Notes under the pieces: generated by a model | Seen by the model: the letters and a program-made list of their open reading frames with translations, nothing else | The model's database searches: none | Told to the model about the DNA's origin: nothing | Program-made: the position numbers and the translations under genes | Source of the DNA: Minisyncoccia bacterium | Lineage (GTDB): Bacteria > Patescibacteriota > Minisyncoccia > Phycocordibacterales > UBA9973 | Assembly (NCBI GenBank): GCA_049303835.1 | Contig: JBAQNN010000002.1 | Location: 94,492 to 158,491, forward strand | Reading direction: 5' to 3' | DNA length: 64,000 nt | Shown here: one piece after another, positions 1 through 64,000 of the stretch | How positions within the stretch are numbered: the first letter of the stretch is position 1 | How the letters are laid out: each line of letters begins with the position of its first letter

Positions 1-495
1 AAGCAGAAGTAAATCCGGGTCCTGGATAATAGCTGAAGCGAGAAGCAGTCGTGCTTGTTGCCCTCCGGAAAAAGTTTTGATTATTCTGTCGTGTACTTTG
101 GTATGACCCCTGAGATTTACCACTTCTAAAACATCGTCTATCCGGGGATCAATGTCATACACTTTCGCTGAAGTTTTATTTTGGAAGCATTTTAAAAAGA
201 ATTCTCTTACGGTCAGGTCAAGTTGGTCGCGAGGAATCACTTGTAAGGCTTGGGCGATGCTTATTCCATTCACTATATTTATAATCCCTGATTCCGGAGA
301 GAGTACCCCGGAAATCAAACCAAAGATAGTACTCTTGCCGGCTCCATTTTGACCCATTAAAGTGAATTTTGTACCTCGTCTTATGGTAAAGCTCACTCCG
401 TCCAAGATAGGCATATTAACCCCCCATTCATATGAGACATTATCAAAACGAACTATAGTTTCTTGGGTTTTTGGTGTTTCTTTAACTTCTTTCAT
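1..495 (-). CDS. ABC-F-type ABC ATPase, N-terminal part (gene runs off window start)
   Basis: Own translation of minus strand from ATG (complement of 493-495): MKEVKETPKTQETIVRFDNVSYEW... It has a Walker A (GQNGAGKST) and then FSGGQQARLLLASAIIQDPDLLLL at the window edge. It is absent from the ORF track because it has no stop inside the window. Confidence 0.8.
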   Translation of the reverse strand, partial: MKEVKETPKTQETIVRFDNVSYEWGVNMPILDGVSFTIRRGTKFTLMGQNGAGKSTIFGLISGVLSPESGIINIVNGISIAQALQVIPRDQLDLTVREFFLKCFQNKTSAKVYDIDPRIDDVLEVVNLRGHTKVHDRIIKTFSGGQQARLLLASAIIQDPDLLLL

Positions 496-539
496 TGGTG
501 TAGATTAACCTATTTAAGACAAAATAGCGAGTATTTTGC

Positions 540-569
540 TTGACAAATGGTGTATCTTTGTGATATACT
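540..569 (+). promoter_or_regulatory. sigma70-like promoter of cold-shock gene (TTGACA, 18 nt, TATACT), giving a ~75-nt 5' UTR
   Basis: TTGACA at 540-545 and TATACT at 564-569, read directly. A long leader is typical of csp genes. Confidence 0.45.
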
Positions 570-649
570 TACTACTGTACAAAGTAGGTGCGAAAAGAGT
601 CGATTTTAGAGCTATCTATTTGTAATTTAATAACTTAAATAAAAAATCA

Positions 650-847
650 ATGACTGGTACAATAAAAAGACTCACTGATAAAGGTTTCGGCTTTATAACC
701 GGAGAAGGCCTTGCGAAAGATTTATTCTTTCACAGCAATTCTTTGGTTGGCGTAACCTTTGATGAGCTCAAAGAAGGTGATGCTGTTTCTTTTGAAACTG
801 AAGAATCACCAAAAGGATTGAATGCTGTGAACGTACAACGCGCATAA
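650..847 (+). CDS. cold-shock protein (CspA family)
   Basis: 65 aa, GTIKRLTDKGFGFI... with RNP1-like KGFGFI and FFHSNSL motifs. Confidence 0.9.
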   Translation: MTGTIKRLTDKGFGFITGEGLAKDLFFHSNSLVGVTFDELKEGDAVSFETEESPKGLNAVNVQRA

Positions 848-860
848 TATTCTCTCTAAT

Positions 861-890
861 AAAAAACCACCCATCTCGGGTGGTTTTTTA
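861..890. terminator. bidirectional rho-independent terminator (csp / thioredoxin-like gene)
   Basis: A-run, stem CCACCC (867-872) / GGGTGG (878-883), 5-nt loop, then a T-run. It lies between convergent genes. Confidence 0.75.
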
Positions 891-900
891 TTTTGAGTTT

Positions 901-1164
901 TTATTTATCTTGTGCCCAAGCTTTTAGATTCTCGTAACTATCCTGCCCACAAATCCACTTTTCTGTTTTTGTATTATAAAAAAAAGGCACCCCTCCACAG
1001 AAATCTTTATCAAGGGCAATCAATCGTGCTTCATTCTCTTTATTGTGCCAAACTTCAATGGCTTCCACTTTTATTCCCTCTTCTTTTTCCAGTCGCCCCA
1101 CCAGCTCATGCATAGAAACACAGTGCGGACACTCGGTTCCATAAAATTCAAGTAGGTGTGACAT
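901..1164 (-). CDS. thioredoxin-fold / glutaredoxin-like protein
   Basis: 87 aa with a CPHC redox motif near the N-terminus and GGVPFF later. Confidence 0.7.
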   Translation of the reverse strand: MSHLLEFYGTECPHCVSMHELVGRLEKEEGIKVEAIEVWHNKENEARLIALDKDFCGGVPFFYNTKTEKWICGQDSYENLKAWAQDK

Positions 1165-1169
1165 AAAAA

Positions 1170-1421
1170 CTATTTAGTTAATCTTGATAAACGAGACTTT
1201 TTGTTAGCGGCGTTATTCTTCTTGATGACCCCTCTTTTAGCAGCTTTGTCTATCACCTGATAAGCGCCCGAGAGCATTTTTAATGCTTCAGCCTTGTCTG
1301 TCTTGGCAATTTTCTCAATCTTTTTGATTATTTCCTTCATCACCTTTTTTCTTTGGTCATTGAGGGCCTTTTTGCGAAGTGATCCGCGAATAGCTTTTTT
1401 AGCTGATTGTGTTATTGGCAT
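1170..1421 (-). CDS. rpsT: 30S ribosomal protein S20
   Basis: 83 aa, basic, MPITQSAKKAIR...; typical S20 N-terminus and length. Confidence 0.9.
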   Translation of the reverse strand: MPITQSAKKAIRGSLRKKALNDQRKKVMKEIIKKIEKIAKTDKAEALKMLSGAYQVIDKAAKRGVIKKNNAANKKSRLSRLTK

Positions 1422-1480
1422 ATATGTTAATTTAACAGAAAAACCTTAAAAATGCAACTCGTCCGTCCGTAAATGAAATA

Positions 1481-1489
1481 TGATATAAT
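1481..1489 (+). promoter_or_regulatory. extended -10 (TGATATAAT) 6 nt upstream of ruvA ATG; predicted leaderless mRNA
   Basis: Read directly: TATAAT at 1484-1489, ATG at 1496. Confidence 0.45.
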
Positions 1490-1495
1490 CAGCTT

Positions 1496-2086
1496 ATGAT
1501 TGGAAGTATCAGAGGGAAAATAGCGCTAAAAACAGAAAAATTTATCCTGGTAGAGACTGGCGGGGTGGGCTATAAAATAAGCATCTCCCCTGACACTTTA
1601 TCCAAGACCTCAAAAATTGGAGATGAAATTTTTCTTTTCATTCACACGCACGTGCGCGAAGACGCATTAGACTTATACGGATTTCTAAACCTTAGAGAAT
1701 TAGAGTTTTTTGAAATGCTCATTAATGTATCCGGCATAGGACCAAAAGGAGCACTCGCCATTTTGGGGATCGCTTCAATTGACACACTAGAGCACGCCAT
1801 AGGCACCGGAGATACGAGCTATCTCACAAAGATTTCCGGTATCGGCAAAAAAACAGCGGAAAAGATAGTAATTGAATTGCGAGACAAACTAGCCGAGAAG
1901 ATAAAAGGTTCTCATGAAGAAGGATCTCTACAAGGAGAGTTGGACGTTTTGGAGGCTCTAAAATCACTTGGCTATTCTCAAAACGAAGCTCGTGATGCCT
2001 TGAAAAAATGTGCCCCGGATACAAATACTAATACAAAAATCCGCGAAGCCTTGAAAATTTTAGGAGGCCATGCCAAAGGCAGGTAA
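1496..2086 (+). CDS. ruvA: Holliday junction helicase subunit RuvA
   Basis: 196 aa, MIGSIRGKI..., HhH motifs (ISGIGPKGA, ISGIGKKTAEKI), C-terminal domain III. Confidence 0.9.
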   Translation: MIGSIRGKIALKTEKFILVETGGVGYKISISPDTLSKTSKIGDEIFLFIHTHVREDALDLYGFLNLRELEFFEMLINVSGIGPKGALAILGIASIDTLEHAIGTGDTSYLTKISGIGKKTAEKIVIELRDKLAEKIKGSHEEGSLQGELDVLEALKSLGYSQNEARDALKKCAPDTNTNTKIREALKILGGHAKGR

Positions 2087-2096
2087 AAAATAAATT

Positions 2097-2939
2097 ATGC
2101 CAGAATTACCGGAAGTTGAAACTACCAAGAGAGGTCTAGAAAAGACCATTTTGGGGTTGGCAATAAAAGACGTGTGGACTGACTTATCTACAGCAGATAA
2201 ACGCAAAAGCGACACTGTCGCCAATCCAAAATATTTTAAAGTTTTTAAAAAAGAAATTCTAAATAAAAAAGTAACTTCTATAGAAAGAAGGGCAAAAAAT
2301 ATTTTGATAAACCTGTCCGGAGACAAAACCATTCTAGTCCACATGAAGATGACCGGGTATCTTTTTTACGGCAAAGACCCAAAAATTAAATTTGCGCACG
2401 TGATTTTTACTTTAAGTAACGGCTGCTATTTGGTTTTTTCCGACATGCGAAAGTTTGGAAAAATGACTTTACTGAGCCGTCGGCAGGAGGAAGTACTTTC
2501 AGGACTAGGCCCGGAACCATTGGAAAAACAATTCACGATTACAAATTTTAAATTACGAATTAGCAAAAAACCCAACGGTAAAATTAAAACTGTCCTGATG
2601 AATCAAAGTGTCCTCGCCGGTATTGGAAATATTTATTCCGATGAGATACTTTGGCGCGCCGGAGTATGTCCCGAGAGAAAAGTTTATAATCTAAAAGAAA
2701 CAGAAATTAAATTAATTTTTAAAGCCATTAAAGAGACACTCGCTAAGGGCATAGATTTTGGCGGAGATTCAATGTCGGATTATAAAAATATTTATGGCTT
2801 GCCGGGGAAATTTCAACTTCATCATCAGGCCTACAGACGTACGGGAGAAAAATGCCGAAAACCGCACTGTAAAGGCATCATAAAAAGAAAAGTCATAAAC
2901 GGTCGTAGCGCGCACTTTTGCTCAGTACATCAGAAATAA
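2097..2939 (+). CDS. mutM: formamidopyrimidine-DNA glycosylase (Fpg/MutM)
   Basis: 280 aa, N-terminal MPELPEVET, H2TH region, C-terminal zinc finger CxxC...C. Confidence 0.9.
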   Translation: MPELPEVETTKRGLEKTILGLAIKDVWTDLSTADKRKSDTVANPKYFKVFKKEILNKKVTSIERRAKNILINLSGDKTILVHMKMTGYLFYGKDPKIKFAHVIFTLSNGCYLVFSDMRKFGKMTLLSRRQEEVLSGLGPEPLEKQFTITNFKLRISKKPNGKIKTVLMNQSVLAGIGNIYSDEILWRAGVCPERKVYNLKETEIKLIFKAIKETLAKGIDFGGDSMSDYKNIYGLPGKFQLHHQAYRRTGEKCRKPHCKGIIKRKVINGRSAHFCSVHQK

Positions 2940-2984
2940 AAAAGATAAAATTCCTTAGACTATCATATATGATATACTAAAGAA

Positions 2985-3464
2985 TTAAATTTTTAGCATT
3001 CCAAAGAGTGCCACACCCAAGGCTACCGAGACATTTAGTGATTCCTTTTTTCCACGCATTGGAATCTCAGCAACAATATCGCACTTTTTTAAAATATTCT
3101 TTGGTATACCTGTCACTTCCGCCCCGACAATGAACGCGTTTCTATTTTGTAACTTTACTTTTTTGTAATCAATAGACTTTTTATCTTGTTCTATGCCAAT
3201 AATTAAATATTTTTCTTTCTTTAATTTAGTGAGTAATTGTAAAATATTTTTCTTCTGTTCCCATTTCACAAATTCTTCCGCCCCGAGCGCAGACTTTGCC
3301 AAGTCTCCTCTCTTCCTACCGAAACGATCCAGCGGCGTAGGCGTGTACCCCGTCAAATAAATCTTATCTATCCCCGCCGCATCCGCCGTGCGAAACATCG
3401 CTCCGACATTTTCCACACTTCGTATGTCATTTAATATTAAAATGTTTTTTTGATTCATAATCAT
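2985..3464 (-). CDS. SpoU/TrmH-family RNA 2'-O-methyltransferase
   Basis: 159 aa, NVGAMFRTADAAG and IPMRG..ESLNVSVA motifs of the SPOUT class. 4-nt overlap with uvrC. Confidence 0.8.
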   Translation of the reverse strand: MIMNQKNILILNDIRSVENVGAMFRTADAAGIDKIYLTGYTPTPLDRFGRKRGDLAKSALGAEEFVKWEQKKNILQLLTKLKKEKYLIIGIEQDKKSIDYKKVKLQNRNAFIVGAEVTGIPKNILKKCDIVAEIPMRGKKESLNVSVALGVALFGMLKI

Positions 3465-4690
3465 TTTAGAAAGTTTCTATTCCTCATATTTTTATGATAA
3501 GCGATAGCAAAGCGGTGAGATTCACTGTTTGCTAATAAAATTTCTTTTTTATATTTCAACCCAAACTCTCTATCCCCCATTATTGCTCTGGCTTTATGAT
3601 GTTCATCTTTTACAACTGAGACTACCGGGATATTTATTTTTAATTTATTTAAAATTTTTCTAGCAATATTTATTTGCGCCATACCGCCATCCACCACTAT
3701 CAAATTCGGGTAAGTCCATTCTGTGTGGGCAAGGCGTCTTTCCAATACTTCTTTCAAGGCTCCAGTATCGTTCGCATCAGTTTGCGTTCTAATTTTAAAT
3801 TTTTTATATTCATTTTTTACCACTTCCCCATCTTCCATCACCACCATGACCCCCACCATATTTTTGCCACCCATATGCGCAATATCATAAGCCTCTATAC
3901 GAGCTCCTGAAACAAGAAAATTTTTATTCGTGTGGGCCCCGCCCGGTACTCCGGGAAGGGAGGAACGAGAAAAATTTTCTTGTTTCAGGAGTGCCACATC
4001 GTTTATGTGCTTCAGTGCAAACATTTGTCTCTTTATTTCCCCCGCTTTCTCAAATTCCTGCTTTTTAGCATACTCTTGCATTTCTTTTTTAAGATTTTTA
4101 AAAATTCTTTTCTTTTTACCCTCAAAAAACAAAATAATATTTTTTATATTTTGTTTATATAATTTTTTATCGTTCAAATCAGGAACCAGGTTTATCTGTT
4201 TATAAAATTCCAAATAGTTCTTGCTTTTCTCGTCCAAAAATGGAAAAATCCTTCGTACTATTTTTAAAGCTTCTCTGAGTTGGGAGCCATTCGGGTAAGG
4301 TCCAAAAACGTTCTTTTCATTTTTTAAATTTTTTCCTCTAACAATAATTACTTTTGGAAGTTGTTCGTCTGTGACACAAACATAATTAAAACTTTTATCC
4401 GATTTTTCTTTAGTATTATACTTCGGCTGATGTTTTTTAATGAGTTTTGCTTCCAGAATAAGCGCTTCCAAGACACTGTCTGTGATCTGCCATTTTATTT
4501 TATCCGCCTTAAAAACCATATCCACTAAGATGGGTCCCCTCGTCTGTATCAAGTCTTTCCCAAAATAACTTCTCACCCTATCTTTAAGCGACGTAGCTTT
4601 GCCAATGTAAATGATTTTCCCTTTTTCTAAGAAAAAATAGACACCGGAATTATCAGGTATTTTAAATTTTTTTAGATTTTTACTATTCAT
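3461..4690 (-). CDS. uvrC: excinuclease ABC subunit C (short form, no C-terminal HhH)
   Basis: 409 aa, GIY-YIG (GVYFF...IYIGKA), UVR domain (EFEKAGEIKRQ), then the IEAYDIAHMGG endonuclease region. Confidence 0.85.
   Translation of the reverse strand: MNSKNLKKFKIPDNSGVYFFLEKGKIIYIGKATSLKDRVRSYFGKDLIQTRGPILVDMVFKADKIKWQITDSVLEALILEAKLIKKHQPKYNTKEKSDKSFNYVCVTDEQLPKVIIVRGKNLKNEKNVFGPYPNGSQLREALKIVRRIFPFLDEKSKNYLEFYKQINLVPDLNDKKLYKQNIKNIILFFEGKKKRIFKNLKKEMQEYAKKQEFEKAGEIKRQMFALKHINDVALLKQENFSRSSLPGVPGGAHTNKNFLVSGARIEAYDIAHMGGKNMVGVMVVMEDGEVVKNEYKKFKIRTQTDANDTGALKEVLERRLAHTEWTYPNLIVVDGGMAQINIARKILNKLKINIPVVSVVKDEHHKARAIMGDREFGLKYKKEILLANSESHRFAIAYHKNMRNRNFLK
3904..3991. repeat. in-frame hairpin insertion inside uvrC (22-bp perfect stem, GC-rich core)
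   Basis: 3904-3925 CTCCTGAAACAAGAAAATTTTT is the exact reverse complement of 3970-3991. The core contains CCCGG-TACT-CCGGG. Confidence 0.7.
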
Positions 4691-4691
4691 A

Positions 4692-7358
4692 TTATCTTCT
4701 TAAAACTTTTTTAAGGTATTTACCTGTATGAGATTTGCTATTATTGGCGACTTCTTCCGGAGTTCCTTTGGCTACAATATTTCCTCCTTTCACTCCACCC
4801 TCAGGTCCAATATCTATAATGTAATCTGAGCTTTTAATAATATCAAGGTTGTGTTCTATGAGAACAACGGTATTGCCTTTGGAAACCAGTTTATTTAAAA
4901 CTTCTAAAAGCTTTTGTACGTCATCATAATGAAGCCCGACTGTCGGCTCATCTAAAAGGTAAATAGTTTTTTCTAAATGCGGACGATAAAGTTCGCTTGA
5001 GATTTTTACCCTCTGTGCTTCCCCTCCGGATAGCGTCGTCGCTGGTTGTCCAATCTCAAGATATCCTAGACCCACATCCATCAAAGTCTGTAGCCTGTCA
5101 GAAACTGCTGGAATATCTTTAAAAAATTCCAATCCTTTTTCCACCGTCATACGAAGCACTTCATAAATATTTTTCTTCTTATATTTTACAGTAAGAGTTT
5201 CTTTATCAAAACGCTTTCCTCCACACACATCACAAGTCACATAAACCGTCGGCAAAAAATGCATCTCTACGGCAATTTCTCCATTACCCTCACAAGCTTC
5301 ACAACGTCCGCCCTTCACATTGAAAGAAAAACGGTTTGCTTTCCAGCCTCGCAATCGTGCTTCTTCTGTAGAAGCGAAAAGATCTCGAATATGCGTAAAA
5401 GCACCAGTATAAGTGGCTATATTTGATCTAGGAGTCCTGCCTATTGGTGACTGATCAATCAATATCGCGCGAGAAAGATACTCCGTACCAGAAAATGAAG
5501 AACAGTTAGATACCTGCGCTGTGCGATATTTTCTTTCATAACGCGCCTGTAAATTTTTATAAAGAATTTCATACATAAAAGAACTTTTACCAGAACCAGA
5601 AACTCCAGTGATGGATGTCATCACTCCGAGGGGCACTTCCACATTCATGTTGTTTATATTAAAAATTTTTCCCCCACTTACCCTAAGCGCACCCTTGGCT
5701 TGTCGTCTTTTTTCCGGAACTTCTATTTTTATTTCTTCCCGTAAATAAGCGAGAGTTCTAGAATTATTTACATTCTTTTTGGCAGTTAATAAATCCTCTA
5801 AATAACCGGAAGCTATCACCTCTCCACCGTGCACTCCTGCCTTAGGTCCGATATCCACAATATAATCAGAAGCATAGATAGTGTCTTCATCATGTTCCAC
5901 GATCAAAATTGTATTCCCTAAATCACGAAGATTTTGAAGAGTTTTAATTAATCTATCATTGTCTCGCTGGTGAAGACCTATCGTGGGTTCATCTAATACA
6001 TAAAGCGCACCGACCAACCTAGAACCAAGCTGGGAGGCCAGACGGATGCGTTGCGCTTCTCCCCCAGAGAGCGTGTTGGCCTTACGAGACAGTTGCAGAT
6101 AGTCCAAACCGACATCCAACATAAACTGGAGCCTAGCTTCTATCTCCCTCACCACCGGCACAGATATTTCTTTCTCTTGTGGGGAAAGTTTTAAATTCTT
6201 AAAGAAGTCATGCGCATCTTTAATGGAGAGCGAAGACAATTCCAAGATATTTATTTTTTTGTTTTTATCCGCTTCTAAAAATACATTGAGAGCTTCGGGA
6301 CGCAGTCTGGCACCATGACAAGTATCACACGGCTCATCTCCCATAAAATATTTTGAACCCAAACCATTACATTCCGGACAAGCCCCATAGGGAGAATTAA
6401 AAGAAAACAGCCTCGGCTCAACTTCCGGAAAAGAAAAGCCGTCATTTTTACAAGCAAATTTTGAGGACATAATAAATTCATTATCTCCGATCTTGATAGT
6501 AACCAGTCCGTCGGATTCAATAAGCGTTCGCTCTATCGCCTCGGATAAACGCATCCTACTTGCTTCTTTGTCATCAACAAACTCATGCACCGCAAAACTA
6601 TCTACTAGAATATCTATGTTGTGAGCTTTGTTTTTAGAGAGAGTAATTTGTTCTCGCAGTTTTTTCATCGCGCCATCCAAACGGATTTCGGCAAAACCTT
6701 TGCCAAGTAAATCATAAAGCATTTGGTAATATTCCCCTTTCCTCCCACGAACTACTGGTGAAAAAATACTAATTTCTGTTTCATCAAACTCCACCCCCAT
6801 CACTTTCCTCACATTCTTTTTTGGAGTTCGGGAAGAAGAATTTTGAACGGGAAAGGTTCCAGCCGGAGGCTGGAGTAATCCGGAAAAATTCTTCTTCCCG
6901 AACTCTCCCACTTTTTCCAAAACAAAATTCAAAATTTCTTCATTGGAAAGTTTTTTAATTTCCTCTCCACACAAAGGGCAATGCGGATGTCCGATGCGCG
7001 CATACATCACCCGCAAATAATCATAAATTTCTGTGATAGTAGCCACAGTGGAACGTGGGTTATTTGAACGAGATTTTTGGTCAATAGAAATTGCCGGTGA
7101 AAGACCGGTAATCTCATCCACATCTGGTTTCGGCATTTGATTTAAAAATTGTCGCGCGTAAGAAGACAGGGATTCCACATATCTCCTTTGCCCTTCCGCA
7201 AAGATAGTGTCAAAAGCCAAGGATGATTTTCCAGACCCGGAGACACCGGTAATAACCACCATCTTATTTCGTGGCATCTCCACGTTTATATTCTTTAAGT
7301 TATGGGTCCGCGCCCCCTTAACTACTATTTTATCTATATTTTTCTCTTGTTTTGTCAT
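4692..7358 (-). CDS. uvrA: excinuclease ABC subunit A
   Basis: Two ABC modules (GVSGSGKSS twice, LSGGEAQR twice) and zinc modules. I prefer the internal start [11 protein letters not shown] at 7358 over the track start at 7394. Confidence 0.9.
6824..6905. repeat. in-frame hairpin insertion inside uvrA (21-bp perfect stem, GC-rich core)
   Basis: 6824-6844 GAGTTCGGGAAGAAGAATTTT is the exact reverse complement of 6885-6905. Inner hairpin CCAGCC-GGA-GGCTGG at 6859-6873. Confidence 0.7.
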
Positions 7359-7438
7359 ATTTGTCCGCCCACTAGCGGATAACGCAATGCACACCCCGCT
7401 TTGTTCATAGGGGGTGTCTATCTCAATAATCTAACATA

Positions 7439-9577
7439 CTACTGTTTCTTTTCCAATTTCAACTTGAGTACTCCAATTTCATCCCTCAGTATCGCCGCTG
7501 TTTCAAAATCCAGCTCTTTCACCGCCTTATTCATTTCTTTCTCTTTGATTTTTATTATTTTTTCGTAAATTAGATCACCTATCTCTTCGTCCGAGAGATA
7601 CGATTGCCCTAGGCTAGTGTTTGGTATTCTACTTCTCGATTTTTCCTCTGTTTTTAATCTTTTTGAATAAGCTTTCTTAAAAATTTCCAGATCAAGACCG
7701 AGTTCTGTGTTAACCGTCTTGCCATGTTCGCTTTCCAATTCTTCCGTGATATCTTTTATCTTTTTCAAGATAGTCTTCGGGGTGATGCCATGTTTTTTAT
7801 TATAAGCAAGCTGAATATCTCTACGACGCTTCGTTTCATCAAGAGCGTATTTCATCGCTTTAGTAATGGAGTCGGCATAAAGAATGACTTTTCCTTCGCT
7901 GTTGCGGGCAGCACGACCAATGGTTTGAATCAGAGATGTCTCCGAACGTAAAAACCCTGCCTTGTCTGCATCTAAAATTCCTATTAATGCAACCTCGGGC
8001 AGGTCTAACCCTTCACGGAGAAGATTTACTCCCACCAAAACGTCAAATTCTCCTTTTCTAAATTGAGTCAGGATTTTAATCCTCTCTATGGTTTTTATAT
8101 CACTATGTAAATATTCTGCTTTTATTTTTTTACCCTCCTTGGCGGGTAAATCCTTCAAATAAAGAGAAAGGTCTTCCGCCATCTTTTTGGTAAGTGTCGT
8201 CGCTAAAACCCTGAAACCTTTTTTAATTGTTTTTTCTGTTTCTTCTATAAAATCTTGAATCTGACCTTTGTAGTCTCCTTTTTCATTTACGGGGCGCACT
8301 ACCGTCTCCGGATCTACCAGCCCCGTAGGGCGAATAATCTGCTCCACAATCTGTGTACTTTCTTTTCTCTCCACCTCACTCGGGGTGGCACTAGTGTAAA
8401 TCACCGAACCGATGCGTGCTTGAAATTCTTCATATCTAAGAGGCCTGTTGTCCTTGGCGGAAGGAAGCCGGAAGCCATATTCCACTAGAGTATTTTTACG
8501 AGAAGCATCCCCGGCGTACATACCGTTCAATTGAGGCAGAGTAACGTGCGATTCATCAATGATGGTAAGAAATCCGGTTTTAGGGAAATACGAAAGCAAC
8601 GTCTCCGGAGGCTCCCCTTCTTTCTTGCCGGACAAGTGTCTGGAATAATTTTCTATGCCATTACAATAGCCGACTTCTTTTATCATCGCCAGGTCGTAAT
8701 TTGTTCTTCTTTTGATTCTCTCCGCTTCTAAAAGCTTTTTTTCTTTCTCAAACTTTTTTAACTGGCTATTTAGTTCTTTTTTTATTTCCACTAAAGCTTT
8801 GTTTTTTTTGGTCTCTTCAGTAATAAAGTGTTTCGCGGGGAAAATAAACAAACTATCCTCTTCTTTTAAAATTCGCGAGGAGATTGGATCAACTTTTATT
8901 ATTTTTGAAATTTTTCCATTTTTAAACTCTATTTGATACATCGTGGTCTCGGACACGGGCATAAATTCCACTCGGGGGCCAACAGAACGAAAAGTCCCAG
9001 GGGTCAAATCCGCATTGGTTCGTTCAAAATGAATTTCAATCAATTTTTTCATCAAAACTAATCTGTCTAATTTCATTTCCAACTCTAATTTGAGATTTAC
9101 TTTTTCATATTCTTCTGGAGAACCCAATCCATAAATACAAGAGACCGATGCGACAATAATGACATCCGGCCTGGAGAGGAGAGCTTGCGTAGTAGCATGA
9201 CGCAGACGATCAATTTCTTTATTTATCTGCGCATCTTTTTCAATATACGTGTCCGTTGTCGGCATATAAGCTTCCGGCTGATAGTAGTCGTAATATGAAA
9301 CAAAATAATGCACCGCCGATTCCGGAAAGAATAATCTGAATTCTTGGGCAAGCTGGGCAGCCAGAGTCTTGTTGTGCGCTATTACCAATGTTGGTTTGTT
9401 GTACCCTGCTATGACATTTGCCATAGTAAAAGTCTTGCCCGTACCCGTTGCCCCGAGGAGGGTTTGTTTTTTCATCCCGCTCTCTAGCCCTTTCAATAAA
9501 GCAGAAATAGCCGCAGGTTGATCCCCTGCTGGTTTAAAAGGATTATGTAATTTAAAGACTGCCTTACTTTTCAACAT
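7439..9577 (-). CDS. uvrB: excinuclease ABC subunit B
   Basis: 712 aa, helicase motif I GATGTGKTF, DESH, C-terminal UVR domain (FETAAILRDEI). Confidence 0.95.
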   Translation of the reverse strand: MLKSKAVFKLHNPFKPAGDQPAAISALLKGLESGMKKQTLLGATGTGKTFTMANVIAGYNKPTLVIAHNKTLAAQLAQEFRLFFPESAVHYFVSYYDYYQPEAYMPTTDTYIEKDAQINKEIDRLRHATTQALLSRPDVIIVASVSCIYGLGSPEEYEKVNLKLELEMKLDRLVLMKKLIEIHFERTNADLTPGTFRSVGPRVEFMPVSETTMYQIEFKNGKISKIIKVDPISSRILKEEDSLFIFPAKHFITEETKKNKALVEIKKELNSQLKKFEKEKKLLEAERIKRRTNYDLAMIKEVGYCNGIENYSRHLSGKKEGEPPETLLSYFPKTGFLTIIDESHVTLPQLNGMYAGDASRKNTLVEYGFRLPSAKDNRPLRYEEFQARIGSVIYTSATPSEVERKESTQIVEQIIRPTGLVDPETVVRPVNEKGDYKGQIQDFIEETEKTIKKGFRVLATTLTKKMAEDLSLYLKDLPAKEGKKIKAEYLHSDIKTIERIKILTQFRKGEFDVLVGVNLLREGLDLPEVALIGILDADKAGFLRSETSLIQTIGRAARNSEGKVILYADSITKAMKYALDETKRRRDIQLAYNKKHGITPKTILKKIKDITEELESEHGKTVNTELGLDLEIFKKAYSKRLKTEEKSRSRIPNTSLGQSYLSDEEIGDLIYEKIIKIKEKEMNKAVKELDFETAAILRDEIGVLKLKLEKKQ

Positions 9578-9754
9578 TAATAGAGCTTACCTCATCAAAG
9601 ACATTATTGTAAGCATTGACCACTAAATAAAAAGCCAGACCCGAGCTTATAATAGTAAAAATAAACAAATATAAAAGCGAATGATTCAATTCTTTTATTG
9701 ACGACATAATAGACATTATACCACAAACAATTTTTCTGCTATAATATTCTGGCC

Positions 9755-10279
9755 ATGGAAAATTTTAAATTTATACTAATTTCAATAATTATTATCGCAG
9801 GCATGGGACTGCTCGGCTATTGGGCAATACGCACACTACCAACAGGAGACGTATATGTCAGCAAACAAAAACAACAAATACTTGAAGAAGAAAACAGAGA
9901 ACTCACAGAAGAAATCAACAGGTTAAAAAAAGAACTAACAGCATTACAACCAAAAGAAGAGGAAAAACCGGAAGTAACTACAACCACTCCAACCAAACCG
10001 ACAACTGTGACTTATAAACATCAAAGTCTGATCAATGATCTACAAAAACTTGTTACTGGTGGAATTTTTATGAAACAAGGATCACAAGGTACCAGAGTGG
10101 GCACTCTACAAACTTTCTTGAATATATATAATAATACTTCAAAAAAAGTGGACAACGACTATGGCGCGGGAATGAAAACAGACGTTATGAATTTCCAAAA
10201 AGCAGAAAAAATAACAGCGGATGGAGAAGCAGGGCCTACCACCTTCCAAAAAATGATAGATTGGCTCAAGAAACAATAG
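9755..10279 (+). CDS. membrane-anchored protein with C-terminal peptidoglycan-binding domain
   Basis: N-terminal TM helix, coiled-coil/Thr-Pro linker, PG_binding_1-like GSQGTRVGTLQTFLN...DGEAGPTTFQKM. Confidence 0.7.
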   Translation: MENFKFILISIIIIAGMGLLGYWAIRTLPTGDVYVSKQKQQILEEENRELTEEINRLKKELTALQPKEEEKPEVTTTTPTKPTTVTYKHQSLINDLQKLVTGGIFMKQGSQGTRVGTLQTFLNIYNNTSKKVDNDYGAGMKTDVMNFQKAEKITADGEAGPTTFQKMIDWLKKQ

Positions 10280-10290
10280 AATTCTATTTG

Positions 10291-10363
10291 TGCGCCCGCT
10301 CGGGATCGAACCGAGGACCTTATCCTTAAAAGGGATCTGCTCTACCAGCTGAGCTACGGGCGC
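10291..10363 (-). tRNA. tRNA-Lys (anticodon UUU), no encoded CCA
   Basis: Hand-folded cloverleaf: acceptor GCGCCCG/CGGGCGC, D arm GCTC-AGCTGGTA-GAGC, anticodon loop CTTTTAA, T arm CTCGG-TTCGATC-CCGAG. Confidence 0.9.
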
Positions 10364-10404
10364 ATATTTCTTTATGAATGTACAAATCTGATAGTACCAT
10401 ATTT

Positions 10405-11052
10405 CTAGAAAGCTTCAAGTAAAAATTGCTCAAAGGCGGATTCGGCGTCCAGACCTTTTTTTCGGGCCTCGGGCAAAAGGTAGGAAATTTTAGATACATA
10501 ATTTTTCAATTGTTCTTCGGAAAATTTACTAAAATTCTTTTTCAAAAGCATATCTTTAATTTTCCAAAAAAGCACACCGATTAACTCTTCCATTACAACT
10601 CCTTTGTCTACAGCCTGACGAAAATAAATCCAGGTGTTCAACTTGTCTTTGTTGGCAAACGCGTTTGCCAACAAAAAATTATCAAATTTTTCCTTTTTTT
10701 CTTTCGGTAATTCAAAAATATTCAGCTCTGCCCTCGCTTTTTTGAAAGCATCCAGAATCGGTTTGTTCAGTTTACTTTCCAAAAAAACAAAAATATTACC
10801 AGAACTACTCATCAGATCTAATTTTTCTAACACAAAATCACGCGTCTCTTCATGTTCAAATACGCCCAGAAAAATTACCGCCAATTTCGCAGAAAATAGA
10901 CTGGAGCCAGAATACAAACTCTCAACCTGGGCCCGGCTAAAATCATTCCTGTTCACAGAAAAAACTTCTGTACCTTCAGGTATAGATTTTATAAATTTTT
11001 CATAATTTAATATTTTATTTTGTGCATCATCACCCGAAAAGAGGTAAAGCAT
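10405..11052 (-). CDS. probable DNA polymerase III delta subunit (HolA-like, short)
   Basis: 215 aa, MLYLFSGDD...; N-terminus and overall pattern resemble short HolA proteins. No strong motif, weak call. Confidence 0.4.
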   Translation of the reverse strand: MLYLFSGDDAQNKILNYEKFIKSIPEGTEVFSVNRNDFSRAQVESLYSGSSLFSAKLAVIFLGVFEHEETRDFVLEKLDLMSSSGNIFVFLESKLNKPILDAFKKARAELNIFELPKEKKEKFDNFLLANAFANKDKLNTWIYFRQAVDKGVVMEELIGVLFWKIKDMLLKKNFSKFSEEQLKNYVSKISYLLPEARKKGLDAESAFEQFLLEAF

Positions 11053-11060
11053 AAAATTAA

Positions 11061-11555
11061 CTATAACTTAACAGATTTTTTATATTCTATATAAGGAGCC
11101 CCATATTTTATAGTCAAAATATCCTCCTCTTTTTTTAAAAAGAAAAATTTGGCTATAAAAAAATTAACAAAAGCAAAAACAACAATAAAAATTGCATTGC
11201 TTACCAAACCGAGCCCTAATGTTAGGAAAAATAATCCTAGGTGGGTAGGAGCGCGAGTAAAACGATATGGCCCATGAGTAAAGGTTTCTTTGTTGATATT
11301 TTCTTTGTTTAGCTTACGAGATGTTTTCTGTGCCCAAACAATCAAAAAAGTGGCAAAAATCAAAAACAAAAAACCTAGTAACACAACACTGTAACTATCA
11401 AAAACCCCTAGGCTGGAATTAAAAAACAAATCCAAGCAAATACTAATTAATAAAAGAAAAAAGAAAAAGAAATACGAGTGTGCTAAAACTTTATGTACAC
11501 TTTGTTTTGGAGGGCTAGTTTTATTGAAATCTTCCATACCCTTATCATACCACAA
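11061..11555 (-). CDS. isoprenylcysteine carboxyl / phospholipid methyltransferase-family membrane protein
   Basis: 164 aa, four predicted TM helices, GPYRFTRAPTHLG motif typical of the ICMT/PEMT family. Confidence 0.6.
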   Translation of the reverse strand: MWYDKGMEDFNKTSPPKQSVHKVLAHSYFFFFFLLLISICLDLFFNSSLGVFDSYSVVLLGFLFLIFATFLIVWAQKTSRKLNKENINKETFTHGPYRFTRAPTHLGLFFLTLGLGLVSNAIFIVVFAFVNFFIAKFFFLKKEEDILTIKYGAPYIEYKKSVKL

Positions 11556-11559
11556 AATG

Positions 11560-14016
11560 CTACTTTACTTCTCCCAAATTTTTCCCTGAACCAGAGTGCA
11601 CCAGAAGAGGGACATCTGTTTTAAAATGAAGATATGACCGCAAGAGTACCCCCTCCATGGCTTCTTTGATTATTTTATCGGCTGTATCCAATACACCGTC
11701 TTCGGTCTCATATACTAATTCGTCGTGAATTTGTAAAATCAAATGAACCTTATCCAACATACCGGCGTTTTTTAGATCCTCTTCCGCATACCTTATGGCT
11801 AATTTAATAATATCAGCTGCTGTACCCTGTATCGGTGCGTTTGTGGCCGTTCGCTCAGCCATATTTTTTAAAAAAGGAATTCTGGAGTTAATGTTTGGGA
11901 AATAACGCCTACGACCAAATAGAGTTTCCGTATAAGAATGTTTTTCGGCAAAAACTTTTACTCCATTTAAATAGTCCCTCACTCCCCTAAACTGATGAAA
12001 ATAATTATCGTAAAATTTTTGAGCTTCTTCGCGAGTACCTCCCAGATTTTTACGCAAGGCCGAAACCCCCATGCCATAAATAATACCGAAGTTTATAACT
12101 TTTGCCTTCCGACGCATCTCGCTGTCCACTTTCTCTATCGGAACTCCGAAAACAAATGAAGCGACCCCGGCATGAATATCTTTTTTTTCTTTAAAAACTT
12201 GGGTCATCTTTTCGTCCAAAGAAAGCATCGCTGCGACCCGCAATTCAATCTGGCTATAATCAAAAGCAATAAGTTTGTGCCCTTTTTCTGCGATAAAACC
12301 ATCCCTGATTTTTTTCCCCAATTCTGTTTTTATTGGTAAATTTTGTAGATTTGGATCCTGAGATGAAAATCTGCCGGTGGTAGAGCCATTTTGAATAAAC
12401 TTAGCGTGTAGGCGACCATCATCACCCGCCATTTTAGGGATAACATCAATATAAGTGGAAAGTAATTTCTGTAATTCCCGGTAAGCCATTATTTCTTTTA
12501 TTATTTCATTCTCTTCTTCCAATTCTTCCAATACCGAAATCTTGGTAGAAAAACCTCCACTGGCATTTTTCTTTGCCTTGTTTTTACCTGGAGATTTTAT
12601 TCCTAATTTATTAAAAAGTATTTCTCCCAGTTGTTTGGGAGAATTGATATTGAATTCTGTTCCGGCCTGCTGGTATATTTTTTTTGTTAAAATATCCAAT
12701 TCTCTGTGATATTCTTCTGATAACTTTTCAAAATATTTTTTATCTATCAAGACCCCATGGTCCTCCATTTTTTTTACGATGGGTATAATCGGTTTTTCTA
12801 TTTCTTCATAAACTTTTTCAAGATTTTGTTCTTTTAATTTTTTGAAAATATGCTCATAGGCTGTTTCAAAAGATTCGGTATGCGCATAAAGTAAAATATC
12901 TTCCAGATTTGGATTAGAAATATCAGAATTGATAATCCATAAAGCAATACTAGCTTCTTGTAGTTTTTTTGAGTCCACAGAATCCTGGCGAGAGTGCTCG
13001 GAGGAATCTTCGCTACTGGCAGAAAAACCTTGCTCCTCCAGGACAGATTGCGAATGACGGAGAGCATCTTCGCCAGGATTCTGACTTTCAAAAAAGTTTC
13101 TTAAACGTCCAAGCAAACTTCTGAATTCAAATTGGGCGAAAACTTCTTCAATTTTTTTGAAATCAGCATTTTCCCAAAAAGTCTTCTCTGGCAAAGAGAA
13201 ATTTATTGGCGCATCTGTACGGATGGTCGCCAGTGTTTTTGAAAATAAAGCTTCTTCTTCGTTATTTTTTAATAGCTCAATCATCCTAGGACTAATGCCC
13301 ACTTTTTTAAATTGTAATTCGTAATTTGTACTTCGTAATTGCTTATAAATTTCTTCTATGGTGCCAAAATTTACAATCAAGTTTTCAGCCGTCTTTTCAC
13401 CTATACCTTTGATACCAATAATATTGTCAGATGGATCTCCTCGTAATCCCTTGTAGTCTGGTAAAAGCTTTGGTTTAAAACCAAAACGTTTCACTACCGC
13501 ATCCTCATCATATAAAATAGTATCGTTGATTCCCTTCTTTAGGGTATATATTTGAACTTTCTTATCATCCACCAACTGCATGGTGTCCATATCTCCGGAA
13601 GCAATAACAATATTCAGACTTCTGTCTTTTTTGTATTTCTCAACGATAGTTCCCAACACATCATCCGCCTCAAACCCGGGAGCATCGTAAATAGGAATAC
13701 TGAAAGCCTCAAAAATCTTCCGAGAGTTTTGTAATTGCACAATGAGTGCTTCGTCGGCTTTTACCCGACCGGCCTTATACGCATCATAAGCTTCGTGTCT
13801 AAAGGTCTTTTGTGGCAAATCATAGCAAGCGACGATATAGTCTGGCTTTAGCTCGGTAATTATTTTCATCAACATGCTGGAAAGTCCGTATAGTGCCCCG
13901 GTAGGTTCACCTTTTCCAGACAAAAATTCCGGCAAGGCGTGGTAAGCACGATGAATGATGGCATGAGCATCCAACAGGACCAATTTTTTATTTTTCTGTT
14001 CTTCTGTTTTAGGCAT
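11560..14016 (-). CDS. polA: DNA polymerase I
   Basis: 818 aa, 5' nuclease domain (LLDAHAIIHRAYHA), pol motifs DYSQIELRV, RRKAKVINFGIIYG, QIHDELV. Confidence 0.95.
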   Translation of the reverse strand: MPKTEEQKNKKLVLLDAHAIIHRAYHALPEFLSGKGEPTGALYGLSSMLMKIITELKPDYIVACYDLPQKTFRHEAYDAYKAGRVKADEALIVQLQNSRKIFEAFSIPIYDAPGFEADDVLGTIVEKYKKDRSLNIVIASGDMDTMQLVDDKKVQIYTLKKGINDTILYDEDAVVKRFGFKPKLLPDYKGLRGDPSDNIIGIKGIGEKTAENLIVNFGTIEEIYKQLRSTNYELQFKKVGISPRMIELLKNNEEEALFSKTLATIRTDAPINFSLPEKTFWENADFKKIEEVFAQFEFRSLLGRLRNFFESQNPGEDALRHSQSVLEEQGFSASSEDSSEHSRQDSVDSKKLQEASIALWIINSDISNPNLEDILLYAHTESFETAYEHIFKKLKEQNLEKVYEEIEKPIIPIVKKMEDHGVLIDKKYFEKLSEEYHRELDILTKKIYQQAGTEFNINSPKQLGEILFNKLGIKSPGKNKAKKNASGGFSTKISVLEELEEENEIIKEIMAYRELQKLLSTYIDVIPKMAGDDGRLHAKFIQNGSTTGRFSSQDPNLQNLPIKTELGKKIRDGFIAEKGHKLIAFDYSQIELRVAAMLSLDEKMTQVFKEKKDIHAGVASFVFGVPIEKVDSEMRRKAKVINFGIIYGMGVSALRKNLGGTREEAQKFYDNYFHQFRGVRDYLNGVKVFAEKHSYTETLFGRRRYFPNINSRIPFLKNMAERTATNAPIQGTAADIIKLAIRYAEEDLKNAGMLDKVHLILQIHDELVYETEDGVLDTADKIIKEAMEGVLLRSYLHFKTDVPLLVHSGSGKNLGEVK
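12978..13083. repeat. hairpin-forming GC-richer segment inside polA linker
   Basis: 12978-12991 CAGAATCCTGGCGA is the exact reverse complement of 13070-13083. Stem extends by TGCTC/GAGCA; inner GGAGGA (13000-13005) pairs with TCCTCC (13034-13039). Confidence 0.55.
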
Positions 14017-14023
14017 TATCTTA

Positions 14024-14032
14024 ATTATACCA
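14024..14032 (-). promoter_or_regulatory. extended -10 (TGGTATAAT on minus strand) 7 nt upstream of polA ATG
   Basis: Read directly from the reverse complement of 14017-14032. Confidence 0.45.
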
Positions 14033-14060
14033 TTTAGAACGAAACCAATCTTTGAGTTAT

Positions 14061-14516
14061 TTATCTGAGTTTAAAATGCTTGTGTTCATTTTTATCCGTT
14101 AAAATATGGATTTTTTTGGCGTGTCCCGGTATTACCCCGGCTACATTTTCTGGCCATTCAATAAAAACCAAGTGCTCTTCGTTATTGATTATATCTTCCC
14201 ATCCCAGGTGTAATAATTCATTTTCATTTTTCAGACGATACGCATCCAGGTGAAACATAAATTTATGTTTTTTGTTTTTAAGAGAATATTTTTTTATTAT
14301 TACAAATGTCGGGCTGTTTACTTTATTTTTTACCCCGAGATGTCGGGCTATAGCCTGAACAAAAGTAGTCTTACCGGCACCCAAGTCCCCCGACAAACCG
14401 ACCACTAACGCTCCTTTTTTATTTCTTTTTTCTCCGAGTATTTTTTCAAGAAACATTTTCGCTATTTCCTTGGTTTCCCTGACGTTTTTTGAAATTTTTG
14501 TGGCATTTTTAGGCAT
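14061..14516 (-). CDS. tsaE: tRNA t6A biosynthesis ATPase TsaE
   Basis: 151 aa, GDLGAGKTTFVQ P-loop and SPTF...HLDAYR motifs. Confidence 0.85.
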   Translation of the reverse strand: MPKNATKISKNVRETKEIAKMFLEKILGEKRNKKGALVVGLSGDLGAGKTTFVQAIARHLGVKNKVNSPTFVIIKKYSLKNKKHKFMFHLDAYRLKNENELLHLGWEDIINNEEHLVFIEWPENVAGVIPGHAKKIHILTDKNEHKHFKLR

Positions 14517-14537
14517 ATAGGTTATACTTTACCATAA

Positions 14538-16235
14538 ATGGCTTCATTTGATGAAGAAAAACAAAATAAGCAGCTGGCAGAGTTGCACAAACAGGAAGAA
14601 GAGCAGTTGGTGGCTACTTTAGCTGAATCAAAATATGGCATTCCTTATATAAATCTATACCGCCTCGGTGTAGACAACGAAGCTCTGCGAGCAATATCCG
14701 AGCAAGATTCCAGAGAGATGAAGGTGGCCCCTTTTAAACTTTTTGGAAAAAATATTTTTATAGCCGTGCGCGCCCCTTCGGATAATCTTTTTGCCAGACT
14801 AAAAGAAGATATGGAAAGAAAAGGTCTCGTCCCTGTTTTTTATATGGCCTCCCTGGCGAGTCTAAATAAGGTCTGGGATAGATATAAAGAAATTTCCATG
14901 GCTGAGAGTTCTAGAATCGGAGGGTTGGATATCTCCGGAGAAGTTTTAAGGGATACAGCCAAGCAAATTGAAAAAATTCAAGACATAGAAAAAATGGTGG
15001 CAGAATCTCTGGAGGGAAATAAAATACATAAAATTTCTCGTTTGCTTGAAATAATCTTAGCTGGGGCTATAGCCATTAAGGCTTCCGATATCCACATAGA
15101 ACCAGAAAAAGATAGGGGCAGATTGCGACTACGCTTGGACGGAGTGCTTCAAGATGTAAACTTTTTCGGAACGGATGTATATAAACTACTAAACTCTCGC
15201 ATCAAACTCTTGTCTGGGATGAAACTGACCTCCACTGTGGCACAAGATGGGCGTTTTAATATTATAGAGGGAGATGAAGAAATAAGTATTCGTTGTTCCC
15301 TAATTCCAGGCTCTTACGGTGAATCAATAGTGATGCGTATCTTGGATCCAAAATCACTGCAAGTAGAACTAGAAGAACTTGGTATTGAATCTCGTCTTTT
15401 TGGAATTATAAAAGAAGAAATCGTGAAACCAAACGGCTTGATTCTGGTCACAGGTCCTACCGGATCCGGAAAGACGACCACTCTTTATGCTTTTTTGCGA
15501 AGAATATATTCTCCAGATATAAAGATAATAACCATAGAAGATCCAGTAGAATATCATCTTACGGGGGTAACTCAGACCCAAGTAAACATGGAGAGGGGTT
15601 ATACTTTTCCGGAGGGATTACGCTCCACCTTGCGCCAAGACCCGGACGTGATCATGGTCGGAGAAATTCGCGACGGAGACACTGCCTCTATTGCCGTGCA
15701 GTCTGCCTTGACGGGACATATGGTCTTCTCTACTCTCCACACCAACAACGCAGCCGGAGTCATCCCCCGTTTAATTGACCTCGGAGTCAATCCAAAAATT
15801 CTGGTATCTGCTTTATCTATCTCCATAGCCCAACGCTTGGTACGCAAACTTTGTACTTTTTGTAAAAAAGAAAGAGAGCTTACTCCAGCAGAAATAAAAA
15901 CAATGAAAATAATTACCGACGGAATGACTGAAGAGAAAAAACAAATTTCAAATTACAATATAAACCCTGACGGACCTTTCAAAACTTTTGAGGCTGTCGG
16001 TTGCGATAAATGTAACAGTACCGGATTTAAAGGACGCATCGGAATTTTTGAAGCGATAAAAACAGACGAAGAGATAGAAAAAATAATCCCAGAAAATCCG
16101 AGTGAGCGTGAAATCAAAAAAGTAGCCAAGACCCAAGGGATACTCTCTATGAGACAAGATGGATTGATAAAAATATTAAATGGAGTTACTTCTTTCTCGG
16201 AAGTACAAAGCGTCGTGGATCTAAATGAAGAGTAA
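14538..16235 (+). CDS. pilB: GspE/PilB-family type II/IV secretion (type IV pilus assembly) ATPase
   Basis: 565 aa, Walker A GPTGSGKTTT, Asp box, Walker B VIMVGEIRD, His box, C-terminal CxxC...CxxC. Confidence 0.9.
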   Translation: MASFDEEKQNKQLAELHKQEEEQLVATLAESKYGIPYINLYRLGVDNEALRAISEQDSREMKVAPFKLFGKNIFIAVRAPSDNLFARLKEDMERKGLVPVFYMASLASLNKVWDRYKEISMAESSRIGGLDISGEVLRDTAKQIEKIQDIEKMVAESLEGNKIHKISRLLEIILAGAIAIKASDIHIEPEKDRGRLRLRLDGVLQDVNFFGTDVYKLLNSRIKLLSGMKLTSTVAQDGRFNIIEGDEEISIRCSLIPGSYGESIVMRILDPKSLQVELEELGIESRLFGIIKEEIVKPNGLILVTGPTGSGKTTTLYAFLRRIYSPDIKIITIEDPVEYHLTGVTQTQVNMERGYTFPEGLRSTLRQDPDVIMVGEIRDGDTASIAVQSALTGHMVFSTLHTNNAAGVIPRLIDLGVNPKILVSALSISIAQRLVRKLCTFCKKERELTPAEIKTMKIITDGMTEEKKQISNYNINPDGPFKTFEAVGCDKCNSTGFKGRIGIFEAIKTDEEIEKIIPENPSEREIKKVAKTQGILSMRQDGLIKILNGVTSFSEVQSVVDLNEE

Positions 16236-16244
16236 AATAAAAAA

Positions 16245-16387
16245 ACATTAATCTCTAAACAATCCTTTCAGGGCTGAGCCCCAAAAGTAACAAAGTATTA
16301 TAGGATAGTACCAGCAAACTAATTAAAGCGCCAAAACGTCCTATGCAAATTCGTATAACCTGTGGCTGATTGCTTAGAGATTAATGT
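16245..16387. ncRNA. candidate structured RNA or MITE-like element closed by a 20-bp inverted repeat
   Basis: 16245-16264 ACATTAATCTCTAAACAATC versus the reverse complement of 16368-16387 (19/20 match), enclosing a 103-nt GC-richer core. No family recognised. Confidence 0.3.
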
Positions 16388-16539
16388 CTTCTTCTCTCAC
16401 CATGGTGGTGACTTCTCTCAAAAAACTCTGAGAGAATTATACTATATGTAAAAGTGCACAAGTGCTATAATGTCAATAAGTATGTGTATACCCTGTTGAT
16501 AAATGCACTATGGATACAGTATAGCATACTATAAATGTA

Positions 16540-17550
16540 ATGTCAAGTAAAAAAGGTGAAAAAATAGAAGAGTCTATCTTAGACCAGACCTTGCGTCCTG
16601 GTAGCTGGGAGGAGTATATAGGCCAAAAACACATAAAAGACAATGTTAAAATCCTACTACGGGCAGCCGAAGAACGTGGACACATACCCGAACACATCCT
16701 TTTTTACGGCCCCCCAGGTCTAGGTAAAACCACCCTGGCTCATTTGATTGCCAAAGAAACTGGCAGACAAATGAAAGTGACTTCCGGTCCAGCGATAGAG
16801 AAAGTAGGCGATTTAGCTTCTATCCTGACAAATTTGACTGCTGGCGACATTCTTTTTATAGATGAGATACACAGACTCAATAAAATGGTTGAGGAAATAC
16901 TTTACCCGGCGATGGAATCCGGGGTCCTAGATATCATCATCGGCAAAGGACCTTCGGCGCGGACAATTCAGCTTGATTTACCACCATTTACTTTGATTGC
17001 AGCGACCACTCGCGTGGCCCTCGTTTCCTCCCCTCTTCGTTCTCGTTTCTCAGGTGGAGTCTTTCGTTTGGAATTTTACTCTAACGAAGAAATTGCAAAA
17101 ATTATTGAACGCTCAAGCAAACTTTTAAAAACAAAACTGGAGGTTGAAGCTTTAAAAGAAATTGCCAAGAGAAGCAGATTTACTCCGCGCACTGCCAATT
17201 ACTTTTTGAAACGTTGCCGAGATTTTGCCCAAGTACACAAGAAAGACTTAGATCAAAAGACAGTCCGGGAAGCACTCAACATGCTCGCCATAGATGACAT
17301 TGGACTAAATTCATCCGATAGAAAATTCTTGGAAATATTGATAGAAAAATTCAATGGTGGGCCAGTGGGATTAAAAACAATAGCAGCAGCAATGTCCGAA
17401 GAAGAAGCCACAGTAGAAGAAGTAATAGAGCCATATTTAATACAGCTCGGACTACTTGAACGTTCCCCTCGCGGACGCATCGCCACCCCTAAAGCATACG
17501 AACATTTAGGATTTGATATACCAGAAAATTTACAAAAAAAATTACTTTAA
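16540..17550 (+). CDS. ruvB: Holliday junction helicase RuvB
   Basis: 336 aa, Walker A GPPGLGKTT, Walker B FIDEIHR, sensor regions. Confidence 0.95.
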   Translation: MSSKKGEKIEESILDQTLRPGSWEEYIGQKHIKDNVKILLRAAEERGHIPEHILFYGPPGLGKTTLAHLIAKETGRQMKVTSGPAIEKVGDLASILTNLTAGDILFIDEIHRLNKMVEEILYPAMESGVLDIIIGKGPSARTIQLDLPPFTLIAATTRVALVSSPLRSRFSGGVFRLEFYSNEEIAKIIERSSKLLKTKLEVEALKEIAKRSRFTPRTANYFLKRCRDFAQVHKKDLDQKTVREALNMLAIDDIGLNSSDRKFLEILIEKFNGGPVGLKTIAAAMSEEEATVEEVIEPYLIQLGLLERSPRGRIATPKAYEHLGFDIPENLQKKLL

Positions 17551-17553
17551 ATT

Positions 17554-18090
17554 ATGTCAGGCCATAACAAATGGGCGCAGATAAAACACAAGAAAGCCAT
17601 CACCGACGCAAAAAAGAGTAAGATCTTCTCCAAGCTTGTGCGTTTCATTTCTGTAGAAGCAAAACTTTCTGGTGGAAAAGAGTCACCCGGGCTTCGCGCG
17701 GCCATTGAAAAGGCCAAGAAAGTGAATATGCCGGCGGACAATATTGAAAGAGCTATTAAGAAAGCGAGTGAGCCTGGGGCACATATGGACGCCATCACTT
17801 ATGAAGCTTATGGCCCGGGTGGAGCAGGAATAATTATTGAAACGTTGACTGATAGTAAAAACAGAACGGCACAAGATATAAAACACATTCTTACAAAAAA
17901 CGGTTTTTCCTTGGGAGGTATCGGCTCTGTCACTTGGGCGTTTAAAAAAGAAAAAAGCCCCGAGGGGCTCATCTGGACACCGACTAGCACTACTTCTCTT
18001 TCAGATACAGACTTGGAACTTTTAGATAAACTCGTGGAGGACTTGGAAGAAAATGATGATGTGCAGGATGTGTACACGAATGCCGAATAG
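17554..18090 (+). CDS. YebC/PmpR-family regulator (short, 178 aa)
   Basis: MSGHNKWAQIKHKKA... canonical YebC N-terminus. Shorter than the usual ~240 aa. Confidence 0.8.
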   Translation: MSGHNKWAQIKHKKAITDAKKSKIFSKLVRFISVEAKLSGGKESPGLRAAIEKAKKVNMPADNIERAIKKASEPGAHMDAITYEAYGPGGAGIIIETLTDSKNRTAQDIKHILTKNGFSLGGIGSVTWAFKKEKSPEGLIWTPTSTTSLSDTDLELLDKLVEDLEENDDVQDVYTNAE

Positions 18091-18108
18091 AAGTGTTAAA
18101 ATAACATT

Positions 18109-18588
18109 ATGCGAATTTTAGGAATAGATCCGGGATATGAAAGACTTGGGGTCGCTATATTAGAAAAAAATAAAAACGGTGATAAGGAAAAAGTACTTTT
18201 TTCCGAATGTTTTAAAACTTCTGTTAAATTAGAATTTGCGGAACGATTAAATTTAATTGGCGAAGAAGTCAGAATGATTATAAAAAAATTCAAGCCGGAA
18301 GTTCTTTCCGTAGAAACTTTATTTCTAAATACCAATCATAAAACAGTCATGCGGGTGGCCGAAGCCCGCGGAGTAATAATTTATGAAGCTTCTCGTGCTC
18401 ATCTTAAAATATTTGAAGCCTCTCCCCCGCAAATAAAAATAGCGACTACCGGTTATGGTAAATCAGACAAGGCACAAATAATTAAAATGGTAAAAATGCT
18501 CGTAAAAATGGACAATTCTAAAACCTCAGATGATGAGTTGGATGCTATTGCTATAGCCATCACCGCTTTCGCACATACAAAAATTTAG
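18109..18588 (+). CDS. ruvC: Holliday junction resolvase RuvC
   Basis: 159 aa, MRILGIDPGY..., catalytic D/E pattern, DELDAIAIA near the C-terminus. Confidence 0.9.
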   Translation: MRILGIDPGYERLGVAILEKNKNGDKEKVLFSECFKTSVKLEFAERLNLIGEEVRMIIKKFKPEVLSVETLFLNTNHKTVMRVAEARGVIIYEASRAHLKIFEASPPQIKIATTGYGKSDKAQIIKMVKMLVKMDNSKTSDDELDAIAIAITAFAHTKI

Positions 18589-18597
18589 TTATCCACA
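18589..18597 (+). promoter_or_regulatory. perfect DnaA box TTATCCACA (extended TAGTTATCCACA, TAG = ruvC stop)
   Basis: Read directly. Confidence 0.5.
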
Positions 18598-18711
18598 CGA
18601 TATATCTATTTGCTATTGCCAAGCGTTTTTTATTTTGTTACAAAGTAGGAAATTATTAGTAGGTCGCTTTCCCGCGAGAGCGGGGTAAAAATAAAATATT
18701 AAATTTTATAT

Positions 18712-18840
18712 ATGCACGACGAGGACGAAGAAATAGAAGAAGGAGGGTTTAAGGTGGGTGATGACGAAGAACTTGATTTACCTCCAGAAGGGTTAGACGA
18801 CTTTGGGTTGGATGAAGAAGACCCTGATAAAGACAGATAA
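18712..18840 (+). CDS. possible 42-aa highly acidic micro-protein
   Basis: Own translation: MHDEDEEIEEGGFKVGDDEELDLPPEGLDDFGLDEEDPDKDR. It is followed immediately by a strong terminator and is below the track size cutoff. Confidence 0.3.
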   Translation: MHDEDEEIEEGGFKVGDDEELDLPPEGLDDFGLDEEDPDKDR

Positions 18841-18845
18841 AAACT

Positions 18846-18871
18846 AAAAAACGCCCACTCGGGCGTTTTTT
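18846..18871. terminator. bidirectional rho-independent terminator
   Basis: A-run, ACGCCC (18851-18856) / GGGCGT (18861-18866), 4-nt loop, T-run. Abuts the tyrS stop. Confidence 0.75.
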
Positions 18872-20045
18872 AGTTTTGTGTAACTTTCACGAATCTTTTT
18901 TTGCCGATTTTAAGCGTTAAGTTTTCTGAAACTTTTAAATTTACATCTGTAATATTAGTATTATTGCCTAAATCATGGATGGCGTTTTCTAAAACAAGTC
19001 TGCGCCATTCCCCTTTTGAAGACAACACTTTGCTCTTTACTAAAACTTCACTCAACAATTCTCCCGCGCCGGCTTTTATCTCTTCCATTTCATCCGGAAT
19101 TTCTTTTTTCTGAAAAGTTTTTACAAAGTTTTCCTCGGCCTCTTTCGCTTTTTTCTCCCCATGATAGATTTTCACAATTTCAAAAGCCAGACGCATTTTT
19201 GCATCCCGTGGGTTTTCATTTTGAGGGATTTCTAAATCAGAAATATTTGTGCAAAGTTTAAAGTATTTAGGAATAAGCTCATCACGCAAAGCCATAATCT
19301 TACCAAACATATCATTTGGTTCATCGGTTATGTTTACGACATTTCCCCAAGAAGTGGACATTTTTCTTCCGTCCGTTCCCTCCAGCATTGAAACCGTCAA
19401 AATATCCTGTTCCGGCATCCCATAGTGTTTTTGAACTGTTCTACCGGCTTTCAAATTAAACAATTGATCAAAACCCCCTATTTCCACATCTGCTTTTACA
19501 ACAACACTATCATATCCTTGCATTAGCGGATACAAAAACTCACGCAGAGATATTTCTTCTTCTTTGTCAATTCTATCTTTGAAATTACGCCTATTGGACA
19601 TTTGTTGAACAGAAAAACTCTCAGCTAGTTCTGAGATTTCTTTAAATCCTAGTTTTCCCAACCATTTACTATTGTATTTAAATTCCGTTTTCTTTAAGTC
19701 TATAATCATGCCTAGTTGTTTGGCATAATTTTTCATATTTATTTTTATTTGTTTAGCTGTGAGCATCGGACGTTTTTCCAATTTATCTGATGGGTCTCCT
19801 ATCGTGGCCGTAAAATCTCCAACTATTAAAACGACCTTATGCCCCAGGTCTTGAAATTGTTTTAGTTTTTGCAATGGCACCGCTCTTCCTAGGTGAATTT
19901 TGGGTCCGGTTGGGTCAATACCTAGTTTTACCCGAAGAACTTTTCCTGAAAGAAGCTGTTTTTTGAGGTGTTCTTTTACAAAGACATCTTCCACTCCTCG
20001 GTTTAAAATTTCATCTATTTTTTTCTCATCCGTTATCACTTTCAT
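18870..20045 (-). CDS. tyrS: tyrosyl-tRNA synthetase
   Basis: 391 aa, GIDPTGPKIHLGRAV (HIGH-type), GDFTATIGDPS, KMSTS, C-terminal S4-like region. Confidence 0.85.
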   Translation of the reverse strand: MKVITDEKKIDEILNRGVEDVFVKEHLKKQLLSGKVLRVKLGIDPTGPKIHLGRAVPLQKLKQFQDLGHKVVLIVGDFTATIGDPSDKLEKRPMLTAKQIKINMKNYAKQLGMIIDLKKTEFKYNSKWLGKLGFKEISELAESFSVQQMSNRRNFKDRIDKEEEISLREFLYPLMQGYDSVVVKADVEIGGFDQLFNLKAGRTVQKHYGMPEQDILTVSMLEGTDGRKMSTSWGNVVNITDEPNDMFGKIMALRDELIPKYFKLCTNISDLEIPQNENPRDAKMRLAFEIVKIYHGEKKAKEAEENFVKTFQKKEIPDEMEEIKAGAGELLSEVLVKSKVLSSKGEWRRLVLENAIHDLGNNTNITDVNLKVSENLTLKIGKKRFVKVTQN

Positions 20046-20052
20046 AACTCGA

Positions 20053-20061
20053 ATAATACCA
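20053..20061 (-). promoter_or_regulatory. extended -10 (TGGTATTAT on minus strand) 7 nt upstream of tyrS ATG
   Basis: Read directly. Back-to-back with the PBP promoter in a 39-bp spacer. Confidence 0.4.
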
Positions 20062-20068
20062 CATTTTC

Positions 20069-20077
20069 TGCTATAAT
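20069..20077 (+). promoter_or_regulatory. extended -10 (TGCTATAAT) 7 nt upstream of PBP ATG
   Basis: Read directly. The same TTTTCTGCTATAAT string recurs at 9732-9745. Confidence 0.45.
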
Positions 20078-20084
20078 TCTATTA

Positions 20085-22607
20085 ATGCTTAAAATATTTC
20101 AAAACAAAAAATTATTGAAAAATCTGGCCTTATTGTTGGTTAGTCTTTTTGTTTTAATCTCCGGAATAGTGCTTGTTCTACTTTTTTCCTTAAAAATTCC
20201 GGATTTTCATTCTATAGAAGAAAGAAGGGTGGAAAACTCTACCCAGATTTTTGATCGTACTGGAGAAGTTTTGCTTTTTGATATACACCAAGATGTAAAA
20301 AGAACTGCCATCCCATTTGAACAAATGGGTATAAACATTAAGAATGCCACTGTGGCTATTGAAGACTCGGAATTTTATAACCATAGTGGAATACGCATAA
20401 CTTCTATAATCCGTGCAGTTTTTTCAAATATTTTTGGTGTCGGCATTGGTGGAGGCGGATCAACCATAACTCAGCAGTTAGTAAAAAATACCCTGTTGAC
20501 TCAAAGTAGTGGCCTGGGAAGATATGTCAGAAAAATAAAAGAATGGTTTTTGGCGGTAAAAATAGACAGCTCCATCCCGAAAGAAAAAATTTTGGAAGCC
20601 TATTTGAATGAAATTCCTTACGGAGGAAATATTTACGGCATCCAGGCCGCCAGCAAAACCTACTTCAATAAAAATGCAGAGGGTCTCTCTTTGGCAGAGG
20701 CAGCGTATTTGGCAGCTATCCCCCAATCTCCAACCGTTCTTTCTCCATACGGAAAAAACAAAGAAAGATTGGAAACTAGAAAAAATTTAGTACTTTCTAG
20801 AATGTTGGAACTTAAATTTATTTCTGAAGATGAATACAAAAAGGCAAAGAGTGAGGTGGTGGCTTTCATCCCCCAAGCGACGATGGGTATCCGAGCGGCA
20901 CACTTTGTTTTTTATATTAAAGATTACATAGAACAAAAATATGGGCAATTGGCCACCGGGGGTGGACTCAAGGTGACTACGACAATTGATGCAGAACTAC
21001 AGGCAAAAGCGGAAGAATTTGTAAAAGAGGGAGCTCTAAAAAACGAGAGAGATTGGAACGGTAAAAATGCCGGTCTGGTAGCCATAGACCCAAAAACGGG
21101 ACAAATTTTAACGATGGTTGGTTCAAGGGATTATTTTGATAAAGAAATTGACGGTAACTTCAATATAACCACCGCCAACAGACAACCTGGATCCTCTTTT
21201 AAGCCTTTTATTTACGCTACGGCCTTCAATAAAGGCTTTACTCCTGACACCGTGCTGTTTGACTTACCTACGGAATTTCAAACAACCTGTGACGCATCAG
21301 GCAGAGCCTTGCCTGGACGTAGTCAGAGCAACTGCTATATGCCGGACAACTATGATGGAAAGTTTCGTGGTCCAATGAGTCTAAAGGATGCCTTGGCCCA
21401 ATCAATCAACATTCCAGCGGTAAAACTTCTTTATTTATCTGGTTTGTCTGATTCACTCAAAACAGCCGAGAGTATGGGAATAAGTACTTTGGGAGATGTC
21501 GGCCAGTATGGGCTTACTCTCGTCATCGGAGGTGGTGAGGTTTCACTTCTTGATATGACTTCCGCTTATGGAGTTTTTGCCAACGAGGGAATAAAAAATC
21601 AACACACTGGAATTTTAAAAATTGAAGATTTAAAAGGAAATGTTTTAGAAGAGTTTAGGCCAAACGCGCAAGAAGTTCTGCCTAAAAACACAGCCTTAAC
21701 CATTTCCAATATTTTGTCCGACGAAGAAGCTCGTGTGCCCACCTTTGGATCTCATTCCTCTTTATATATTCCAAACAAAAATGTAGCGGTAAAAACAGGA
21801 ACGACAAACAACAACAAGGATGCTTGGATCATCGGATACTCCCCATCTATCGCAGTGGGTGTCTGGGCTGGAAACAATGACAACACGCCAATGAAAAAAG
21901 GAGGAGCTGCAATGGCGGGACCTATTTGGAACAAATTTATGAGTGAAGCATTAAAAAACCTACCAAATGAAAGTTTTGAAGAACCAAACTTAGAAATTGA
22001 TCCAACTCAAGTAAAACCTGTTCTTCGTGGATTTTGGCAAGGAAACGAAAACTTTTTTATAGATAAAATTTCCGGTAAGTTGGCTACGGAAAACACCCCC
22101 AAAGAAACTTTGATAGAAAAAGTTGTTACTAATGTGCACTCAATTTTATATTGGGTGGACAGAGATGACATTTTGGGTCCTCCTCCCCTCGGTAAAGACA
22201 ACCCGGTACAGTTTAACCACTGGGAAACACCCGTACAAAACTGGTGGGCACAAAACAAAAATAAATACCCCACCACAACCTGGAGCGACAAGCCAACCTC
22301 ATCAGACGACATACACACCGATTCTTCAAGTCCTTCAGTTTTAATTACTGAACCAAACAATGTAAAGGTTTATTCTCCTAATCAAAAAATAAATCTTGAA
22401 ATTCTTACTTCTGGCCCGTTTCCTTTACAAAAAATAGATATTTTTATAAATAATATTTATTACGAAACAGTGGAAACTCCTTTCAACTTTTCCTTCCTAC
22501 CTAGAGAGTTGGAAAACCTAGAAAATAACAATGAATTAAAAATAATTTCTTACGACACAGCATTTAATCGTAGTGAGGTAAGTGTAATTTTTAGAGTGGA
22601 TCTGTAA
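20085..22607 (+). CDS. class A penicillin-binding protein (transglycosylase + transpeptidase)
   Basis: 840 aa, GT51 motifs (EDSEFYNHSGI, GGSTITQQL), transpeptidase SxxK (GSSFKP), SxN, KTGT. Confidence 0.9.
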   Translation: MLKIFQNKKLLKNLALLLVSLFVLISGIVLVLLFSLKIPDFHSIEERRVENSTQIFDRTGEVLLFDIHQDVKRTAIPFEQMGINIKNATVAIEDSEFYNHSGIRITSIIRAVFSNIFGVGIGGGGSTITQQLVKNTLLTQSSGLGRYVRKIKEWFLAVKIDSSIPKEKILEAYLNEIPYGGNIYGIQAASKTYFNKNAEGLSLAEAAYLAAIPQSPTVLSPYGKNKERLETRKNLVLSRMLELKFISEDEYKKAKSEVVAFIPQATMGIRAAHFVFYIKDYIEQKYGQLATGGGLKVTTTIDAELQAKAEEFVKEGALKNERDWNGKNAGLVAIDPKTGQILTMVGSRDYFDKEIDGNFNITTANRQPGSSFKPFIYATAFNKGFTPDTVLFDLPTEFQTTCDASGRALPGRSQSNCYMPDNYDGKFRGPMSLKDALAQSINIPAVKLLYLSGLSDSLKTAESMGISTLGDVGQYGLTLVIGGGEVSLLDMTSAYGVFANEGIKNQHTGILKIEDLKGNVLEEFRPNAQEVLPKNTALTISNILSDEEARVPTFGSHSSLYIPNKNVAVKTGTTNNNKDAWIIGYSPSIAVGVWAGNNDNTPMKKGGAAMAGPIWNKFMSEALKNLPNESFEEPNLEIDPTQVKPVLRGFWQGNENFFIDKISGKLATENTPKETLIEKVVTNVHSILYWVDRDDILGPPPLGKDNPVQFNHWETPVQNWWAQNKNKYPTTTWSDKPTSSDDIHTDSSSPSVLITEPNNVKVYSPNQKINLEILTSGPFPLQKIDIFINNIYYETVETPFNFSFLPRELENLENNNELKIISYDTAFNRSEVSVIFRVDL

Positions 22608-22610
22608 AAT

Positions 22611-22868
22611 CTACTTTATGTCTCGTGGAGTTTTTTTTCCAAAAGATTCTTCTAGTTTAGATAGAATTAAATTCTGTTTTAAAAAAACTTCATTTTTGTA
22701 GATAGGTTTTATGTTTAAATAAAGTATATTATCTTTTATCTTAATATCTTCAGATGATATACTTATCTTAACAACTTCAGATATAATCTTCTTTATCACT
22801 TCTTTTTTTTCTTCCTCTCTAAAAAGAATTTTATTAAACCTAGCCAGCAAGTCCTTAATTTCAATCAT
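22611..22868 (-). CDS. small protein downstream of dnaN, possibly DUF721/DciA-like
   Basis: 85 aa. The call rests on position after dnaN and a loose pattern (ILYLNIKP...EVFLKQNLILSKLEESFG). Weak. Confidence 0.3.
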   Translation of the reverse strand: MIEIKDLLARFNKILFREEEKKEVIKKIISEVVKISISSEDIKIKDNILYLNIKPIYKNEVFLKQNLILSKLEESFGKKTPRDIK

Positions 22869-22875
22869 ATGAGTT

Positions 22876-23973
22876 TTATCTATTCATTGGCATAATGAGA
22901 TAGGTAAAAGAAGAATCAGAGACCGGGGATACAACCATAGGACTTCCTGTGCCGGAGAGTTTTATAGAAACACTATCAGTGACAATTGACTGAAAACAGT
23001 CCAAAAAGTATTTATAGTTGAAAGAAAGTTCTATGTTTTCACCGTTTATAACGGCATCTAAATAAGTTTTATTTTCTCCCACATCGTTGTTGGAAGATGA
23101 AAACTCTAAAATCTTTTCTTTTGGAATAATCTTTAAATTAACTTGATTAAACTTGTCTGAAAAGATATTAGACAACTTTAAGGCATTCAATAAATCTTGT
23201 TTGAGAACCACTACCTCCGTAGTTGTGTTTTTGGGAATAATTTGACGATAATCTGGAAAAATACCGTCAATTATTCGTGAAGTTAAGTAAATGTTATCAG
23301 AAGAAAGTGAAATTTGATTTTTATTAAAACAAACCTTTAGGACCCCCTGAAATTCCCCAAAAACCTTCAAAATTTCAGCTATGTTTTTATAAGGAACAAG
23401 AATACCTGAAATTTCCTCAACCCCCTTCGCTTTTACCTTTTTTTCGGCCAACCTAAAAGAATCTGTTGAAACAAAAACCAAATTATCTCCGTTGGTATAT
23501 ATAAAAACACTTGAAATTTCTGGCTTTATATCGGAAACAGAGGAGCTATAATAAACTGATTTAATTCCCTCAATAAGTTTTTTTGATTCTATTTCAAAAC
23601 TTGTTCCCGTCACAGTGGGAATGGTTGGAAAATCTTCGTGAGGCTGACATTTTAATCTTATTTGACTTTTTTTTGTTTTAATTAAAAGATTTTCATCCTT
23701 TTTTTCCAACTGAACATTTTCATTTTGAGAAACGTTGGAAAAAATAGCGTTTAGCACCGAACCTGAGATAGCCAAAGTTCCTTCTTTTTCTATTTTAGCT
23801 GAAATTTCAACTTCAATACCCAAGTTTAAGTTGGTGGATCTCATTTTTAATGATTTACCCGAAGCAATCAATAAAATTGAGCTTAAAACGGGAAGGGTTA
23901 GATTTTTGCCGGTAATTCTCTCTACTTGAGATATTCCATTTTTGAGTTTTTCAACCGAACATTCTATTTTCAT
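22876..23973 (-). CDS. dnaN: DNA polymerase III beta sliding clamp
   Basis: 365 aa, three-domain clamp pattern, MKIECSVEKL..., position next to dnaA. Confidence 0.9.
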   Translation of the reverse strand: MKIECSVEKLKNGISQVERITGKNLTLPVLSSILLIASGKSLKMRSTNLNLGIEVEISAKIEKEGTLAISGSVLNAIFSNVSQNENVQLEKKDENLLIKTKKSQIRLKCQPHEDFPTIPTVTGTSFEIESKKLIEGIKSVYYSSSVSDIKPEISSVFIYTNGDNLVFVSTDSFRLAEKKVKAKGVEEISGILVPYKNIAEILKVFGEFQGVLKVCFNKNQISLSSDNIYLTSRIIDGIFPDYRQIIPKNTTTEVVVLKQDLLNALKLSNIFSDKFNQVNLKIIPKEKILEFSSSNNDVGENKTYLDAVINGENIELSFNYKYFLDCFQSIVTDSVSIKLSGTGSPMVVSPVSDSSFTYLIMPMNR

Positions 23974-24212
23974 ATATTTGTTTATATCTTATATAAATAA
24001 ATTATTAGTAATATTAGTGTTGTTAATAAGTGGATAATTATTTTTATATTTATTAAATATACTTATTTTTAATTTATAAACTGAACTTAAATCTAATAAC
24101 TTTTTGTCTTATGTTTATGAAAATATTTTTTATTTTTAATTTTTCTTTTTATTCGCGTTAATTAACAGATTTTGTCTGGTTTGTTATATTGTTTTTCCCT
24201 ACTTATAAACAG
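23974..24212. other. candidate oriC / DNA unwinding region (very AT-rich dnaA-dnaN spacer)
   Basis: 239-bp spacer, by eye >80% AT with A/T tracts. One near-consensus DnaA box at 24029-24037 (TTATCCACT on the minus strand). Confidence 0.5.
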
Positions 24213-25556
24213 CTATTTAAACATAATTCTTATTTGTTCCAACTCTTGCAGCAACGAAGAATCATTTTTTAAGTCAGTTTTTATTTTTAAACAAGAGTGG
24301 ATGACTGTCGTGTGATCCTTTCCCCCCAATTTTTGTCCAATTAGCGGATAAGATACATTAAAGTCTTCTCGGAGTAGATACATGACTACTTGTCTTGCTC
24401 TGACTATTTCCTTTTTTCTTGTTTTCTCATAAATTGAAGATTCTTCCAATTTATAATATTCACTCACTATCTTTACTACATCCTTTATGGCCATGTTTTT
24501 CTTTGGTCTAAGGTTGTTTTTGAGTAGATTTTTTACCTCTACAAGCGTCAATGGTTTGTTTTTTAGTTTATATTGGCAAACAATAAGGTTAAGACTTCCT
24601 TCCAGCTCCCTGATGTTTCCCTGAACTGCCCCCGCCACGTAATCTATCACCTCCTCAGCCAAATCAACATTTAATTCACGGAGTTTAACCTTTAAAATAG
24701 CCAGACGTGACTCATATTCAGGCTCAGATATGTCAACGATCATACCAGCAGCAAAACGAGACTTTAGTCTATCCGCCAGCTCTGGAATGTAGTTTGGGTG
24801 TTTGTCTGAAGAAAAGATAATCTGTTTGTTGTTTTCATAAAAAGTGTTAAATGTGTGAAAAAGTTCTTCTTGAATTTTTTCCATTTTTCCAATGAATTGG
24901 ATATCGTCTATTATTAACAGGTCGTATTTACGATATTTTTCTTTAAAAGAATTTGCTTTGTTGTTTTGGAGTGAATTTACAAAATCTGTGGCAAATTTTT
25001 CCAAGGTCATATAGTGTACCTTTTTATTTGGATATTTTTCTTTTATTGAGTTTCCCACCGCCTGAATCAAGTGTGTTTTTCCTAGTCCAGTACCTCCATA
25101 AATAAAAAATGGGTTATATTTTGTTCCAGGAGAGTCTATTATTGCCTGGGCTGCAGCATAAGCGAGCTCATTGAAAGTTCCGACGATAAACGAATTGAAT
25201 TGATAGCGTGGATTTAGGTTGTCTTCCAGATTTATGTATAAATCTTTTAGGGGTAGTTCTTTTTCTATGGTTATTTCATTTATTGGCGCTGGTTCTTGTT
25301 TTACATTTTCTGTTTTAACAATAGTATATTCTACGGCACGCATATTTTCATAGGCATCGGCAATGGTTTTGGTTATCAATTTGTGATATTTATTGATAAG
25401 CCAGTCGCGGACGAACTCGTTTGGCACCCCAATATAAACAATACCGGTATCTTCTTTTATGATGGATGTGTTTTTAAACCAGGTACTAAAATTTGCTTTT
25501 GATATACCAGATTCTATTTCCATTAGACAACTTTTCCACAACTCTTTTGTATTCAT
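24213..25556 (-). CDS. dnaA: chromosomal replication initiator DnaA
   Basis: 447 aa, AAA+ Walker A GGTGLGKTH, Walker B LLIIDDIQF, C-terminal DNA-binding HTH (GGKDHTTVIH). Confidence 0.95.
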   Translation of the reverse strand: MNTKELWKSCLMEIESGISKANFSTWFKNTSIIKEDTGIVYIGVPNEFVRDWLINKYHKLITKTIADAYENMRAVEYTIVKTENVKQEPAPINEITIEKELPLKDLYINLEDNLNPRYQFNSFIVGTFNELAYAAAQAIIDSPGTKYNPFFIYGGTGLGKTHLIQAVGNSIKEKYPNKKVHYMTLEKFATDFVNSLQNNKANSFKEKYRKYDLLIIDDIQFIGKMEKIQEELFHTFNTFYENNKQIIFSSDKHPNYIPELADRLKSRFAAGMIVDISEPEYESRLAILKVKLRELNVDLAEEVIDYVAGAVQGNIRELEGSLNLIVCQYKLKNKPLTLVEVKNLLKNNLRPKKNMAIKDVVKIVSEYYKLEESSIYEKTRKKEIVRARQVVMYLLREDFNVSYPLIGQKLGGKDHTTVIHSCLKIKTDLKNDSSLLQELEQIRIMFK

Positions 25557-25624
25557 TGTTTTTATCTTACACTATTTATAAAACAGGGGGTATATGTAAT
25601 ATCTTATTAACTATGTTGATAAGC

Positions 25625-25633
25625 TGTGGATAA
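25625..25633 (-). promoter_or_regulatory. perfect DnaA box (TGTGGATAA on + strand) in dnaA-rpmH spacer
   Basis: Read directly. Lies in the dnaA upstream region. Confidence 0.6.
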
Positions 25634-25710
25634 GTTTGTTGCCGGCATGATTTGTTTATCACACAAGACTTGGATTTGATAAAAACCGGATGATGTTATA
25701 TACTACCTGT

Positions 25711-25845
25711 ATGTCACAAACATATCAACCTAAAAAGAGAAAAAGAGCAAAAGCCCATGGATTTTTAGTTAGATCTAAGACCAAAACAGGCCAAAAGGTT
25801 CTTTTAAGAAGAAGAAGAAAAGGACGAGCGAAGCTCTCTGTTTAA
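25711..25845 (+). CDS. rpmH: 50S ribosomal protein L34
   Basis: Own translation (44 aa, below track cutoff): [44 protein letters not shown]. Confidence 0.9.
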
Positions 25846-25868
25846 AACACACTAGAAGCCGAAAAAGT

Positions 25869-26192
25869 ATGCTCAAAAAAATAAATAGGGCTGACAGAAA
25901 GACGGTGGAGAACATCTTCAAGAAAGGAAAATTCCTCAATTCTTTAAATTTGACCTTTAAATTTTTAAAAATTACCCAAGAAGACAAAAAAATCTCTATT
26001 TTAGTTCCTAAAAGTGTAGCAAAGTCGGCAGTAAAAAGAAATTTATTGAGGCGTTTAGGGTATAGAGCCATGGAAAAACAAATAAAGAGCTCCCCTTCTG
26101 GAATTATAGGGGTTTTTATATTTAAGAAGTATCAGGAGGATGTTTTGGTATTAGAAAATGAAATTAAAGACATTTTTTCTAAAATTAATTGA
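25869..26192 (+). CDS. rnpA: RNase P protein component
   Basis: 107 aa, basic, position after rpmH, AVKRNLLRRRL-type RNR motif (AVKRNLLRRLGY). Confidence 0.85.
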   Translation: MLKKINRADRKTVENIFKKGKFLNSLNLTFKFLKITQEDKKISILVPKSVAKSAVKRNLLRRLGYRAMEKQIKSSPSGIIGVFIFKKYQEDVLVLENEIKDIFSKIN

Positions 26193-26373
26193 TTTTTATC
26201 AAAAAAAGGTTTCAATTTTTAAAAAACCGAGTTGTGTTTTTTATCCGACTTGTTCCGAGTACACAAAACAAGCTATAGAAAAATATGGACTCCCTAAAGG
26301 AGTTCGTTTAGGATTTTTGCGTATTTTACGATGTCACCCCTGGCAAAAAAATCATATTGATCCACTACTTTGA
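26158..26373 (+). CDS. yidD: membrane protein insertion efficiency factor YidD
   Basis: 71 aa, CVFYPTCSEY...RCHPW motifs. Confidence 0.85.
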   Translation: MKLKTFFLKLIDFYQKKVSIFKKPSCVFYPTCSEYTKQAIEKYGLPKGVRLGFLRILRCHPWQKNHIDPLL

Positions 26374-26403
26374 TTTTTTTGTGTTTTCATATAGAATGAA
26401 TTA

Positions 26404-27138
26404 ATGCTTAGTAATATTTGGAATGTTGTTTTATATCAACCACTACTAAACGCCCTAGCTTTTCTCGTTTCCATTATCCCTGGTGGGGATGTGGGGATAG
26501 CTGTTATTCTCCTTACTATTCTTGTAAAAGTTATTCTTTTTCCTCTTTCTCAAAAATCCATAGAAAGTCAGGCTCAAATGAGCGTTTTAACCCCAGAACT
26601 CAATAAAATCAAAGCGAGCGGGGCAAGCAAAGAAGAACAAGCCAGGCAGACCTTTGAGCTCTATAAACAACACAAAACCAACCCTTTCTCTGGGTGTCTT
26701 TTGGTTTTAATTCAAATTCCCATTATTTTTGCCCTATACTATGTATTTTTGAAGGGAATAAATTTTGAAGGTGGGCACCTGTACTCCTTCATTCATATAC
26801 CAGAGCATAGTAATATGCTTTTCTTGGGTCTCCTAGACATTACTCAAAAAAGTCTGATTTTGGCTGTTTTGGCGGGCCTTTCCCAATACTTACAAGCACA
26901 TTTTGTACCAAAACCACCTGTTCCTTCTGTTGTAAGTGGTACTTCCCCCTCTTTCTCCGATAGTTTTGCCAAAAGTATGAACATGCAGATGAAGTACATC
27001 TTTCCTTTCATTGTCGCCTTTATCGCTTATAGTATTTCTGGCGCGGTTGCATTGTATTGGATTACGAGTAACCTATTTATGGTAGGACAACAGATTTATG
27101 TAAAAAAGAAGGAGTTTACAACATTAGTTATAAAGTAG
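26404..27138 (+). CDS. yidC: membrane insertase YidC (short Gram-positive-like form)
   Basis: 244 aa, five TM helices, conserved order after yidD. Confidence 0.85.
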   Translation: MLSNIWNVVLYQPLLNALAFLVSIIPGGDVGIAVILLTILVKVILFPLSQKSIESQAQMSVLTPELNKIKASGASKEEQARQTFELYKQHKTNPFSGCLLVLIQIPIIFALYYVFLKGINFEGGHLYSFIHIPEHSNMLFLGLLDITQKSLILAVLAGLSQYLQAHFVPKPPVPSVVSGTSPSFSDSFAKSMNMQMKYIFPFIVAFIAYSISGAVALYWITSNLFMVGQQIYVKKKEFTTLVIK

Positions 27139-27164
27139 AAAGTCATAAAGTTTATAAAGAATAG

Positions 27165-27650
27165 ATGGATAAAAACGAGATACAAAAATTAATAACAGAA
27201 TTGATTGAAAAAACTACAGTGAAATTAAATGATGTTTCTGTGGTAGAAGACGGGCCCAAAAACATCTGGGTTGCAGTAGAGGTGAGTGAACCACACTTCT
27301 TTATTTCACACGACGGTGAAGGTTTGCAAGCCCTAAACCATATTGTTCATAGAATTATTGAAGCTAAAAACCCTTCCCCCGCACCTGGTTTAGGAGAAAA
27401 AGCAGGGCTGGGAATCCTGGTGGATGTAAATGGTTTTCAAAAAAAGCACGTGGAGAATGTCCGAGCCATAGCTCATATGATGTCTGAGAGAGCGAGATAT
27501 TTTAAATCAAACATAGAAGTTGATCCGATGTCAGCCTTTGAGCGTAGAATTGTACACGAATTTTTATCCGATGCGCCTGATCTCAAAACCGAATCCATGG
27601 GTATGGGGCGTGATCGCCGAGTAGTTATCAAATATATCGGCTCTATTTAA
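27165..27650 (+). CDS. jag: Jag/SpoIIIJ-associated RNA-binding protein (KH + R3H)
   Basis: 161 aa, C-terminal R3H (ERRIVHEFL), position after yidC. Confidence 0.75.
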   Translation: MDKNEIQKLITELIEKTTVKLNDVSVVEDGPKNIWVAVEVSEPHFFISHDGEGLQALNHIVHRIIEAKNPSPAPGLGEKAGLGILVDVNGFQKKHVENVRAIAHMMSERARYFKSNIEVDPMSAFERRIVHEFLSDAPDLKTESMGMGRDRRVVIKYIGSI

Positions 27651-29007
27651 GTTCCAATTCCCAAAGGAAAGAGTCTTTTTTGTTTACAAAAAATAGATAA
27701 TTTTCCTCTGTATCAAGCGCGAGTTTTATGCTATCTGTCTCCTCTCCTCCTTCCACAGTGGTTGGGTCTAAAAGAAGAGTCGCATTTCCGGTAGTTAAAT
27801 CTATTTTCCAGAATTGATCTCCGAAAGATACTTCTCCACGATACCAAATATCCGGATATCCCGCTCCGGTAATTACTTTAGGAACTCCACAGTAGATGAC
27901 ATCGCTCACACTTCCCCAGACACATTTTTCCGGTAAAGTCCTTACCCCAAGAACTTCTGATGTCTTTGTGTCTGTATGGTAGATACCGAGAGCTAGGTTG
28001 TTGTTTCCATAAAGAATAGATTTTCCATCTGGACTAGTGAGGGTGGTCAATCCATTTATATTGCCGAAAATTTGGTGCAAGTTTTTATTATTTATTGGGT
28101 CCACGCCATATACAAATCCGGGGACAGAAGCGGCAGGTTTTGTGGTTAAAGTCATGAGTTTGTTGTTTGGCCACTCGGGCAACCACTCGGTGAATGGTGA
28201 ATCAAAGATTTGAGATTTTTTGTTGGTGGTCAGGTTTAAAGTTGTACCCACAATATTTTCTCCGACCTCAAACAGATAAAGAATACTTCCTTTGTCTCCC
28301 GACAGGCTCACATCCCTTATGTCTTCTGGCAAGAATGTTCCAGTTATTTCATTTTCTCCTGTAGTGTCTCCCCCCAAGACTTCTTTTGGCAAATTACCGA
28401 CAAAAGTAATGATGATGTTTCCATCTTCTTTTAAATATCTCATTATCACAGACTCTCCTTTGTTGCCAAAGAATGCTTCATATACTTTAGGAATCATTGT
28501 TCCGGAAAACTTCCTTTCTTCTATTTTATCCGCGAAAGTCTGATAGATGTTTCCTGTAGCTCTATCCACATACCTTAGAGCCGACACGAATTCTGTCGCC
28601 GGTGGGGTTGGTTTTGTGGTGGTCGTTGTTTTTGGAGTTGTTTCTTCCGGGGTGGTGGTATTTTCAGCAGGAGGAGTTGTCGGCGCTACCACAGGAGGAA
28701 TTTCTACTAGTCTTTCTTTAGTATAAACAGTAAAACCAGCCACGGGCATACTGGAGACCTTTTTAAGTTTTACTTCTTCCTGCTCGGGTCCTGGCTCGTA
28801 ACCGGAGACATCAGTAGGAGTGTCTCCTTTGGGCGTCGTCGGTGATTTGCCTCCCGTTCCAAATGGATTGAATTGTGAGATAAAGTTTGTCCCCTCTCCT
28901 TCTTCTCCTAGTGTCCCCGTGCCTTGTTGTAAATATAAAAATCCAAACACTACCAGGATAGTGATGATCAGAATTATTATTAAAAGTATAAAATTTCTTT
29001 TTGACAT
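27643..29007 (-). CDS. membrane-anchored protein with Thr/Pro linker and PD40/TolB-like beta-propeller repeats (last gene of T4SS-like operon)
   Basis: 454 aa, N-terminal TM helix, TTPPAENTTTPEETTPKTTTTTKPTPP linker, SPDGKSILY-type repeat. Confidence 0.5.
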   Translation of the reverse strand: MSKRNFILLIIILIITILVVFGFLYLQQGTGTLGEEGEGTNFISQFNPFGTGGKSPTTPKGDTPTDVSGYEPGPEQEEVKLKKVSSMPVAGFTVYTKERLVEIPPVVAPTTPPAENTTTPEETTPKTTTTTKPTPPATEFVSALRYVDRATGNIYQTFADKIEERKFSGTMIPKVYEAFFGNKGESVIMRYLKEDGNIIITFVGNLPKEVLGGDTTGENEITGTFLPEDIRDVSLSGDKGSILYLFEVGENIVGTTLNLTTNKKSQIFDSPFTEWLPEWPNNKLMTLTTKPAASVPGFVYGVDPINNKNLHQIFGNINGLTTLTSPDGKSILYGNNNLALGIYHTDTKTSEVLGVRTLPEKCVWGSVSDVIYCGVPKVITGAGYPDIWYRGEVSFGDQFWKIDLTTGNATLLLDPTTVEGGEETDSIKLALDTEENYLFFVNKKDSFLWELELK

Positions 29008-29016
29008 ATGTTTTTA

Positions 29017-29994
29017 TTATCTGCCATCCACTGACCAATGCCAAGGTTCGGATGGTAAGTTAGAAAGACCGTATTTACCGGCATTTGCTTGTAGCCACAC
29101 AAAGCACTTATTATCGCGGGTTTGAATAAATTTTCCATCACACTGTAGATCAAATGCCTTGCCATGGTTGTGATTTGATTGACCTGGAAGAGCTGTGGGT
29201 GGATTACATTTTGCACTTGCGTTTTCGTAGTCTCCATTACAATATTTTATTCTTAATTGTTTCTGTTGTTCTGTAGATCTATATCCCCCACCTGTTATGT
29301 TTAATCCGGCACTTTTTGATGCAACTAGCATGGCGTTAATGTTTGAAACAATATCTTTACATGCAAACATGCTAATTTGGGTTTTTACCACTCCGGCGCT
29401 ACATCCAGATGTAACTCCTGGGGGGTTCCCAGAATCGCTTGCTATTGCGTCTGCTAGTGTTACCTCTACTGTTATTTTTTCTAAACTACTCAGATCAGTC
29501 TTTAGAATATCTGGATTTATTTGGTTTAAGATTGTCCAAGCGCCCAAAGCGAGCACAAGTCCAAAAATAGCGCCAGTGATTCTATGTTTACCGTTTTCTT
29601 TATTAGATATCAGTTCACTAGTCATATACTCCAAACCACCCACCACTATCATTATCACAGCCAACACAGCGCATATACCGATGAAAATACGTATCATTAT
29701 GTTCAAATACTCACCTATTTTGGAATTTTCTCCCTCTGCGCTTGTCGGGTCAAAGGTTTTTAGTTGTCCATCTTCACACCCAGGAGTACCTTTTTCACAA
29801 GGCAGAGGGGCTAAAAAATTATATTTCAAATCATTTTCTTGTGTAGCATTTACGCAGGACACCCCATCAGGAGCAAGTATTTTATCTCCTGTGCATTCAA
29901 CTGCCAAAACAGAGTTGGTGGAGACAAAAAAACTAAAGATTAAAAAAACCAATTGTAATGAGACTATTATCTTTTTAAGCATATCTTTTTTCAT
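29017..29994 (-). CDS. fusion protein: VirB2/TrbC-like T4SS pilin domain + C-terminal M15 (VanY-like) peptidoglycan peptidase
   Basis: 325 aa: signal peptide, YNFLAPLPC motif, two hydrophobic helices (IRIFIGICAVLAVIMIVVGG, ITGAIFGLVLALGAWTILNQI), then GYRSTEQQ...SNHNHGKAFDL...EPWHWS. Confidence 0.6.
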   Translation of the reverse strand: MKKDMLKKIIVSLQLVFLIFSFFVSTNSVLAVECTGDKILAPDGVSCVNATQENDLKYNFLAPLPCEKGTPGCEDGQLKTFDPTSAEGENSKIGEYLNIMIRIFIGICAVLAVIMIVVGGLEYMTSELISNKENGKHRITGAIFGLVLALGAWTILNQINPDILKTDLSSLEKITVEVTLADAIASDSGNPPGVTSGCSAGVVKTQISMFACKDIVSNINAMLVASKSAGLNITGGGYRSTEQQKQLRIKYCNGDYENASAKCNPPTALPGQSNHNHGKAFDLQCDGKFIQTRDNKCFVWLQANAGKYGLSNLPSEPWHWSVDGR

Positions 29995-30980
29995 TAAAAT
30001 TCTACTCTTATTTCTTTACTTGTACCACCGAAAATTTTAAAGGTATCCTCAATCTCCAATTTTATTATAGATGTTCCCGACTGGCCCGACTGGACTGCGA
30101 GGGGCATAATATTCTTTTTATAAGCTGGCACAGCGACTTGATAATCGTTGATAAACCAATTAAATACGAGAGTCGGTATTCGTATTTCTTTAGGTGAGAT
30201 AAAATAAGGTACAGCCTCTATAATTTCATTTCCTTGTATCTTGTGTCCATCAGACAGAATCGTCTCCCAGACAGTTCCCGTAGTCGGGTTCTTTCTGTAA
30301 AATAGAATTTTTGGTTCTACTGTCCCCACAGTAATATTTGCAGCAGAAGAATATTTTTGATCTGTGGTGGAGGCCGTCACTCCTATAGTGCTAGTATCTT
30401 CCAGGTAATCATCTACATAGCTAAAAGAGTTTTTGCCATAACCGGAGGCATCTTGTTTGTTTGTATAGTCTCTCTTCCAAGCATAAACGAGGTTTTTAGA
30501 ATTTACTGTTTGGGTTCCATTTCTAATTTCTGGCATGGCCACTATTTTTATCTCGCTTCCGGTCGTCGGCATAGCCTTGCCACGATAAAAAGGTGGCACA
30601 TGAGAATCGTTTGCTTGCCAAAGGAGAGTCATAATGGATGGGCGGATCGTTATTCTCTTGTCTATAGTTCCGTCCGGTAGAGAGATAGAAGCTACGATGC
30701 TGGTCTCTTTTCCTGCCTCCGGAGCTGTAAGAGAAAAAGACTTTTTACCGATTCCAGACAAAACATTTTTCCCGTCCACAGACCATACGATGAGGACACT
30801 ATCCAGATTGCTGACATAGCTATTCAAGTTGATATTTACATTTTCATTTGGGCCAGGATTTTCCGGAGAGATGTCCACCAAGATACTACTTGAAGAAACA
30901 GCGGTTACTTCGGAAGGGAGAAAAATCCCTGTCAATAAAAGTGTTACTATTAAATATGAAAGTAAAAATCTTAATTGCAT
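29994..30980 (-). CDS. secreted protein of unknown function (T4SS-like operon)
   Basis: 328 aa, N-terminal signal/anchor. Its stop overlaps the start of the next gene by 1 nt. No motif recognised. Confidence 0.6.
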   Translation of the reverse strand: MQLRFLLSYLIVTLLLTGIFLPSEVTAVSSSSILVDISPENPGPNENVNINLNSYVSNLDSVLIVWSVDGKNVLSGIGKKSFSLTAPEAGKETSIVASISLPDGTIDKRITIRPSIMTLLWQANDSHVPPFYRGKAMPTTGSEIKIVAMPEIRNGTQTVNSKNLVYAWKRDYTNKQDASGYGKNSFSYVDDYLEDTSTIGVTASTTDQKYSSAANITVGTVEPKILFYRKNPTTGTVWETILSDGHKIQGNEIIEAVPYFISPKEIRIPTLVFNWFINDYQVAVPAYKKNIMPLAVQSGQSGTSIIKLEIEDTFKIFGGTSKEIRVEF

Positions 30981-31012
30981 AACTCAGCCTAATTATATCA
31001 TATCTGCTTTAC

Positions 31013-31047
31013 AACTTTATAACTTTCAACTTTTGAACTTTATAACT
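31013..31047. repeat. five degenerate 7-8-nt direct repeats AACTTTNN (AAAGTT in mRNA sense)
   Basis: acAACTTTatAACTTTcAACTTTtgAACTTTatAACTa directly after the virB4 stop. Followed in mRNA sense by TGATATAAT. Confidence 0.6.
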
Positions 31048-32893
31048 ATTGTTTACCCTCAGTTTCCGCTCTCTCCTGCTCCTCCTTGGCTTTTCTGTTT
31101 GAAAGTATTTGGGAAGGGTCGGAAGTGATTATCTGGTCTTCAGTATAAGAAGAAATGACTTTTATGGCTACATGCTTTAGGCCGGCAAAGAATATTCCCT
31201 CCCCGAGGCCTGACTCCAAAAGCAGATATTTTTCTTCATCCGTCAGGTTGAAGGTTTTTTGTAAAATATCTATAGTGGTCGGTGATTGTTTAAGGAGAAG
31301 TTGAATAGAAGAGTTTGTAATGATGGGGACACCATAAGGAGATTTCATAAAGTCGGCGGCGTCTTGGGTGATGGTGGAAAGACCGAGATAATATTTTCTA
31401 CCTCTTTTGGCGATAGAGTATAAGAATGAAGCGGTGTCTTCAGATTTCATCATCCACCAAGCCTCATCTACTACCAAGAGGCGCTTTTTCAAATTTTTTC
31501 GTACGGTATTCCAGATATAATGCATGATGATATACATGGCGACGGGTTTTAACTCGTCTTCCATGTCGCGGACGGAAAATACTACGAATTTTTTATTGAT
31601 ATCCACATTGGACGGTCTGTTTAAGAATGTCGCCCAAGAACCCCTCGTATATTTGGCTAGTCTGGTGACGATTGAATCACTTCCATCCATCCCTCCGAGC
31701 ACCATTTCAAAATCTGACAGAAGAGGAGGTTCAATGTTTGAGAAATCAGATTCAGGAGTGATATCTTTCATCGCATAAGTTTCGGAAATAGCTCGGTCTA
31801 CCATTGAATCTTCTTCAGGGGTGAGTCCGCCTAGCATCAATCTGAAAAGCCCTACCAAGTTTATGATATTTGAACGGAGGACATCTTCGGCTGTTTCGCC
31901 TTCGTGAGGAATAGGTAAATCAAAAGGATTGATGTGGTGATCGGAAGAAAGAGAAATATTGAAATATCTTCCACCGACCGCCTCTGACAAGAACTCGTAT
32001 TCCCTTTCCGGATCTATCACTATGACATCAACATCAAACATTAAAGATCTCAAAATTTCTAGCTTAGTGGCATACGATTTTCCGGAGCCGGACTTGGCAA
32101 AGGTCACGGAGTTGTAATTCTCTAGTGAAAATCTATCAAAGATGACTAGGCTGGAATTGTGCCTGTTGATGCCGTAAAGTATTCCTTTGTTGGAAGTCAG
32201 GTCAAAAGAAATAAATGGGAATACACTACTAAGTGGTTCAGAATTCAACTTCTGATGAATACCAAGTATGTCTGTATTTATGGGTATGACGCTCTTAAAA
32301 CCGTCTTCTTGTTGGAAGAGAGCCGGTTTGATATAGATGAGTTTTGATTCAAGGATTGATTTTATCTCATTTTCTATTTTGAAAAGTTCCAACTCGTTGT
32401 CGGCATAAATGGTGATGTAAATACCCACATCAAACATTTTTTCTTGCGCTTGGATCAGATTATTGCGCAGGCCCTCTAGGTCTTGGTAGGCAGTATCAAG
32501 CATAGGGTCGCGCACCATACCCTTACTCTCTCGTACACTTATCTGACTCTGCACCTCGGCGACTTTTTTCTGAAATTGTCTCAAGACCAGAGAAGTGTCT
32601 ATCGGATGAATAAAAATTGAAATATCAAAAACTTTATCCAGATTGATTATAGGAGAGAACCAATTGTCTGTCAGAAATCTAGGATAGGAAATGATGAAAA
32701 AAGTACGAGCGATTTTATCTCCCAAGCTTATGGATTTAGACGATATTTTCAGAGCTGAAGGAGCGATGACATCTTGGAGCTCCAGGGTGGCGGATTGGTA
32801 GATTTCTTCCGGCATCACTGCCAAGACGGAAGCTCTCACTTCCTTTTCCTCCCCTCCTTTTTGTCCACCTAATAATTTTTTTAAAAAGTCCAT
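31046..32893 (-). CDS. virB4: VirB4/TraE-type T4SS ATPase, C-terminal 3/4 (split gene, part 2)
   Basis: 615 aa, Walker A AKSGSGKSY, Walker B LLVVDEAWWMM, ITQDAADF. The N-terminus matches the DxIAPS...yP region that sits at about aa 215 of single-chain Gram-positive VirB4 homologues. Confidence 0.85.
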   Translation of the reverse strand: MDFLKKLLGGQKGGEEKEVRASVLAVMPEEIYQSATLELQDVIAPSALKISSKSISLGDKIARTFFIISYPRFLTDNWFSPIINLDKVFDISIFIHPIDTSLVLRQFQKKVAEVQSQISVRESKGMVRDPMLDTAYQDLEGLRNNLIQAQEKMFDVGIYITIYADNELELFKIENEIKSILESKLIYIKPALFQQEDGFKSVIPINTDILGIHQKLNSEPLSSVFPFISFDLTSNKGILYGINRHNSSLVIFDRFSLENYNSVTFAKSGSGKSYATKLEILRSLMFDVDVIVIDPEREYEFLSEAVGGRYFNISLSSDHHINPFDLPIPHEGETAEDVLRSNIINLVGLFRLMLGGLTPEEDSMVDRAISETYAMKDITPESDFSNIEPPLLSDFEMVLGGMDGSDSIVTRLAKYTRGSWATFLNRPSNVDINKKFVVFSVRDMEDELKPVAMYIIMHYIWNTVRKNLKKRLLVVDEAWWMMKSEDTASFLYSIAKRGRKYYLGLSTITQDAADFMKSPYGVPIITNSSIQLLLKQSPTTIDILQKTFNLTDEEKYLLLESGLGEGIFFAGLKHVAIKVISSYTEDQIITSDPSQILSNRKAKEEQERAETEGKQ

Positions 32894-32900
32894 AATTGTA

Positions 32901-32975
32901 TTTAGGCTTTAGCTTTTAGGCTCTAGGCTCTAGCTTTTGAGTTTGCTAATGCCTAAGGCCTAGTTGCCTAGCGCC
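32901..32975. repeat. heptad hairpin element copy A, (NNTAGGC)n - loop - (GCCTANN)n
   Basis: TTTAGGC TTTAGC TTTTAGGC TCTAGGC TCTAGC / ttttgagttt / GCTAAT GCCTAAG GCCTAGT TGCCTAGC GCC. It fills the gap between the two virB4 parts. Confidence 0.8.
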
Positions 32976-33614
32976 CTACTCTATTTTAATCTTACCCTCC
33001 AATTCTCCGGGGTTGAAAACTTTATAAAATACTTCCACTACTTCTTCGGTATTCAGCTGGGCCGAATTTATTCCACAACGAGACAATCCTTGCTGGATGA
33101 CAGCTACCCTCTCTTCTAGTTGAGATCTCTTCTCTTCAAAATCTATCTGTTTTGCGGCTCGCACTTCTTCTGAATTCTTTTTGGAAAATAGCTTTCCCAA
33201 TATCCCGGAATCTGATTTTAAAGTTGTACGTGAATATGGTATTACAATAAAGAAGTTTTTTGTCATGATACTGACAGATTCAGTAAAGCTTCTTATAAAC
33301 TCTATATATTCCCTAGTTTGCAACTTGATCAACGGCTCATTTTGCACTTTTACTCTGTTTTCTAAAAGGAGTAAATAAGGTCTGATGTCCAGCCTTCTGG
33401 ATTGGACTGATATCTGTACCGGAAAATCCAAGGTGTTTAAAAAATTTTGAAATTGAAGAATGGTCGCATGTTGTTCATCGGAAGATTTCAAGGATAGGTT
33501 GACCGAGTTTGCGAGTACGATGGCTCGGAGCTCACCTTCTTTTAGCACGATGATGCCATCGCGTATCTCTTTGATTGGTATAAATTCTTGTGTTGCTTTT
33601 GCTTTTAATGCCAT
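32976..33614 (-). CDS. virB4: VirB4 N-terminal domain (split gene, part 1)
   Basis: 212 aa, ATQEFIPIKEIRDGIIVL...NLSLKSSDEQHATILQFQNFLNTLDFPVQI resembles the N-terminus of Tn916 Orf16/PrgJ-type VirB4 (recalled from memory). Confidence 0.65.
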   Translation of the reverse strand: MALKAKATQEFIPIKEIRDGIIVLKEGELRAIVLANSVNLSLKSSDEQHATILQFQNFLNTLDFPVQISVQSRRLDIRPYLLLLENRVKVQNEPLIKLQTREYIEFIRSFTESVSIMTKNFFIVIPYSRTTLKSDSGILGKLFSKKNSEEVRAAKQIDFEEKRSQLEERVAVIQQGLSRCGINSAQLNTEEVVEVFYKVFNPGELEGKIKIE

Positions 33615-33623
33615 AAATTTTTT

Positions 33624-33700
33624 CTAGGGCTTTAGGCTCTAGGCGTTAGGCTTTAGCTTTTGTTTCGCTAGAGCCTAGTGCCTAAGGCCTAGCTGCCTGC
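33624..33700. repeat. heptad hairpin element copy B
   Basis: CTAGGGC TTTAGGC TCTAGGC GTTAGGC TTTAGC / ttttgtttc / GCTAGA GCCTAGT GCCTAAG GCCTAGC TGCCTGC. The last 12 nt supply the end of the prgI-like ORF. Confidence 0.8.
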
Positions 33701-34129
33701 ATTTTTCTTTTTACTCAAATCAAGCACGTCCAAGCTCCAGGCCAAATCTCGCAACCTACTTCCATCCAATTTTGAACTGACATTTGGCAGTACTTCATTT
33801 TTATTTTCATCCATGTTTGTAGTTTGCGATTTATTATTTGCTACCCTACCGGTCTTCTTCTTCCAAATATAAAGTTTGTTTTGAGAAAAATATTTAAACC
33901 CTGCTTCAATCATGTTTATAAAAGGCTTATTGTTTGGTTTATAGAAAGTAAGAGCTAAAGAAAACCCGGCGATAATCAAAATAGGGATGGCGCTAAAGAC
34001 GAGCCCTAATAATTTATAAAGCACAAAACACAAACCTGCTCCGCCGGCCAAATAAGCAAACTCCCTAAAAGTAAAAGGGCCGAATATTTTATCTTCTATT
34101 TCTAAAAATTGTGGAACCTTGAATTGCAT
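33689..34129 (-). CDS. PrgI-family (VirB3-like) two-TM T4SS protein
   Basis: MQFKVPQFLEIEDKIFGPFTFREFAYL then two TM helices. I prefer the ATG at 34129 over the track GTG at 34141. Confidence 0.65.
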   Translation of the reverse strand: MQFKVPQFLEIEDKIFGPFTFREFAYLAGGAGLCFVLYKLLGLVFSAIPILIIAGFSLALTFYKPNNKPFINMIEAGFKYFSQNKLYIWKKKTGRVANNKSQTTNMDENKNEVLPNVSSKLDGSRLRDLAWSLDVLDLSKKKNAGS

Positions 34130-34140
34130 AAATACAGGCA

Positions 34141-34542
34141 CTAGGCTTTAGGCGCTAGGCTCTAGCTGAGAAATTAGTTTATTCAACATTTTCATAATTT
34201 CTTCTAATAAAGAACCCACTTTATTATAATCTAATTTTGCAGTTTTGGGTAATTTTTTAGATATTATTAGCTGAGTTTCTAGCTCCGCACCAGAAGCAAA
34301 GGCAATAAGTAAGAATCTTTTGAATTCTGGAATTCCTCCTCGCATTTTCCCTTCTGCAATATTAGAAGGTATGGATACTGCCGCCCTACGAATTTGTGAG
34401 GTTAAACCATAAATTTCTTCCTTCGAAAATTTGTCTGTGAGTTCATAAACTGCTATTACAAGCTCTATCGATTTTTGCCACACGACTAAATCTCTATATG
34501 TTTTCATGTGTTTTTTACTAGCGCCTAATGCCTAGAGCCTAG
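34141..34542 (-). mobile_element. heptad hairpin element copy C carrying a four-helix-bundle (IVS-type) gene in place of the loop
   Basis: Left arm 34141-34166: CTAGGC TTTAGGC GCTAGGC TCTAGC. Right arm 34518-34542: CTAGC GCCTAAT GCCTAGA GCCTAG. By hand pairing the arms form a ~26-bp helix around the ORF. Confidence 0.55.
34148..34507 (-). CDS. four-helix-bundle protein (23S rRNA intervening-sequence protein family)
   Basis: 119 aa, MKTYRDLVVWQKSIELVIAVYELT...SIPSNIAEG...AELETQLIIS, the signature pattern of this family. The last codons (LEPSA) are encoded by the repeat arm. Confidence 0.85.
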   Translation of the reverse strand: MKTYRDLVVWQKSIELVIAVYELTDKFSKEEIYGLTSQIRRAAVSIPSNIAEGKMRGGIPEFKRFLLIAFASGAELETQLIISKKLPKTAKLDYNKVGSLLEEIMKMLNKLISQLEPSA

Positions 34543-34548
34543 AAAATA

Positions 34549-35100
34549 TTACTCCGGTATCTCCCTATACGGATCAATTTTAGGAACATCTGCTCTATTT
34601 CCACTGGTCTTTTCTTCTTTAGTAATATTTTCTATTGAGTGGTCCGTCTCTACAACAGGATTTTTTACAAGGCCGGATAGTTTTTGGGCCAAAATGGGAT
34701 GTGGAGAATCTATCTCCAGTTTTTCCGGCACAATCTCAATCCCAGCGGATTTTAGTATCTCTGTGTCGTTCTCCTCTTCTTTTATCTTTGATGAATCTAT
34801 TAATTTTTCTCGGATTTCCTTCAATATTTTTTCATTAACGTCATTTACTATGGTGTGGATTTTTTCCTCCGGCAGTTTTAGACTGTTTCTGACCGACTCT
34901 TCAAATTTATCCGGATGAGTAAACCCAAACATCACCATGTGTGTCTCAAGTGACAATTGACCCATCTGTTCTACGTTTAGATTTTCTTTTTGACCTATTT
35001 CTATAATGTTATCGTCCACATTGGCCGCCATGATTGACCATTTTAGGTCTTCCGGCAAGCTCTCAAATTTTTTTTGTATTTCTTCTAATGATATTTCCAT
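34549..35100 (-). CDS. acidic hypothetical protein (T4SS-like operon)
   Basis: 183 aa, no TM helix, no motif recognised. Confidence 0.55.
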   Translation of the reverse strand: MEISLEEIQKKFESLPEDLKWSIMAANVDDNIIEIGQKENLNVEQMGQLSLETHMVMFGFTHPDKFEESVRNSLKLPEEKIHTIVNDVNEKILKEIREKLIDSSKIKEEENDTEILKSAGIEIVPEKLEIDSPHPILAQKLSGLVKNPVVETDHSIENITKEEKTSGNRADVPKIDPYREIPE

Positions 35101-35127
35101 AATATTTTTTATTAGAGCTGATAATTA

Positions 35128-38127
35128 CTAGTGTCCTCCGTGTCCCGCATCGTGTCCAGCATCATGTCCCCCACCAGAAGGCGCTTCCGGAGGATGTTCG
35201 TGTTTTGGTTCGGCAGATGCCTTTGGTGTGGCGTGTCCTCCGCCTCCCTTTCCTTCTTTCTTGTGGCCACCTTCTTTGTCGTGCTCTTCCTTATGGAACA
35301 CATCTTTATCTTTTCCTAGATCATATTTTTCTTTTTCAAGTCTCCTCATTTGATCTGGTGCGGTTTTTAGCCTATTTAATTGACCCAGTTCTGTTGTGGC
35401 TTTAAACGCAGCATTCTTTATTGCAGTCATTCTAGGATCGTTATCAGGAACGTTCTGCTTGACAAGCTCTTGAAGTTTTAAATCTTCCCTCTTCATAGTA
35501 AACGTGAGTTGGGCTATTCTCTTTTCTACCCCTTTCAGATTGACTTCATCTTTACCGTTTTTATTTTTTTCAACCAGTTTAGTGATTTCTCCCGAAATGT
35601 CGTCTTTTACCTCCATATTTTTTCCTTCTTCCATTATTGTAGTTAAATTTTCTAACGCCACAGTATTCTCTGTCAACCTGTCTTCTATCTTTTGTAGTTT
35701 TTTATGCCCTTTTTCAATATCAGTGGCGAATGATCCCTGGGCCGCTTCTCCCGTGCCTTTTACTCCCGTAGCTTCCTTGAATTTTCTGGTCACTCCAAAC
35801 GCTGCTGCTCCGGCTGTTGTGACCTTTGCCGCCGTAGCTATACCCGCTATACCCGCGATACCACCGATTCCAGCAAGTGCTGCTGCCACCCCAGCTTTCA
35901 TTACAACCTTCTGGGTTCTTCCTTTGTTTATATCGTCTATTGTGGGTTCTTTGTGTGCTTCTTTAAACATTCTCTCAAATCTTTCTTTGTCGAATCCACT
36001 TCCTTCTCTTGTTTGTGCTTCTTTTTCTGCATCCTTTTTTTCTTCAGCCCAGTTCTTATATTCTTTTGAATCTTTGTAATTGTTTTGGTCAACCATTCCA
36101 CCACTTGCTTTCAACAAAGAACGCGCGAGAGAAGCCGTTAATCCATTTTGTCCGAAGTTATTTATAAATTCTTTCATTCTGTCGTGATTGAGTTCATCCG
36201 CCGATTTGTATCCCTTTGGTCGCTCACCGTTTTTCTTCTTAAATTCTTCCTCACTAATTCCATTCTTCTTTGCTATCGCAAGATTACTGTCGTATTCATC
36301 TTGTTTTTTCTTTGACCATGCTTTTACTTCGTCACCACTCATACTTGTTTTATAGAGCTTTGATTCTTCTTCTAATTTCTTCTTTTGCTTTTCTTTTCGT
36401 CCTTGGTATCCTCCCTCATTTGCAGAACCCAAATTTATGCCGGTTCCGCTTACAAATTTCTTTCCAAGACCAGTGGCCCGAATATCGAAGGATGCCTTTG
36501 ATCCATAATCTGCTGTTTTTAGCATCTTTCTTGCTGCCCAACCAGTGAACCCCCTTTCTTTATTGTTTGCGGCGGTTTTTAGACCCTCACTGCTTGCAAC
36601 TTTACTCGATATCGCGCCTATTGCTTGTGTTGCCATAAGCGATGTACCTCCTGTAGCAGCACCCAAGGCGAGTCCCCCAATTAGTTTTGCACCAGTCATC
36701 AATTTTTCTCCCAAGGCGCCGGAACCCTTTTTGGCATATTCTGTAGCTTTGAGTAAGAGAATTAGAATTACTAAGGCAGGAATTATGATGAGCAAGATAG
36801 TTTCTATGAAGCTCGCGTTTGATTTAGAAATAATTTGGTCAAATATCTTTGCTTGAATCAGCATAAATATAAAATACATAAAGAACATGAAAATCGGCGC
36901 CATAAAAGCGGTTTTAAGCAAACGTTTGAACCAAGCATCCCAACCCAAATATTCAACACTACTTAAAATTGGAATGGTTGAAGACATAAAAGCAAAAGGA
37001 GAGAATATAATTAGAACAAAAAGTTCAATCATACGGCCCACAAAGCTGATGCCGGCAACAAAAAAACAATATGCGGCAAAAAACATGAGCACTCCAGCGA
37101 TGATTGTGATTCCAATCAACATACCCCCAGAAACTTCAGTTGAAGCTTTAACTCCTCCTATTTCTTGGGTTTTAAGTTTTGCAAAAAAATCTGGGGTTAA
37201 TAAACTAGTTGGATTGAATGCGTTTACCATACCACCAGCGACATCCTTTTCTCCATTTGCCGTGTTTTGATATTCCCGTACTTTACCATCTGCGTTTACT
37301 GTGTTGACTTCCATTTTATTGTAAAAAACCAAAGCCAAAACATTAGAAGTATCAATAATTACTTGAGTAAAGAACATAGAAAAGTTTATCAAGAGAGCAA
37401 TAACGATGACTTTCACTATCATTTTTTTTGCATCGTGTCCCGCTAAATCTAAAATTATTTTTATAGCGATAAAAAGGAGAATGAGTATAAAGAAAATATT
37501 TGAAAGATCTCGAACTACACCCCAAGCAGTAGGGATGAATGTAGAATTAGCAAACAATTTGCCACTAAGTGTGATGAATATTAAAACATTAAAAAAATAA
37601 GCTGATAACCACAACAAGAAAGAAGGAATAACATAAAAAAGACCATAAGATGCCTGCACAAAACATCCGGGATAAAAGGAAGAGTCACTTCCTCCTAGCC
37701 CGGTTACTCCAAATCCGCAAATATTTTTTCCAATTTCATTCTCAAATGCAGTTTTTGGGCTATTTGTATTTTGTACATCTGTTCCATCTGCCGCTGCATC
37801 AGATGCTTTTGGTCTCCACTGCCCCCCTCCAGCTTCACAAACACTTTTTGTCTTTTCAGTTACTACACTATTTGTGGTACAAATTCCGGTTACTTCGTCT
37901 TTATTGTCTGGAACCCATCTTTTAGTAAAACCCTCAAGTAGTTCAAGATCCGTACATTTTTGTTGTGTTTCAAACTTTTCTCTTCGTATTATATCGCCAT
38001 TCCTATTTGAAACTTCACAGGTTCCTGTTCCTGTTTGTGCCTCTACTTTCTCAGCCATCCCAAATACCCCGCCCAGTACGATGAGTATCAATAAATATGG
38101 TATTATTTTTTTTACTCTATTTTTCAT
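35128..38127 (-). CDS. polytopic membrane protein, VirB6/TrbL-like, with Cys-containing N-terminal ectodomain, long coiled-coil tail and His/Gly-rich C-terminus
   Basis: 999 aa: signal peptide, about 8 TM helices between aa ~150 and 480, charged coiled-coil region. Ends with GGGGHATPKASAEPKHEHPPEAPSGGGHDAGHDAGHGGH. Confidence 0.5.
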   Translation of the reverse strand: MKNRVKKIIPYLLILIVLGGVFGMAEKVEAQTGTGTCEVSNRNGDIIRREKFETQQKCTDLELLEGFTKRWVPDNKDEVTGICTTNSVVTEKTKSVCEAGGGQWRPKASDAAADGTDVQNTNSPKTAFENEIGKNICGFGVTGLGGSDSSFYPGCFVQASYGLFYVIPSFLLWLSAYFFNVLIFITLSGKLFANSTFIPTAWGVVRDLSNIFFILILLFIAIKIILDLAGHDAKKMIVKVIVIALLINFSMFFTQVIIDTSNVLALVFYNKMEVNTVNADGKVREYQNTANGEKDVAGGMVNAFNPTSLLTPDFFAKLKTQEIGGVKASTEVSGGMLIGITIIAGVLMFFAAYCFFVAGISFVGRMIELFVLIIFSPFAFMSSTIPILSSVEYLGWDAWFKRLLKTAFMAPIFMFFMYFIFMLIQAKIFDQIISKSNASFIETILLIIIPALVILILLLKATEYAKKGSGALGEKLMTGAKLIGGLALGAATGGTSLMATQAIGAISSKVASSEGLKTAANNKERGFTGWAARKMLKTADYGSKASFDIRATGLGKKFVSGTGINLGSANEGGYQGRKEKQKKKLEEESKLYKTSMSGDEVKAWSKKKQDEYDSNLAIAKKNGISEEEFKKKNGERPKGYKSADELNHDRMKEFINNFGQNGLTASLARSLLKASGGMVDQNNYKDSKEYKNWAEEKKDAEKEAQTREGSGFDKERFERMFKEAHKEPTIDDINKGRTQKVVMKAGVAAALAGIGGIAGIAGIATAAKVTTAGAAAFGVTRKFKEATGVKGTGEAAQGSFATDIEKGHKKLQKIEDRLTENTVALENLTTIMEEGKNMEVKDDISGEITKLVEKNKNGKDEVNLKGVEKRIAQLTFTMKREDLKLQELVKQNVPDNDPRMTAIKNAAFKATTELGQLNRLKTAPDQMRRLEKEKYDLGKDKDVFHKEEHDKEGGHKKEGKGGGGHATPKASAEPKHEHPPEAPSGGGHDAGHDAGHGGH

Positions 38128-38176
38128 CTCTTTTACTATTCCAGCAACCTCTTAACTTAAAAAACCTTAAACATAT

Positions 38177-40564
38177 TTAAAACGTATCCTCTCCCGCATG
38201 TGTATAGTCCGTCTTATTAGATCTAAAGACAGAGTTGCAATCTATGTCTGCACTGATTCTTTTATCTGTTTCACCTCCACCCAACCAGCTACAAATTCCA
38301 GTACAGGTAATATCTCCGTAAATATTTTTTGCATTGACTATAGGAAGATCTTTGTAGCCTTCTTCTCCCTCGTCATTGTTTTCGTTTCTGAAGGTGAAAG
38401 ATTGCCCTTGGTTAGAGGAATCTGATCTTATTATCTCTCCATGGCTATATCCAGAAACTATCGGAATGCTACAGAACTTTGCAAGTTCCGTCATTTGTCC
38501 ATGTTGTTTGCTTTCTCTTCCTCCAATTTTGTCCCAGTCAGCATTTTCTCTCTGTCCTTCACATTCTGTAGCCATATTCTTTATACTATTCCTTTTGTCG
38601 TTTAGTGAGTCCACATCTGATCTAGCGTTTTCTATTGTTATAGAAGATGAAACTGAAGATTTTATTGAATTATATTGTTTCTTTAACAGAACCATAGTTT
38701 TTTCCTGGGCAGAACCAGCTTCTGGTTGTGTCGCTATCGCCGCTAAGCCTGTTTTTTGTGCCGCTTTTTCGTTTCCTGCTATCGCCTTTAACCTTGCAAG
38801 CGCCTGAGCTTTTTCTCTTTTTATTCTTATAGCTTCGTCCATTTTTTCTGGAAAACCATCCATATTACTTATCTCCTCTAAATACAATATTGAGTTAGGA
38901 AGTTCATTTATCATTCTCATTATCACCCAATCCTTAAAGGAATCTACTGCAAACTTTAATTCTCTAACAGCATCAGTCGCTGCTTTTATTTTTAGATCAT
39001 CATCCCCAGCCTGATCTTTTTGTAGTTTATTTACAATTCTTCCCTGTTCTTCTTTTAATCTTTTTTCCCAGTTTTTGTCTGGTCCAGGAATACACTGGTC
39101 TAGTTTTTCAGCAAGTTGAGAGATCCCAAGACTTTCTGGATTAATATTATTTATTAGTTTCGGTATTATTTCTAGAAGAATTATTTCAGTTTCTGTGTTT
39201 GCTATGTCCCCAGGTATATAGGTACCATTACCAGTATTTCCTATTTCCTCGATCGTTTCTTCAGCACCTGTTTCTGGATTGATTTTTGTAACAATAGTTT
39301 TTCCATGCAATTGTTTTTTAAATTTATCTAATATGATTTCTTCGTCAGGCCCGGAGTCCCAGGACGAGTTAGCTCCTCCCTCATCAGGGCTTCCAAGAGT
39401 TAGCCCATTATAGCTCCAATCGTCCACTACAGGCTCAGGGTTTTTCTTGCTTGCTAGGCTATTTAGCCCGTCTCCTATGAATTTATTTAATAAAGCATCA
39501 AAAATGGTTGAAAGACTATTCCCCATAGCTGCTCCGAGTTCACTTTGGCGAAAGTTTGATCCTAGGGCATTTGTTATCTGGCTTGATACGACAGCGCCAG
39601 GAGTTGTACTTACTAATCCTCCTGGACAAGTATTTTCTTCTTGCCAATCTTGTTTTTCAGTTGCAACCCCATTTTGATAATCCATGTTGTAATTATCACA
39701 CCGCGTCTTTTCTTCTGGTGTTGGTTGTCCGTCGATGTTAAACTGACAAAAACTCTCATCATATTTTTGTGATGGCTTGAAGCTCGGTCTCTGAAATTCG
39801 TTCACTCCATTATTGTAGGATGGATTTGATGGACAAGTTTGTGGAGACAAGAACCCCATTCCCTGTTGTAGGGTTGTTTGTACCTTCTGTGCAGCTGTTT
39901 GAGTGGTTCCTTGTACTCGTCTAGCGAGTTCTTCTGTAGCGAGCATTTGGAAGCCTAGATAATTGTTTTGTGGATATTGAGTGTTTATGAGGAAAGCATC
40001 CCAGCCCCCTACATTGAAATTATTTTGATAGTTGCGAAGTTGTACTGGGTCAGTCATGACCTTACTCAAAGAATATGCTGCGTTATCACTGAGTTGTCTT
40101 TTATATGCGTTTATTGTGTTTAAAGCAAAATCTTTACCAAAAGGATATTTTAGATTGTCATAACCGAATGTGTCTACTAAATTTTTTACTTCTGATTTAG
40201 CGATGTCTTCAAAAAATGATTGTGGGTTTTCTAAAAAGAGAGGGCTTCCATGAAAACCCGAATTTATCCAGTTTACAGTACTTTTTGTTATCTCTTGTAG
40301 GGCTTTTCGGGCTACGGCTTGCAAAACTTGCTTCAAGATTTCTTGATACCATGTTTGTACAGCCTTTGAGGCAGTTATAGCGTTGGAGGCATTTCCTTGT
40401 ATTCCCAACGCAACCTTTATTCCACTCCATATCCCCCCCAAGATATCCATTACAGTAACTGCCTCAGCCTTCCTTGGTTCAATAAATAAAAAAGAGGGGA
40501 CAAGAATCATAATTAGCAGGAAAAGAGAGATTAACTTTTGAATTTTTGGGTTCTTAAAAATCAT
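38177..40564 (-). CDS. large secreted/anchored protein of unknown function (T4SS-like operon)
   Basis: 795 aa, N-terminal hydrophobic anchor ending ...PRKAEA, several Cys pairs, no motif recognised. Confidence 0.55.
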   Translation of the reverse strand: MIFKNPKIQKLISLFLLIMILVPSFLFIEPRKAEAVTVMDILGGIWSGIKVALGIQGNASNAITASKAVQTWYQEILKQVLQAVARKALQEITKSTVNWINSGFHGSPLFLENPQSFFEDIAKSEVKNLVDTFGYDNLKYPFGKDFALNTINAYKRQLSDNAAYSLSKVMTDPVQLRNYQNNFNVGGWDAFLINTQYPQNNYLGFQMLATEELARRVQGTTQTAAQKVQTTLQQGMGFLSPQTCPSNPSYNNGVNEFQRPSFKPSQKYDESFCQFNIDGQPTPEEKTRCDNYNMDYQNGVATEKQDWQEENTCPGGLVSTTPGAVVSSQITNALGSNFRQSELGAAMGNSLSTIFDALLNKFIGDGLNSLASKKNPEPVVDDWSYNGLTLGSPDEGGANSSWDSGPDEEIILDKFKKQLHGKTIVTKINPETGAEETIEEIGNTGNGTYIPGDIANTETEIILLEIIPKLINNINPESLGISQLAEKLDQCIPGPDKNWEKRLKEEQGRIVNKLQKDQAGDDDLKIKAATDAVRELKFAVDSFKDWVIMRMINELPNSILYLEEISNMDGFPEKMDEAIRIKREKAQALARLKAIAGNEKAAQKTGLAAIATQPEAGSAQEKTMVLLKKQYNSIKSSVSSSITIENARSDVDSLNDKRNSIKNMATECEGQRENADWDKIGGRESKQHGQMTELAKFCSIPIVSGYSHGEIIRSDSSNQGQSFTFRNENNDEGEEGYKDLPIVNAKNIYGDITCTGICSWLGGGETDKRISADIDCNSVFRSNKTDYTHAGEDTF

Positions 40565-40594
40565 TTGAAGTATTTTAATTATATAATTTTTTAC

Positions 40595-41476
40595 TTAATC
40601 ATTCAATTTATTATACACTTCCTCACTCAGATTCTTGATTGTTTCCTCTAAAGAAACGCTATTTTTTTCGTACTGACTTATTCCTATAAGCGAAACGATT
40701 GCATCCGTGTCATACATCTTGATGTCTTCTATGTTTTCTGCAATTCTTTCCATCCCGTTTATAAAACTCAAATGAAGTGGAACCAAAGATTTTGGTACTC
40801 CTATTTTTAATATTTCGTCTATCAAACTTCTCGTTTGTTTTATTATTGGGTCTAAGTCTTTTAAAACACTTGTGTCCACATTATTTTCATCTATTACAAA
40901 TTTACCCAGCACCTCGATAACGCTTCCCTTTATGGGGTTTTTGGCATAAGCACTGTTTAGCTCATCGTTGTATGTCCTTATTGTTGCGTATTGATTTTCG
41001 TCCAGGATTTTTATATCCGCTTGGGTAAACACCTTTCTAGGTAAGATATTTTGCATTTTTTCGGAAAGAGAGGTAGTTATGCTGTCCACTGTCTTTTCAT
41101 CTACATTTCCTTGCTGATTAAGAGTTGCTACTGTTGAGAACAGTTCCCTTGAAAATTTCTCTGTCTCTGTGAGATTTTCAGTGTAATCTGGGCTGTCTTC
41201 AGTTGTAATGTTTGTGTCAAAACCTTGTTCAGCTTTCAATTTTTTTATTACCGAACTATCTGGGGCTCCGGGAGTAGTTTCTTTTGTTGTCGGGTCTAGA
41301 CCCCACAATGGCTCCTCCCAATCCAAAATTCCATCCCCATCTGTATCTTTATTTACTAGGTCTCCTATCGCCACAGTGTCATAAGTCAGTCCATCTTGTC
41401 CGCCCTTAACAAAATCTACAGTATTTTGAAACACAGAAGTGTTTTTCGCCAAAAAAAGGATGACGAGAAAAACCAC
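40595..41476 (-). CDS. membrane-anchored protein with one thrombospondin-type-3-like Ca-binding motif; first gene of T4SS-like operon (true start probably upstream, see findings)
   Basis: 293 aa from GTG. Contains DTDGDGILDWEE. The reading frame stays open 5' to 41562. Confidence 0.55.
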   Translation of the reverse strand: MVFLVILFLAKNTSVFQNTVDFVKGGQDGLTYDTVAIGDLVNKDTDGDGILDWEEPLWGLDPTTKETTPGAPDSSVIKKLKAEQGFDTNITTEDSPDYTENLTETEKFSRELFSTVATLNQQGNVDEKTVDSITTSLSEKMQNILPRKVFTQADIKILDENQYATIRTYNDELNSAYAKNPIKGSVIEVLGKFVIDENNVDTSVLKDLDPIIKQTRSLIDEILKIGVPKSLVPLHLSFINGMERIAENIEDIKMYDTDAIVSLIGISQYEKNSVSLEETIKNLSEEVYNKLND

Positions 41477-41562
41477 TGCCGAGCAGATTAAAATTACTCT
41501 TTTGTGTTTTGACCAAAATTCTTTAATTATGCTTTTATTGTACCACTTCTTTTGGAAGTAAA

Positions 41563-42417
41563 CTAGTTTTTAGCAAGCATTGACCAGTCTGATAGTGACA
41601 AATCTTCCGCTCTTTTATCTCCCAAGTTTGCCGAAGACAATTTTTCGGTAGAAATCAACCCTTTTAGGTTTGAAGAAAGCTTTTTGCGCTTGTGGGCAAA
41701 GCCATTTTTCACTATTTCCCAAAATTTTTCTTCATTTATTTTATTTTTATAAAAAAATTGACGAGAAATATTTTTTATCTCAATGATTGCCGAATCAACC
41801 TTGGGCTCGGGAGAAAAATACCTCTTATTTACCTTCATAACCATTTTCGGTTCCCCATATGCCTTCACGGAGATAGAAAGGATACTCTCCTTCCCGTCTC
41901 TGGCGACTATTCTAGACGCCACCTCGTGCTGAACCATGAGCACCATACGCTCTGGCTGATTTTCTGCTGTCAAAAATTTTTTTAAAATAGCGCCAGTGAT
42001 GTTGTAAGGAATGTTGGCAATTAGCTTATAGCTACACAAAATATTCTCGGACTCACCACGCATATTCACCTGCTGGTGAATTGCTTTTCTCGCGCCGTCG
42101 CGCTGCGAAGAGGTTCGCTCTAGAACATTTTGTTTCAGGTTAAAGTTCAAAATATCTTCATTTATTAACACAAAAGCACCTAACTGAATTTGTGTGGCAA
42201 ATTTGGTTTTTAAAAACTCAAAAAGTTCTCTATCTTTTTCTACTGCTACTACAGTGGCTCCGGTCTGTAGAAGTTTTTCTGTTAGCGCTCCCTTGCCCGG
42301 ACCAATCTCTAGGACAACATCACCAGGTTTTATTTCTCCCGCCTCGATAATCTTCTTGAGAGCTAGCTCAGATTTCAAAAAATTCTGTCCAAGTGATTTT
42401 TTTGCTTTGTGTATCAT
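41563..42417 (-). CDS. rsmA: 16S rRNA (adenine1518/1519-N6)-dimethyltransferase RsmA/KsgA
   Basis: 284 aa, SLGQNFL, VLEIGPGKGALT, ANIPYNIT motifs. Confidence 0.9.
   Translation of the reverse strand: MIHKAKKSLGQNFLKSELALKKIIEAGEIKPGDVVLEIGPGKGALTEKLLQTGATVVAVEKDRELFEFLKTKFATQIQLGAFVLINEDILNFNLKQNVLERTSSQRDGARKAIHQQVNMRGESENILCSYKLIANIPYNITGAILKKFLTAENQPERMVLMVQHEVASRIVARDGKESILSISVKAYGEPKMVMKVNKRYFSPEPKVDSAIIEIKNISRQFFYKNKINEEKFWEIVKNGFAHKRKKLSSNLKGLISTEKLSSANLGDKRAEDLSLSDWSMLAKN
42036..42133. repeat. in-frame GC-rich hairpin insertion inside rsmA (homologous to the pcrA copy)
   Basis: Closing stem ACAAAAT.TTCT / AGAA.ATTTTGT. Hairpin ATTCACC-TGCT-GGTGAAT (42064-42081) and hairpin GCGC-CGTC-GCGC (42092-42103). 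Confidence 0.7.
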
Positions 42418-43955
42418 ATTGAAAGAATATTTTTAAGTTCATACAAATTTTTTGGGAAGTAACTTTTTATGGTTGGATCCATTAATTTTTCTACTGGAGA
42501 AAAATTATCTGTTAGAATTATATGATTTTCCTCTTTTAAAGATTGGGTAGAAATTATTTTGTCTGATAAAAAGTTATTTTCTCCCGACAACAATTTTTGT
42601 CTGAGCTCTGTTTCATTTATCGGAAGTTTTCCGTTTATACCAACCAACACTATGTTTTGTGGAAGTTCTCTCTCTGCACCAAAAGCGAATATGTAAAAAT
42701 TTGGGAAACTAGTTTTAAAAGTATTTAGTACACTATGAGTAAAAATAGATTTTTCTCCCGAGATTGAGCCGATAAAATTTATTGCATAGATTCCACCCTC
42801 ATTTAGTCTTTCTTTTACCTTACTATTCCATTCTTTTGTTAATAAATACCAAGGTACAGATATAAATGAATTATATGCATCACCAAATATTACATCATAT
42901 TTTTCTGTGTTTTTATTTATGACATTTTTTGCATCTCCTACGATTGTTTTTATATTGTATTTTTTTAGATCAAAAAAAGCATTGCCGATATTGATCATTT
43001 CTGGGTCTATTTCAACAACCGAAACACTCGCATCTTTATAATAATTCTCAAAATGTTTTGGCATTGTATATGCCCCAGCACCAATGACGAGAATATTCTT
43101 TATTTTTTCTTTTAAGCTAGCAAAGACAGGATATATTTCCGGGTAATATTCAATTTTTTTTTGGGGTTCAATGCTGTGAAAATCAAAATCCAAAACTAAA
43201 ATCCTAGAATCCCCATATGAAGAAAAATTGGTATCAACGACTTTTGCATCGTAATAGTTTGTTTCTTTTTCAAATACTATCTTAGGGTTTGATGTCTCCC
43301 GCTGTGTGAAATATAAAATTGTTGGCACTAGAATTATTGTCAAAATAAAAATCAAAAGCACTTTTCTATTTTTAAAGGCAAAAATTCCTCCTACCAAAAA
43401 TAATATGATAGACATCAACCAAATTGCTTCCTTGCTTCCGATATGAGAGATAAAGAAAAATCCGGTCAAAAATACACCGAGGATGCCACCGAATGACCAA
43501 GCAAAGGATAATGTGCCGTACTCGCTGCCGATTTTTGAAAAGTCGTTGGCGAATCTTTTTAAAATTATCGGCTGGATGAGTCCTATCGCCAGTGTCGGAA
43601 GCAGGAAGAGATATATAGATAAATATAAATTTAATTTTAAGATAGAATCCGAAGAATTTGTGATAAAATCTGTATTTTTTGCCAATAGTGGAATTATAGA
43701 AACTAGTATTGCCGAAGCGAGGAATGCCAAAGGAAGTGATTTGTCCCCGTCTGTTTTGTCTGCTATCTGCCCGCCGACATAACTACCAAAGGCTAGGCCA
43801 AGTAGAGTTATACCTATAACCGATGTCCAAGTAAATACCGAGGAACCGATGATAGGGGCGACTATTCTGCTTGAAATTAATTCAACTACCATCACCGAAA
43901 ATCCAGCAAGAAAAGAACTTAGTACGTAGAGTGATTGTTTGTTGAGAATTTGCAT
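42414..43955 (-). CDS. fused polytopic membrane domain + spermidine synthase-like methyltransferase-fold protein
   Basis: 513 aa, about 7 N-terminal TM helices. C-terminal VLVIGAGAYTMPK...VVEIDPEM...GDA pattern of spermidine synthase-like proteins. Confidence 0.65.
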   Translation of the reverse strand: MQILNKQSLYVLSSFLAGFSVMVVELISSRIVAPIIGSSVFTWTSVIGITLLGLAFGSYVGGQIADKTDGDKSLPLAFLASAILVSIIPLLAKNTDFITNSSDSILKLNLYLSIYLFLLPTLAIGLIQPIILKRFANDFSKIGSEYGTLSFAWSFGGILGVFLTGFFFISHIGSKEAIWLMSIILFLVGGIFAFKNRKVLLIFILTIILVPTILYFTQRETSNPKIVFEKETNYYDAKVVDTNFSSYGDSRILVLDFDFHSIEPQKKIEYYPEIYPVFASLKEKIKNILVIGAGAYTMPKHFENYYKDASVSVVEIDPEMINIGNAFFDLKKYNIKTIVGDAKNVINKNTEKYDVIFGDAYNSFISVPWYLLTKEWNSKVKERLNEGGIYAINFIGSISGEKSIFTHSVLNTFKTSFPNFYIFAFGAERELPQNIVLVGINGKLPINETELRQKLLSGENNFLSDKIISTQSLKEENHIILTDNFSPVEKLMDPTIKSYFPKNLYELKNILSI

Positions 43956-43962
43956 ACATTCA

Positions 43963-45990
43963 TTATAAGTAAATCGTTTTTATTCCGCTAGTTTCGCCTT
44001 CTTTTTCTAATAAATCTGCTGGGATGTCGGAAATAAATTCCGAAGGAGCGTTTATTTGGCGTGAGCCGAAAATGGTGCGGAAATTTGCAAAGGATAAAAA
44101 TAATTTTTCTTTCGCGCGAGTAAGGGCTACATAAAATAGTCGGCGTTCCTCTTCTCTATCCTCGCCTGTTTGTCTCTCGTTCTGTCTTTCGTGCGGAAAG
44201 AGTCCGTCTTCCAGCCCTGTGACAAAAACGTATTTAAACTCAAGGCCCTTTGAAGCATGGACAGTCATGAGTTTGACGGCATTTATCGTTTCTTTTTTTT
44301 CTGTTTGGATCATTAACGAATCTTGGTCACTCGCCAGAGCTCCATCTTCTAAAAGCTTTTCTATGCCTGCACCGTTTTCTAAATTATCGTATTTCAAAGC
44401 CAAGGTAGCAAGCTCTTTGATGTTTTCCAGTCTTTCTATGTCCTCCTCTCCCCCACCCAAAAGCTCTTGTTCAATGCCGGATTTTTTGACCACAAACTTT
44501 ATCACTTCACTCGCTTTGGCGGTTTTTATTTTTTCTTTTATTTCTTCCAGAATTTGATAAAAATTGTTTATTTTCACTCTGACTTTTATTGGTAGCCCCC
44601 CGATTTCATTAGCAAAAATTTTTACTAAAGTGACCTTACCTATTCCTCGCGCCGGGAAATTGATAATTCTTTTTATATCCGAGAGGCTGTCAGGGTTTAA
44701 GGCGGCACGTAAATATGCGAGGGTGTCTTTGATTTCTTTTCTTTCAAAAAACTTTACTCCGAGGACCTGATAAGGAATATTGTAGCGGAGCATCGCTTCT
44801 TCCAGTGCGCGGGATTGAAAGTTTGCGCGATACAAGACCGCAATCTCTGAGTGTGAGCCTAGAGAAGAATGTTGATCCATAATTTCTAAAATTTTTGTCG
44901 CCACAAACTCTGCTTCGTCGGTTTCATCCAACGCTTCGTAGAGTCCTATTTTATCGCCCACTACATTTTCAGTAAATAAATTTTTATCCGGGCGGTATTT
45001 GTTTTTTTTGATTATCTCATTGGCCGCTTCCAAAATATTCTTTGTAGAACGATAATTTTGTTCTAGTAAGATTATTTTTGCATTCGGATAATCTTTTTCA
45101 AAACTCAAAATATTTTTTAAATTTGCTCCGCGCCAGGAATAAATATTCTGATCCGCATCTCCCACTACGCAGATATTTTTGTTGTTTTCGGAAAGCAGTT
45201 TGGACATCAAATATTGCACTTCGTTGGTGTCTTGATATTCGTCTACATGGATGAAGTCCCATTTTTCTTGATAAATTTTCCTAATTTCTGCATTTTCTTT
45301 TAATAATTTTGTCGCTTTCAAAAGCAAGTCGTCAAAATCAAGCGAATTTTCCTTCATCTTTTGTTTTTCATACAAATTCCACACCTGGGCCACTATTTTC
45401 CCTAGAGTGTCACTAGCCCCTTCCGCATAATCGGATAAGTGCACGAATTTCCCCTTTTCGCGCGAGATTATATTTTTTATTTTTTTTGGATCGTATTGTT
45501 TCGGATCTATGCCAAGCTCTTTTAAGATATTTTTTATCAAAGTCGTCGCATCGCCCTCATCTAAAATTGTGAAATATTTTGTGAGTCCGAGCAATTTAGC
45601 ATTTTGTTTTATTATATAAACTCCGAGTGAGTGAAATGTAGAAACGAAAGGCGCAGAAAATACTTCTCGCCTGGGGTCGCTGTCTCCACGTGCTCGTGGA
45701 GCGCTCCCTCTCGGCTCGTCAGCCTGCGAGAGACCCCACTCAAGAAGATTTTCTGCGCCCAGGGCAGACATGATTCTCTCCCGCATTTCTTTCGCTGCTT
45801 TGTTTGTGAAAGTCACAGCCAAAATCTTCTCCGGAGCGATTCCATTTTTTATCAAATTTACGATTCTGTGGGTGATAGTCTTGGTTTTTCCTGCTCCTGC
45901 TCCGGCGACGACAAGAAGCGGACCGTCCATATGAAGCGCCGCCTCTTTTTGTTCGTTATTTAGCCCCGCCAAGTGCTCCAAATTAGTCAC
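43963..45990 (-). CDS. pcrA: ATP-dependent DNA helicase PcrA/UvrD (GTG start)
   Basis: 675 aa, motif I AGAGAGKTKT, Ia, II VDEYQDTN, TFHSLG, VHASKGLEF. Confidence 0.9.
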   Translation of the reverse strand: MTNLEHLAGLNNEQKEAALHMDGPLLVVAGAGAGKTKTITHRIVNLIKNGIAPEKILAVTFTNKAAKEMRERIMSALGAENLLEWGLSQADEPRGSAPRARGDSDPRREVFSAPFVSTFHSLGVYIIKQNAKLLGLTKYFTILDEGDATTLIKNILKELGIDPKQYDPKKIKNIISREKGKFVHLSDYAEGASDTLGKIVAQVWNLYEKQKMKENSLDFDDLLLKATKLLKENAEIRKIYQEKWDFIHVDEYQDTNEVQYLMSKLLSENNKNICVVGDADQNIYSWRGANLKNILSFEKDYPNAKIILLEQNYRSTKNILEAANEIIKKNKYRPDKNLFTENVVGDKIGLYEALDETDEAEFVATKILEIMDQHSSLGSHSEIAVLYRANFQSRALEEAMLRYNIPYQVLGVKFFERKEIKDTLAYLRAALNPDSLSDIKRIINFPARGIGKVTLVKIFANEIGGLPIKVRVKINNFYQILEEIKEKIKTAKASEVIKFVVKKSGIEQELLGGGEEDIERLENIKELATLALKYDNLENGAGIEKLLEDGALASDQDSLMIQTEKKETINAVKLMTVHASKGLEFKYVFVTGLEDGLFPHERQNERQTGEDREEERRLFYVALTRAKEKLFLSFANFRTIFGSRQINAPSEFISDIPADLLEKEGETSGIKTIYL
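45650..45759. repeat. in-frame GC-rich hairpin insertion inside pcrA (about 29 extra codons between motif Ia region and TFHS)
   Basis: 12-nt perfect terminal inverted repeat GGCGCAGAAAAT / ATTTTCTGCGCC, extended by CTTCT/AGAAG and TGGGGTC/GACCCCA. Hairpin CTCCACG-TGCT-CGTGGAG (45684-45701) and hairpin GGCT-CGTC-AGCC (45713-45724). Confidence 0.75.
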
Positions 45991-45996
45991 TTATCA

Positions 45997-46005
45997 AATA
46001 TAACA
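45997..46005 (-). promoter_or_regulatory. extended -10 (TGTTATATT on minus strand) 6 nt upstream of pcrA GTG
   Basis: Read directly. Confidence 0.4.
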
Positions 46006-46010
46006 CAGAT

Positions 46011-46316
46011 TTAGTTTCCTATTTGATTCATTATTCCGGAAGCTTTATCTTTAAATTTTAAAGCCTCTTCTTCTATTATTTTTTCAAAGTCTTTTACTTT
46101 TTCTTTTAAAAACATAAAAATATCTTCCGGCCCCGCATTTCTGTCTAGAAGTTTTTCAAATTCATCTTGATCTTCTTCTTTCATCACTTCCATCACGCGC
46201 ATTAGAACGTTTTGATAAATCAAAGCCCCGACACGAAGGATAATTTCTTGACGTTCTTCTGGCGGAAGATTCTCTAGTTCAAGCACACTGCTGATATTTT
46301 TTTGAATTGGGTTCAT
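46011..46316 (-). CDS. small acidic hypothetical protein
   Basis: 101 aa, helical, no motif recognised. Confidence 0.5.
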   Translation of the reverse strand: MNPIQKNISSVLELENLPPEERQEIILRVGALIYQNVLMRVMEVMKEEDQDEFEKLLDRNAGPEDIFMFLKEKVKDFEKIIEEEALKFKDKASGIMNQIGN

Positions 46317-46341
46317 AATTTTTTGTTATTAGTGATAAAAA

Positions 46342-48669
46342 CTACTCTTTAATTTTTAATTGGTCTAATTTTCCAATCTCCGCTGCTTTTTGTAATGCCC
46401 GCGCCATATACTCTCCGTTTGTTTCAGCCCTGAGGTGGAGAGAGGCCAAACCTCTTGGTTTGATGCCCGTGATTGTGGCGAGTTTATTAAGATAAATTAA
46501 TTTAGGATCGGAATCTTCACCTATCTTACCAAAATGAACCCAGTTTTTAGCCTTTAAATTACTGAAGCTTTCCCATTCGTCTCTGTCTTTAAATATATGT
46601 TCTACGTTGTGTCCGTGAACTTTCAAAGCCCGAACCAAAGTTTCTCCATCTAGATGAAAAGGGTTGTTTGCAAACTCTGGATGATGATTCAAAAAGTCAT
46701 TCTCGTCTGGAGAAAGTCCTGGGAAGTAGTACTGTGGGCCACCCATATTCATACCAGGGAATCTAGAATCATAATAATAATTTGTTCCACCTGGTCCGCG
46801 TCCTGGTTCTACCGCTCCTCCGACGCCTATCCTTGTGCCTGTCCTGATTGTGTTGTTTGGTGTGCTCATTTTTTCTAGTACTTTTGCCCTGGTGGCTTCA
46901 ACGTCAGTATGCGTATCTACACGAGATACTTCTACTTTTTCTGGAAAATTTTCCGTTTCAAATTTGTGTACTGGAGGGTAGGCTTTGTCTCCCAAGTGAA
47001 AAGATTCTGGCGTTTCAGAGTATGGGTTTCCTTTAATATTAAAAGGTGAACTTGTGGTCTCGGGATGAGAAGCTGAAGCTACTGTCTCAACTGTGGGTGA
47101 CTTCGGATGTTTATATTCGTATTTTTCTGTGTCTTCCTCAAATTGTGACCCAGAACCATGTTCTTCTACCAGTCCACTTCCGACTTTTAGTTCATCAACT
47201 TTTAATTCTCCATTTTCTAATTTAAGCTGATATGCCACTTCATTTGCCGGCCTTACCCATATCTCTTCACCCGTAACCTTATCTACGTAACCATGTTCTA
47301 AGGCGACTCTGTGCGCTGCTCCACCAGAAAATTCGTACAAAGCTTTTGTGTCATTCACATCTCCTTTAAAACCTAGGCTCTTTGCGAGCTCTGTATTTTC
47401 CACTATTTGTCTTCTAAACGCGTGTTCTATTCCTTCCCCTTTTTGTATAATTGCTGTCTCGTCTGGTTTGATAGTTTCTGTTGCGCCAGTCGTGGCGGAT
47501 TCAGTCTTTATGCTTTCCGGTGTTTCGGTGTCAATTTCTGTTTTTAGATGTCCGGGCTTTGTTTCAGGAGTATCCAAGTGACCAGCGGAGGGATGTAATA
47601 TTTGACCCATTCCATAACCTGTTCCTATTGATGCCGCTCCGCCGACTACCATACTAGCCATAGCTTTTCCTATTAATCTGTTTCTTTTGCTTTTTTGTTC
47701 CTTCTCTAATATGTCAGCGTAAGTTTTTTTAACTTCAGATAAATTTCCTTCTCCAAAGAACTCTGCCAGCTTTTGTTTTGCGAGTTCTCTTTCTTCTTCT
47801 GATTTGTCTTTAAAAATTAAATCATAAAGTTTTGCTGTTCCTTGTCCGGCACCTAGCCCGACGAACGTACGTGTTGTTTTTATACCTAAATAAGCAAGAC
47901 TTCCTCCAGCTGCGGCTACTGAGCTAGGTAAAACTGTAAAAGCAAATCCCGCTGATAATGCGAAAGACATAGCAATTTTTGTGGGTCTTTTTTGCACCAT
48001 ATACCAATCCAAAAGTTTTTTTGCTAGATTTTTTTCTTTTGGTGGCAGATTTTCTGCTTTTAAAGCATTTAGTTTTGTTTGCTCATCAATTATAACTTTA
48101 GTGAAAATTTCATTTTTTGTCTTTTTTGCTGAGAACATTGCGTTTCCGTATTCTACTGTAGCTTTTTCGTATTCTTTTTCTAACTCTTTTAACTCCGGAG
48201 GAATTTCAGAGTCTTCTATTTTCGCTCCGAAAATAAATCTTTTAGCACGAGTAAATTTTTCAGCTCCGGCCAAAAACTTCTTGTATTCTTCCGCATATTT
48301 TGCTCTAGCATCATCTAGTCTTTTTTCTACATCTAATATTGGGGTGGGTGCTACTTCTGTTGGGGTAATTTTTAAACCTTCTTTTTTCTCCCGGATTGTA
48401 TCTTTTAAGACGCTTATTTTATTATCAACAGTTTCTTTTGCGGAGGAGAAAACTTCAGTTAGATCAGAAAAAGACTCAAATTTTGATGATTGGACGTTCA
48501 TTTCTTCCACTATTTTTTTTACCTCTTCCGTACCGGCACCTCTGGTCAAAGCCTCATTCATTTGATCTAAAACATATAGGTAGTGTCTCGTTACGTCATC
48601 AAACTCAATCAGCCTTTTAATAAGTAAGTCCTTATCTTCCCCGACCCCCGCACTTGTTTCTTGTTTCAT
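46342..48669 (-). CDS. large hypothetical protein with central TM segments
   Basis: 775 aa: coiled-coil N-terminal part, 2-3 TM helices around aa 225-350, unknown C-terminal domain. Confidence 0.55.
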   Translation of the reverse strand: MKQETSAGVGEDKDLLIKRLIEFDDVTRHYLYVLDQMNEALTRGAGTEEVKKIVEEMNVQSSKFESFSDLTEVFSSAKETVDNKISVLKDTIREKKEGLKITPTEVAPTPILDVEKRLDDARAKYAEEYKKFLAGAEKFTRAKRFIFGAKIEDSEIPPELKELEKEYEKATVEYGNAMFSAKKTKNEIFTKVIIDEQTKLNALKAENLPPKEKNLAKKLLDWYMVQKRPTKIAMSFALSAGFAFTVLPSSVAAAGGSLAYLGIKTTRTFVGLGAGQGTAKLYDLIFKDKSEEERELAKQKLAEFFGEGNLSEVKKTYADILEKEQKSKRNRLIGKAMASMVVGGAASIGTGYGMGQILHPSAGHLDTPETKPGHLKTEIDTETPESIKTESATTGATETIKPDETAIIQKGEGIEHAFRRQIVENTELAKSLGFKGDVNDTKALYEFSGGAAHRVALEHGYVDKVTGEEIWVRPANEVAYQLKLENGELKVDELKVGSGLVEEHGSGSQFEEDTEKYEYKHPKSPTVETVASASHPETTSSPFNIKGNPYSETPESFHLGDKAYPPVHKFETENFPEKVEVSRVDTHTDVEATRAKVLEKMSTPNNTIRTGTRIGVGGAVEPGRGPGGTNYYYDSRFPGMNMGGPQYYFPGLSPDENDFLNHHPEFANNPFHLDGETLVRALKVHGHNVEHIFKDRDEWESFSNLKAKNWVHFGKIGEDSDPKLIYLNKLATITGIKPRGLASLHLRAETNGEYMARALQKAAEIGKLDQLKIKE

Positions 48670-48779
48670 ATGTCTTCATATTATATGACTTTTAATTTTT
48701 TTAGACCAATTTTTACTCAAAAAGCTACCAAAATTATTCAGTTTAGTAGCTTTTTTGTCAAATTTTAACCCCCAAATAG

Positions 48780-48788
48780 TTATCCACA
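48780..48788 (+). promoter_or_regulatory. perfect DnaA box (extended TAGTTATCCACA)
   Basis: Read directly. Intergenic. Confidence 0.5.
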
Positions 48789-49043
48789 GACCCCCCTTGT
48801 CGGATTGACTTTTGACCCTTTTTGAGCTATTCTATATCTCGTAGTCCTGGAGAGAAGTTGGGCGCGAACTGGCTGTAAGACAGAAGAGATTGTAACCATC
48901 GTGAGAACCTTTGTTTACAGAACCTATTGGTCGTCCTGTAATTCTACCCTTATTCTAAAAGGCTAGAAAAGGAAATCTCGCGAAATTTAGTTTGTTTTAT
49001 AAAACCTACAAAAAAAACAGTTAGTAAAATATTAAGGTCTATC

Positions 49044-50159
49044 TTGACGTCCTCCCTGCTATTTGGGGCCCTTTTTGTGCCTACTCGGGGGGTAGAGGCT
49101 GGAATCCTTTCCTCCCTCTCTTCTATGTTTGTGGGGGATCCAGTGTATGCACAATCTGATCCAAATATAATAAAGCCACCCCAGCCAGGCAGTAATTCTC
49201 AGAATATTGCTCTCTTGCAAGCCAACGTCTCTTCTGCCTCTGTTTTGGAAGATAAAAGTATTAATAAAGATGAGGTTTTAGATATGATAACAATAGACAC
49301 CACAAACAGTATTATTTCTGATAATGCTCTTTTGCCATCTCTGGCCGGCTTTGTCGGGGCTGATGGCATGGATGCAAATACAGATGTTTCTTTTGAAGAT
49401 ATCAGTGTTTATGTAGTAAGAAAGGGTGATTCCTTGTCCCAAATAGCTGATATGTTTGAAGTTTCTGTAAATACCATACTTTGGGCCAATGATATGAAAA
49501 AAGGCGATAAATTAGTAGAGGGAGACACACTTTTTATATTACCCGTCTCTGGACTAAAACATGTTGTAACTAAAGGACAAACCCTGAAGAGTATCGCCCA
49601 GAAATACAATGCGGATATTGGGGATATAGTCAGTTTCAATGGAATTACAGAGGATACTAAATTGGTAATTGGAGATGAATTGATCATTCCAGGCGGAGAA
49701 ATGTCTGTGGATGGGCCAGTCAAAACGACCACCGCGAAAGGTGTTGTGGCTACTGCCAAGACTTCACTGAAGAGTATTGCAGGGTACTTTATAAATCCGG
49801 TTCTAGGGGCCATCAAAACCCAAGGACTACACGGCAAAAATGCTGTTGACCTGGCTGCTCCGATAGGTACGCCGATACGTGCGGCAGCTTCCGGGACAGT
49901 TCTTCTTGCTCGTATGGGATGGAATGGAGCTTACGGAAACATGGTCATCATTCAACACCCAAATGGTACTAAAACTCTTTACAGTCATTTATCCAAGATT
50001 GCAAGCACGACAGGACAAAGTGTTTCTCAGGGAGACACTATCGGCTATGTCGGGAATTCAGGAAGAGTCAGAGCGGCCAAAGGAGGAAATGGTGCGCACT
50101 TGCACTTTGAAGTTTATAACGCCAAAAATCCCGGGGCTGATCGCTCCTGGAAGCAATAA
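49044..50159 (+). CDS. secreted LysM-LysM-M23 peptidoglycan endopeptidase (TTG start)
   Basis: 371 aa, two LysM repeats (YVVRKGDSLSQIA..., HVVTKGQTLKSIA...). M23 motifs HGKNAVDLAAPIGTPI and GAHLHFEV. Confidence 0.85.
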   Translation: MTSSLLFGALFVPTRGVEAGILSSLSSMFVGDPVYAQSDPNIIKPPQPGSNSQNIALLQANVSSASVLEDKSINKDEVLDMITIDTTNSIISDNALLPSLAGFVGADGMDANTDVSFEDISVYVVRKGDSLSQIADMFEVSVNTILWANDMKKGDKLVEGDTLFILPVSGLKHVVTKGQTLKSIAQKYNADIGDIVSFNGITEDTKLVIGDELIIPGGEMSVDGPVKTTTAKGVVATAKTSLKSIAGYFINPVLGAIKTQGLHGKNAVDLAAPIGTPIRAAASGTVLLARMGWNGAYGNMVIIQHPNGTKTLYSHLSKIASTTGQSVSQGDTIGYVGNSGRVRAAKGGNGAHLHFEVYNAKNPGADRSWKQ

Positions 50160-50166
50160 AAGATTT

Positions 50167-50919
50167 TTATTCTAAATACAAAAGCGCAGTCATTGCGAGA
50201 ACTCCGATGATGACAGCTACTATCTGCAAAGCTGAATGCTCTGCTTTTTTTGTTTTATGAAGTTCTGGAATCAAATCTGCCACAGCTACATAGATAAATC
50301 CACCGGCGGCAATTGGCAGAATCCACAAACTGAAAGCCTCTCCTGCTTCTCCTAAAACAAAAGCCAAAATCATTCCCAAGATGGCGCAAAGTCCAGAAAG
50401 AAAATTAAGAAAGAGTGCACGTGATTTGGTGTAGCCAGAATGAAGCAACACAGCAAAGTCCCCTATCTCTTGCGGAATCTCGTGCAAGATCACTGCAATG
50501 GTAGTAGCTATACCCACTGGTACGCTTACAAGGAAACTAATTCCAATGATGATGCCGTCTATAAAATTGTGAACCCCGTCAGAAAAAAGAATGAGCTTTC
50601 CTACCGGATGAATTTCTTCCGTATCTTCGCCGTGGTGGTGCCAGTGGAGAAATTTTTCCAAGATAAAAAATATTAAGACCCCGACGATTACGAGGATACT
50701 CACGTGGGTGGCGTTGGCGATATGTTCAAAGGCTTCCGGAATGAGATGAATAAAAGCATCTCCTAGAAGTGCGCCGACGGCCAGGGAAATAAAAACAAAA
50801 ATATATTTTCGCAAGAGATCTTCTCTGATTGAAAGTGCAAAAACTCCAATCAAGGAAATTAAGCTCACTATCACCACACTGACAAAAGAATAAATGTATG
50901 TGCTTATCATGCTATTCAT
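50167..50919 (-). CDS. ZIP-family divalent metal transporter (ZupT-like)
   Basis: 250 aa, 8 TM helices, HNFIDGIIIG and HEIPQEIGDF motifs. Confidence 0.85.
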   Translation of the reverse strand: MNSMISTYIYSFVSVVIVSLISLIGVFALSIREDLLRKYIFVFISLAVGALLGDAFIHLIPEAFEHIANATHVSILVIVGVLIFFILEKFLHWHHHGEDTEEIHPVGKLILFSDGVHNFIDGIIIGISFLVSVPVGIATTIAVILHEIPQEIGDFAVLLHSGYTKSRALFLNFLSGLCAILGMILAFVLGEAGEAFSLWILPIAAGGFIYVAVADLIPELHKTKKAEHSALQIVAVIIGVLAMTALLYLE

Positions 50920-50968
50920 CGTATATTAAATAAAAATAGTTTGCAAAAAAATTAAGAGAAATTAGAAA

Positions 50969-51002
50969 GGGGCGGGGTGTCGATTTCTCGACTCCCCGCC
51001 CC
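50969..51002 (-). terminator. GC-rich rho-independent terminator of the small GC-rich ORF
   Basis: GGGGCGGGGtGTCGA-tttc-TCGACtCCCCGCCCC. In minus-strand sense it is followed by a U-rich tract (CTTTCTAATTTCTCTTAATTTTTTTT). Confidence 0.7.
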
Positions 51003-51026
51003 GATGGGTGGCTGTGGCGTGTCAGA

Positions 51027-51188
51027 TCAGAAGAGCTTCTTGACGATCTCCCTGAAGCTCTCCAGGTTGGAGAGCGCGAGAAGGGTCGCGACGACGATGG
51101 TGAGCACCCCGAGCGAGATGCCCAGCATGGTCTTGGTGGGGTTTCGCTTCGGTGAAGGGTTGTCTTCATCCAGTCCGAGCATGGTCAT
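51027..51188 (-). CDS. 53-aa single-pass membrane protein encoded by a ~58% GC ORF (compositionally foreign)
   Basis: Own translation: MTMLGLDEDNPSPKRNPTKTMLGISLGVLTIVVATLLALSNLESFREIVKKLF. SD AAAGGAG lies 6 nt upstream, with its own promoter and terminator. It is below the track cutoff; the track shows only two long out-of-frame ORFs here. Confidence 0.55.
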   Translation of the reverse strand: MTMLGLDEDNPSPKRNPTKTMLGISLGVLTIVVATLLALSNLESFREIVKKLF

Positions 51189-51210
51189 GTTTTTCTCCTT
51201 TCCGAATTTG

Positions 51211-51238
51211 ATACTACAATAAAGACGCCTTTTGTCAA
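51211..51238 (-). promoter_or_regulatory. sigma70-like promoter (TTGACA, 16 nt, TAGTAT on minus strand) of the GC-rich small ORF
   Basis: Read from the reverse complement: ccTTGACAaaaggcgtctttattgTAGTATc. Confidence 0.45.
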
Positions 51239-51252
51239 GGATAGATTTTTTG

Positions 51253-51323
51253 TGCGGGATGGGAGAATCGAACTCCCAACCTCAGTTTGGAAAACTGACG
51301 TTTTACCATTAAACTAATCCCGC
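51253..51323 (-). tRNA. tRNA-Gly (anticodon UCC), no encoded CCA
   Basis: Hand-folded: acceptor GCGGGAT/ATCCCGC, anticodon arm TCAGT-TTTCCAA-ACTGA, T arm GGGAG-TTCGATT-CTCCC. Confidence 0.9.
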
Positions 51324-51377
51324 ATCTGTCTTCTAACTATATCTTTTATTTTATATTTTTTCAACCAAACTTCAGTA

Positions 51378-52307
51378 TTATTTATTTACTATAAATTCCA
51401 CCAGAACGAAAATCAGCCAGAAAATAAATAGTAGATATCCTTCTTTTTTTGAAATGGTACGGCCCGAGCGCATAAACCGAAACAAAATAAAAGAAGCTAC
51501 CACCATAAATATTCCGGTTACATAAATTATTTTTTGAGGAAAGAAAAATGGTCTTACCAATGCGAGGATTCCGACGACGATAGTCGCGTCCGCCAATACT
51601 GTTCCTAGCAAGTCCCCGACTGCCAGAGAATCATCATTTTTACGTAGAGACTTTAAAGAAAAGAAAAATTCCGGCATAGTGGTTCCCAGTCCTACGATAA
51701 ACATTCCTACTAGTATCGGACTTATTCCCAAATAATAAGCGAGAGAGGATGCCGAAGATACTGTAAAATGAGAACCAATCAACAAGATAGACATGCTAAA
51801 TATTAGCATTAATGAATTTTTACGGTAATTATTTGTTTTGTCTGAAGGAGTCTCTCCGTCAATTCCATTTTTTAAAGCTAAATAGTAAAATATTCCTCCA
51901 GTAATGATGAGCGTCAGGCCCTCAATGCGGGAAAAATATCCGTCTAAACCCAATATGAGTGGCAACAAAAGTAAAAATGGATAGACATTGTAATTTTTGA
52001 GAATTTTACTTTCAATTTTTAATCCCCTTCCGGTTAGTAAAATTAATAGAGCAAAAATCAAAGTTAGGTCCGCCACATTTGAACCAAAAAGTACGCCGAG
52101 ACCGAAAGACGGTATTCCTTCTAGTGCAGAATTTATGGCTATAAAAGTCTCAGGTAGAATTGAGATGATAGCGATGATGATAAACCCTACCGTGTATTTA
52201 GAGAGTCTAAAACTCTCTGCTAATTGTGCAGCGTACCTGGTAGCCATAGTCGCACCTTTTATAACCATAAAAAGGGCTACCGTGAAAATAAAGATATTGT
52301 TAAGCAT
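51378..52307 (-). CDS. Ca2+/Na+ antiporter (CaCA/YrbG family)
   Basis: Two alpha-repeat regions (GLGVLFGSNVADL, GDLLGTVLADAT), about 10 TM helices. The track start at 52376 overlaps tRNA-Pro, so I use the internal ATG MLNNIFIF at 52307. Confidence 0.8.
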   Translation of the reverse strand: MLNNIFIFTVALFMVIKGATMATRYAAQLAESFRLSKYTVGFIIIAIISILPETFIAINSALEGIPSFGLGVLFGSNVADLTLIFALLILLTGRGLKIESKILKNYNVYPFLLLLPLILGLDGYFSRIEGLTLIITGGIFYYLALKNGIDGETPSDKTNNYRKNSLMLIFSMSILLIGSHFTVSSASSLAYYLGISPILVGMFIVGLGTTMPEFFFSLKSLRKNDDSLAVGDLLGTVLADATIVVGILALVRPFFFPQKIIYVTGIFMVVASFILFRFMRSGRTISKKEGYLLFIFWLIFVLVEFIVNK

Positions 52308-52336
52308 AAAATTGTGCGTATTGATCCTCTCTTCGT

Positions 52337-52407
52337 TCGGGCCGCTGGGAATTGAACCCAGTCTAAATGCTCCCAAAGCACTTGTACTACCGGTATACTA
52401 CGGCCCG
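52337..52407 (-). tRNA. tRNA-Pro (anticodon UGG), no encoded CCA
   Basis: Hand-folded: acceptor CGGGCCG/CGGCCCG (C1-G72), anticodon arm AGTGC-TTTGGGA-GCATT, T arm CTGGG-TTCAATT-CCCAG. Confidence 0.9.
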
Positions 52408-52433
52408 GATTACTTAAAAACTAAATGAGTATA

Positions 52434-52862
52434 TCATAAAATGATGTCGCTGACCACCTTTACTCTGGCTTTTTTATTTTTTAAATCCAGATATACAACC
52501 AGGAGATCCACTTGCCACTCTTTACCTTCGGAGATTTTTTCGGACAAAAGATATGTTTGAATTGTCCGTGACATTCGTTTTAGTTTCCAGGGATGCATAT
52601 TATCTTCTGGTCTGTAGTTGTTGTCTGTTGTTACATGTGAAACATTGTCTAGCGTTACACGGGAAACACTCTTTACTTCTATAAAATACAGCCTGTTATT
52701 TTTTTCAGCTATTATGTCTATCTCCCCCCATTTTTTAGTATAATTTCTTTCCAATATTGAAAAACCGTGTTTCACGAGAAACTTTTCAGCTATGTTTTCC
52801 CCAATTTCTCCTATCTTTTGGGTTTCTGATGTAAATTTTTTAGGCATTTTAATAAGTTTCAT
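52434..52862 (-). CDS. YraN-family (UPF0102) endonuclease with an internal 2 x 24-nt tandem repeat
   Basis: GEIGENIAEKFLVKHGFSILERNY...GEIDIIA...YFIEVKS. Start ambiguous (GTG 52871, ATG 52862 or ATG 52847). Confidence 0.75.
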   Translation of the reverse strand: MKLIKMPKKFTSETQKIGEIGENIAEKFLVKHGFSILERNYTKKWGEIDIIAEKNNRLYFIEVKSVSRVTLDNVSHVTTDNNYRPEDNMHPWKLKRMSRTIQTYLLSEKISEGKEWQVDLLVVYLDLKNKKARVKVVSDIIL

Positions 52863-53003
52863 GTGTAACACGTTTCACGTGAAACACTTTACTAAATTTT
52901 AGTGTCTTTTATCATAAAACCCTTACTTTTCAACGTATTTTTGATAAAAATGATCCCAAAAGACAGTTTTGAAATGTGTCCTTTATAAACATTACTAACA
53001 TAG

Positions 53004-53012
53004 TTATCCACA
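53004..53012 (+). promoter_or_regulatory. perfect DnaA box (extended TAGTTATCCACA)
   Basis: Read directly. Intergenic between yraN and tRNA-Gly. Confidence 0.5.
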
Positions 53013-53075
53013 TTTCGCAGTCTTTTTGAGTAATATCCTTTATCTGATGAGGTTTTTGATAAAGGACAAAATTTG

Positions 53076-53146
53076 TGCGGCCAGAGAGAATCGAACTCTC
53101 GTCTCATCCTTGGCAAGGACGTGTTCTACCACTAAACCATGACCGC
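53076..53146 (-). tRNA. tRNA-Gly (anticodon GCC), no encoded CCA
   Basis: Hand-folded: acceptor GCGGTCA/TGGCCGC, anticodon arm CGTCC-TTGCCAA-GGATG, T arm GAGAG-TTCGATT-CTCTC. Confidence 0.9.
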
Positions 53147-53249
53147 TCTTTGTTTGTGAACAAGAACCAGGGATTAAAAATACTGTTTGATTATAATATT
53201 TTATTGATACTAAAGCAATTACAAAAATAGCTTGAAAAATAAGCACTAT

Positions 53250-53278
53250 TTGCCAATATTTTCTGAATAGTGTAAAAT
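53250..53278 (+). promoter_or_regulatory. sigma70-like promoter (TTGCCA, 17 nt, TAAAAT) upstream of tRNA-Arg
   Basis: Read directly. About 25 nt upstream of the mature tRNA 5' end. Confidence 0.4.
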
Positions 53279-53302
53279 AACAGTGTATTATTAGATAATT
53301 CT

Positions 53303-53374
53303 GCACCCGTAGTGAAATGGATATCACAACAGTCTTCGGAACTGTCGTTGGGGGTTCGAGTCCCTCCGGGTGCA
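53303..53374 (+). tRNA. tRNA-Arg (anticodon UCG), no encoded CCA
   Basis: Hand-folded: acceptor GCACCCG/CGGGTGC, anticodon arm ACAGT-CTTCGGA-ACTGT, T arm GGGGG-TTCGAGT-CCCTC. Confidence 0.9.
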
Positions 53375-53440
53375 CAAAGTGCGGGGTACTTTGTGCAAGG
53401 CGGAGCGCGACGGCGCGAGCCAGGGTCGTGCAAATTTTCA
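53371..53440. repeat. GC-rich structured segment between tRNA-Arg and cca, sharing a 16-nt exact match with the rsmA insertion
   Basis: Hairpin TGCACAAAGT-gcggggt-ACTTTGTGCA uses the last 4 nt of the tRNA. 53404-53419 AGCGCGACGGCGCGAG equals the reverse complement of 42089-42104. Confidence 0.65.
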
Positions 53441-53450
53441 GTAGAAAATT

Positions 53451-55079
53451 ATGCCTGACCACAATAATGTTATGGAACAAGATCTAAAAAATTTAATACA
53501 AAAAATACCCAAGGAGGTTTCACATGTAACAAGTACACTAGAAGAAGCTGGTTTTGAAGTGTACCTAGTCGGCGGCTGTGTTCGCGATTTACTGATGAGC
53601 AGAGAGCCCAAAGATTGGGATGTCACTACCAATGCCAAACCGGATCAGATTATTGGTCTTTTTGAGAAAACTATTTACGAAAACACCTTTGGAACCGTAG
53701 GAGTAGTTGTTCCACGCCTGTCCGCCAAAGCCTTGGCGTCGGAGGATGAAACAACAGAAAAAGAGGTTTCACATGAAACTATGATTATTGAGGTCACTCC
53801 ATACAGAATTGAGGCAAAATATAGTGATTTTAGGCATCCAGATGAAGTAAAATTTAGTCAAAAACTAGAAGATGATCTAAAAAGACGCGATTTTGGTGTT
53901 AACGCGATGGCCCTAAGTCCTAAAGGACATCTGGTTGATTTGTTTGATGGTCTAAAGGACATCAAAGATAAGATACTTAAGGCTGTCGGAAACCCAGATG
54001 ACCGATTTGAAGAGGATGCTCTCAGAATGTTGAGAGCTGTCCGTTTTGCTTGTCAACTTGATTTTTCTGTGTCGTATGAAACAACGGAAAGTATTTTGAA
54101 AAATGCGGAATTAATAAAAAAAATTTCTGCCGAAAGAATTCGTGATGAGTTTGTAAAAATGGTTATGTCGCCGAATTCTGCGAGTGGAATGGTGATGTTG
54201 CAAAAATTTAATTTGTTAAAAAATATAATTCCGGAATTAGAAGAGGGGATAGGGTGCGAACAATCGGGCGAACACATATACGATGTTTGGAATCATTTAC
54301 TGGCCGCCCTTCAGCATGCTTCAGACAAGAATTGGCCTTTAGAAATAAGGCTTTCTGCACTTTTTCATGATATCGGGAAACCTCGTTCTAGACGAAGCAT
54401 AACTTCACCTGATGCTTTTGCTCAGTCGCTCGGTCCCTCGTTTCACTCAGCCACTCCTTCACAAAAGCATACAGGTTCAGTTTCTAAATCTAAGAAAAAA
54501 TTTACTTTTTATGGTCATGAAGTTGTCGGCGCACGGATGACAAAAAAAATAATGGAACGGTTAAAATTTTCAAACAAAGAAATTGAAGCTGTGGAAAAAC
54601 TCGTACGCAACCACATGTTCTTCTCGGACACGGAATTGATCACCCTCTCGGCGGTGCGAAGAATCATCACCAAGGTTGGGAAAGAAAACATCTGGTCTCT
54701 AATGGACGTCCGTGAGTGTGACAGGGTCGGGATGAAGAAAAAAGAAGCGCCATATCGCCTGCGGAAGTACTTTGCGATGATAGAAGAGGCACTGAGGGAC
54801 CCAATATCTGTAAGCCAATTAAAGATAAACGGCGAATTTATGCAAAAAGAGCTCGGAATTGTTCCTGGTCCCAGAATGGGGTGGATTTTGAGTGCTCTTC
54901 TAGAGGAAGTCTTAGACGCTCCGGAGAAAAATACTGTGGAACATCTCTCGGAATTAGTGAAATCTCTGAATATGCTAGGAGATGCTGAACTCAAAACTCT
55001 TGGTCTTCGTGGAAAAGAAAAAAAAGAAGAGCTTGAAGAAGAAGAAGTTGCCAAACTTCATAAAAAACACGGAGTCTAA
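53451..55079 (+). CDS. cca: CCA-adding tRNA nucleotidyltransferase with HD domain
   Basis: 542 aa, GGCVRDLL, DWDVTT, RRDFGVNAMA, HDIGKP...YGHE. Carries two apparent insertions (aa ~90-115 and ~312-345). Confidence 0.85.
   Translation: MPDHNNVMEQDLKNLIQKIPKEVSHVTSTLEEAGFEVYLVGGCVRDLLMSREPKDWDVTTNAKPDQIIGLFEKTIYENTFGTVGVVVPRLSAKALASEDETTEKEVSHETMIIEVTPYRIEAKYSDFRHPDEVKFSQKLEDDLKRRDFGVNAMALSPKGHLVDLFDGLKDIKDKILKAVGNPDDRFEEDALRMLRAVRFACQLDFSVSYETTESILKNAELIKKISAERIRDEFVKMVMSPNSASGMVMLQKFNLLKNIIPELEEGIGCEQSGEHIYDVWNHLLAALQHASDKNWPLEIRLSALFHDIGKPRSRRSITSPDAFAQSLGPSFHSATPSQKHTGSVSKSKKKFTFYGHEVVGARMTKKIMERLKFSNKEIEAVEKLVRNHMFFSDTELITLSAVRRIITKVGKENIWSLMDVRECDRVGMKKKEAPYRLRKYFAMIEEALRDPISVSQLKINGEFMQKELGIVPGPRMGWILSALLEEVLDAPEKNTVEHLSELVKSLNMLGDAELKTLGLRGKEKKEELEEEEVAKLHKKHGV
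54407..54476. repeat. hairpin-forming segment within the insertion between HDIGKP and YGHE of cca
   Basis: ACCTG.ATGCTTTTG (54407-54420) pairs with CAAAAGCAT.CAGGT (54462-54476): 14 bp with a one-nucleotide bulge, 41-nt GC-richer loop. Confidence 0.5.
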
Positions 55080-55080
55080 G

Positions 55081-55089
55081 TTATCCACA
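55081..55089 (+). promoter_or_regulatory. perfect DnaA box (TAAGTTATCCACA, TAA = cca stop)
   Basis: Read directly. Confidence 0.5.
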
Positions 55090-55150
55090 TTCCTATCCTT
55101 AGGATAGAGATGGGCTTTTTAATTTTTTGTTTCTATTGTAGTATTTAGAT

Positions 55151-55696
55151 ATGAAACATCACACTATGCCAACCGAGATGCCGGAGATTGTTCTTCGTCT
55201 TGAGCACTACAATGATATATTTTCTGATTTTGACATCCGGCCGTACTCCAAAAGAGCTCTTTCTATAGATTTCTTAGATGAAATAAAACGGGCTACTTCT
55301 GACAAAGAAAATGGGGCAGTAGAGCTCATCTTTCATGTGCCCGAAAAAGATAGAGACGAATCAAGAGAAATAACAATAAGGGAACGTCTAATTGAGCATT
55401 TCAGACGTCACCACCATCTATTGGAAGTAGAAAAAAAACGAATTATGAAGCTCGGAACATGGATGGTTATTATGGGAATTATTTGTATGGTCGCTGCGAC
55501 CTTTGTGATTTTTGAAGATCCTTCACAGAATCTACTTTTATCTTTTTTGGTGGTGTTTTTGGAACCGGCTGCTTGGTTTTTGCTCTGGGAGGGAATGGAC
55601 CAAATTATTTTTAACTCAAAAAGTTTGAATTCTGAACTAAATTTTTACCGTAAAATGTCTAGTCCACACGGAAATATACATTTTAAATCATATTAA
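55151..55696 (+). CDS. hypothetical membrane protein
   Basis: 181 aa, two TM helices near aa 100-150, no motif recognised. Confidence 0.55.
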   Translation: MKHHTMPTEMPEIVLRLEHYNDIFSDFDIRPYSKRALSIDFLDEIKRATSDKENGAVELIFHVPEKDRDESREITIRERLIEHFRRHHHLLEVEKKRIMKLGTWMVIMGIICMVAATFVIFEDPSQNLLLSFLVVFLEPAAWFLLWEGMDQIIFNSKSLNSELNFYRKMSSPHGNIHFKSY

Positions 55697-55698
55697 AA

Positions 55699-56505
55699 AT
55701 GAAAATTGGTATTTTTGATTCCGGACTGGGAGGGCTGATCATCGCGAAAGCTGTGAAAAAAGTGCTGCCAGAGTATGACTACGTATATTTGGGCGACACC
55801 AAGAGGGTGCCGTACGGCAATCGTTCTTATGATGCTGTCTTTGAATTTACCCGAGAGTGTGTGGACTATCTTTTTCACAAAGAAAATTGTGCAATTGTTA
55901 TAATTGCCTGTAATACTGCTTCGGCGCGTGCGTTGCGAAAAATTCAACAAGAATATTTACCTCAAAATTTCCCCAAAAATAAATTTCAGCGAAAAGTTCT
56001 AGGTGTTTTGATTCCCGCGGCAGAAGAATGCACAAAATTTGAAAAAATTGGAGTACTGGGGACGAGGGGAACTGTGGATTCAAATACCTTTCCAGTAGAG
56101 ATACGAAAATTTAACAGACGGGCAAGCATTTTTCAGAATTCGGCGCCGATGCTCGTGCCTTTGGCCGAAGAAGGGGAGACAAAAAATGTCTTGCCGTTTA
56201 TTAAAAAATATTTACAACCTTTCAGAAACAAAAAATTGGATGCTTTGGTTCTCGGTTGTACCCATTACCCAATATTTAAAAGCCAAATTAGGAAGTTGTT
56301 GCCCAGGGGTGTAAAAGTGATTTCTCAAGATGAGATTATCCCAAAAAAATTGAAAAATTATCTAAAAAGACACCAAGAAATCACCCAAAAACTTTCCAGA
56401 AATCACACAGCCAAAATCTTGGTGACTGATATGACAAAAAGTGTAGAAAAATTAACTCAAAAGTGGTTTGGAAAAGATATCAAACCAAAACTAATCAATC
56501 TCTAA
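55699..56505 (+). CDS. murI: glutamate racemase
   Basis: 268 aa, IGIFDSGLGGL, IIACNTAS, LGCTHYP motifs. Confidence 0.9.
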   Translation: MKIGIFDSGLGGLIIAKAVKKVLPEYDYVYLGDTKRVPYGNRSYDAVFEFTRECVDYLFHKENCAIVIIACNTASARALRKIQQEYLPQNFPKNKFQRKVLGVLIPAAEECTKFEKIGVLGTRGTVDSNTFPVEIRKFNRRASIFQNSAPMLVPLAEEGETKNVLPFIKKYLQPFRNKKLDALVLGCTHYPIFKSQIRKLLPRGVKVISQDEIIPKKLKNYLKRHQEITQKLSRNHTAKILVTDMTKSVEKLTQKWFGKDIKPKLINL

Positions 56506-57290
56506 ACCAAAGTAATCCAAAGTGGGCAATGGTCTGAGCCATAATAGTCGTTTAGCATTCCCGAGTCTTTGATTTTTGGCAGGATTTTTTTGTCGGCGAA
56601 AAAATAATCAATTCTCCAGCCGACGTTCCTGTCTCGTGCGCGGGTTTTCTGGTCCCAGTAGGTGTAGACATCTTTTTTGCCTGGGTTTAAATTTCTCCAA
56701 ACATCTATAAAATTATTTTTTACTACTTTATCCAGCCAAGCGCGTTCTATCGGCAAGAATCCCGTATTTTCTTCATTTTCTTTTGGCCGAGCCAGGTCTA
56801 TCGCTTCGTGGGCAGTGTTTACATCTCCGCAGAAGATTACATTTTCGCCATTTTTGCGGAGTTTTGAAATAAATTTTAAAAAAGCATCATAAAATTCAAG
56901 TTTGTATTTTAATCTTTCCGGGCCTTGTCCACCGTTCGGGAAATAGCAGGTTATTATTGTATAATTTTTTAATTTTATACCAATTAGTCTACCCTCATCA
57001 TCTAATTTTTCCACACCCATGCCGTAGAAAACCTTCGTGGGCTTTTCTTTGGTGTAAATAGCGACTCCGCTGTAACCCTTTTTAGTTTTGGGATGCGAAA
57101 AATAAGAAAAATATCCGGGAACGTTCCGTACATCTTCCGGTAATTGTTCTGGTTCTGCTTTTGTTTCCTGTAGGCACAAAACATCTGGACTTTTATCAAA
57201 AAGGGGAGTAAAAAATCCTTGCTTTGCTGTCGCCCGGAGTCCATTTGTGTTCCAAGAAATTATTTTTACCTGTTCTTTGGTATGGTTCAT
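56502..57290 (-). CDS. xth: exodeoxyribonuclease III
   Basis: KIISWNTNGLRA, LCLQETK, GSDHCPL motifs. I use the ATG at 57290 (MNHTKEQ), which removes the overlap with the xer gene given by the track start at 57329. Confidence 0.9.
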   Translation of the reverse strand: MNHTKEQVKIISWNTNGLRATAKQGFFTPLFDKSPDVLCLQETKAEPEQLPEDVRNVPGYFSYFSHPKTKKGYSGVAIYTKEKPTKVFYGMGVEKLDDEGRLIGIKLKNYTIITCYFPNGGQGPERLKYKLEFYDAFLKFISKLRKNGENVIFCGDVNTAHEAIDLARPKENEENTGFLPIERAWLDKVVKNNFIDVWRNLNPGKKDVYTYWDQKTRARDRNVGWRIDYFFADKKILPKIKDSGMLNDYYGSDHCPLWITLV

Positions 57291-57294
57291 ATTT

Positions 57295-58212
57295 TTATTT
57301 TTGATTATGAAATTTTTTATGGATCTCACGGAGATGTTTGTCGGTCACGTGAGTATATATCTGAGTGGTGCCTATGTTCGCATGACCCAACATCACTTGG
57401 ACCGACCTTATGTCCGCGCCGTTGTTTAATAAATCAGTGGCAAAAGAATGTCTGATGACGTGAGGGGTGACTTTTTTGGTGATGCCGGCCTTGATAGCGT
57501 GTTGCTTTACGATTCTTTCAACAGATCTGCGAGTAAGGGGCGCTCCTGTGCCAGGTGTAGGGGAATCTCCGACTTGGATAAATAATGCGTCGCTCATATC
57601 TTTGCGCACGTCCAAATATTTTTTTACCGCTTTTTTTGCTTCATCGGATATAAAGACTACTCGTACCTTGCCTCCTTTTCCTCGGATGGATATCTCATCT
57701 CTTTTAAAATCAAAATCATTGGTGAGGGAACAGAGTTCGGATACGCGCAAGCCGGTGGAAAATAATAATTCAAGGATGGCTTTGTCTCGCAAATCTTTCA
57801 AGGTGTTTCCACTTGGGGAATTTAGAAGCCTCACTAGTTCGTCTGGAGAGATGAGGTCAAGCGATCGTTCGGGAGTTTTGGCCAATTCTATCTGATCTCT
57901 TGGCATGGATTTTATCTCTCTCTTGGTTAAGTATTTCAAAAAAACCCGGAGAGCGATCAGATAATAATTTTGAGTTTTTTTGGAAACAGTATTTCCATTT
58001 TGTCTGTTGTTGCCGGTACTTTGTCTGTTTAACCAGAGGCGAAATTCTCGTACGGAGGCATCATTGATATCGCTCGGACTTTTTATTTTAGCAAATTCAA
58101 AAAAACAAGTGAGATAATGCTCGTAGTTTTCTACTGTCCTTATCGCCCGGCCTTTTTCTATTTCCAAATATTCCAAGAATTCACGTTTGAGTTTGTCTAT
58201 CTCTGTCGCCAT
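57295..58212 (-). CDS. tyrosine recombinase XerC/XerD family
   Basis: 305 aa, ...RHSFATDLLNNGADIRSVQVMLGHANIGTTQIYTHV catalytic region. Confidence 0.85.
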   Translation of the reverse strand: MATEIDKLKREFLEYLEIEKGRAIRTVENYEHYLTCFFEFAKIKSPSDINDASVREFRLWLNRQSTGNNRQNGNTVSKKTQNYYLIALRVFLKYLTKREIKSMPRDQIELAKTPERSLDLISPDELVRLLNSPSGNTLKDLRDKAILELLFSTGLRVSELCSLTNDFDFKRDEISIRGKGGKVRVVFISDEAKKAVKKYLDVRKDMSDALFIQVGDSPTPGTGAPLTRRSVERIVKQHAIKAGITKKVTPHVIRHSFATDLLNNGADIRSVQVMLGHANIGTTQIYTHVTDKHLREIHKKFHNQK

Positions 58213-58218
58213 GACCCA

Positions 58219-58227
58219 ATTTTAACA
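58219..58227 (-). promoter_or_regulatory. extended -10 (TGTTAAAAT on minus strand) 6 nt upstream of xer ATG
   Basis: Read directly. Confidence 0.4.
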
Positions 58228-58281
58228 TAATTTACGAAAATATTGTGCGACACCCAATGGGTTGCATTTTTACGCAGTTTA

Positions 58282-58290
58282 TGCTAATAT
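58282..58290 (+). promoter_or_regulatory. extended -10 (TGCTAATAT) 7 nt upstream of rpsO ATG
   Basis: Read directly. Confidence 0.4.
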
Positions 58291-58297
58291 ATTGAAC

Positions 58298-58561
58298 ATG
58301 TTAGCTACAAAGAAAAAACAAGCAGTTATAAAAAAGCACCAGATTCATGATAAAGACACAGGCTCTCCGGAGGTGCAGGTGGCCGTTTTGTCTACGCAGA
58401 TTGACGCCTTGGCAAAACACTTAAAGAAACATAAAAAAGATAATCACTCTCGTAGAGGTCTGATAAAGATGGTTGCCGACAGACGCACTCATTTGAAATA
58501 TTTGGAACGCAAAGACAAGTCTCGCTACGCTGCTCTGGTAAAGAAAATGGAACTCGCCTAG
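58298..58561 (+). CDS. rpsO: 30S ribosomal protein S15
   Basis: 87 aa from the internal ATG: [35 protein letters not shown]...HSRRGL. The track start at 58262 is a TTG extension. Confidence 0.9.
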
Positions 58562-58593
58562 TTTGTCTCTAAAATAGCCAAACTTTTTTACAG

Positions 58594-58602
58594 TGCTATA
58601 CT
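58594..58602 (+). promoter_or_regulatory. extended -10 (TGCTATACT) 6 nt upstream of NYN-domain gene ATG
   Basis: Read directly. Confidence 0.4.
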
Positions 58603-58608
58603 ATATAT

Positions 58609-59118
58609 ATGACAGTTATAAAACATAAAGAACAAAGAGTCGGGGTTTTTATTGATACTCAAAATTTATATCACTCAGCTCGCAATTTGTATCAAGCGCG
58701 AGTAAATTTCGGTGCGGTTTTGAAAGATGCAGTCGCCGGCAGAAAGCTCGTGCGTGCTGTCGCTTATGTCATCACGACAGAGGCAGGAGATGAAAAGAAT
58801 TTTTTTGAAGCTTTGTCCAAACTCGGCATTGAAACGAAGACGAAAGATTTGCAAATATTTGCCGGTGGCGCCAAGAAAGCGGATTGGGATGTGGGGTTAG
58901 CAGTGGATGCCATCAAGATGTCTCCTCGTCTGGACTCGGTGGTCATAATCTCCGGGGACGGAGATTTTATTCCCCTTGTGGAATATTTACAGACTATCGG
59001 AGTGCAAGTAGAAGTAGTTTCGTTTGGTAAATCAACTTCAGGGAAACTGCGTGAAGCAGTGGACGACTTCGTGGACCTTTCCCTCAACCCTAGAAAATAT
59101 TTAATGAGTTCAAATTAA
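58609..59118 (+). CDS. NYN-domain (LabA-like) predicted RNase
   Basis: 169 aa, VGVFIDTQNLYHSARN..., ...VVIISGDGDFIPLVEYLQ motifs. Confidence 0.8.
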   Translation: MTVIKHKEQRVGVFIDTQNLYHSARNLYQARVNFGAVLKDAVAGRKLVRAVAYVITTEAGDEKNFFEALSKLGIETKTKDLQIFAGGAKKADWDVGLAVDAIKMSPRLDSVVIISGDGDFIPLVEYLQTIGVQVEVVSFGKSTSGKLREAVDDFVDLSLNPRKYLMSSN

Positions 59119-59302
59119 TTTTGAAAACTTTTTGCTTTTTTGTCCCAAAATGCTAAGATAAATCCGAAGTCGTGAGTCTTTTAAAAAGTTTATCAGTTAA
59201 CTAACAAGTTCGTCTTTAGATAGAGATAGTGTCTCACTTTTTTGTGAAACAGTACTTTATTCTGAAGATGAGCCCTGCTCGCTTAGGCGGGTAAACCCAT
59301 AA

Positions 59303-61438
59303 ATGGGGCAAAATATGCAAAAAAAAGAATATAGTGTGGAGATTGGGGGTAAGACGATGACCGCTATTTTTAGTGATTTGGCGGAACAAGCGCATGGTTC
59401 GGTAATATTAAAATATGGAGAGACTATCGTCCTAGCTACCGCTTGTATGTCCAAAGACAGTCAGGCAGGGTTGGGATTTTTTAATTTGACGGTTGACTAT
59501 GTAGAAAAATTTTATGCGGCCGGAAAAATTTTAGGTTCGCGTTTTGTCAGGAGAGAAGGCAAACCTTCGGAAGAAGCGGTCTTGGGAAGTAGGGTGATAG
59601 ATCGTACCTTGCGTCCTTTGTTTGATCAGTCAGTGCGCCATGCCGTGCAAGTGATAGTGACGGTCTTGTCGGTAGATGAAAATGACCCGACGATTTTGGC
59701 TATCAATGCGGCCTCTCTCGCCCTCCTTGTATCGGATATTCCTTGGAACGGACCCGTTGGTTGCGTGCGTATCGGGAAATACGATAGTGAAGATTTGAAA
59801 ATTAATCCCGCACAATCTCTCCGAGTGAATGAAGAAACACAATACAAATTTGATATGACTGTCTGTGGGAAGAATGGGCACATCAATATGATTGAAGCTT
59901 CCGCTCGTCAAGCGAAAGAAGCGGAACTGGAAGAAGCACTCCAAGTCGCGAGTGCGGAGATAGTCAAGTTGGAAGATTTTCAGAAAAAAATAGCGTCGGA
60001 AATCGGTAAAGAAAAGAGAGTGATAGAAAAAGGAACAATCTCTCCGGAAGCGGTTGCCTTGTTTAACGAAAATATTTTACCGAAAATGGAGGATGCTATA
60101 TTTGAAGGTCCGGGCAAAACAAAGATTGATGCCCTCCATACTACTTGGAATAATTTGGTGAAAGAAAAGTTTCCTGATAGAGAAGATTTTAGTTTGGAAG
60201 ATAATTTGTTTGATGATACAGAAAATGAAATTCTGCACAAAAAAGCGATAGACGAAGACAAGCGCGCCGACGGCAGGAAAATGGATGAGCTTCGTGACTT
60301 ATATGCGCAAGCAGGAGGGCTCTCTAGTCAGCTTCACGGGTCCGGAATTTTTTATCGCGGAGGGACTCACGTGCTCTCAGTGTTGACACTTGGTGGTCCG
60401 GAAGAAAGAAATTTAGTGGATGGTTTACAATTGAAAGTAGAAAAAAGATTTATGCATCACTATAACTTTCCACCGTATTCATCAGGAGAAGTGGGAAGAT
60501 TTGGCACGACCAATCGCCGAGAAGTGGGGCACGGAGCACTCGCCGAAAAAGCACTTGCGATGGTATTGCCTTCGGTTTCGGAATTTCCTTACACGATGAG
60601 AATCGTCTCCGAATCAATGGCGTCCAATGGTTCCACTTCTCAGGCTTCTATTTGCGCCGGTGTGCTTGCGCTCATGGATGGAGGAGTTCCCATCAAAGCT
60701 CCAGTCGGTGGTATCGCCATGGGGCTGATGTATGAGGATGACAAAAAATATAAAATACTTACTGACATTCAGGGTCCGGAAGATCATCATGGTGATATGG
60801 ATTTCAAAATTGCAGGAACTAGAGAGGGAGTCACTGCTATCCAATTGGACGTAAAGGTAGAAGGAGTGCCGATAAAGATATTGGGTGAAGCGATGATTCA
60901 ATCAAAAAAAGCCAGGGTCACCATCATAGACAGAATTGAAAAAGAAATTGCCAAACCTAGGGAAAATATTTCTATTAATGCTCCAAAAATATTGATCATT
61001 AAAATCAATCCGGAGAAAATAGGATTGGTCATCGGCGGAGGAGGAAAGACCATCAAAGAAATAAAAGAAAAATCTGGCGCGGAGATAACCATAGAAGATG
61101 ACGGTACAGTATATCTGACAGGGAAGGATGGTTCTGCGGAGAAGGCCAAAATGATAATAGAAGAAATGACCCACGAATTTAAAGTGGGAGAAATGCTGAA
61201 GGGTGAGATTGTAAAGATAGCTGATTTTGGAGCTTTTGTGAGACTAAATGATTTCTCTGACGGCATGGTGCATATCTCTGAGATTGCCCCATTTCGTGTG
61301 GAGCGTGTTTCGGATATAATAAAGGAAGGAATGATAGTCCCTGTCAAAGTCATAAATATTGATCCTGAACGTGGACGTATCGGGCTCTCAATCAAAGAAG
61401 CGGATAAAGACTTTTTCAAAAACAATGGATCCCGTTAG
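59303..61438 (+). CDS. pnp: polynucleotide phosphorylase
   Basis: 711 aa, two RNase PH domains, KH (GLVIGGGGKTIKEI) and S1 (GEIVKIADFGAFV). The alternative ATG at 59315 is also possible. Confidence 0.95.
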   Translation: MGQNMQKKEYSVEIGGKTMTAIFSDLAEQAHGSVILKYGETIVLATACMSKDSQAGLGFFNLTVDYVEKFYAAGKILGSRFVRREGKPSEEAVLGSRVIDRTLRPLFDQSVRHAVQVIVTVLSVDENDPTILAINAASLALLVSDIPWNGPVGCVRIGKYDSEDLKINPAQSLRVNEETQYKFDMTVCGKNGHINMIEASARQAKEAELEEALQVASAEIVKLEDFQKKIASEIGKEKRVIEKGTISPEAVALFNENILPKMEDAIFEGPGKTKIDALHTTWNNLVKEKFPDREDFSLEDNLFDDTENEILHKKAIDEDKRADGRKMDELRDLYAQAGGLSSQLHGSGIFYRGGTHVLSVLTLGGPEERNLVDGLQLKVEKRFMHHYNFPPYSSGEVGRFGTTNRREVGHGALAEKALAMVLPSVSEFPYTMRIVSESMASNGSTSQASICAGVLALMDGGVPIKAPVGGIAMGLMYEDDKKYKILTDIQGPEDHHGDMDFKIAGTREGVTAIQLDVKVEGVPIKILGEAMIQSKKARVTIIDRIEKEIAKPRENISINAPKILIIKINPEKIGLVIGGGGKTIKEIKEKSGAEITIEDDGTVYLTGKDGSAEKAKMIIEEMTHEFKVGEMLKGEIVKIADFGAFVRLNDFSDGMVHISEIAPFRVERVSDIIKEGMIVPVKVINIDPERGRIGLSIKEADKDFFKNNGSR

Positions 61439-61491
61439 AAATTTAACTGACGGGAGTAGTGGTAAAAATTAGCATATTAATTTCTAACGGG

Positions 61492-62385
61492 ATGGAGGAA
61501 AATAAAACACAATCCACCGCAAATGAAGAAAGTAATAAACTGGTAAAGACCTATGCCGAAGATATGGCGAGGGTTCTTGAAAATGATAAAGAAGGTTTAG
61601 TAAAAAAGATAATTCATGGAGACGAACAACACGAACAAGAGAAGAAAAATCTATCTCCTGAGTCAAAAAAGAATAAACTCTTTATGCTTATCGGCCTTAT
61701 CCTCATCTTCCTAGCTTTGTTAATTTTGTCGTATTTTCTTTTAAAGAAAAAGGAGATCAATACAGCCGCGGTACAAGAACAATTTATTCCCATCATTTTC
61801 AATGACAAGAGCACCTTTGTGGAAGTCGGAACTTTCAACAAAGAAGAGATAGTGCAGACCATCCTAAGTCATGTAAATAACACCGAAGTAAAAATCGGAG
61901 GTATAGAGGGAATTTATCTTACGGAGAACAAAAAGATTGTCGGGTTGCGGAGATTTATTTCCCTTATTAAGGGAAATTTGATCCCTGTTGAAAACAAGCT
62001 TCTGGTAGATGATAATTTTTTAATGGGTTCAATGCTGACAGGACTCAGATCTTCCTCGCCTACAGGCGGAGACTTTTTTATCTTGCTCAAGACTCGTTCT
62101 CTCTCGGATATTTTTGATTCTATGCGCGCTTGGGAAGAAAAAATGCTTACCGATTTGCACAAATTTATGGGAATCAGTTTGTCAGCAGAGACAAACTATC
62201 TTTTCACAAAAGATTTTGAAGACGGCATAGTAGAAAACAAAAACGCGCGCATCCTTCGCAATAAAGAAGGGGGGATAGTGTTGATGTATGTTTTTGCAGA
62301 TGAAAATTCTGTCATCATCACTAGTTCGGAACCCGTCACTCACGAAATAATCCTCCGCCTAGCCTCTGCCGGGAAGAAGCAGTAA
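61492..62385 (+). CDS. hypothetical single-pass membrane protein
   Basis: ORF open from 61459 (GTG). I prefer the ATG at 61492 (MEENKTQ...). TM helix LFMLIGLILIFLALLILSYFLL. Confidence 0.5.
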   Translation: MEENKTQSTANEESNKLVKTYAEDMARVLENDKEGLVKKIIHGDEQHEQEKKNLSPESKKNKLFMLIGLILIFLALLILSYFLLKKKEINTAAVQEQFIPIIFNDKSTFVEVGTFNKEEIVQTILSHVNNTEVKIGGIEGIYLTENKKIVGLRRFISLIKGNLIPVENKLLVDDNFLMGSMLTGLRSSSPTGGDFFILLKTRSLSDIFDSMRAWEEKMLTDLHKFMGISLSAETNYLFTKDFEDGIVENKNARILRNKEGGIVLMYVFADENSVIITSSEPVTHEIILRLASAGKKQ

Positions 62386-62393
62386 AAAATAAA

Positions 62394-63068
62394 ATGCCAG
62401 AAAAATTTAACATAAATCAACAAGAATATTGGGACAGGCAACACAAAAAAAGAGAAGCGGAATCTTTAGAGTTAATAAATGTACCAAACGAATTTGCCAA
62501 GAATTGTTTGAAATATATAAAACCAGAAGGAAAAGTTTTAGAAATTGGTATTGCTAATGGAAGAGATTCTAGATATTTTGTTAAGCAAAATAAAAATAAA
62601 ATAGTTGGGGTTGATATTTCAACAGAAGCGATTAGACAACTCATTGATGCTGCTATTTCTGATGGTACAATAAGTAGTATATTACCAGTTGTTGCTGAGG
62701 CTAGTGAAATTCCAGAATTATTAGAAGATCAAGAATTTTATGATGCCTTTTATTCTCGTTCAGCATTGCACTTAGACGATAAAAAAATTATTTTATTTTT
62801 TGAATATGTGGTATCTCATTTAAATAAAGATGGTATATTAATGGTTGAGGGAAAGCCAAAAGAAGATCAAAAAATAGAGAGGTCTATAGAAGTTGATAAA
62901 AATTGTTTTGAAGATATTGATGGTCATATTCGTCGTGTTTGGTCAGAAGATAATATAAAATCTTTATGTGATTCTTTTAATCTTGAAATAGTTGAGATAG
63001 GAAGAACTACAGAAGTTTGGCAAGGGAAAGAAACTAAATTTATTCATTTTATCGCAAAGAAAAAATAA
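62394..63068 (+). CDS. class I SAM-dependent methyltransferase
   Basis: 224 aa, VLEIGIANGRDS (motif I-like), VGVDIS, methyltransferase-fold pattern. Confidence 0.7.
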   Translation: MPEKFNINQQEYWDRQHKKREAESLELINVPNEFAKNCLKYIKPEGKVLEIGIANGRDSRYFVKQNKNKIVGVDISTEAIRQLIDAAISDGTISSILPVVAEASEIPELLEDQEFYDAFYSRSALHLDDKKIILFFEYVVSHLNKDGILMVEGKPKEDQKIERSIEVDKNCFEDIDGHIRRVWSEDNIKSLCDSFNLEIVEIGRTTEVWQGKETKFIHFIAKKK

Positions 63069-63069
63069 T

Positions 63070-63588
63070 ATGATAAACGAACAACCAAGAGCAATAATTT
63101 CTGCAATTCTTTTAAAAAATCAAGGTAATGAAAAAAAGATTTTTCTTCAAACTAGATGGAAGCCAAAAACAAGTCCGACTTATTCTGGAATGCTGGAAAT
63201 CCCTGCTGGTGGTATCGATTCTTATGAAAATGTTTACAATTCCTTAAGGAGAGAAGTAAAAGAAGAAACTAACTTAGATATAGTTAAAATTTTAAATGAT
63301 TATCAAGGAGAAATTTTTGAACCCAGGAAGAATGACAAAGCTTTTATTTTTAGGCCTTTTATCTGCCAGCAAGCCCTTGAAACAAACAATGGTTTACCAT
63401 GGATTGGTTTTGTTTTTTTGTGTGAAGTTACTGGTGAATTAAAAATCAACGAAGGTGAAGCAAAAGATCCAATTTGGGTTTCGATTAAAGAGTTAGAAAA
63501 TATTGTAAACAATAAACCAGAAAGTGTTTTTCCATTACAATTACCCGTGCTTAAATATTTTGTTGAAAATTTTTATAACTTTATATGA
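63070..63588 (+). CDS. NUDIX hydrolase
   Basis: 172 aa, Nudix box GGIDSYENVYNSLRREVKEETNL. Confidence 0.8.
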   Translation: MINEQPRAIISAILLKNQGNEKKIFLQTRWKPKTSPTYSGMLEIPAGGIDSYENVYNSLRREVKEETNLDIVKILNDYQGEIFEPRKNDKAFIFRPFICQQALETNNGLPWIGFVFLCEVTGELKINEGEAKDPIWVSIKELENIVNNKPESVFPLQLPVLKYFVENFYNFI

Positions 63589-64000
63589 AATCAGAAATAG
63601 AAGTAAAAGCGAAAGTAAAAAATAAAGATGTTTTAGTATCCAAACTTAGAGAAATTGGATGTGTCTTGAATGAACCGGTTGTCCAGGATGACTGCATTTA
63701 TAATAAAAAGGGAATTGATTTATCAAGTCATAGTCATGGCACCCCAGTTTTGCGTATTAGAGAACAAAAGGGGCGAATAGTTTTTACTCTGAAAAAGAAT
63801 AGGAGTAATGATCTTGATTGTATAGAAAAAGAAATTGAGATAACTGATAAAAATACCTTGGAAGAAATTATAGAGTTACTCGATTATGAAAAAACAGTGG
63901 AAGTCCATAAAAAAAGACAAAGAGGAAAGTATAGTGATTATGAAATCTGTCTTGATGAAGTAGAGGGGCTCGGTTTTTTTATAGAAGTGGAAAAAATGTC
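63585..64000 (+). CDS. CYTH-domain protein (class IV adenylate cyclase / triphosphate tunnel metalloenzyme), runs off window end
   Basis: Own translation: MKSEIEVKAKV... (ExExK motif) ...LRIRE...FTLKK...ICLDEVEGLGFFIEVEK. ATGA overlap with the NUDIX stop. Confidence 0.75.
   Translation, partial: MKSEIEVKAKVKNKDVLVSKLREIGCVLNEPVVQDDCIYNKKGIDLSSHSHGTPVLRIREQKGRIVFTLKKNRSNDLDCIEKEIEITDKNTLEEIIELLDYEKTVEVHKKRQRGKYSDYEICLDEVEGLGFFIEVEKM

Follow-up and report, generated by a model that had tools for sequence, protein, structure and literature searches.

Type IV secretion system (T4SS) clusters that lack a relaxase and lie next to dnaA were described in 2023-2025 (Wang 2023, PMC10633639; Quinonero-Coronel 2025, PMC12102498). 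In the Saccharibacterium Southlakia epibionticum, the homologous cluster, which has neither a relaxase nor a coupling protein, is essential for epibiotic growth (PMC10633639). A Patescibacteria VirB4 clade with TrsD, PrgI and VirB2-like pilins, no relaxase and proximity to dnaA, dnaN and ksgA has likewise been reported; among 3,035 Patescibacteria genomes, VirD4-like genes occur in 2,918, mostly distant from virB4, and relaxases in just 103 (PMC12102498).

Judged by its gene content, the cluster investigated here belongs to this published "Patescibacteria-clade T4SS". It shares with the system of Quinonero-Coronel 2025 a VirB4 of MPF-FATA ancestry, an adjacent TrsD, PrgI/VirB3, a VirB6-like protein, a pilin near virB4, the lack of a relaxase and the dnaA/dnaN/ksgA position, and it shows no essential difference from it. 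Because such clusters have already been published, we regard the locus as a good illustration of a system already known, not as a discovery. With a probability of about 0.8, we read it as a chromosomally fixed, monoderm-type (MPF-FATA-derived) T4SS in its Nomurabacteria/Paceibacteria form, serving host exchange and not conjugation. The preliminary description had also favored host interaction, which is the published view for Patescibacteria T4SSs (PMC10633639, PMC12102498). The features within the window, i.e., the whole 64-kb stretch of DNA that was analyzed, are the following:

27643-41530, minus strand: T4SS cluster, revised span, with the first gene begun at its probable upstream non-canonical start
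27643..29007, minus strand: 454-aa protein with N-terminal transmembrane (TM) anchor, disordered Pro/Thr-rich linker and predicted seven-bladed beta-propeller (AF2 model)
29017..29994, minus strand: 325-aa protein, VirB2-like pilin module plus VanY/LdcB-type zinc carboxypeptidase (T4SS_pilin, VanY)
29994..30980, minus strand: 328-aa secreted protein, three tandem related repeats of ~100 aa each (hhalign)
31046..32893, minus strand: VirB4-type ATPase, C-terminal motor part, 615 aa (conju_CD1110, Walker motifs)
32976..33614, minus strand: TrsD-like protein, detached VirB4 N-terminal domain, 212 aa (NCBIfam TrsD)
33689..34141, minus strand: PrgI/VirB3-like small membrane protein, two-helix hairpin (Pfam PrgI)
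34136..34540, minus strand: accessory cassette with a '23S rRNA IVS protein' gene (34148-34507, 119 aa; Pfam, inverted repeats)
34549..35100, minus strand: 183-aa acidic cytoplasmic protein (49-ortholog alignment)
35128..38127, minus strand: "extended VirB6-like" polytopic membrane protein, 999 aa (hydropathy, ortholog profile matches)
38177..40564, minus strand: 795-aa exported or membrane-anchored protein (N-terminal TM segment)
40595..41530, minus strand: first gene, bitopic membrane protein, 293 aa (GTG 41476) or ~311 aa (ATA 41530; conservation upstream of GTG)
41537..41545, minus strand: candidate extended -10-like promoter element TGGTACAAT (alignment of 14 close relatives)

The ORF listing of the window showed an unbroken minus-strand run at 27643-41476 with 11 ORFs (454, 325, 328, 615, 212, 150, 119, 183, 999, 795 and 293 aa), and the MAG's public annotation likewise lists 11 genes (WA060_01165 to WA060_01215). 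Twelve co-directional minus-strand genes had been reported in the preliminary description; strand and tight packing hold, the count does not. Junctions range from a 1-nt overlap to an 82-nt gap, and the two quoted there are correct (29994/29994, 1-nt overlap; 29007/29017, 9-nt gap). The co-directional run extends upstream of the cluster through ksgA, a fused MFS/spermidine-synthase gene, pcrA and a 775-aa ORF, ending at 48669. Calling the apparatus "minimal" undersold it, as 10 components are conserved across relatives, each encoded here by an intact gene free of internal stops.

The 615-aa product exceeded the NCBIfam conju_CD1110 cut-off (364.5 versus 325 bits; model positions 182-733 of 752), also matched Pfam P-loop_TraG (7.5e-25), AAA_10 and DUF87, and contains both Walker A (AKSGSGKSY) and Walker B (LLVVDEAWWMM). 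Its median identity was 85% across the loci of 80 species, where DnaA reached 81%; as these loci were picked by VirB4 similarity, the apparent conservation of VirB4 is somewhat inflated. VirB4s of monoderm plasmids were 28-35% identical, the nearest being CD1110-family proteins from Streptomyces, Pontibacillus, Clostridium and Bacillus. The 212-aa product, which had gone unmentioned in the preliminary description, matched NCBIfam TrsD (2.8e-6) and, in three VirB4 models, the N-terminal stretch. An unsplit 783-aa VirB4 from a C. perfringens plasmid aligned to it with residues 21-200 (E = 3e-6) and to the ATPase gene product with residues 205-754. The TrsD-like gene was present in 80 of 80 loci (median identity 72%), and the split is universal in the clade, with the N-terminal part constituting the recognized protein family TrsD. 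From these profile matches and alignments, we assign the VirB4 to the monoderm CD1110/MPF-FATA type, split over two genes, and the 212-aa protein to its detached, TrsD-like N-terminal domain.

The PrgI protein passed the curated Pfam threshold (1.2e-8; 35.8 bits versus 27) and was found in 75 loci at a median identity of 58%; its orthologs begin MQFKVPQ, and ATG 34129 is the probable start codon. The 999-aa protein combines a signal peptide, a Cys-rich ectodomain, ~7 TM helices at residues 160-460 (about 8 hydrophobic helices in total by hydropathy) and a long hydrophilic, Lys/Glu-rich tail ending in a His/Gly-rich stretch, with the invariant residues gathered in the TM core. Among 41 orthologs, 10 matched MMCAP2_0566 (best 6e-9), 7 Mbov_0396 (7e-8) and 3 CD3337/EF1877, all polytopic membrane proteins in the VirB6 position of monoderm ICEs; the window protein's own best match to these families was marginal (E = 0.019), and searches of Pfam TrbL/VirB6, PDB and plasmids gave no match. 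The split VirB4 motor, PrgI/VirB3 and the extended VirB6-like protein make up the parts of a cytoplasmic-membrane translocon; a VirB8-like component was not identified. The VirB4-type ATPase with its Walker motifs, the two-TM PrgI/VirB3-like protein and the 999-aa VirB6/TrbL-like protein had all been named in the preliminary description; curated cut-offs support the first two, helices and ortholog matches the third.

We compared the cluster with MPF-FATA conjugative systems of Bacillota, among them pSXP-169_2, the CD1110/CD1115 family and pCF10 prgH-prgL. The C. perfringens plasmid pSXP-169_2 (NZ_CP143494.1) shares the order polytopic membrane protein, PrgI, VirB4, cell-wall hydrolase, with VirB4s about 30% identical over 550 residues. 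Unlike the window cluster, it carries MobC, a relaxase, DUF3801, VirD4 (CD1115), topoisomerase III and a sortase, and its VirB4 is a single 783-aa protein; it has no pilin, and the hydrolase stands alone as an SLT protein of 850 aa. Three neighboring gene families of Mycoplasma ICEs (Mbov_0395, Mbov_0396, Mbov_0397, MMCAP2_0565/0566) all had counterparts in the cluster, namely the pilin-like protein (3.3e-7), the membrane protein (orthologs to 6e-9) and VirB4 (259 bits), with every match below the curated cut-off of its family; in contrast to the cluster, these ICEs are mobile, have no wall enzymes and encode both a T4CP and a DDE transposase. By its description, the S. epibionticum ML1 T4SS (SEML1_0006-0019, PMC10633639) is also an origin-proximal chromosomal cluster of Gram-positive-like composition, with in-cluster pilin genes, peptidase/lysozyme genes downstream of virB4 and no recognizable relaxase or coupling protein. 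However, ML1 has six divergent stand-alone pilins where the window cluster has one pilin module fused to an enzyme, and essentiality has been demonstrated only for this Saccharibacterium.

The archaeal Ced system (CedA/CedB), as cited in PMC12102498, also combines a VirB4-family ATPase and a polytopic membrane protein without a relaxase, and is a precedent for a T4SS-like machine working inwards. A Ced-like import machine, with which an organism unable to make nucleotides would feed on host RNA or DNA taken in by a pilus-like tube, is the strongest competing explanation, albeit an unlikely one. Consistent with import, neither a relaxase nor a T4CP is encoded locally, and a 2026 preprint on a cultivated Microgenomatia strain reports host-RNA uptake, tubes 'that may be T4SS pili' and VirB4 monophyly in the phylum (10.64898/2026.06.21.733656); PNPase and DNA-repair genes nearby in the window are a weak further hint. 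Yet the preprint itself leaves the uptake mechanism open, profile searches found a nucleic-acid-binding domain in none of the 10 proteins, and VirB4-driven import is established only for Ced, which lacks PrgI, TrsD, a pilin and wall enzymes and whose parts other than the VirB4-family ATPase are unrelated. Essentiality of the S. epibionticum T4SS is moreover independent of ComEC-mediated DNA uptake, which still allows for RNA (PMC10633639, as cited in PMC12857230).

Beyond the translocon, the cluster encodes six further conserved proteins: a TSP3-motif bitopic protein, a 795-aa stalk protein, a three-repeat secreted protein, a tethered propeller, a pilin-enzyme fusion and an acidic cytoplasmic protein. 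The fusion is the sole pilin-domain ORF within the window. Its pilin module, with a signal peptide, a YxLLAPLP motif and two TM helices, matched T4SS_pilin at residues 100-157 (7.9e-8; 32.7 bits versus a cut-off of 26.6), and residues 213-321 matched VanY (9.5e-13; 48.5 versus 25 bits), with the zinc motifs SNHNHGKAFD and EPWH present; the VirB2/TrbC-like pilin and peptidoglycan enzyme domains noted in the preliminary description thus both passed curated cut-offs. The pilin module was kept in 43 of 49 orthologs, joined to VanY, NlpC/P60, YkuD, Amidase_5, M15_4 or SLT_2 enzyme domains, and the C-terminal extensions fell into at least 11 sequence clusters unrelated to one another, whose distribution interleaves with that of VirB4 similarity. 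VanY/LdcB and YkuD are domains of enzymes that trim or cross-link, not of hydrolases that make holes, which suits wall remodeling or anchoring no less than breaching. In Paceibacterales enrichments, T4SS-pilin-domain proteins were among the most highly expressed unknown genes (PMC10936435).

For the 454-, 328-, 183-, 999-, 795- and 293-aa proteins, profile searches found no Pfam family, in line with the earlier statement that the four exported proteins (795, 454, 328 and 293 aa) and the acidic 183-aa protein belong to no nameable one. The 454-aa protein is predicted to be a membrane-anchored seven-bladed beta-propeller (AF2 mean pLDDT 81, propeller >90; Foldseek matches to WD40-type propellers, E = 2e-10, probability 1.0); it has >1,000 homologs, some of which swap the linker for a PG_binding_1 domain, and weak PD40 matches appeared in 3 of 50 orthologs. 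The 328-aa protein, present in 74 loci, has a signal-like N-terminal helix and three repeats (hhalign probabilities between thirds of 95%, 85% and 43%) that are probably Ig-like beta-sandwiches, with weak PKD/Ig hints in a few orthologs. In the 795-aa protein, a conserved N-domain (about residues 90-390) is followed by a helical stalk and a small Cys-containing head; it founds a large Pfam-less family of about 4,000 clusters at 50% identity. The first-gene protein has a Ca-binding TSP3-like DxDxDG motif and a helix-rich ectodomain; it occurred in 35 loci (median identity 30%), the bacterial TSP3 repeat was matched in 6 of 31 orthologs (5e-9), and PDB and Pfam yielded no family. In the 183-aa protein, with neither a TM segment nor a known family found, a helical domain of ~100 aa that many orthologs have in duplicate is joined by a variable, disordered linker to a C-terminal tail near-invariant in 49 orthologs (...ILAQKLSG..TEHS..N..K-IDPYREIPE); the DPY[RH] tail was confined to this gene in 67 sources. 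A pilin with interchangeable wall-enzyme domains and five conserved Pfam-less partners are absent from the main text of PMC12102498; the new details are the propeller, the three repeats, the 795-aa family with its stalk and the swappable enzymes of the sole pilin.

In the host-exchange reading, the extracytoplasmic proteins would build a wall-spanning or pilus-like structure, and the VirB2-like subunit would carry an enzyme for modifying peptidoglycan to the cell wall of either the bacterium itself or its host. The machine may then serve contact-dependent macromolecule exchange with the epibiont's host cell rather than conjugative DNA transfer, and either direction, protein export or nucleic-acid import, would fit. 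Cytoplasmic parts are 72-85% conserved, whereas exported parts diverge to 30-47% and enzyme domains are swapped even among close relatives, which points to a host or wall interface. It is doubtful that the machine instead acts on its own envelope, for example in assembling an adhesive surface filament or remodeling the wall at division. The LD/DD-carboxypeptidase and LD-transpeptidase types among the pilin enzymes normally act on the own wall, some propeller-protein homologs carry PG_binding_1, and yidC, dnaA and a class A PBP accompany the locus in the window. However, fast-evolving exported parts and enzyme swapping are more typical of an interface with variable partners, the published essentiality was measured in host co-culture with models that put the system at the host interface (PMC10633639), and VirB4 motors are known solely from transfer or pilus-biogenesis systems.

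Comparison of synteny, suggested in the preliminary description, revealed the order pcrA-ksgA-[10 genes]-jag-yidC-dnaA-dnaN in dozens of Paceibacteria species genomes. This places the cluster far beyond chance and argues for a fixed chromosomal machine, not an ICE. VirB4 identities of 75-92% to Ca. Nomurabacteria/Paceibacteria MAGs mark the organism as a Nomurabacteria-type representative of the ultra-small CPR bacteria, as suspected earlier. The base composition equals that of the flanks, which are housekeeping (dnaN-dnaA-yidC-jag and ksgA-pcrA) and in which no integrase or att sites were found. As stated earlier, a relaxase, VirD4/TcpA and VirB11 are absent among window ORFs of ≥190 aa (64 kb of the 232-kb contig), and the C. 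perfringens relaxase, MobC and VirD4 as queries matched neither the window nor the 80 loci; the MOB relaxase, VirD4 and flanking integrase or att sites of an ordinary ICE, the alternative raised there, were thus sought in the window and not found. The only T2SSE-family ATPase in the window (14538-16235) is PilB-type (466 bits versus 49 for VirB11), and its sole tyrosine recombinase, a XerC/D-type enzyme (57295-58212), lies at a distance of 16 kb.

Since VirD4-like genes lie elsewhere in most Patescibacteria genomes (PMC12102498), "coupling-protein-less" is valid only locally. A genuine conjugation system that has its relaxase, oriT and coupling protein at other genomic sites would draw on these distant genes, on the 64 kb covered by the relaxase search and on pcrA/uvrD directly upstream, but we consider it very improbable: relaxases are rare in the phylum (PMC12102498), the distant T4CP of S. 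epibionticum is non-essential while its T4SS is essential, the pcrA-ksgA adjacency is housekeeping synteny, and near-universal, syntenic, origin-proximal conservation under very strong purifying selection is unlike a mobile element. A remnant left by the decay of an integrated conjugative element, without its DNA-processing genes or a current function, could account for a VirB4 akin to monoderm plasmid/ICE systems, the VirB4 split and the cassette inserted inside the operon, but is effectively refuted by intact genes, gene order kept in dozens of species, VirB4 conserved as much as DnaA in loci picked by VirB4 similarity, a clade-wide split matching the recognized TrsD family, and flanks free of integrase or att sites.

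The 119-aa four-helix-bundle protein of that cassette matched Pfam 23S_rRNA_IVP (6e-36) and TIGR02436, and its gene is bracketed by inverted-repeat arms of 23-25 nt (34136-34158 and 34518-34540; 91% complementary). As it is present in just 11 of the 80 related loci, each time with its own flanking inverted repeat, we regard it as a non-core insertion. At the other end of the cluster, ATA 41530 or ATT 41527, not GTG 41476, is the most likely start of the first gene, because the basic upstream peptide IIKEFWSKHKR and a TM helix are kept in relatives without a canonical start codon. The probable start lies ~7 nt downstream of TGGTACAAT, a putative promoter in which G.TA.AAT is kept at ≥80%, followed by ATA/ATT-AAA, in the nucleotide alignment of the 14 close relatives.

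We read the minus-strand type IV secretion system (T4SS) gene run of this Minisyncoccia bacterium as a non-conjugative host interface, with an overall probability of roughly 0.8. The ORF listing places eleven minus-strand ORFs at 27643-41476, encoding proteins of 454, 325, 328, 615, 212, 150, 119, 183, 999, 795 and 293 aa (used as names below), with junctions from a 1-nt overlap (29994/29994) up to 82 nt. The preliminary description had counted twelve genes; the deposited annotation of this MAG (locus tags WA060_01165 to WA060_01215) likewise has eleven, and its proteins match those of the window at 100% identity. Upstream, ksgA (41563-42417), a gene fusing MFS and spermidine synthase, pcrA/uvrD and an ORF of 775 aa prolong the co-directional run to 48669; its other end faces the convergent genes jag (R3H) and yidC, with dnaA and dnaN behind them. 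As in related loci, ksgA abuts the 5′ end of the cluster, and dnaA and dnaN lie 2 kb and 3.7 kb past its 3′ end. The GC content of the locus (0.37-0.41) is similar to that of its surroundings, and the remaining window is housekeeping: ruvA, fpg, uvrABC, polA, tsaE, a PilB-type ATPase, ruvB, an aminoacyl-tRNA synthetase, a class A PBP, an M23/LysM peptidase, transporters, five tRNAs, a CCA enzyme, a racemase, xth, an XerC/D-type recombinase and PNPase. Across the operon, matches to promoter and terminator consensus sequences were not enriched over shuffles.

In the deposited MAG (MFZ3011594-MFZ3011601), the 325-aa protein, which fuses a pilin module to VanY, goes only by the name ‘D-alanyl-D-alanine carboxypeptidase family protein’, VirB4 by that of ‘DUF87 domain-containing protein’, and the TrsD-like, 328-, 183-, 999-, 795- and 454-aa proteins are ‘hypothetical’. 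Because of these names, the T4SS is essentially invisible in the public annotation.

The cytoplasmic motor and its membrane partner were recognized by curated profiles. The 615-aa protein scored 364.5 bits against NCBIfam conju_CD1110 (‘VirB4-like conjugal transfer ATPase’; cut-off 325) and was also above threshold for Pfam P-loop_TraG, AAA_10 and DUF87, covering only positions 182-733 of the 752 in the conju_CD1110 model. The adjacent 212-aa protein matched TrsD (NF041427; 2.8e-6) and, in three VirB4 models, the N-terminal positions. In a direct comparison with the 783-aa VirB4 of a C. perfringens plasmid, which is unsplit, the 212-aa protein aligns with residues 21-200 (E=3e-6) and the 615-aa protein with residues 205-754 (E=4e-85). 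This collinearity implies that the window VirB4 is split into two genes, a split seen in 80/80 related loci, all of which carry the TrsD-like gene. The 150-aa protein reached 35.8 bits against Pfam PrgI (cut-off 27), and its gene probably starts at the ATG at 34129. The VirB4 and PrgI/VirB3 assignments proposed from sequence inspection thus both lie above curated cut-offs.

Searching species-representative genomes with VirB4 returned 592 relatives, the best 80 of which are Ca. Nomurabacteria, Paceibacteria or Minisyncoccia MAGs at 75-92% identity; these 80 define the related loci used throughout. The best plasmid VirB4 matches are of the CD1110 family from Bacillota and Actinomycetota (28-35% identity), whose systems are the closest conjugative relatives. 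Since the best 80 of the 592 relatives are all Patescibacteria, and no plasmid VirB4 exceeds 35%, the window VirB4 very likely belongs to the monophyletic Patescibacteria clade, as judged by similarity rather than from a tree.

The 999-aa protein has a signal peptide, a Cys-rich ectodomain, ~7 TM helices and a long hydrophilic tail. Alone, it reached only E=0.019 against the Mycoplasma ICE membrane family Mbov_0396; among its 41 orthologs, 10 matched MMCAP2_0566, 7 matched Mbov_0396 and 3 matched CD3337/EF1877, the best E-values ranging from 6e-9 to 2e-4. In monoderm ICEs, the polytopic proteins of these three families take the VirB6 position. Pfam TrbL/VirB6 was matched by 0/41 orthologs, and the 999-aa protein itself gave nothing significant against the PDB and no tblastn match among plasmids. 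The suggested VirB6/TrbL likeness therefore stands on topology, position and the distant ICE-family matches of the orthologs, with the Pfam and PDB comparisons against it; as no ortholog matches the Pfam family, the protein is called VirB6-like, short of a proven VirB6 homolog.

The 795-, 999-, 454-, 328-, 293- and 183-aa families matched nothing significant in the PDB, whether searched by sequence or by profile, and no VirB8-like protein was identified. An AlphaFold model of the 454-aa protein (mean pLDDT 81) places a TM helix at the N-terminus, with a disordered Pro/Thr-rich linker between it and a seven-bladed beta-propeller; Foldseek aligned the propeller with WD40-type propellers (E ~1e-10, probability 1.0), which makes the earlier PD40 suggestion right at the level of fold. 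Some homologs carry a PG_binding_1 domain in place of the linker, and a per-member Pfam scan found weak PD40 matches in 3/50 orthologs. The 328-aa protein consists of a signal-like N-terminus and three tandem related repeats of ~100 aa (hhalign 95%, 85% and 43%), with weak Ig/PKD hints in a few orthologs (PKD_3 in 2/47 by per-member Pfam scan). In the 293-aa gene, a conserved peptide, IIKEFWSKHKR, and a TM helix are encoded upstream of the GTG start without a canonical start codon; the ectodomain contains a DxDxDG motif, and bacterial TSP3 repeats were detected, as a weak hint, in 6/31 orthologs by the same kind of scan.

The family of the 795-aa protein comprises >505 ‘hypothetical’ members and has no Pfam domain. 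Its profile retrieved 4,155 members from 1.84 billion cluster representatives (742 at E <=1e-30), and distant members share only the N-terminal ~400 positions. The structural model is confident for residues 410-790 only, where it predicts an elongated helical stalk and a small beta/Cys-containing head; Foldseek against the PDB gave no match below E=0.04. A likeness to VirB5/TraC-type pilus-tip proteins, with their three-helix-bundle stalk and globular appendage, is possible. The cytoplasmic, acidic 183-aa protein has one ~100-aa helical domain, which many orthologs carry twice, then a variable linker, and its near-invariant C-terminal tail ends in IDPYREIPE. The DPYRE tail as a secretion signal common to neighboring genes is unsupported, the tail being found in the 183-aa gene only.

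The 325-aa protein combines a signal peptide, a T4SS_pilin module with two hydrophobic helices (residues 100-157) and a VanY/LdcB-type domain (213-321) with intact zinc-binding motifs SxHxxGxAxD and ExxH; its hydrophobic segments lie at 6-24, 103-121 and 139-157. The module scored 32.7 bits against PF18895 T4SS_pilin (cut-off 26.6), with TrbC at 1.7e-4, below cut-off. The VirB2/TrbC-like pilin and the peptidoglycan enzyme domain of the preliminary description are therefore both borne out by profiles, in one protein. Encoded two genes downstream of virB4, the module sits inside this 325-aa protein rather than in a small stand-alone VirB2/TrbC subunit. With a pilin-module HMM, exactly one pilin-domain ORF was found in the window and one in 67/72 related loci. 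Stand-alone pilins in other genomes are 55-72% identical to the module, and a homolog search with the module alone returned 24 matches, all short stand-alone pilins.

The module is kept in 43/49 orthologs, and what follows it varies: the C-terminal domains in this set include VanY (8), NlpC/P60 (8), YkuD (4), Amidase_5 (4), Peptidase_M15_4 (2), SLT_2 (2) and also TIG/Ig-type domains. Grouped by sequence, the C-terminal extensions, at least 150 aa long in 65/69 orthologs (170 aa for the enzyme domain of the window protein), give at least 11 clusters unrelated to one another, besides singletons; at least six different extension types occur among genomes with a VirB4 at least 89% identical to that of the window. 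As these domains include trimming and cross-linking enzymes besides lytic ones, a hydrolase opening the wall is one reading among several. Pilin-enzyme fusions have no mention in the main text of a 2025 survey (PMC12102498), and Paceibacterales ‘T4SS pilin’ proteins are reported to rank with the most strongly expressed extracellular proteins of unknown function (PMC10936435).

A more far-reaching proposal is that the Nomurabacteria-clade T4SS works without an ordinary pilin: its single VirB2-like module would carry interchangeable peptidoglycan-active enzymes (VanY/LdcB, NlpC/P60, amidase, SLT, LD-transpeptidase), the 795-aa protein would form a VirB5-like tip, and through the enzyme-decorated filament or channel, retargeted to different host walls by domain swapping, the cell would feed on RNA or other macromolecules of its host. 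Taken as a whole, we consider the proposal improbable.

The host-interface reading draws on how the locus is conserved. Comparing all window proteins with the 80 related loci by tblastn recovered the fixed order pcrA-ksgA-293-795-999-183-PrgI-TrsD-VirB4-328-pilin/enzyme-454, beyond which lie the convergent pair jag and yidC and, farther on, dnaA and dnaN. The synteny comparison proposed at the outset accordingly finds the same order kept in dozens of species.

Median protein identity across the related loci
VirB4 85%, TrsD 72%, PrgI 58%
454-aa protein 47%, pilin protein 43%, 328-aa protein 36%
999-aa protein 33%, 183-aa protein 32%, 795-aa protein 30%, 293-aa protein 30%
Same loci: DnaA 81%, DnaN 70%, YidC 66%, KsgA 57%

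Judged by these identities, the cytoplasmic motor is under constraint equal to that on the replication initiator, VirB4 being at least as conserved as DnaA; the choice of the 80 loci by VirB4 similarity somewhat biases this comparison. Among the T4SS proteins, the exported ones evolve fast (30-47% identity).

DNA-processing genes are missing from this arrangement. As first described, no relaxase, VirD4/TcpA-type coupling protein or VirB11 was found among window ORFs of at least 190 aa (64 kb of a 232-kb contig), and those of at least 500 aa are UvrA, UvrB, PolA, PilB, PBP1, PcrA, CCA, PNPase and the like, or T4SS unknowns. Queries with the C. perfringens MPF-FATA relaxase, MobC and VirD4 (tblastn; a single relaxase query) gave no match in the window or in 1.5 Mb from the 80 related loci. 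The sole T2SSE-family ATPase of the window, at 14538-16235, was rejected as the missing VirB11: it is PilB-type (TIGR02538 466 bits vs 49 for VirB11) and lies 11 kb away. This plus-strand gene stands alone between tsaE and ruvB, with no adjacent pilin, PilC or PilM gene.

Among conjugative systems, C. perfringens pSXP-169_2 has the order MobC-relaxase-DUF3801-VirD4-two small proteins-PrgI-VirB4-SLT hydrolase-...-topoisomerase III-sortase; the core order of the window cluster is alike, whereas the DNA-processing genes are missing from it. A MOB relaxase, VirD4 and integrase/att flanks, which the preliminary description had named as marks of an ICE, were not found in the window. No integrase or att sites occur at the cluster borders, which are jag/yidC and ksgA, and the sole recombinase in the window, a tyrosine recombinase at 57295-58212, was rejected as an ICE integrase since it is XerC/D-type, beside xth and 16 kb away. 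Housekeeping flanks, kept synteny and typical composition rule out an ordinary ICE or integrated plasmid. The constrained motor and fast-evolving exterior, together with the housekeeping flanks, exclude a decaying remnant as well as an ICE.

The locus instead belongs to the published Patescibacteria kind of T4SS and is already explained in kind. VirB4 occurs in 2,417/3,035 Patescibacteria genomes, in a clade nested in MPF-FATA; TrsD, PrgI/VirB3, VirB6 and VirB2-like pilins lie near patescibacterial virB4, relaxases occur in 103 genomes only, VirD4-like genes are found elsewhere in most Patescibacteria genomes, and the Paceibacteria cluster adjoins dnaA, dnaN, ksgA, rnpA and rpmH (Quinonero-Coronel et al. 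2025, PMC12102498). The window shares the features of this clade: a monoderm VirB4, TrsD, PrgI, a VirB2-like pilin, a chromosomal site near dnaA, dnaN and ksgA, and no window relaxase. In Southlakia epibionticum, an origin-proximal T4SS cluster is essential in host co-culture; it is Gram-positive-like, with pilins present and without recognizable coupling and relaxase proteins (Wang et al. 2023, PMC10633639). In a 2025 review (PMC12857230), such systems count as a new, recognized branch of the T4SS superfamily. The host-interaction reading first offered for the locus coincides with this published interpretation.

Eight of the ten conserved proteins are predicted to be membrane-bound or exported (seven by hydropathy, the 293-aa protein by its upstream TM helix), and the VirB4 ATPase and the 183-aa protein are predicted to be cytoplasmic. 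From established T4SS biology we infer that VirB4 with its TrsD-like N-domain would dock on PrgI/VirB3 and the VirB6-like channel protein, powering assembly and transport; that bitopic and tethered proteins would span the wall; and that the pilin module, seated in the membrane, may polymerize or anchor, with the enzyme domain displayed outside. On the evidence of the literature, the machine would act at contact with a host bacterium and be needed for the epibiotic lifestyle. A 2026 preprint describes host-RNA uptake and possible T4SS pili in a Microgenomatia strain, with the route left open (10.64898/2026.06.21.733656). Within the host-interface reading, outward assembly or secretion of proteins is only slightly favored over import of host nucleic acids.

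Patescibacteria are said to hold a quarter of bacterial diversity, and the function of their T4SS is an acknowledged open problem: essential in the one tested species and near-universal, it is without a known substrate. The present locus is a compact, very well conserved 10-gene version with clear boundaries and leaves the general picture unchanged. What it adds is modestly novel and testable, namely the dissection of unannotated partners and the modularity of the pilin-enzyme protein. Five ‘hypothetical’ partners become concrete targets: a seven-bladed propeller on a tether, a secreted protein of three repeats, a bitopic protein with a Ca motif, a stalk protein founding a family of ~4,000 clusters (50% identity) and a cytoplasmic protein with an invariant C-terminal tail. 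Swappable wall-enzyme domains on the sole pilin offer a specific, testable handle on the encounter between machine and cell wall.

One gene of the run, encoding the 119-aa protein, lies outside the conserved set:

34136-34540 (gene 34148-34507), minus strand: ‘23S rRNA intervening-sequence protein’ cassette, a four-helix-bundle gene inside the T4SS operon

The inverted repeats of the cassette are 23-25 nt long, built of CTAGG/CTAGC units and 91% complementary. The gene is present in 11/80 related loci, each time with flanking inverted repeats of different sequence, and absent from 69/80. Its occurrence in 11/80 loci, a bAvd match of only E=0.03 and the inverted-repeat cassette rule it out as a core T4SS or DGR (bAvd) component. 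The cassette resembles an IVS-like hairpin that has inserted in mRNA rather than rRNA, and it may be an RNase III site or a mobile unit.

Upstream of the first gene of the operon (41476-41545, minus strand), 14 relatives share a conserved TGnTAyAAT box followed ~7 nt later by ATA, ATT or ATC. The conserved N-terminal peptide and TM helix of the gene lie upstream of its first ATG, GTG or TTG. This pattern suggests that the first gene is expressed from a leaderless or very short-leader mRNA and initiated at an isoleucine codon. In relatives without the IVS cassette, a similar GnTATAATTA box precedes prgI.

In the region of ~48700-53400, GC skew changes sign and genes turn from minus to plus at ~49 kb, a point some 24 kb distant from dnaA (24213-25556). 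The T4SS operon lies between this switch and dnaA, transcribed away from the switch. A DnaA-box search for an origin in the window returned 24 matches vs 17 expected, with no cluster; single perfect boxes occur at 25625, 48780 and 53004. Between ksgA and pcrA, the fused MFS-like membrane domain/spermidine synthase (42414-43955, minus strand; NF037959, 273 bits) had a tblastn counterpart in 0/80 related loci. Farther upstream, the acidic 775-aa protein (46342-48669, minus strand) has no family, and its ~100-aa domain (residues 395-494) recurs at 34-45% identity in ORFs that, in 10 related loci, lie between the 795-aa and 999-aa gene homologs. The 775-aa protein may thus be an accessory component of the T4SS, encoded in this genome 5 kb upstream.

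Follow-up and report, generated by a model that had tools for sequence, protein, structure and literature searches.

Type IV secretion systems (T4SSs) are near-universal in the Patescibacteria. In the sole Patescibacterium that has been genetically tested, the T4SS is essential for epibiotic life (PMC10633639, Wang et al. 2023), and most genomes with VirB2-like pilins are without a VirB1 wall hydrolase (PMC12102498). A fusion of pilin and wall enzyme would explain this gap. The locus described here lies in a 64-kb stretch of DNA from a Minisyncoccia bacterium (hereafter the window).

A single conserved gene encodes a pilin-like domain and a predicted wall peptidase

The gene occupies window positions 29017..29994 (stop codon 29017..29019) and lies, like every other feature given below with coordinates, on the minus strand; according to the ORF list and the sequence it is a single ORF of 325 aa with an ATG start. 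A preliminary description of this DNA had its coordinates exactly and left the strand unstated. NCBI annotates the product only as a "D-alanyl-D-alanine carboxypeptidase family protein". The gene is a genuine, conserved single gene: an identical protein is encoded in two independent assemblies from different runs and read sets, and of the 120 best homologues, which reach down to ~40% identity, about 115 have kept both the pilin and the enzyme part. The reading frame is continuous, and the AlphaFold model shows a helical hairpin and a compact enzyme domain, both confident, joined by a disordered linker of lower confidence. The two-domain architecture first proposed from the letters alone is therefore borne out by the homologue survey, by structure prediction of both halves and by profile searches, in which the VanY and T4SS_pilin domains both exceed their Pfam cut-offs.

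The pilin half

The protein begins with a predicted Sec-type signal peptide (aa 1-31; 29902..29994) comprising a KK-rich n-region and a hydrophobic core. A hydropathy scan marks a signal-like segment at aa 4-34 that ends VLA|VE, the AlphaFold model has a helix at 3-24, and the cleavage site was read from the sequence rather than with a dedicated predictor. A Cys-rich N-terminal ectodomain follows (aa 32-91; 29722..29901), with four cysteines (34, 47, 66 and 73), a small beta-hairpin in the AlphaFold model (58-65/77-81), and the motif Y58-N-F-L61-A-P63-L-P-C66 (generalized as Y-x-x-L-A-P-L-P), in which, among 77 homologues, Y58 and L61 never vary and P63 hardly does. In relatives, this ectodomain is the site of adhesin-like inserts (CBM_10, TIG and DUF5018).

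The next segment is a T4SS_pilin (VirB2-like, PF18895) two-helix membrane hairpin (aa 92-159; 29518..29721). Hydropathy places the helices at aa 93-126 and 138-159 and AlphaFold at 92-125 and 129-159 (pLDDT 88-93); the basic loop between them, SNKENGKHR, is rich in K, R and H, has acidic flanks, and contains K132, which is invariant in the 77 homologues. The signal peptide, the Cys-rich stretch with YNFLAPLPC, and the two hydrophobic helices with a short polar loop between them are thus all present as the preliminary description had them. Its assignment of this half to the VirB2/TrbC-like T4SS pilins stands in part. PF18895 is matched above its cut-off of 26.6 bits by the whole protein (32.7 bits, E=7.9e-8) and by the segment alone (37.3 bits), as well as by 23 of the 23 stand-alone relatives in our pilin alignment (A2), and the hairpin region shares 53-81% identity with stand-alone pilins. 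Similarity to canonical VirB2/TrbC, on the other hand, stays below threshold: PF04956 scores 22.2 bits with the whole protein and 25.2 with the segment against a cut-off of 27.9; 14 of the 23 relatives match this family with E<=0.01. An hhalign comparison of alignment A2 with 28 Agrobacterium/Rhizobium-type VirB2 sequences, both of them narrow profiles, gave a probability of 0.9% (E=0.061) and aligned only the equivalent TM1 region, and neither sequence-profile nor fold searches matched a pilin in the PDB.

Following the hairpin is the motif I-N-P-D-I-L..D..S-L-x-x-V-x-V-x-V and then a flexible linker (aa 160-194; 29413..29517; pLDDT 62-69). N160 and P161 are nearly invariant in the 77 homologues, the linker is poorly conserved, and the motif is common to forms with and without an enzyme. 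Bare pilins stop just past this motif (INPDLL..SLxxVxVxV), exactly where the enzyme cassette starts. The classical VirB2 had been described as a separate protein, and this agrees with the best 120 canonical VirB2 homologues, which are small, single-domain, stand-alone proteins of 102-130 aa (one of 193 aa), whereas the 325-aa product here carries an additional 165-aa module.

The enzyme half

The C-terminal domain (aa 195-325; 29020..29412) is a VanY/LdcB-type LAS (M15B) zinc peptidase domain. It matches Pfam VanY (PF02557) with E=9.5e-13 and 48.5 bits (cut-off 25) over model positions 6-128 of 132, and a fold search confirmed the LAS fold. The earlier claim of LAS zinc-peptidase motifs is fully corroborated: all three are there (G-Y-R239-S..Q244, S273-N-H275-N-H-G-K-A-F-D282 and E316-P-W-H319-W), the second aligns with the SEHQLGLAVD of VanYB, and R239, Q244, S273, H275, D282, E316 and H319 are invariant in all 77 homologues. 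From the LdcB and VanY structures we take H275, D282 and H319 to be the zinc ligands, E316 to be catalytic, and R239, Q244 and S273 to contact substrate. The active site is, as judged from these residues, intact. Both the fold and the arrangement of active-site residues (S-x-H-x6-D, E-x2-H and R/Q) are shared with VanY, LdcB (DacB) and the phage M15 endolysins Ply500 and LysB4. The NCBIfam equivalog cut-offs are missed by far (LdcB, 33.1 bits versus 275; vanY_BG, 26 versus 400), and we classify the predicted enzyme as a member of the VanY/LdcB family that is an ortholog of neither LdcB nor the resistance VanY. The domain has six cysteines, five of which are invariant, fitting an extracytoplasmic location.

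The T4SS operon and its neighbours

The gene is embedded in a Paceibacteria T4SS operon beside oriC, in the order PrgI, split VirB4, a 328-aa protein, the pilin-peptidase, and a 454-aa protein; VirB4, PrgI and TraC-like/TrsD genes alongside confirm its secretion-system context. PrgI, a VirB3-like membrane protein (33689..34141), matches its Pfam model with E=1.2e-8 (35.8 bits versus 27). VirB4 is divided between a TraC-like/TrsD gene (32976..33614), which corresponds to the VirB4 N-terminal region and whose NCBIfam VirB4 N-terminal and TrsD matches are all below cut-offs, and a gene for the P-loop part of a VirB4-like ATPase (31046..32893) of the CD1110 family (conju_CD1110, 364.5 bits versus 325; P-loop_TraG, E=7.5e-25). 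The TraC-like family PF26593 is present in every orthologous locus. We considered whether the split marks a decaying locus and rejected this, as VirB4 is likewise encoded by two genes throughout the related loci.

Directly upstream of the pilin-peptidase is a signal-anchored 328-aa protein (29994..30980) without a family match, and the two genes are translationally coupled through the sequence TAATG, in which the pilin-peptidase ATG shares one base with the upstream TAA. A protein of 322-328 aa holds this position in eight related loci (L003-L009 and L011). Downstream is an N-terminally anchored protein of 454 aa (27643..29007) with a Pro/Thr-rich stalk, also without a family match. A 999-aa polytopic protein with eight predicted TM segments by hydropathy (35128..38127) has no Pfam match and is VirB6-like in position only; related loci encode an orthologous large protein. 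A PBP1 gene is also nearby, beside dnaN. The pilin slot lies two genes downstream of VirB4 in the window and in L003-L009 and L011; seven loci other than that of the window, at 41-88% identity, attest to this fixed position. In another related locus (L010), from an error-rich assembly, the pilin gene and its neighbours are broken into pieces.

Neither the subfamily HMM, run on all six-frame ORFs, nor Pfam searches of small membrane ORFs found another pilin paralogue in the 64-kb window. Profile searches of the operon detected no SLT or CHAP domain or other VirB1-type hydrolase, and Pfam and NCBIfam revealed no recognisable TraF-like or other maturation protease in it.

The enzyme is an exchangeable cassette

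Comparison with close relatives shows that the enzyme part is an exchangeable cassette, and that VanY is one of many interchangeable wall-enzyme modules carried by this pilin. By blastn, 29009..29477 is the sole stretch of the locus without DNA homology to L006, in which the same slot encodes an NlpC/P60 enzyme (P0061); against the YkuD variant L007 the loss sets in a little later, and the corresponding region is 29009..29444. Inside the gene the homology ends at 29478 or 29445, respectively; the breakpoints are at approximately codons 165-175 and at the stop codon, and the flanks on either side are 86-88% identical between the window and L006 or L007. L006, L007 and L011 share these breakpoints and have flanks 97-98% identical to each other. 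Among these closely matching loci the slot also holds an SLT_3-like domain (P0055, below cut-off), and in some relatives the slot holds a bare pilin and the cluster contains no hydrolase. The downstream neighbour (439-485 aa) is kept whatever the cassette type; it starts 4-10 nt past the stop codon and is 87-98% identical, and no immunity-like extra ORF is swapped with the cassette at the variant loci compared.

In the subfamily as a whole, tails longer than 80 aa occur in 107 of 145 representatives and belong to at least 20 unrelated families. Among the 145, VanY (14) and NlpC/P60 (12) are the most frequent Pfam-assigned tails, followed by YkuD (5), M15_4 (4), SLT_2 (4), SLT_3 (3), Amidase_5 (2) and SLT (2); the Pfam-assigned families in this census are all peptidoglycan-active. 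A weak likeness to Tlde1, a T6SS effector domain, is seen in the YkuD variants (E=0.0055, below cut-off). An assignment of the largest Pfam-negative tail family, with the sequence pattern GTEFWLHGG...HWH, as LAS-like was dropped, as it was supported by neither Pfam, a PDB profile search, nor hhalign against the VanY alignment. Likewise, a silent-cassette mechanism of the pilE/pilS type was rejected, since tblastn with 111 tail sequences and blastn-short with the junction found neither a silent cassette of another type nor any repeat of the junction within the window.

A pilin that probably tethers a wall enzyme to the secretion apparatus

Our preferred reading, which we consider probable, is that the gene encodes a modular VirB2-like pilin of the Paceibacteria T4SS, by which an enzyme acting on wall peptides is tethered to the secretion apparatus. 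Its foundation is the observed domain make-up, the intact active site, the fixed operon position, the cassette exchange, and the fact that no second pilin gene and no VirB1-type gene lies nearby; the topology, the enzymatic specificity and the physical association with the machine are inferred, and the target may be the cell's own wall or that of a host. The protein would be inserted by the Sec pathway and its signal peptide removed. The hairpin is predicted to be embedded in the membrane, its basic loop on the inner side and its two ends on the outer side, which would hold the Cys-rich N-terminus and, on a flexible linker of ~35 aa, the zinc peptidase at the outer face against the peptidoglycan. 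If the hairpin serves as the pilin-like subunit of the secretion system itself, the enzyme would be tethered where the apparatus, or any filament, assembles. There it could cut or trim peptidoglycan stem peptides, filling the wall-opening role of VirB1 with a different class of enzyme in covalent linkage with the pilin. The enzyme module would be swapped for an NlpC/P60, YkuD, lytic-transglycosylase-like or other LAS domain, or removed, by recombination between the pilin part, which is conserved, and the gene downstream.

Several points count against this reading. The homology to canonical VirB2 is weak by both TrbC and hhalign, and we know of no Patescibacteria PF18895 protein for which pilus formation or T4SS contact has been shown. 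VanY and YkuD enzymes are not lytic like VirB1, and trimming terminal D-Ala alone would open no hole in the wall. Relatives whose pilin is bare and whose cluster lacks a hydrolase show that the machine can do without the enzyme. The turnover of cassettes between strains 97-98% identical is also unlike the prediction of a purely housekeeping role on the cell's own wall.

Alternative explanations

It is possible, though we think it doubtful, that the locus encodes a host-directed weapon, in which each subunit of a VirB2-type filament would show a wall-cutting enzyme at host peptidoglycan. Both termini of VirB2-type pilins face outward, and the published geometry of the F-pilus, rather than any computation, suggests no steric bar to a 15-kDa domain on a linker of 35 aa. 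As the only pilin-like gene in the locus, this one would have to serve any pilus that is made. The pilus of relatives would also bear the CBM_10, TIG and DUF5018 modules for binding, and the host wall might be drilled or loosened at contact. The strain-level polymorphism of the C-terminal domain, with its many unrelated tail families, recalls polymorphic effectors, as does the sub-threshold Tlde1 likeness, and the turnover of cassettes could reflect adaptation to host wall chemistries or an arms race. In the parasitic Minisyncoccus/Microsyncoccus, proteins with T4SS-pilin domains are among the top-expressed unknown genes (PMC10936435). Against these points, no pilus of such a type has been seen in Patescibacteria, the gene downstream of the cassette stays conserved and no immunity-like ORF is swapped, the enzyme would face the producer's own wall too, and a carboxypeptidase or L,D-transpeptidase would be a poor tool for breaching a wall. 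To our knowledge, methanogenic archaea are without murein. They are the known hosts of the cultivated Minisyncoccia-type Paceibacteria (PMC10936435), which speaks further against a weapon.

A bolder extension, which we regard as rather unlikely, is an "enzymatic pilus": a filament of VirB2 type, or a platform in the membrane, made of subunits that each bear an enzyme, the wall-cutting head being a cassette swapped between strains by recombination. If true, each strain would have its own tool to open a host wall or to evade whatever targets the pilus, and these proteins would be a new functional class of secretion pilin, and also a polymorphic-effector system that dispenses with immunity genes.

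Alternatively, the C-terminal enzyme could be cut off during pilin maturation, which would yield a soluble wall enzyme, set free at the secretion site, and an ordinary small pilin. RP4 TrbC undergoes C-terminal processing, bare pilins end right where the cassettes begin, the linker is flexible and poorly conserved, and a bulky domain on each subunit may hinder polymerisation. However, the operon has no recognisable maturation protease and no conserved cleavage motif has been demonstrated; the idea is purely inferential and, in our view, distinctly unlikely.

Very improbable is a housekeeping LdcB/VanY-like carboxypeptidase of wall maturation, on an anchor that resembles a pilin and has no tie to the T4SS. 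The NCBI name, the LdcB/VanY-type active site and the nearby PBP1 gene are in keeping with such an enzyme, but the fixed position in the T4SS operon, the translational coupling, the bare pilin in the same slot of some relatives and the scores far under the LdcB and VanY equivalog cut-offs are not. Near-identical strains swap to NlpC/P60, YkuD or SLT-like chemistry, which a housekeeping carboxypeptidase would not tolerate.

Finally, an artefact, in which a frameshift or a chimeric assembly would have fused two neighbouring genes, has no point in its favour and is effectively excluded by the two independent assemblies, the uninterrupted frame with its confidently modelled hairpin and enzyme domain, and the architecture common to homologues, while the error-rich assembly of L010 goes the opposite way and splits the gene.

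Comparison with known systems

The pilin-peptidase resembles the described VirB2-like pilins of Patescibacteria/CPR (PF18895; PMC10633639, PMC12102498) in its signal peptide and above-cut-off hairpin, and in the position of its gene beside VirB4, PrgI and TrsD in an MPF-FATA-like cluster near oriC, as described for Paceibacteria. The described pilins, in contrast, are small proteins, often encoded by 2-11 paralogues in an array, whereas here one gene carries the C-terminal enzyme module. Table S3 of PMC12102498 (Quinonero-Coronel et al. 2025) contains a fusion, KKT24894.1, called VirB2, with PF00877 as its best Pfam match and in the VirB4+2 position, and a sister protein was recovered in that study by the CONJScan T_virB2 HMM; fusions are undiscussed in its text. 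In a literature search of incomplete coverage, we found no description of pilin-hydrolase fusions.

Like the VirB1-type hydrolases (VirB1 of A. tumefaciens, PrgK, TraG of pIP501 and CwlT of ICEBs1), the protein appears to be a membrane-anchored, wall-facing wall enzyme encoded in a T4SS operon, and sister variants of the pilin gene bear SLT-like and NlpC/P60/CHAP types, the SLT and NlpC/P60/CHAP domains being those of known VirB1-like hydrolases (PMC12102498). The copy here differs in having only a VanY domain, that is, a LAS/M15B zinc peptidase instead of a lytic transglycosylase or CHAP domain, in using a pilin as its anchor, and in a catalytic module that is polymorphic between strains.

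Modular type IV pilins, such as PilB and PilC of Streptococcus sanguinis, offer a parallel in that a globular module is grafted onto the pilin C-terminus for display on a filament. Type IV pili, however, are an unrelated filament superfamily, the modules, which belong to minor pilins, are adhesins or lectins rather than enzymes, and cassette exchange is undescribed for them. Polymorphic toxin and effector systems include CdiA-CT, Rhs and MafB and the T6SS wall effectors Tae and Tlde1. Here, too, unrelated C-terminal catalytic domains are swapped at a sharp junction behind a conserved N-terminus in close relatives, and the repertoire (NlpC/P60, L,D-transpeptidase-like, metallopeptidase and lysozyme-like) overlaps that of wall-targeting effectors. 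Unlike in those systems, the cassette is not accompanied by an immunity gene when it is exchanged, and the conserved N-terminal part would be a structural pilin of the machine and not a trafficking domain.

Implications

For the Paceibacteria, the probable tethering of a wall enzyme to the secretion apparatus would be a concrete answer to the VirB1 gap, with the wall enzyme forming part of the pilin itself, and it suggests how symbiotic Patescibacteria may get their T4SS through the cell wall, whether their own or that of a host. Within a machine that is otherwise conserved, no part varies more than the enzyme module, which differs between strains with flanks 97-98% identical; this points to the cell-wall interface as the place of selection. 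Cassette type could accordingly serve as a simple genomic marker to correlate with host range, and the idea of the modular pilin would be extended from type IV pili to VirB2-type pilins.

A pilin-peptidase fusion within a T4SS operon

The pilin-peptidase is encoded, according to the ORF list and the sequence, by a single uninterrupted minus-strand frame of 325 aa (29017..29994). At the border with the upstream 328-aa gene, the TAA of that gene and the ATG of the pilin-peptidase overlap by one base (TAATG, 29996-29992), and the downstream gene starts 9 nt past the double stop of the pilin-peptidase, which is therefore an internal member of a tightly packed minus-strand operon.

The first gene in the listed operon order encodes a 795-aa protein and the second a 999-aa polytopic protein (35128..38127) with eight predicted TM segments, a Cys-rich N-terminal ectodomain and a His/Gly-rich C-terminal tail (...GGGHDAGHDAGHGGH). 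The latter has no Pfam match and is placed where a VirB6-like channel protein is expected. Small genes follow, including one for a 23S-rRNA-intervening-sequence protein (34148..34507; PF05635, E=6e-36), then PrgI (Pfam, 35.8 bits), a 212-aa TraC-like/TrsD protein representing the N-terminal region of VirB4 as its own gene (32976..33614), the 615-aa P-loop part of VirB4 (31046..32893; CD1110 family, 364.5 bits, cut-off 325), the 328-aa protein of unknown function, the pilin-peptidase, and a 454-aa protein, also of unknown function, all on the minus strand. The operon end adjoins the origin gene set (22876..27650), with jag, yidC, yidD and rnpA on the opposite strand, followed by dnaA and dnaN. 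This gene content and position agree with PMC12102498, in which the T4SS of Paceibacteria is described as being MPF-FATA-like and lying beside the replication origin. No further pilin-like ORF was found across the 64 kb, and the T4SS operon contains no VirB1 gene of the SLT or CHAP type. Outside the operon, wall-related genes encode an M23 peptidase with LysM repeats (49044..50159, plus strand) and a small anchored PG_binding_1 protein (9755..10279, plus strand).

The operon order is the same in related loci, both in L003, L005 and L004, in which the homologues are 68%, 44% and 41% identical, respectively, and in L006-L009 and L011. VirB4 is encoded by two genes in all related loci, so the split is a feature of the lineage rather than a pseudogene. 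The spot beside prgI is a second small variable slot of the operon: the 23S-rRNA-intervening-sequence gene is also present in L008 (3490-3852) and L011 (3560-3928), and L003 has a GIY-YIG gene in its place (5620-5874).

Domain architecture and conservation

The preliminary description had proposed a pilin fused to a LAS-type peptidase, and the motifs it quoted are all found in the ORF. Both halves are confirmed by Pfam: T4SS_pilin (PF18895) matches aa 100-157 (E=7.9e-8, 32.7 bits, cut-off 26.6) and VanY (PF02557) aa 213-321 (E=9.5e-13, 48.5 bits, cut-off 25), so that by curated cut-offs the protein belongs to both the T4SS_pilin and the VanY/M15B families. Sub-threshold NCBIfam matches include LdcB, VanY-B/G, and a mycoplasma "Mbov_0395 pilin-like conjugal transfer protein". 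A hydropathy scan detected three hydrophobic segments (aa 4-34, 93-126 and 138-159), the first of which is signal-like and ends in VLA|VE. Cysteines are located at positions 34, 47, 66 and 73, with six more in the C-terminal part.

An AlphaFold2 model built with 77 homologues as input (mean pLDDT 85.8) places a small beta-hairpin (58-65/77-81) after the signal helix. Two long helices (92-125 and 129-159) then pair as a hairpin (pLDDT 88-93), and a linker modelled at low confidence (160-190) joins it to the compact C-terminal domain, for which pLDDT is about 97. All residues of the LAS catalytic set (R239, Q244, S273, H275, D282, E316, H319) are invariant across the 77 aligned sequences, and the VanY-type domain is therefore very likely to be an active enzyme, judging from these residues. 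Sequence and fold are compatible both with removal of a terminal D-Ala and with cleavage within the stem peptide. C198, C212, C252, C263 and C297 are likewise invariant.

An assembly-derived fusion can be dismissed, as the identical 325-aa protein occurs on contigs of two independent assemblies from different sequencing runs, and homologues with both parts exist; the protein is also present in an NCBI "Minisyncoccia bacterium" MAG. The survey of fusion conservation that the preliminary description suggested bears the fusion out: the pilin core was detected with a subfamily HMM in all 120 of the 120 best database homologues, and the VanY domain in about 115 of them, to about 40% identity. NCBI labels these "D-alanyl-D-alanine carboxypeptidase family protein" and JGI "type IV secretory pathway VirB2 component (pilin)"; no source name among the best 120 covers both halves. 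In L010 (ENA contig_53038) every gene of the locus is in short ORFs (VirB4 of 416 aa, YidC in two pieces, a pilin of 111 aa); the pattern suggests an indel-rich assembly in which the fusion appears to have been artefactually split rather than created.

The enzyme part is an exchangeable cassette

The main new result is that the enzyme part of the pilin-peptidase is an exchangeable cassette. Three homologous proteins, P0061, P0062 and P0055, are encoded in the pilin-peptidase slot and have a nearly identical signal peptide and hairpin, but are wholly unlike the window protein past the motif INPDIL..D..SLxxVxVxV. Their tails are, respectively, NlpC/P60 (E=1.1e-11), a YkuD L,D-transpeptidase (E=6e-13), and an SLT_3 lysozyme-like domain (E=2.9e-4, under the cut-off; an ES...GLFQIN motif is present). 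Between the window and L006, DNA homology runs at 86.3% identity from 33566 down to 29478, is lost, and returns from 29008 at 87.9%; compared with L007, the gap spans 29444-29009. L006, L007 and L011, from three different samples, are mutually 97-98% identical on both sides of the cassette, whereas the cassettes themselves (NlpC/P60, L006 3978-4507; YkuD, L007 3978-4534; SLT_3-like, L011 from about 8491-8538) are unrelated. One breakpoint among them falls around codon 163-175 and the other no more than 3 nt from the stop codon, and no additional or immunity-like ORF is swapped with the cassette in these three loci. In L008 and L009 the slot holds a bare pilin of 147-151 aa, ending shortly past the same motif.

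The start of the cassette is marked by the strand-like motif SLxxVxVxV, directly after INPDLLxxD (29413..29517, minus strand; aa 160-194), which is common to bare and fused pilins and conserved at the corresponding place in every relative; its role could lie in processing, in anchoring recombination or in forming a structural strand. Because the window contains neither silent cassettes nor junction repeats, exchange presumably proceeds by homologous recombination with DNA of other strains.

The same pattern extends well beyond these loci. Searching 1.84 billion representative proteins with a profile of the pilin part returned 28,078 relatives at E<=0.001, of which 660 reach E<=1e-30. In the top 145 representatives, tails of <=25 aa are found in only 10 and tails of >80 aa in 107 (>130 aa in 90 of these), with the long tails forming 20 clusters unrelated by BLAST. 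Every tail family recognized by Pfam in this set is peptidoglycan-active: VanY (14), NlpC/P60 (12), YkuD (5), Peptidase_M15_4 (4), SLT_2 (4), SLT_3 (3), Amidase_5 (2), SLT (2) and Extensin-like_C (1). The largest cluster (P0152, P0159, P0160, P0167 and 18 more; alignment A6) has tails of about 155 aa with the motif GTEFWLHGG...H..G...VDL...EGNHWH, including invariant E, H, H, D, E, H and H, and has no Pfam, PDB-sequence or hhalign-to-VanY match; it may represent a metallo-enzyme domain not yet described. In P0036, P0114 and P0107, the region separating signal peptide and pilin core contains inserted carbohydrate-binding or Ig-like domains (CBM_10, TIG and DUF5018), indicating that extra modules are possible at both outward-facing ends of the pilin. 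P0149 (443 aa) combines two tandem pilin cores and an SLT_3-like tail.

Proposed role

VirB2-family pilins are known to have both ends outside and the loop inside. The sequence and the model predict this topology for the mature protein, whose basic loop would lie inside; a flexible tether would then hold the enzyme at the membrane's outer face, against the peptidoglycan. SLT and NlpC/P60/CHAP are the domain types of VirB1-like hydrolases in Gram-positive T4SSs (PMC12102498), and both occur among the tail variants. Together with the hairpin being the sole pilin-like subunit of the machine in the 64-kb window, and a slot that accommodates many different wall-active domains and can also be without one, this makes VirB1-like wall modification, covalently tethered to the pilin, the best-supported role.

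Wall modification of this kind poorly explains cassette turnover at the strain level, which resembles diversifying selection acting where the cell meets a host, phage or competitor. Accordingly, a host-directed "enzymatic pilus" is a serious rival. Methanogenic archaea are not known to contain murein. Such archaea are the hosts parasitized by cultivated Minisyncoccia-type Paceibacteria (PMC10936435), which argues against a host-directed pilus, as does the lack of an immunity gene accompanying the cassettes. A further possibility is that the tail is cut off during pilin maturation.

Comparison with known families

The pilin-peptidase is orthologous neither to LdcB nor to the resistance VanY proteins. 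Its similarity to canonical VirB2/TrbC is sub-threshold (PF04956, 22.2 bits, under the 27.9 cut-off), and hhalign against 28 genuine VirB2 sequences, with narrow profiles on both sides, gave a non-significant probability of 0.9%; the seed of the VirB2 set is 98% identical to a UniRef VirB2. Its catalytic domain differs from that of VirB1, placing it outside that family, although it plausibly works in the VirB1 manner. In its cassette behavior it is similar to polymorphic toxins, but it lacks their immunity gene. A "modular pilin" is known from type IV pili (PilB/PilC of S. sanguinis), an unrelated filament system; in concept this is the closest precedent.

Patescibacteria T4SSs, PF18895 pilins and VanY peptidases are already known, and fused proteins are already deposited in databases; one NlpC/P60 fused variant is listed without remark as "VirB2" in Table S3 of a 2025 survey (PMC12102498). 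In the literature covered, which is incomplete and does not prove absence, we found no description of the pilin-hydrolase fusion, its conservation or cassette exchange. The finding is relevant to T4SS research and to the epibiotic biology of the Patescibacteria.

Follow-up and report, generated by a model that had tools for sequence, protein, structure and literature searches.

The window, by which we mean the whole 64,000-nucleotide stretch of DNA that was analyzed, encodes the VirB4 ATPase of a type IV secretion system (T4SS) in two consecutive genes, one for a TrsD-like protein of 212 amino acids (aa) and one for a VirB4 protein of 615 aa. Patescibacteria normally have this two-gene form, which has been published before, and the hairpin that fills the spacer between the genes (hairpin A) is very probably a later, incidental, and dispensable insertion next to a VirB4 that was natively two-cistron. 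A sequence-only reading had offered two explanations: either the element split an essential ATPase, or the junction of a natural two-piece VirB4 was colonized. Comparison with relatives upheld the second and refuted the first. The features concerned are listed in Table 1.

Table 1. Features at and around the trsD/virB4 junction, in window coordinates
Feature	Coordinates	Strand	Description
Spacer downstream of virB4	30981..31045	(-)	GTTATAAAGTT-type repeats
virB4 (TrsE-like) gene, 615 aa	31046..32893	(-)	~40-aa head, second half of VirB4 N-terminal domain and RecA-like ATPase domain
Hairpin element A	32894..32975	(-)	82-bp imperfect palindrome of [C/T]TAGGC-N heptads; occupies the entire trsD/virB4 spacer
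trsD-like gene, 212 aa	32976..33614	(-)	Free-standing homologue of VirB4 N-terminal domain residues 1 to ~200; Pfam PF26593 "TraC-like", NCBIfam TrsD/TraD
Hairpin element B (TAGGC family)	33615..33688	(-)	prgI/trsD spacer; outer stem overlaps last codons and stop of prgI
prgI (VirB3-like)	33689..34141	(-)	PF12666 PrgI, E = 1.2e-8
Element C	34136..34548	(-)	TAGGC-type inverted arms (34136-34158 and 34518-34540) around a 23S_rRNA_IVP gene

Judged by its sequence, the 615-aa protein is a VirB4 ATPase of the CD1110 type. It matched profile NF045971 (conju_CD1110) with 364.5 bits, above the curated cutoff of 325, over profile positions 182 to 733 of 752, and it also carried Pfam matches to PF19044, PF12846, and PF01935. 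Residues 234 to 590 matched the VirB4 C-terminal domain structure 4AG5 in the PDB (E = 1e-37), and a Walker A motif (SGSGKS, near residue 270) and a Walker B motif (LLVVDEAW, near residue 473) mark the RecA-like C-terminal domain. The N-terminal domain is incomplete on this chain: profile positions ~1 to 180 are missing from it and are supplied by the 212-aa open reading frame (ORF). As had been noted from the sequence, the 615-aa ORF begins about 40 aa ahead of the DxIAPS motif, which reads DVIAPS from residue 41.

The proposal that the 212-aa ORF is a homologue of the VirB4 N-terminal domain was borne out by its Pfam record, by profile mapping, and by a fold match. A precomputed PF26593 match (E ≤ 1e-5) is on record for P0001, a protein identical to the ORF product, and for every relative; our own Pfam scan of the ORF returned no match even at E ≤ 10, and the PF26593 model is apparently missing from the copy scanned. 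Profile NF041427 (TrsD/TraD) aligned over positions 15 to 200 of 201 (E = 2.8e-6), scoring 27 bits against a curated NCBI cutoff of 200. Similarity to staphylococcal TrsD was marginal (27 bits; hhalign of a TrsD-family profile against pSK41 TrsD, E = 3.9e-4 with a probability of only 36%), and a phmmer search against PDB sequences gave no match. Since the NF041427 score lies far below the cutoff and the hhalign probability is low, family membership rests mainly on PF26593, on operon position, and on the structural match, in which a predicted TrsD model retrieved TrwK in a fold search. Proteins of the TrsD/TraD family are homologous to the N-terminal part of VirB4, as is the 212-aa product, and are free-standing products of ~200 to 230 aa encoded between genes for a PrgI/VirB3-like protein and a VirB4-like ATPase. 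The corresponding order prgI, trsD, virB4 is found in the window, in more than 150 relatives, and in pSK41. Two of the motifs that had been proposed for this domain were present, N.SL.S..EQ (as NLSLKSSDEQ) and F..FLN (as FQNFLN), but TQ..IP....DGI was off by one residue: the region reads TQEFIPIKEIRDGI, with a gap of 5 residues rather than 4 between IP and DGI. The annotation of the 212-aa "hypothetical protein" should read TrsD/VirB4-N.

The geometry of the junction was largely as the sequence-only reading had described it. On the minus strand the two ORFs lie 82 bp apart, at the coordinates first given for them, and because 82 is not a multiple of three (remainder 1), they are in different frames. 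An in-frame TAG lies 10 codons beyond the first stop of the 212-aa ORF, and a TAA 18 nt ahead of the virB4 ATG stops the virB4 frame. The core arms of hairpin A span positions 32902 to 32928 and 32945 to 32975. Arm distances had been given as 1 nt to the upstream stop and 7 nt to the ATG, which was essentially right, although the stop directly abuts the right arm and the virB4 ATG (at 32893) lies 4 to 8 nt past the left arm, the exact figure varying with the pairs included. In the minimum free energy (MFE) structure (-31.4 kcal/mol; z = -2.6 relative to dinucleotide shuffles, 3 of 200 of which folded as well), the trsD stop codon (32976-32978) pairs within the outer stem. The two-ORF arrangement recurs unchanged on an independent contig, L004.

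We then compared the junction among relatives, counting loci with both gene ends readable (77 near relatives and 79 GTDB species representatives, 156 altogether); the genome scan used an 8-sequence alignment (A2), a 44-sequence alignment (A1) being too diverse. All 77 near relatives, with TrsD 77 to 100% identical, had a gene of ~205 to 222 aa with its own stop, followed by virB4, and the two-gene form was likewise present in all 79 species representatives (55 to 87% identical; Nomura-, Zambryski-, and Taylorbacteria, and Paceibacterota). Both ORFs are full length in more than 150 genomes (55 to 100% and 67 to 92% identical). A check had been proposed of whether orthologues are single-chain and lack the element: none of the 156 is single-chain, and most have no hairpin. 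Spacers of at most 10 nt occur in 33 of the 77 near relatives and 49 of the 79 species representatives, for example, TAA-TATT-ATG in L002, and lengths of 1, 2, 4, 5, 6, and 7 nt are all represented; with spacer length so varied and no fixed frame relation, recoding into a single chain is not expected. The nearest relatives, L173 and L174 (TrsD 99% and 97% identical), have a hairpin-free spacer of 26 nt. In hairpin-free L002, the C terminus of TrsD (...GKIKIE) and the N terminus of VirB4 (MDF[LF]KKLLGG...) are the same as in the window. A recent survey of Patescibacterial T4SSs reports that TrsD is distantly homologous to the VirB4 N terminus and more abundant in Patescibacteria than any other T4SS component, that 1,664 of 2,272 homologues are associated with a VirB4 encoded nearby, and that it is essential in "Ca. 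Southlakia epibionticum" (PMC12102498).

Single-chain VirB4 proteins, such as TrwK of R388, the CD1110/Tn916 type, and those of Colwellbacteria, provide the complementary view. The two products of the window cover complementary, nonoverlapping stretches of full-length VirB4 profiles and together span the whole profile. Alignment to full-length VirB4, as had been proposed, confirmed that they fit successive parts: in a fused Patescibacterial VirB4 of 797 aa (P0262), residues 4 to 214 align to residues 4 to 207 of the 212-aa protein (37% identity), and residues 230 to 790 align to residues 39 to 598 of the 615-aa protein (55% identity). Unlike single-chain VirB4, the window has two polypeptides, with ~43 residues (TrsD tail plus VirB4 head) in place of a linker of ~15 residues. 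Fused proteins of 780 to 800 aa are found in Colwellbacteria, another Patescibacterial lineage; two "600-aa" VirB4 entries of the fused clade (P0289 and P0385), considered as secondary splits, turned out to be artifacts of N-runs in scaffolds. An AlphaFold2 model of P0262 built with 38 homologues (pLDDT 64, pTM 0.50) was too poor to judge the TrsD-VirB4 interface; its predicted N-terminal secondary structure agrees with that of the TrsD model, and the linker region is of low confidence.

Outside Patescibacteria, a close likeness is to the pSK41/pGO1-type monoderm conjugation systems (MPF_FATA, pGO1 subclass), in which a VirB3/PrgI-like protein is likewise followed by a protein of ~210 to 230 aa and a VirB4-like ATPase of ~615 to 670 aa. 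In pSK41, trsD (227 aa) and trsE (672 aa) are separated by 14 nt, where the window has the 82-bp hairpin. The TrsD/TrsE break falls at the same position as the break in the window, ~35 to 40 residues ahead of the DxIxP motif, and a BLASTP alignment of the 615-aa protein to pSK41 TrsE (E = 5e-32) begins at residue 41 of the former and residue 36 of the latter. The cluster in the window is chromosomal and adjoins dnaA/dnaN; no relaxase was seen near it. The Patescibacterial T4SS of PMC12102498 (Microb Genom 2025) has the same components near dnaA, dnaN, and ksgA: TrsD, PrgI, VirB4, a VirB2-like pilin, and a VirB6-like protein. The true start of prgI is likely the ATG at 34129, giving a protein of 146 aa; PrgI proteins in relatives have 141 to 146 aa.

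Hairpin A is no chance palindrome, since copies of the same family occupy the next two operon spacers (elements B and C). The arms of element C (23 nt, 91% complementary, 359 nt apart) enclose a gene at 34148-34507 for a 119-aa 23S_rRNA_IVP protein (four-helix bundle, Avd-like; PF05635, E = 6e-36). TAGGC family members were found in 10 of 169 loci. Element B has orthologous copies in L027, L028, L031, and L044, and L173 carries a different, TAGCT-type hairpin at that site. At the trsD/virB4 site, hairpins very similar to hairpin A are present in L013, L087, and L093 (TrsD 80 to 86% identical) and missing from L173/L174 (97 to 99%) and L002/L005 (91 to 92%); because the copies in these more distant loci are so similar to hairpin A, repeated loss or recombination, and not a recent gain, could account for the closer relatives that lack it. 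Inverted-repeat arms, three related copies, and an orthologous site that is filled in the window but empty in close relatives are traits of mobile palindromes. Comparison of filled and empty sites placed the insertion point at or beside the stop codon (TA/A) and revealed no clear target-site duplication. No transposase was identified; full-size cassettes bear only a PF05635 or GIY-YIG ORF. A search of the hairpins against Rfam returned no family, and a scan for promoters and terminators found no such site in them.

Insertions at this junction are common. In 29 of 77 near relatives and 24 of 79 species representatives, about one third of relatives, the trsD/virB4 spacer holds an insert of at least 35 nt. 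The prgI/trsD spacer is colonized at the same rate (31 of 82 and 29 of 74 loci), and the coincidence of hairpin and gene junction therefore carries no special meaning. Many unrelated hairpin families are represented among the trsD/virB4 inserts, sometimes with a gene for a 23S rRNA intervening-sequence (IVS) protein inside inverted arms; GTTATAAAGTT-type repeats, another family, fill this spacer in several relatives. The 25 IVP ORFs that were scored in these loci all point the same way as the operon. When duplex energy was used to test for inverted arms beside them, they stood apart from controls only weakly (median, -38 versus -32 kcal/mol), and we do not claim hairpin flanks for every IVP gene.

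Neisseria Correia/NEMIS and enterobacterial ERIC/REP elements are transcribed intergenic palindromic repeats of 70 to 150 bp with inverted-repeat arms, several copies per genome, and strain-level presence/absence polymorphism. The hairpins in the window resemble them in being short, multicopy, polymorphic between close strains, and located in transcribed operon spacers with inverted arms. They differ in that their arms consist of 7-nt TAGGC units, forming 6-bp helices parted by 1x1 mismatches, and in that their full-size relatives bear a 23S_rRNA_IVP gene rather than a transposase. In the latter respect they are like 23S rRNA IVSs with a PF05635 protein, which have a long stem and an optional PF05635 ORF in the loop, but they sit between protein-coding genes and not in rRNA helices; no rRNA was found in the window.

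A case could be made that the hairpin, on inserting, cut what had been a single-chain virB4 into two ORFs that still work: it takes up the entire spacer and touches the upstream stop, and fused forms exist in Colwellbacteria. We regard this as extremely improbable, because every one of the 156 relatives is split, mostly without a hairpin and including the nearest at 97 to 99% identity, because the protein ends at the junction are the same in hairpin-free L002, and because pSK41 has the same break point. There is almost no chance that the ORF pair represents an assembly frameshift, a decaying pseudogene, or a single product joined by programmed frameshifting or readthrough. In the fused clade, some VirB4 entries of "600 aa" did arise from scaffold gaps, but here the independent contig is identical, both ORFs are full length and conserved in more than 150 genomes, both frames are stopped inside the spacer, and the frame relation varies among relatives.

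Hairpin A may nevertheless have a function. It could be a selected RNA element, an RNase III site or a 3' stabilizer that uncouples or tunes trsD versus virB4 in a highly expressed operon. Its stability (-31 kcal/mol) is consistent with this, as are the strong hairpin or inverted arms and the unpaired A/U-rich leader before the ATG that characterize every insert at this site in relatives, the shared orientation of the 25 IVP ORFs, and the use of the same arms around the IVS-protein gene of element C, given that rRNA IVS stems are RNase III substrates (PMC11270868). We consider such selection unlikely, however, since a spacer of 1 to 10 nt suffices in about half of the relatives and the sequence family of the occupant varies even between genomes 97 to 99% identical. 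The 11 TAGGC-type hairpins showed no compensatory changes, which is uninformative because their stems are sequence-invariant, and Rfam offered no match.

In the arrangement that we favor, a native two-cistron VirB4 with an incidental spacer insertion, the host would be a Paceibacteria-type Patescibacterium (Minisyncoccia/Nomurabacteria-like) with a chromosomal, origin-proximal type IV secretion cluster. The VirB4 N-terminal domain would be divided between TrsD (first half) and the TrsE-like VirB4 (second half, plus the ATPase), with the break inside a linker ~20 to 40 residues ahead of the conserved DxIxP, as in pSK41/pGO1-type monoderm conjugation systems. The two proteins would be made separately and, we infer, associate into a complete VirB4 protomer at the membrane beside PrgI/VirB3. 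One copy of a small family of TAGGC-heptad intergenic palindromes would have entered at or next to the trsD stop, in a spacer otherwise of 1 to 28 nt, leaving both proteins unchanged and a short unpaired A/U-rich leader ahead of the virB4 ATG. The element would lie exactly at the split because only the spacers of a tightly packed, essential operon tolerate insertions. Once transcribed into the polycistronic mRNA, it would fold as a stable stem-loop that might be processed (e.g., by RNase III), stabilize the transcript, or be selfish or neutral.

Heptad-built inverted arms around a 23S_rRNA_IVP/Avd-like gene make up an IVS-like cassette, in which other families have a GIY-YIG gene. A tentative possibility, on balance doubtful, is that hairpins A and B derive from such a cassette and lack its ORF, the cassette being actively mobile in Paceibacteria, targeting stop-codon and spacer sites of the origin-proximal, essential T4SS operon, and being excised from the polycistronic mRNA by RNase III as an "mRNA intervening sequence." Because occupants differ at 97 to 99% TrsD identity, the cassette, if real, would represent a class of mobile element that turns over quickly and has not been described so far. 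Our literature search on 23S rRNA IVS proteins, PF05635, and Patescibacteria found no description of such intergenic cassettes, and the passages of PMC12102498 that were searched do not discuss intergenic hairpins, IVP cassettes, or fused versus split VirB4 (Colwellbacteria versus the Nomurabacteria type).

The split as such adds little that is new: a two-gene VirB4 is the published and conserved state of both Patescibacteria and pSK41/pGO1-type systems, and it does not stem from the hairpin. The break point shared by staphylococcal plasmids and Patescibacteria, together with the fused proteins of Colwellbacteria, offers natural split and fused pairs in which to test N-terminal domain assembly of VirB4. 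For the poorly described, fast-turnover hairpins and IVP/GIY-YIG cassettes of ultrasmall bacteria, the spacers in this essential operon amount to a natural experiment. These hairpin and IVS-like cassettes are the part worth following, and if the mobile-cassette interpretation is true, the trsD/virB4 junction would be one of their hot spots.

The sequence-only reading described virB4 as two ORFs with a hairpin between them, an arrangement that was confirmed by the ORFs, the intervening spacer, its fold and its arms. Because the spacer is 82 bp long, the 212-aa (trsD-like) and 615-aa (virB4, TrsE-like) ORFs lie in different frames, and stop codons within the spacer close both of these. The spacer forms a long imperfect hairpin (hairpin A; −31.4 kcal/mol, z −2.6), and 3 of 200 shuffled sequences folded equally well. 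The trsD stop codon adjoins the right arm and is base-paired within the outer stem of the MFE fold, and the virB4 ATG lies 4 to 8 nt past the left arm. DVIAPS starts at residue 41 of the 615-aa ORF, in agreement with a predicted start about 40 residues before DxIAPS; the peptide motifs claimed were also present, except that one spacing was off by one.

The 615-aa ORF encodes a VirB4 ATPase. It scored 364.5 bits against NF045971 (NCBIfam, CD1110-type VirB4; curated cutoff, 325), spanning only profile positions 182 to 733 of 752, matched P-loop_TraG, AAA_10, and DUF87 in Pfam, and aligned over residues 234 to 590 with 4AG5, the crystallized C-terminal domain of a Gram-positive VirB4 (E = 1e-37). 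Judged by its profile matches, the 212-aa ORF is the counterpart of the N-terminal part of VirB4, as previously suggested: it matched N-terminal segments of the full-length profiles VirB4_plasma (positions 101 to 237 of 894; E = 2.6e-11), CD1110 (1 to 75), and TIGR00929 (3 to 177). The free-standing TrsD/TraD profile matched at positions 15 to 200 of 201 (E = 2.8e-6), far below its curated cutoff, and the precomputed Pfam domain PF26593 (“TraC-like”) is present in all database relatives of the 212-aa protein. In P0262, a fused patescibacterial VirB4 of 797 aa, residues 4 to 214 align with the 212-aa ORF (37% identity) and residues 230 to 790 with the 615-aa ORF (55% identity). Together, the profile matches and these alignments indicate that the two ORFs are complementary pieces of one VirB4, with the break falling inside the N-terminal domain, about 20 to 40 residues ahead of the DxIxP motif.

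Two origins had been proposed for this arrangement, namely, that insertion of the hairpin split virB4 or that the junction of a natural two-piece VirB4 was colonized. We compared 80 metagenomic loci (TrsD 77 to 90% identical; both gene ends readable in 77), 80 GTDB species-representative loci from Nomurabacteria, Zambryskibacteria, Taylorbacteria, and Paceibacterota (TrsD 55 to 87% identical; both gene ends readable in 79), and several closer contigs. A gene of about 205 to 222 aa with a stop codon, followed by a virB4 gene, was found in 77/77 and 79/79 loci, with a spacer of 10 nt or less in 33 and 49 of them, respectively, and the order prgI-trsD-virB4 was constant among relatives. Among more than 7,800 homologues of the 212-aa protein, the best 120 all measured 211 to 216 aa, and a single fused protein occurred among the best 150 clusters (50% identity). 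In L173 and L174, which were the nearest relatives identified (TrsD 99% and 97% identical), a 26-nt spacer without a hairpin separates the genes; in locus L002 (91% identical), the junction reads TAA-TATT-ATG, and the TrsD C terminus and VirB4 N terminus are the same as in the window. These hairpin-free two-gene relatives refute a split by insertion; the natural two-piece VirB4 with a colonized junction is the correct reading. Recoding that joins the two ORFs is not expected either, since spacers of 1, 2, 4, 5, 6, and 7 nt in relatives preserve no frame relation.

A natural two-piece VirB4 is already known, both from pSK41 and from published statements on Patescibacteria. On pSK41, trsD (227 aa) and the downstream trsE (672 aa) are 14 nt apart, in the same two-gene order as in the window, and a small gene (trsC position) precedes trsD. 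Residue 41 of the 615-aa ORF aligns with TrsE from residue 36 onward (E = 5e-32), and thus the break point is the same in both. According to PMC12102498 (Microb Genom 2025), TrsD is the most abundant type IV secretion system (T4SS) component recovered from Patescibacteria, VirB4 is associated with 1,664 of 2,272 TrsD homologues, and “Ca. Southlakia epibionticum” requires TrsD as an essential protein; a dnaA/dnaN/ksgA neighborhood of the T4SS is also described. The window T4SS shares this neighborhood and thus lies near the origin, as has been reported for the T4SS of Paceibacteria. The L001 to L003 orthologues of the 325-aa ORF in the window carry an NLPC_P60 domain in place of the VanY-type domain, indicating that the cell wall hydrolase module was swapped.

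Colwellbacteria, another patescibacterial lineage, uniformly have a fused VirB4 of 780 to 800 aa; “600-aa” proteins from this clade (P0289 and P0385) were rejected as gene-calling artifacts of 100-nt N-runs within the gene. Hairpins also occur in the prgI/virB4 spacers of the clade's loci L171 and L172. Some TrsD-family representatives exceed 212 aa (P0238, 364 aa; P0174, P0211, P0243, and P0260, 390 to 445 aa), and none had a BLASTP match to the window VirB4. The TrsD match of P0238 begins at residue 148, and this protein might be a PrgI-TrsD fusion.

Coordinates of the features in the window and in related loci (L-numbers)
Feature	Position	Strand	Remarks
212-aa ORF (trsD)	32976-33614	minus	Upstream partner of 615-aa ORF
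615-aa ORF (virB4)	31046-32893	minus	Downstream of 212-aa ORF
trsD/virB4 spacer (hairpin A)	32894-32975	minus	82 bp
325-aa ORF	29017-29994	minus	T4SS pilin domain (PF18895/TrbC) and C-terminal VanY-type D-Ala-D-Ala carboxypeptidase domain
dnaN, dnaA, ksgA-like rRNA adenine dimethylase	22876-25556 and 41563-42417		Flank T4SS cluster
TAGGC-heptad hairpins (family of hairpin A), next two spacers	33615-33688 (hairpin B); arms 34136-34158 and 34518-34540		
TAGGC-type cassette	34136-34548; arms 34136-34158, 34518-34540; ORF 34148-34507	minus	Just upstream of prgI
IVP ORF in trsD/virB4 spacer	L114:4140-4560, L123:4134-4584, L154:1498-1978, L163:4122-4617		
TAGCT-type hairpin (prgI/trsD spacer) and hairpin-free trsD/virB4 spacer	L173:1426-1500 and 2140-2165; L174, same coordinates		
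Scaffold-gap artifact loci	L171:1213-1667, L172:1171-2052		Colwellbacteria clade

Inserts of at least 35 nt occupied the trsD/virB4 spacer in 29/77 metagenomic and 24/79 species-representative loci and the prgI/trsD spacer almost equally often (31/82 and 29/74), showing that the trsD/virB4 junction is not a special target. The inserts belong to many unrelated families, including the TAGGC type of the window (also in L013, L087, and L093, with remnants in L031 and L098), perfect palindromes, e.g., CAAGGCAAGACCTTGTAC and GCTAGGCAAGACCTAAC, CCCGTTAGAAGC-type long hairpins, TAGCT-type hairpins, and TTATAAAGTT-repeat arms. The TAGGC family was present in only 10 of 169 loci; its stems are sequence invariant, which makes covariation uninformative, and the hairpin matched no Rfam family or promoter-like or terminator-like site. 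In L173 and L174, at 97 to 99% TrsD identity, the hairpin type in the prgI/trsD spacer differs from that of the window, and hairpins therefore turn over much faster than coding sequence. The window spacer downstream of virB4 (30981-31045) is built of GTTATAAAGTT-like repeats, a type that fills the trsD/virB4 spacer in L009, L012, L020, L023, L044, L066, and L088; in L114, the arms flanking the IVP gene consist of it. Three more perfect or near-perfect inverted repeats (3904-3991, 6824-6905, and 12978-13083; arms of 21 to 22 nt, 40 to 62 nt apart) did not match the TAGGC family and may represent other hairpin element families.

The cassette upstream of prgI holds a 119-aa 23S_rRNA_IVP (IVP) gene (PF05635, Avd-like four-helix bundle) within TAGGC-type inverted arms, the 3′ arm coding for the final codons and stop of the ORF. 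Hairpins A and B resemble copies of this cassette that lack the ORF. Four species representatives carry a 420- to 500-bp insert with an IVP ORF in the trsD/virB4 spacer; the ORF lies visibly between repeat-built inverted arms in L114 and is frameshifted or decayed in L163. Upstream of prgI in L005 (2154-2456), a GIY-YIG ORF sits inside CCCGTTAG-type arms of a different hairpin family. Of the IVP ORFs in the retrieved loci, 25 were scored, and every one runs in the same direction as the T4SS operon. The literature searched on the 23S rRNA intervening sequence (IVS) protein, PF05635, and Patescibacteria contained no description of hairpin/IVS-like cassettes with such rapid turnover.

The two cistrons are conserved and map to complementary parts of VirB4, and hairpin A is dispensable and polymorphic. 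TrsD and the 615-aa protein would assemble into a VirB4-like protomer, as the fused homologue and a TrwK match suggest; the fused form, as modeled with AF2, was of too low quality to reveal a TrsD-VirB4 interface. Hairpin A would be cotranscribed as a stem-loop between the cistrons and is probably tolerated because it disrupts neither coding sequence and spares an unpaired A/U-rich leader. That it serves in regulation or RNase III processing seems unlikely, and its patchy distribution gives such a role no support. A hairpin at the split is expected if the spacers of a compact, essential operon are the only places where selfish hairpins can persist. The hairpin/IVS-like cassettes, with their rapid turnover, offer the more interesting lead.
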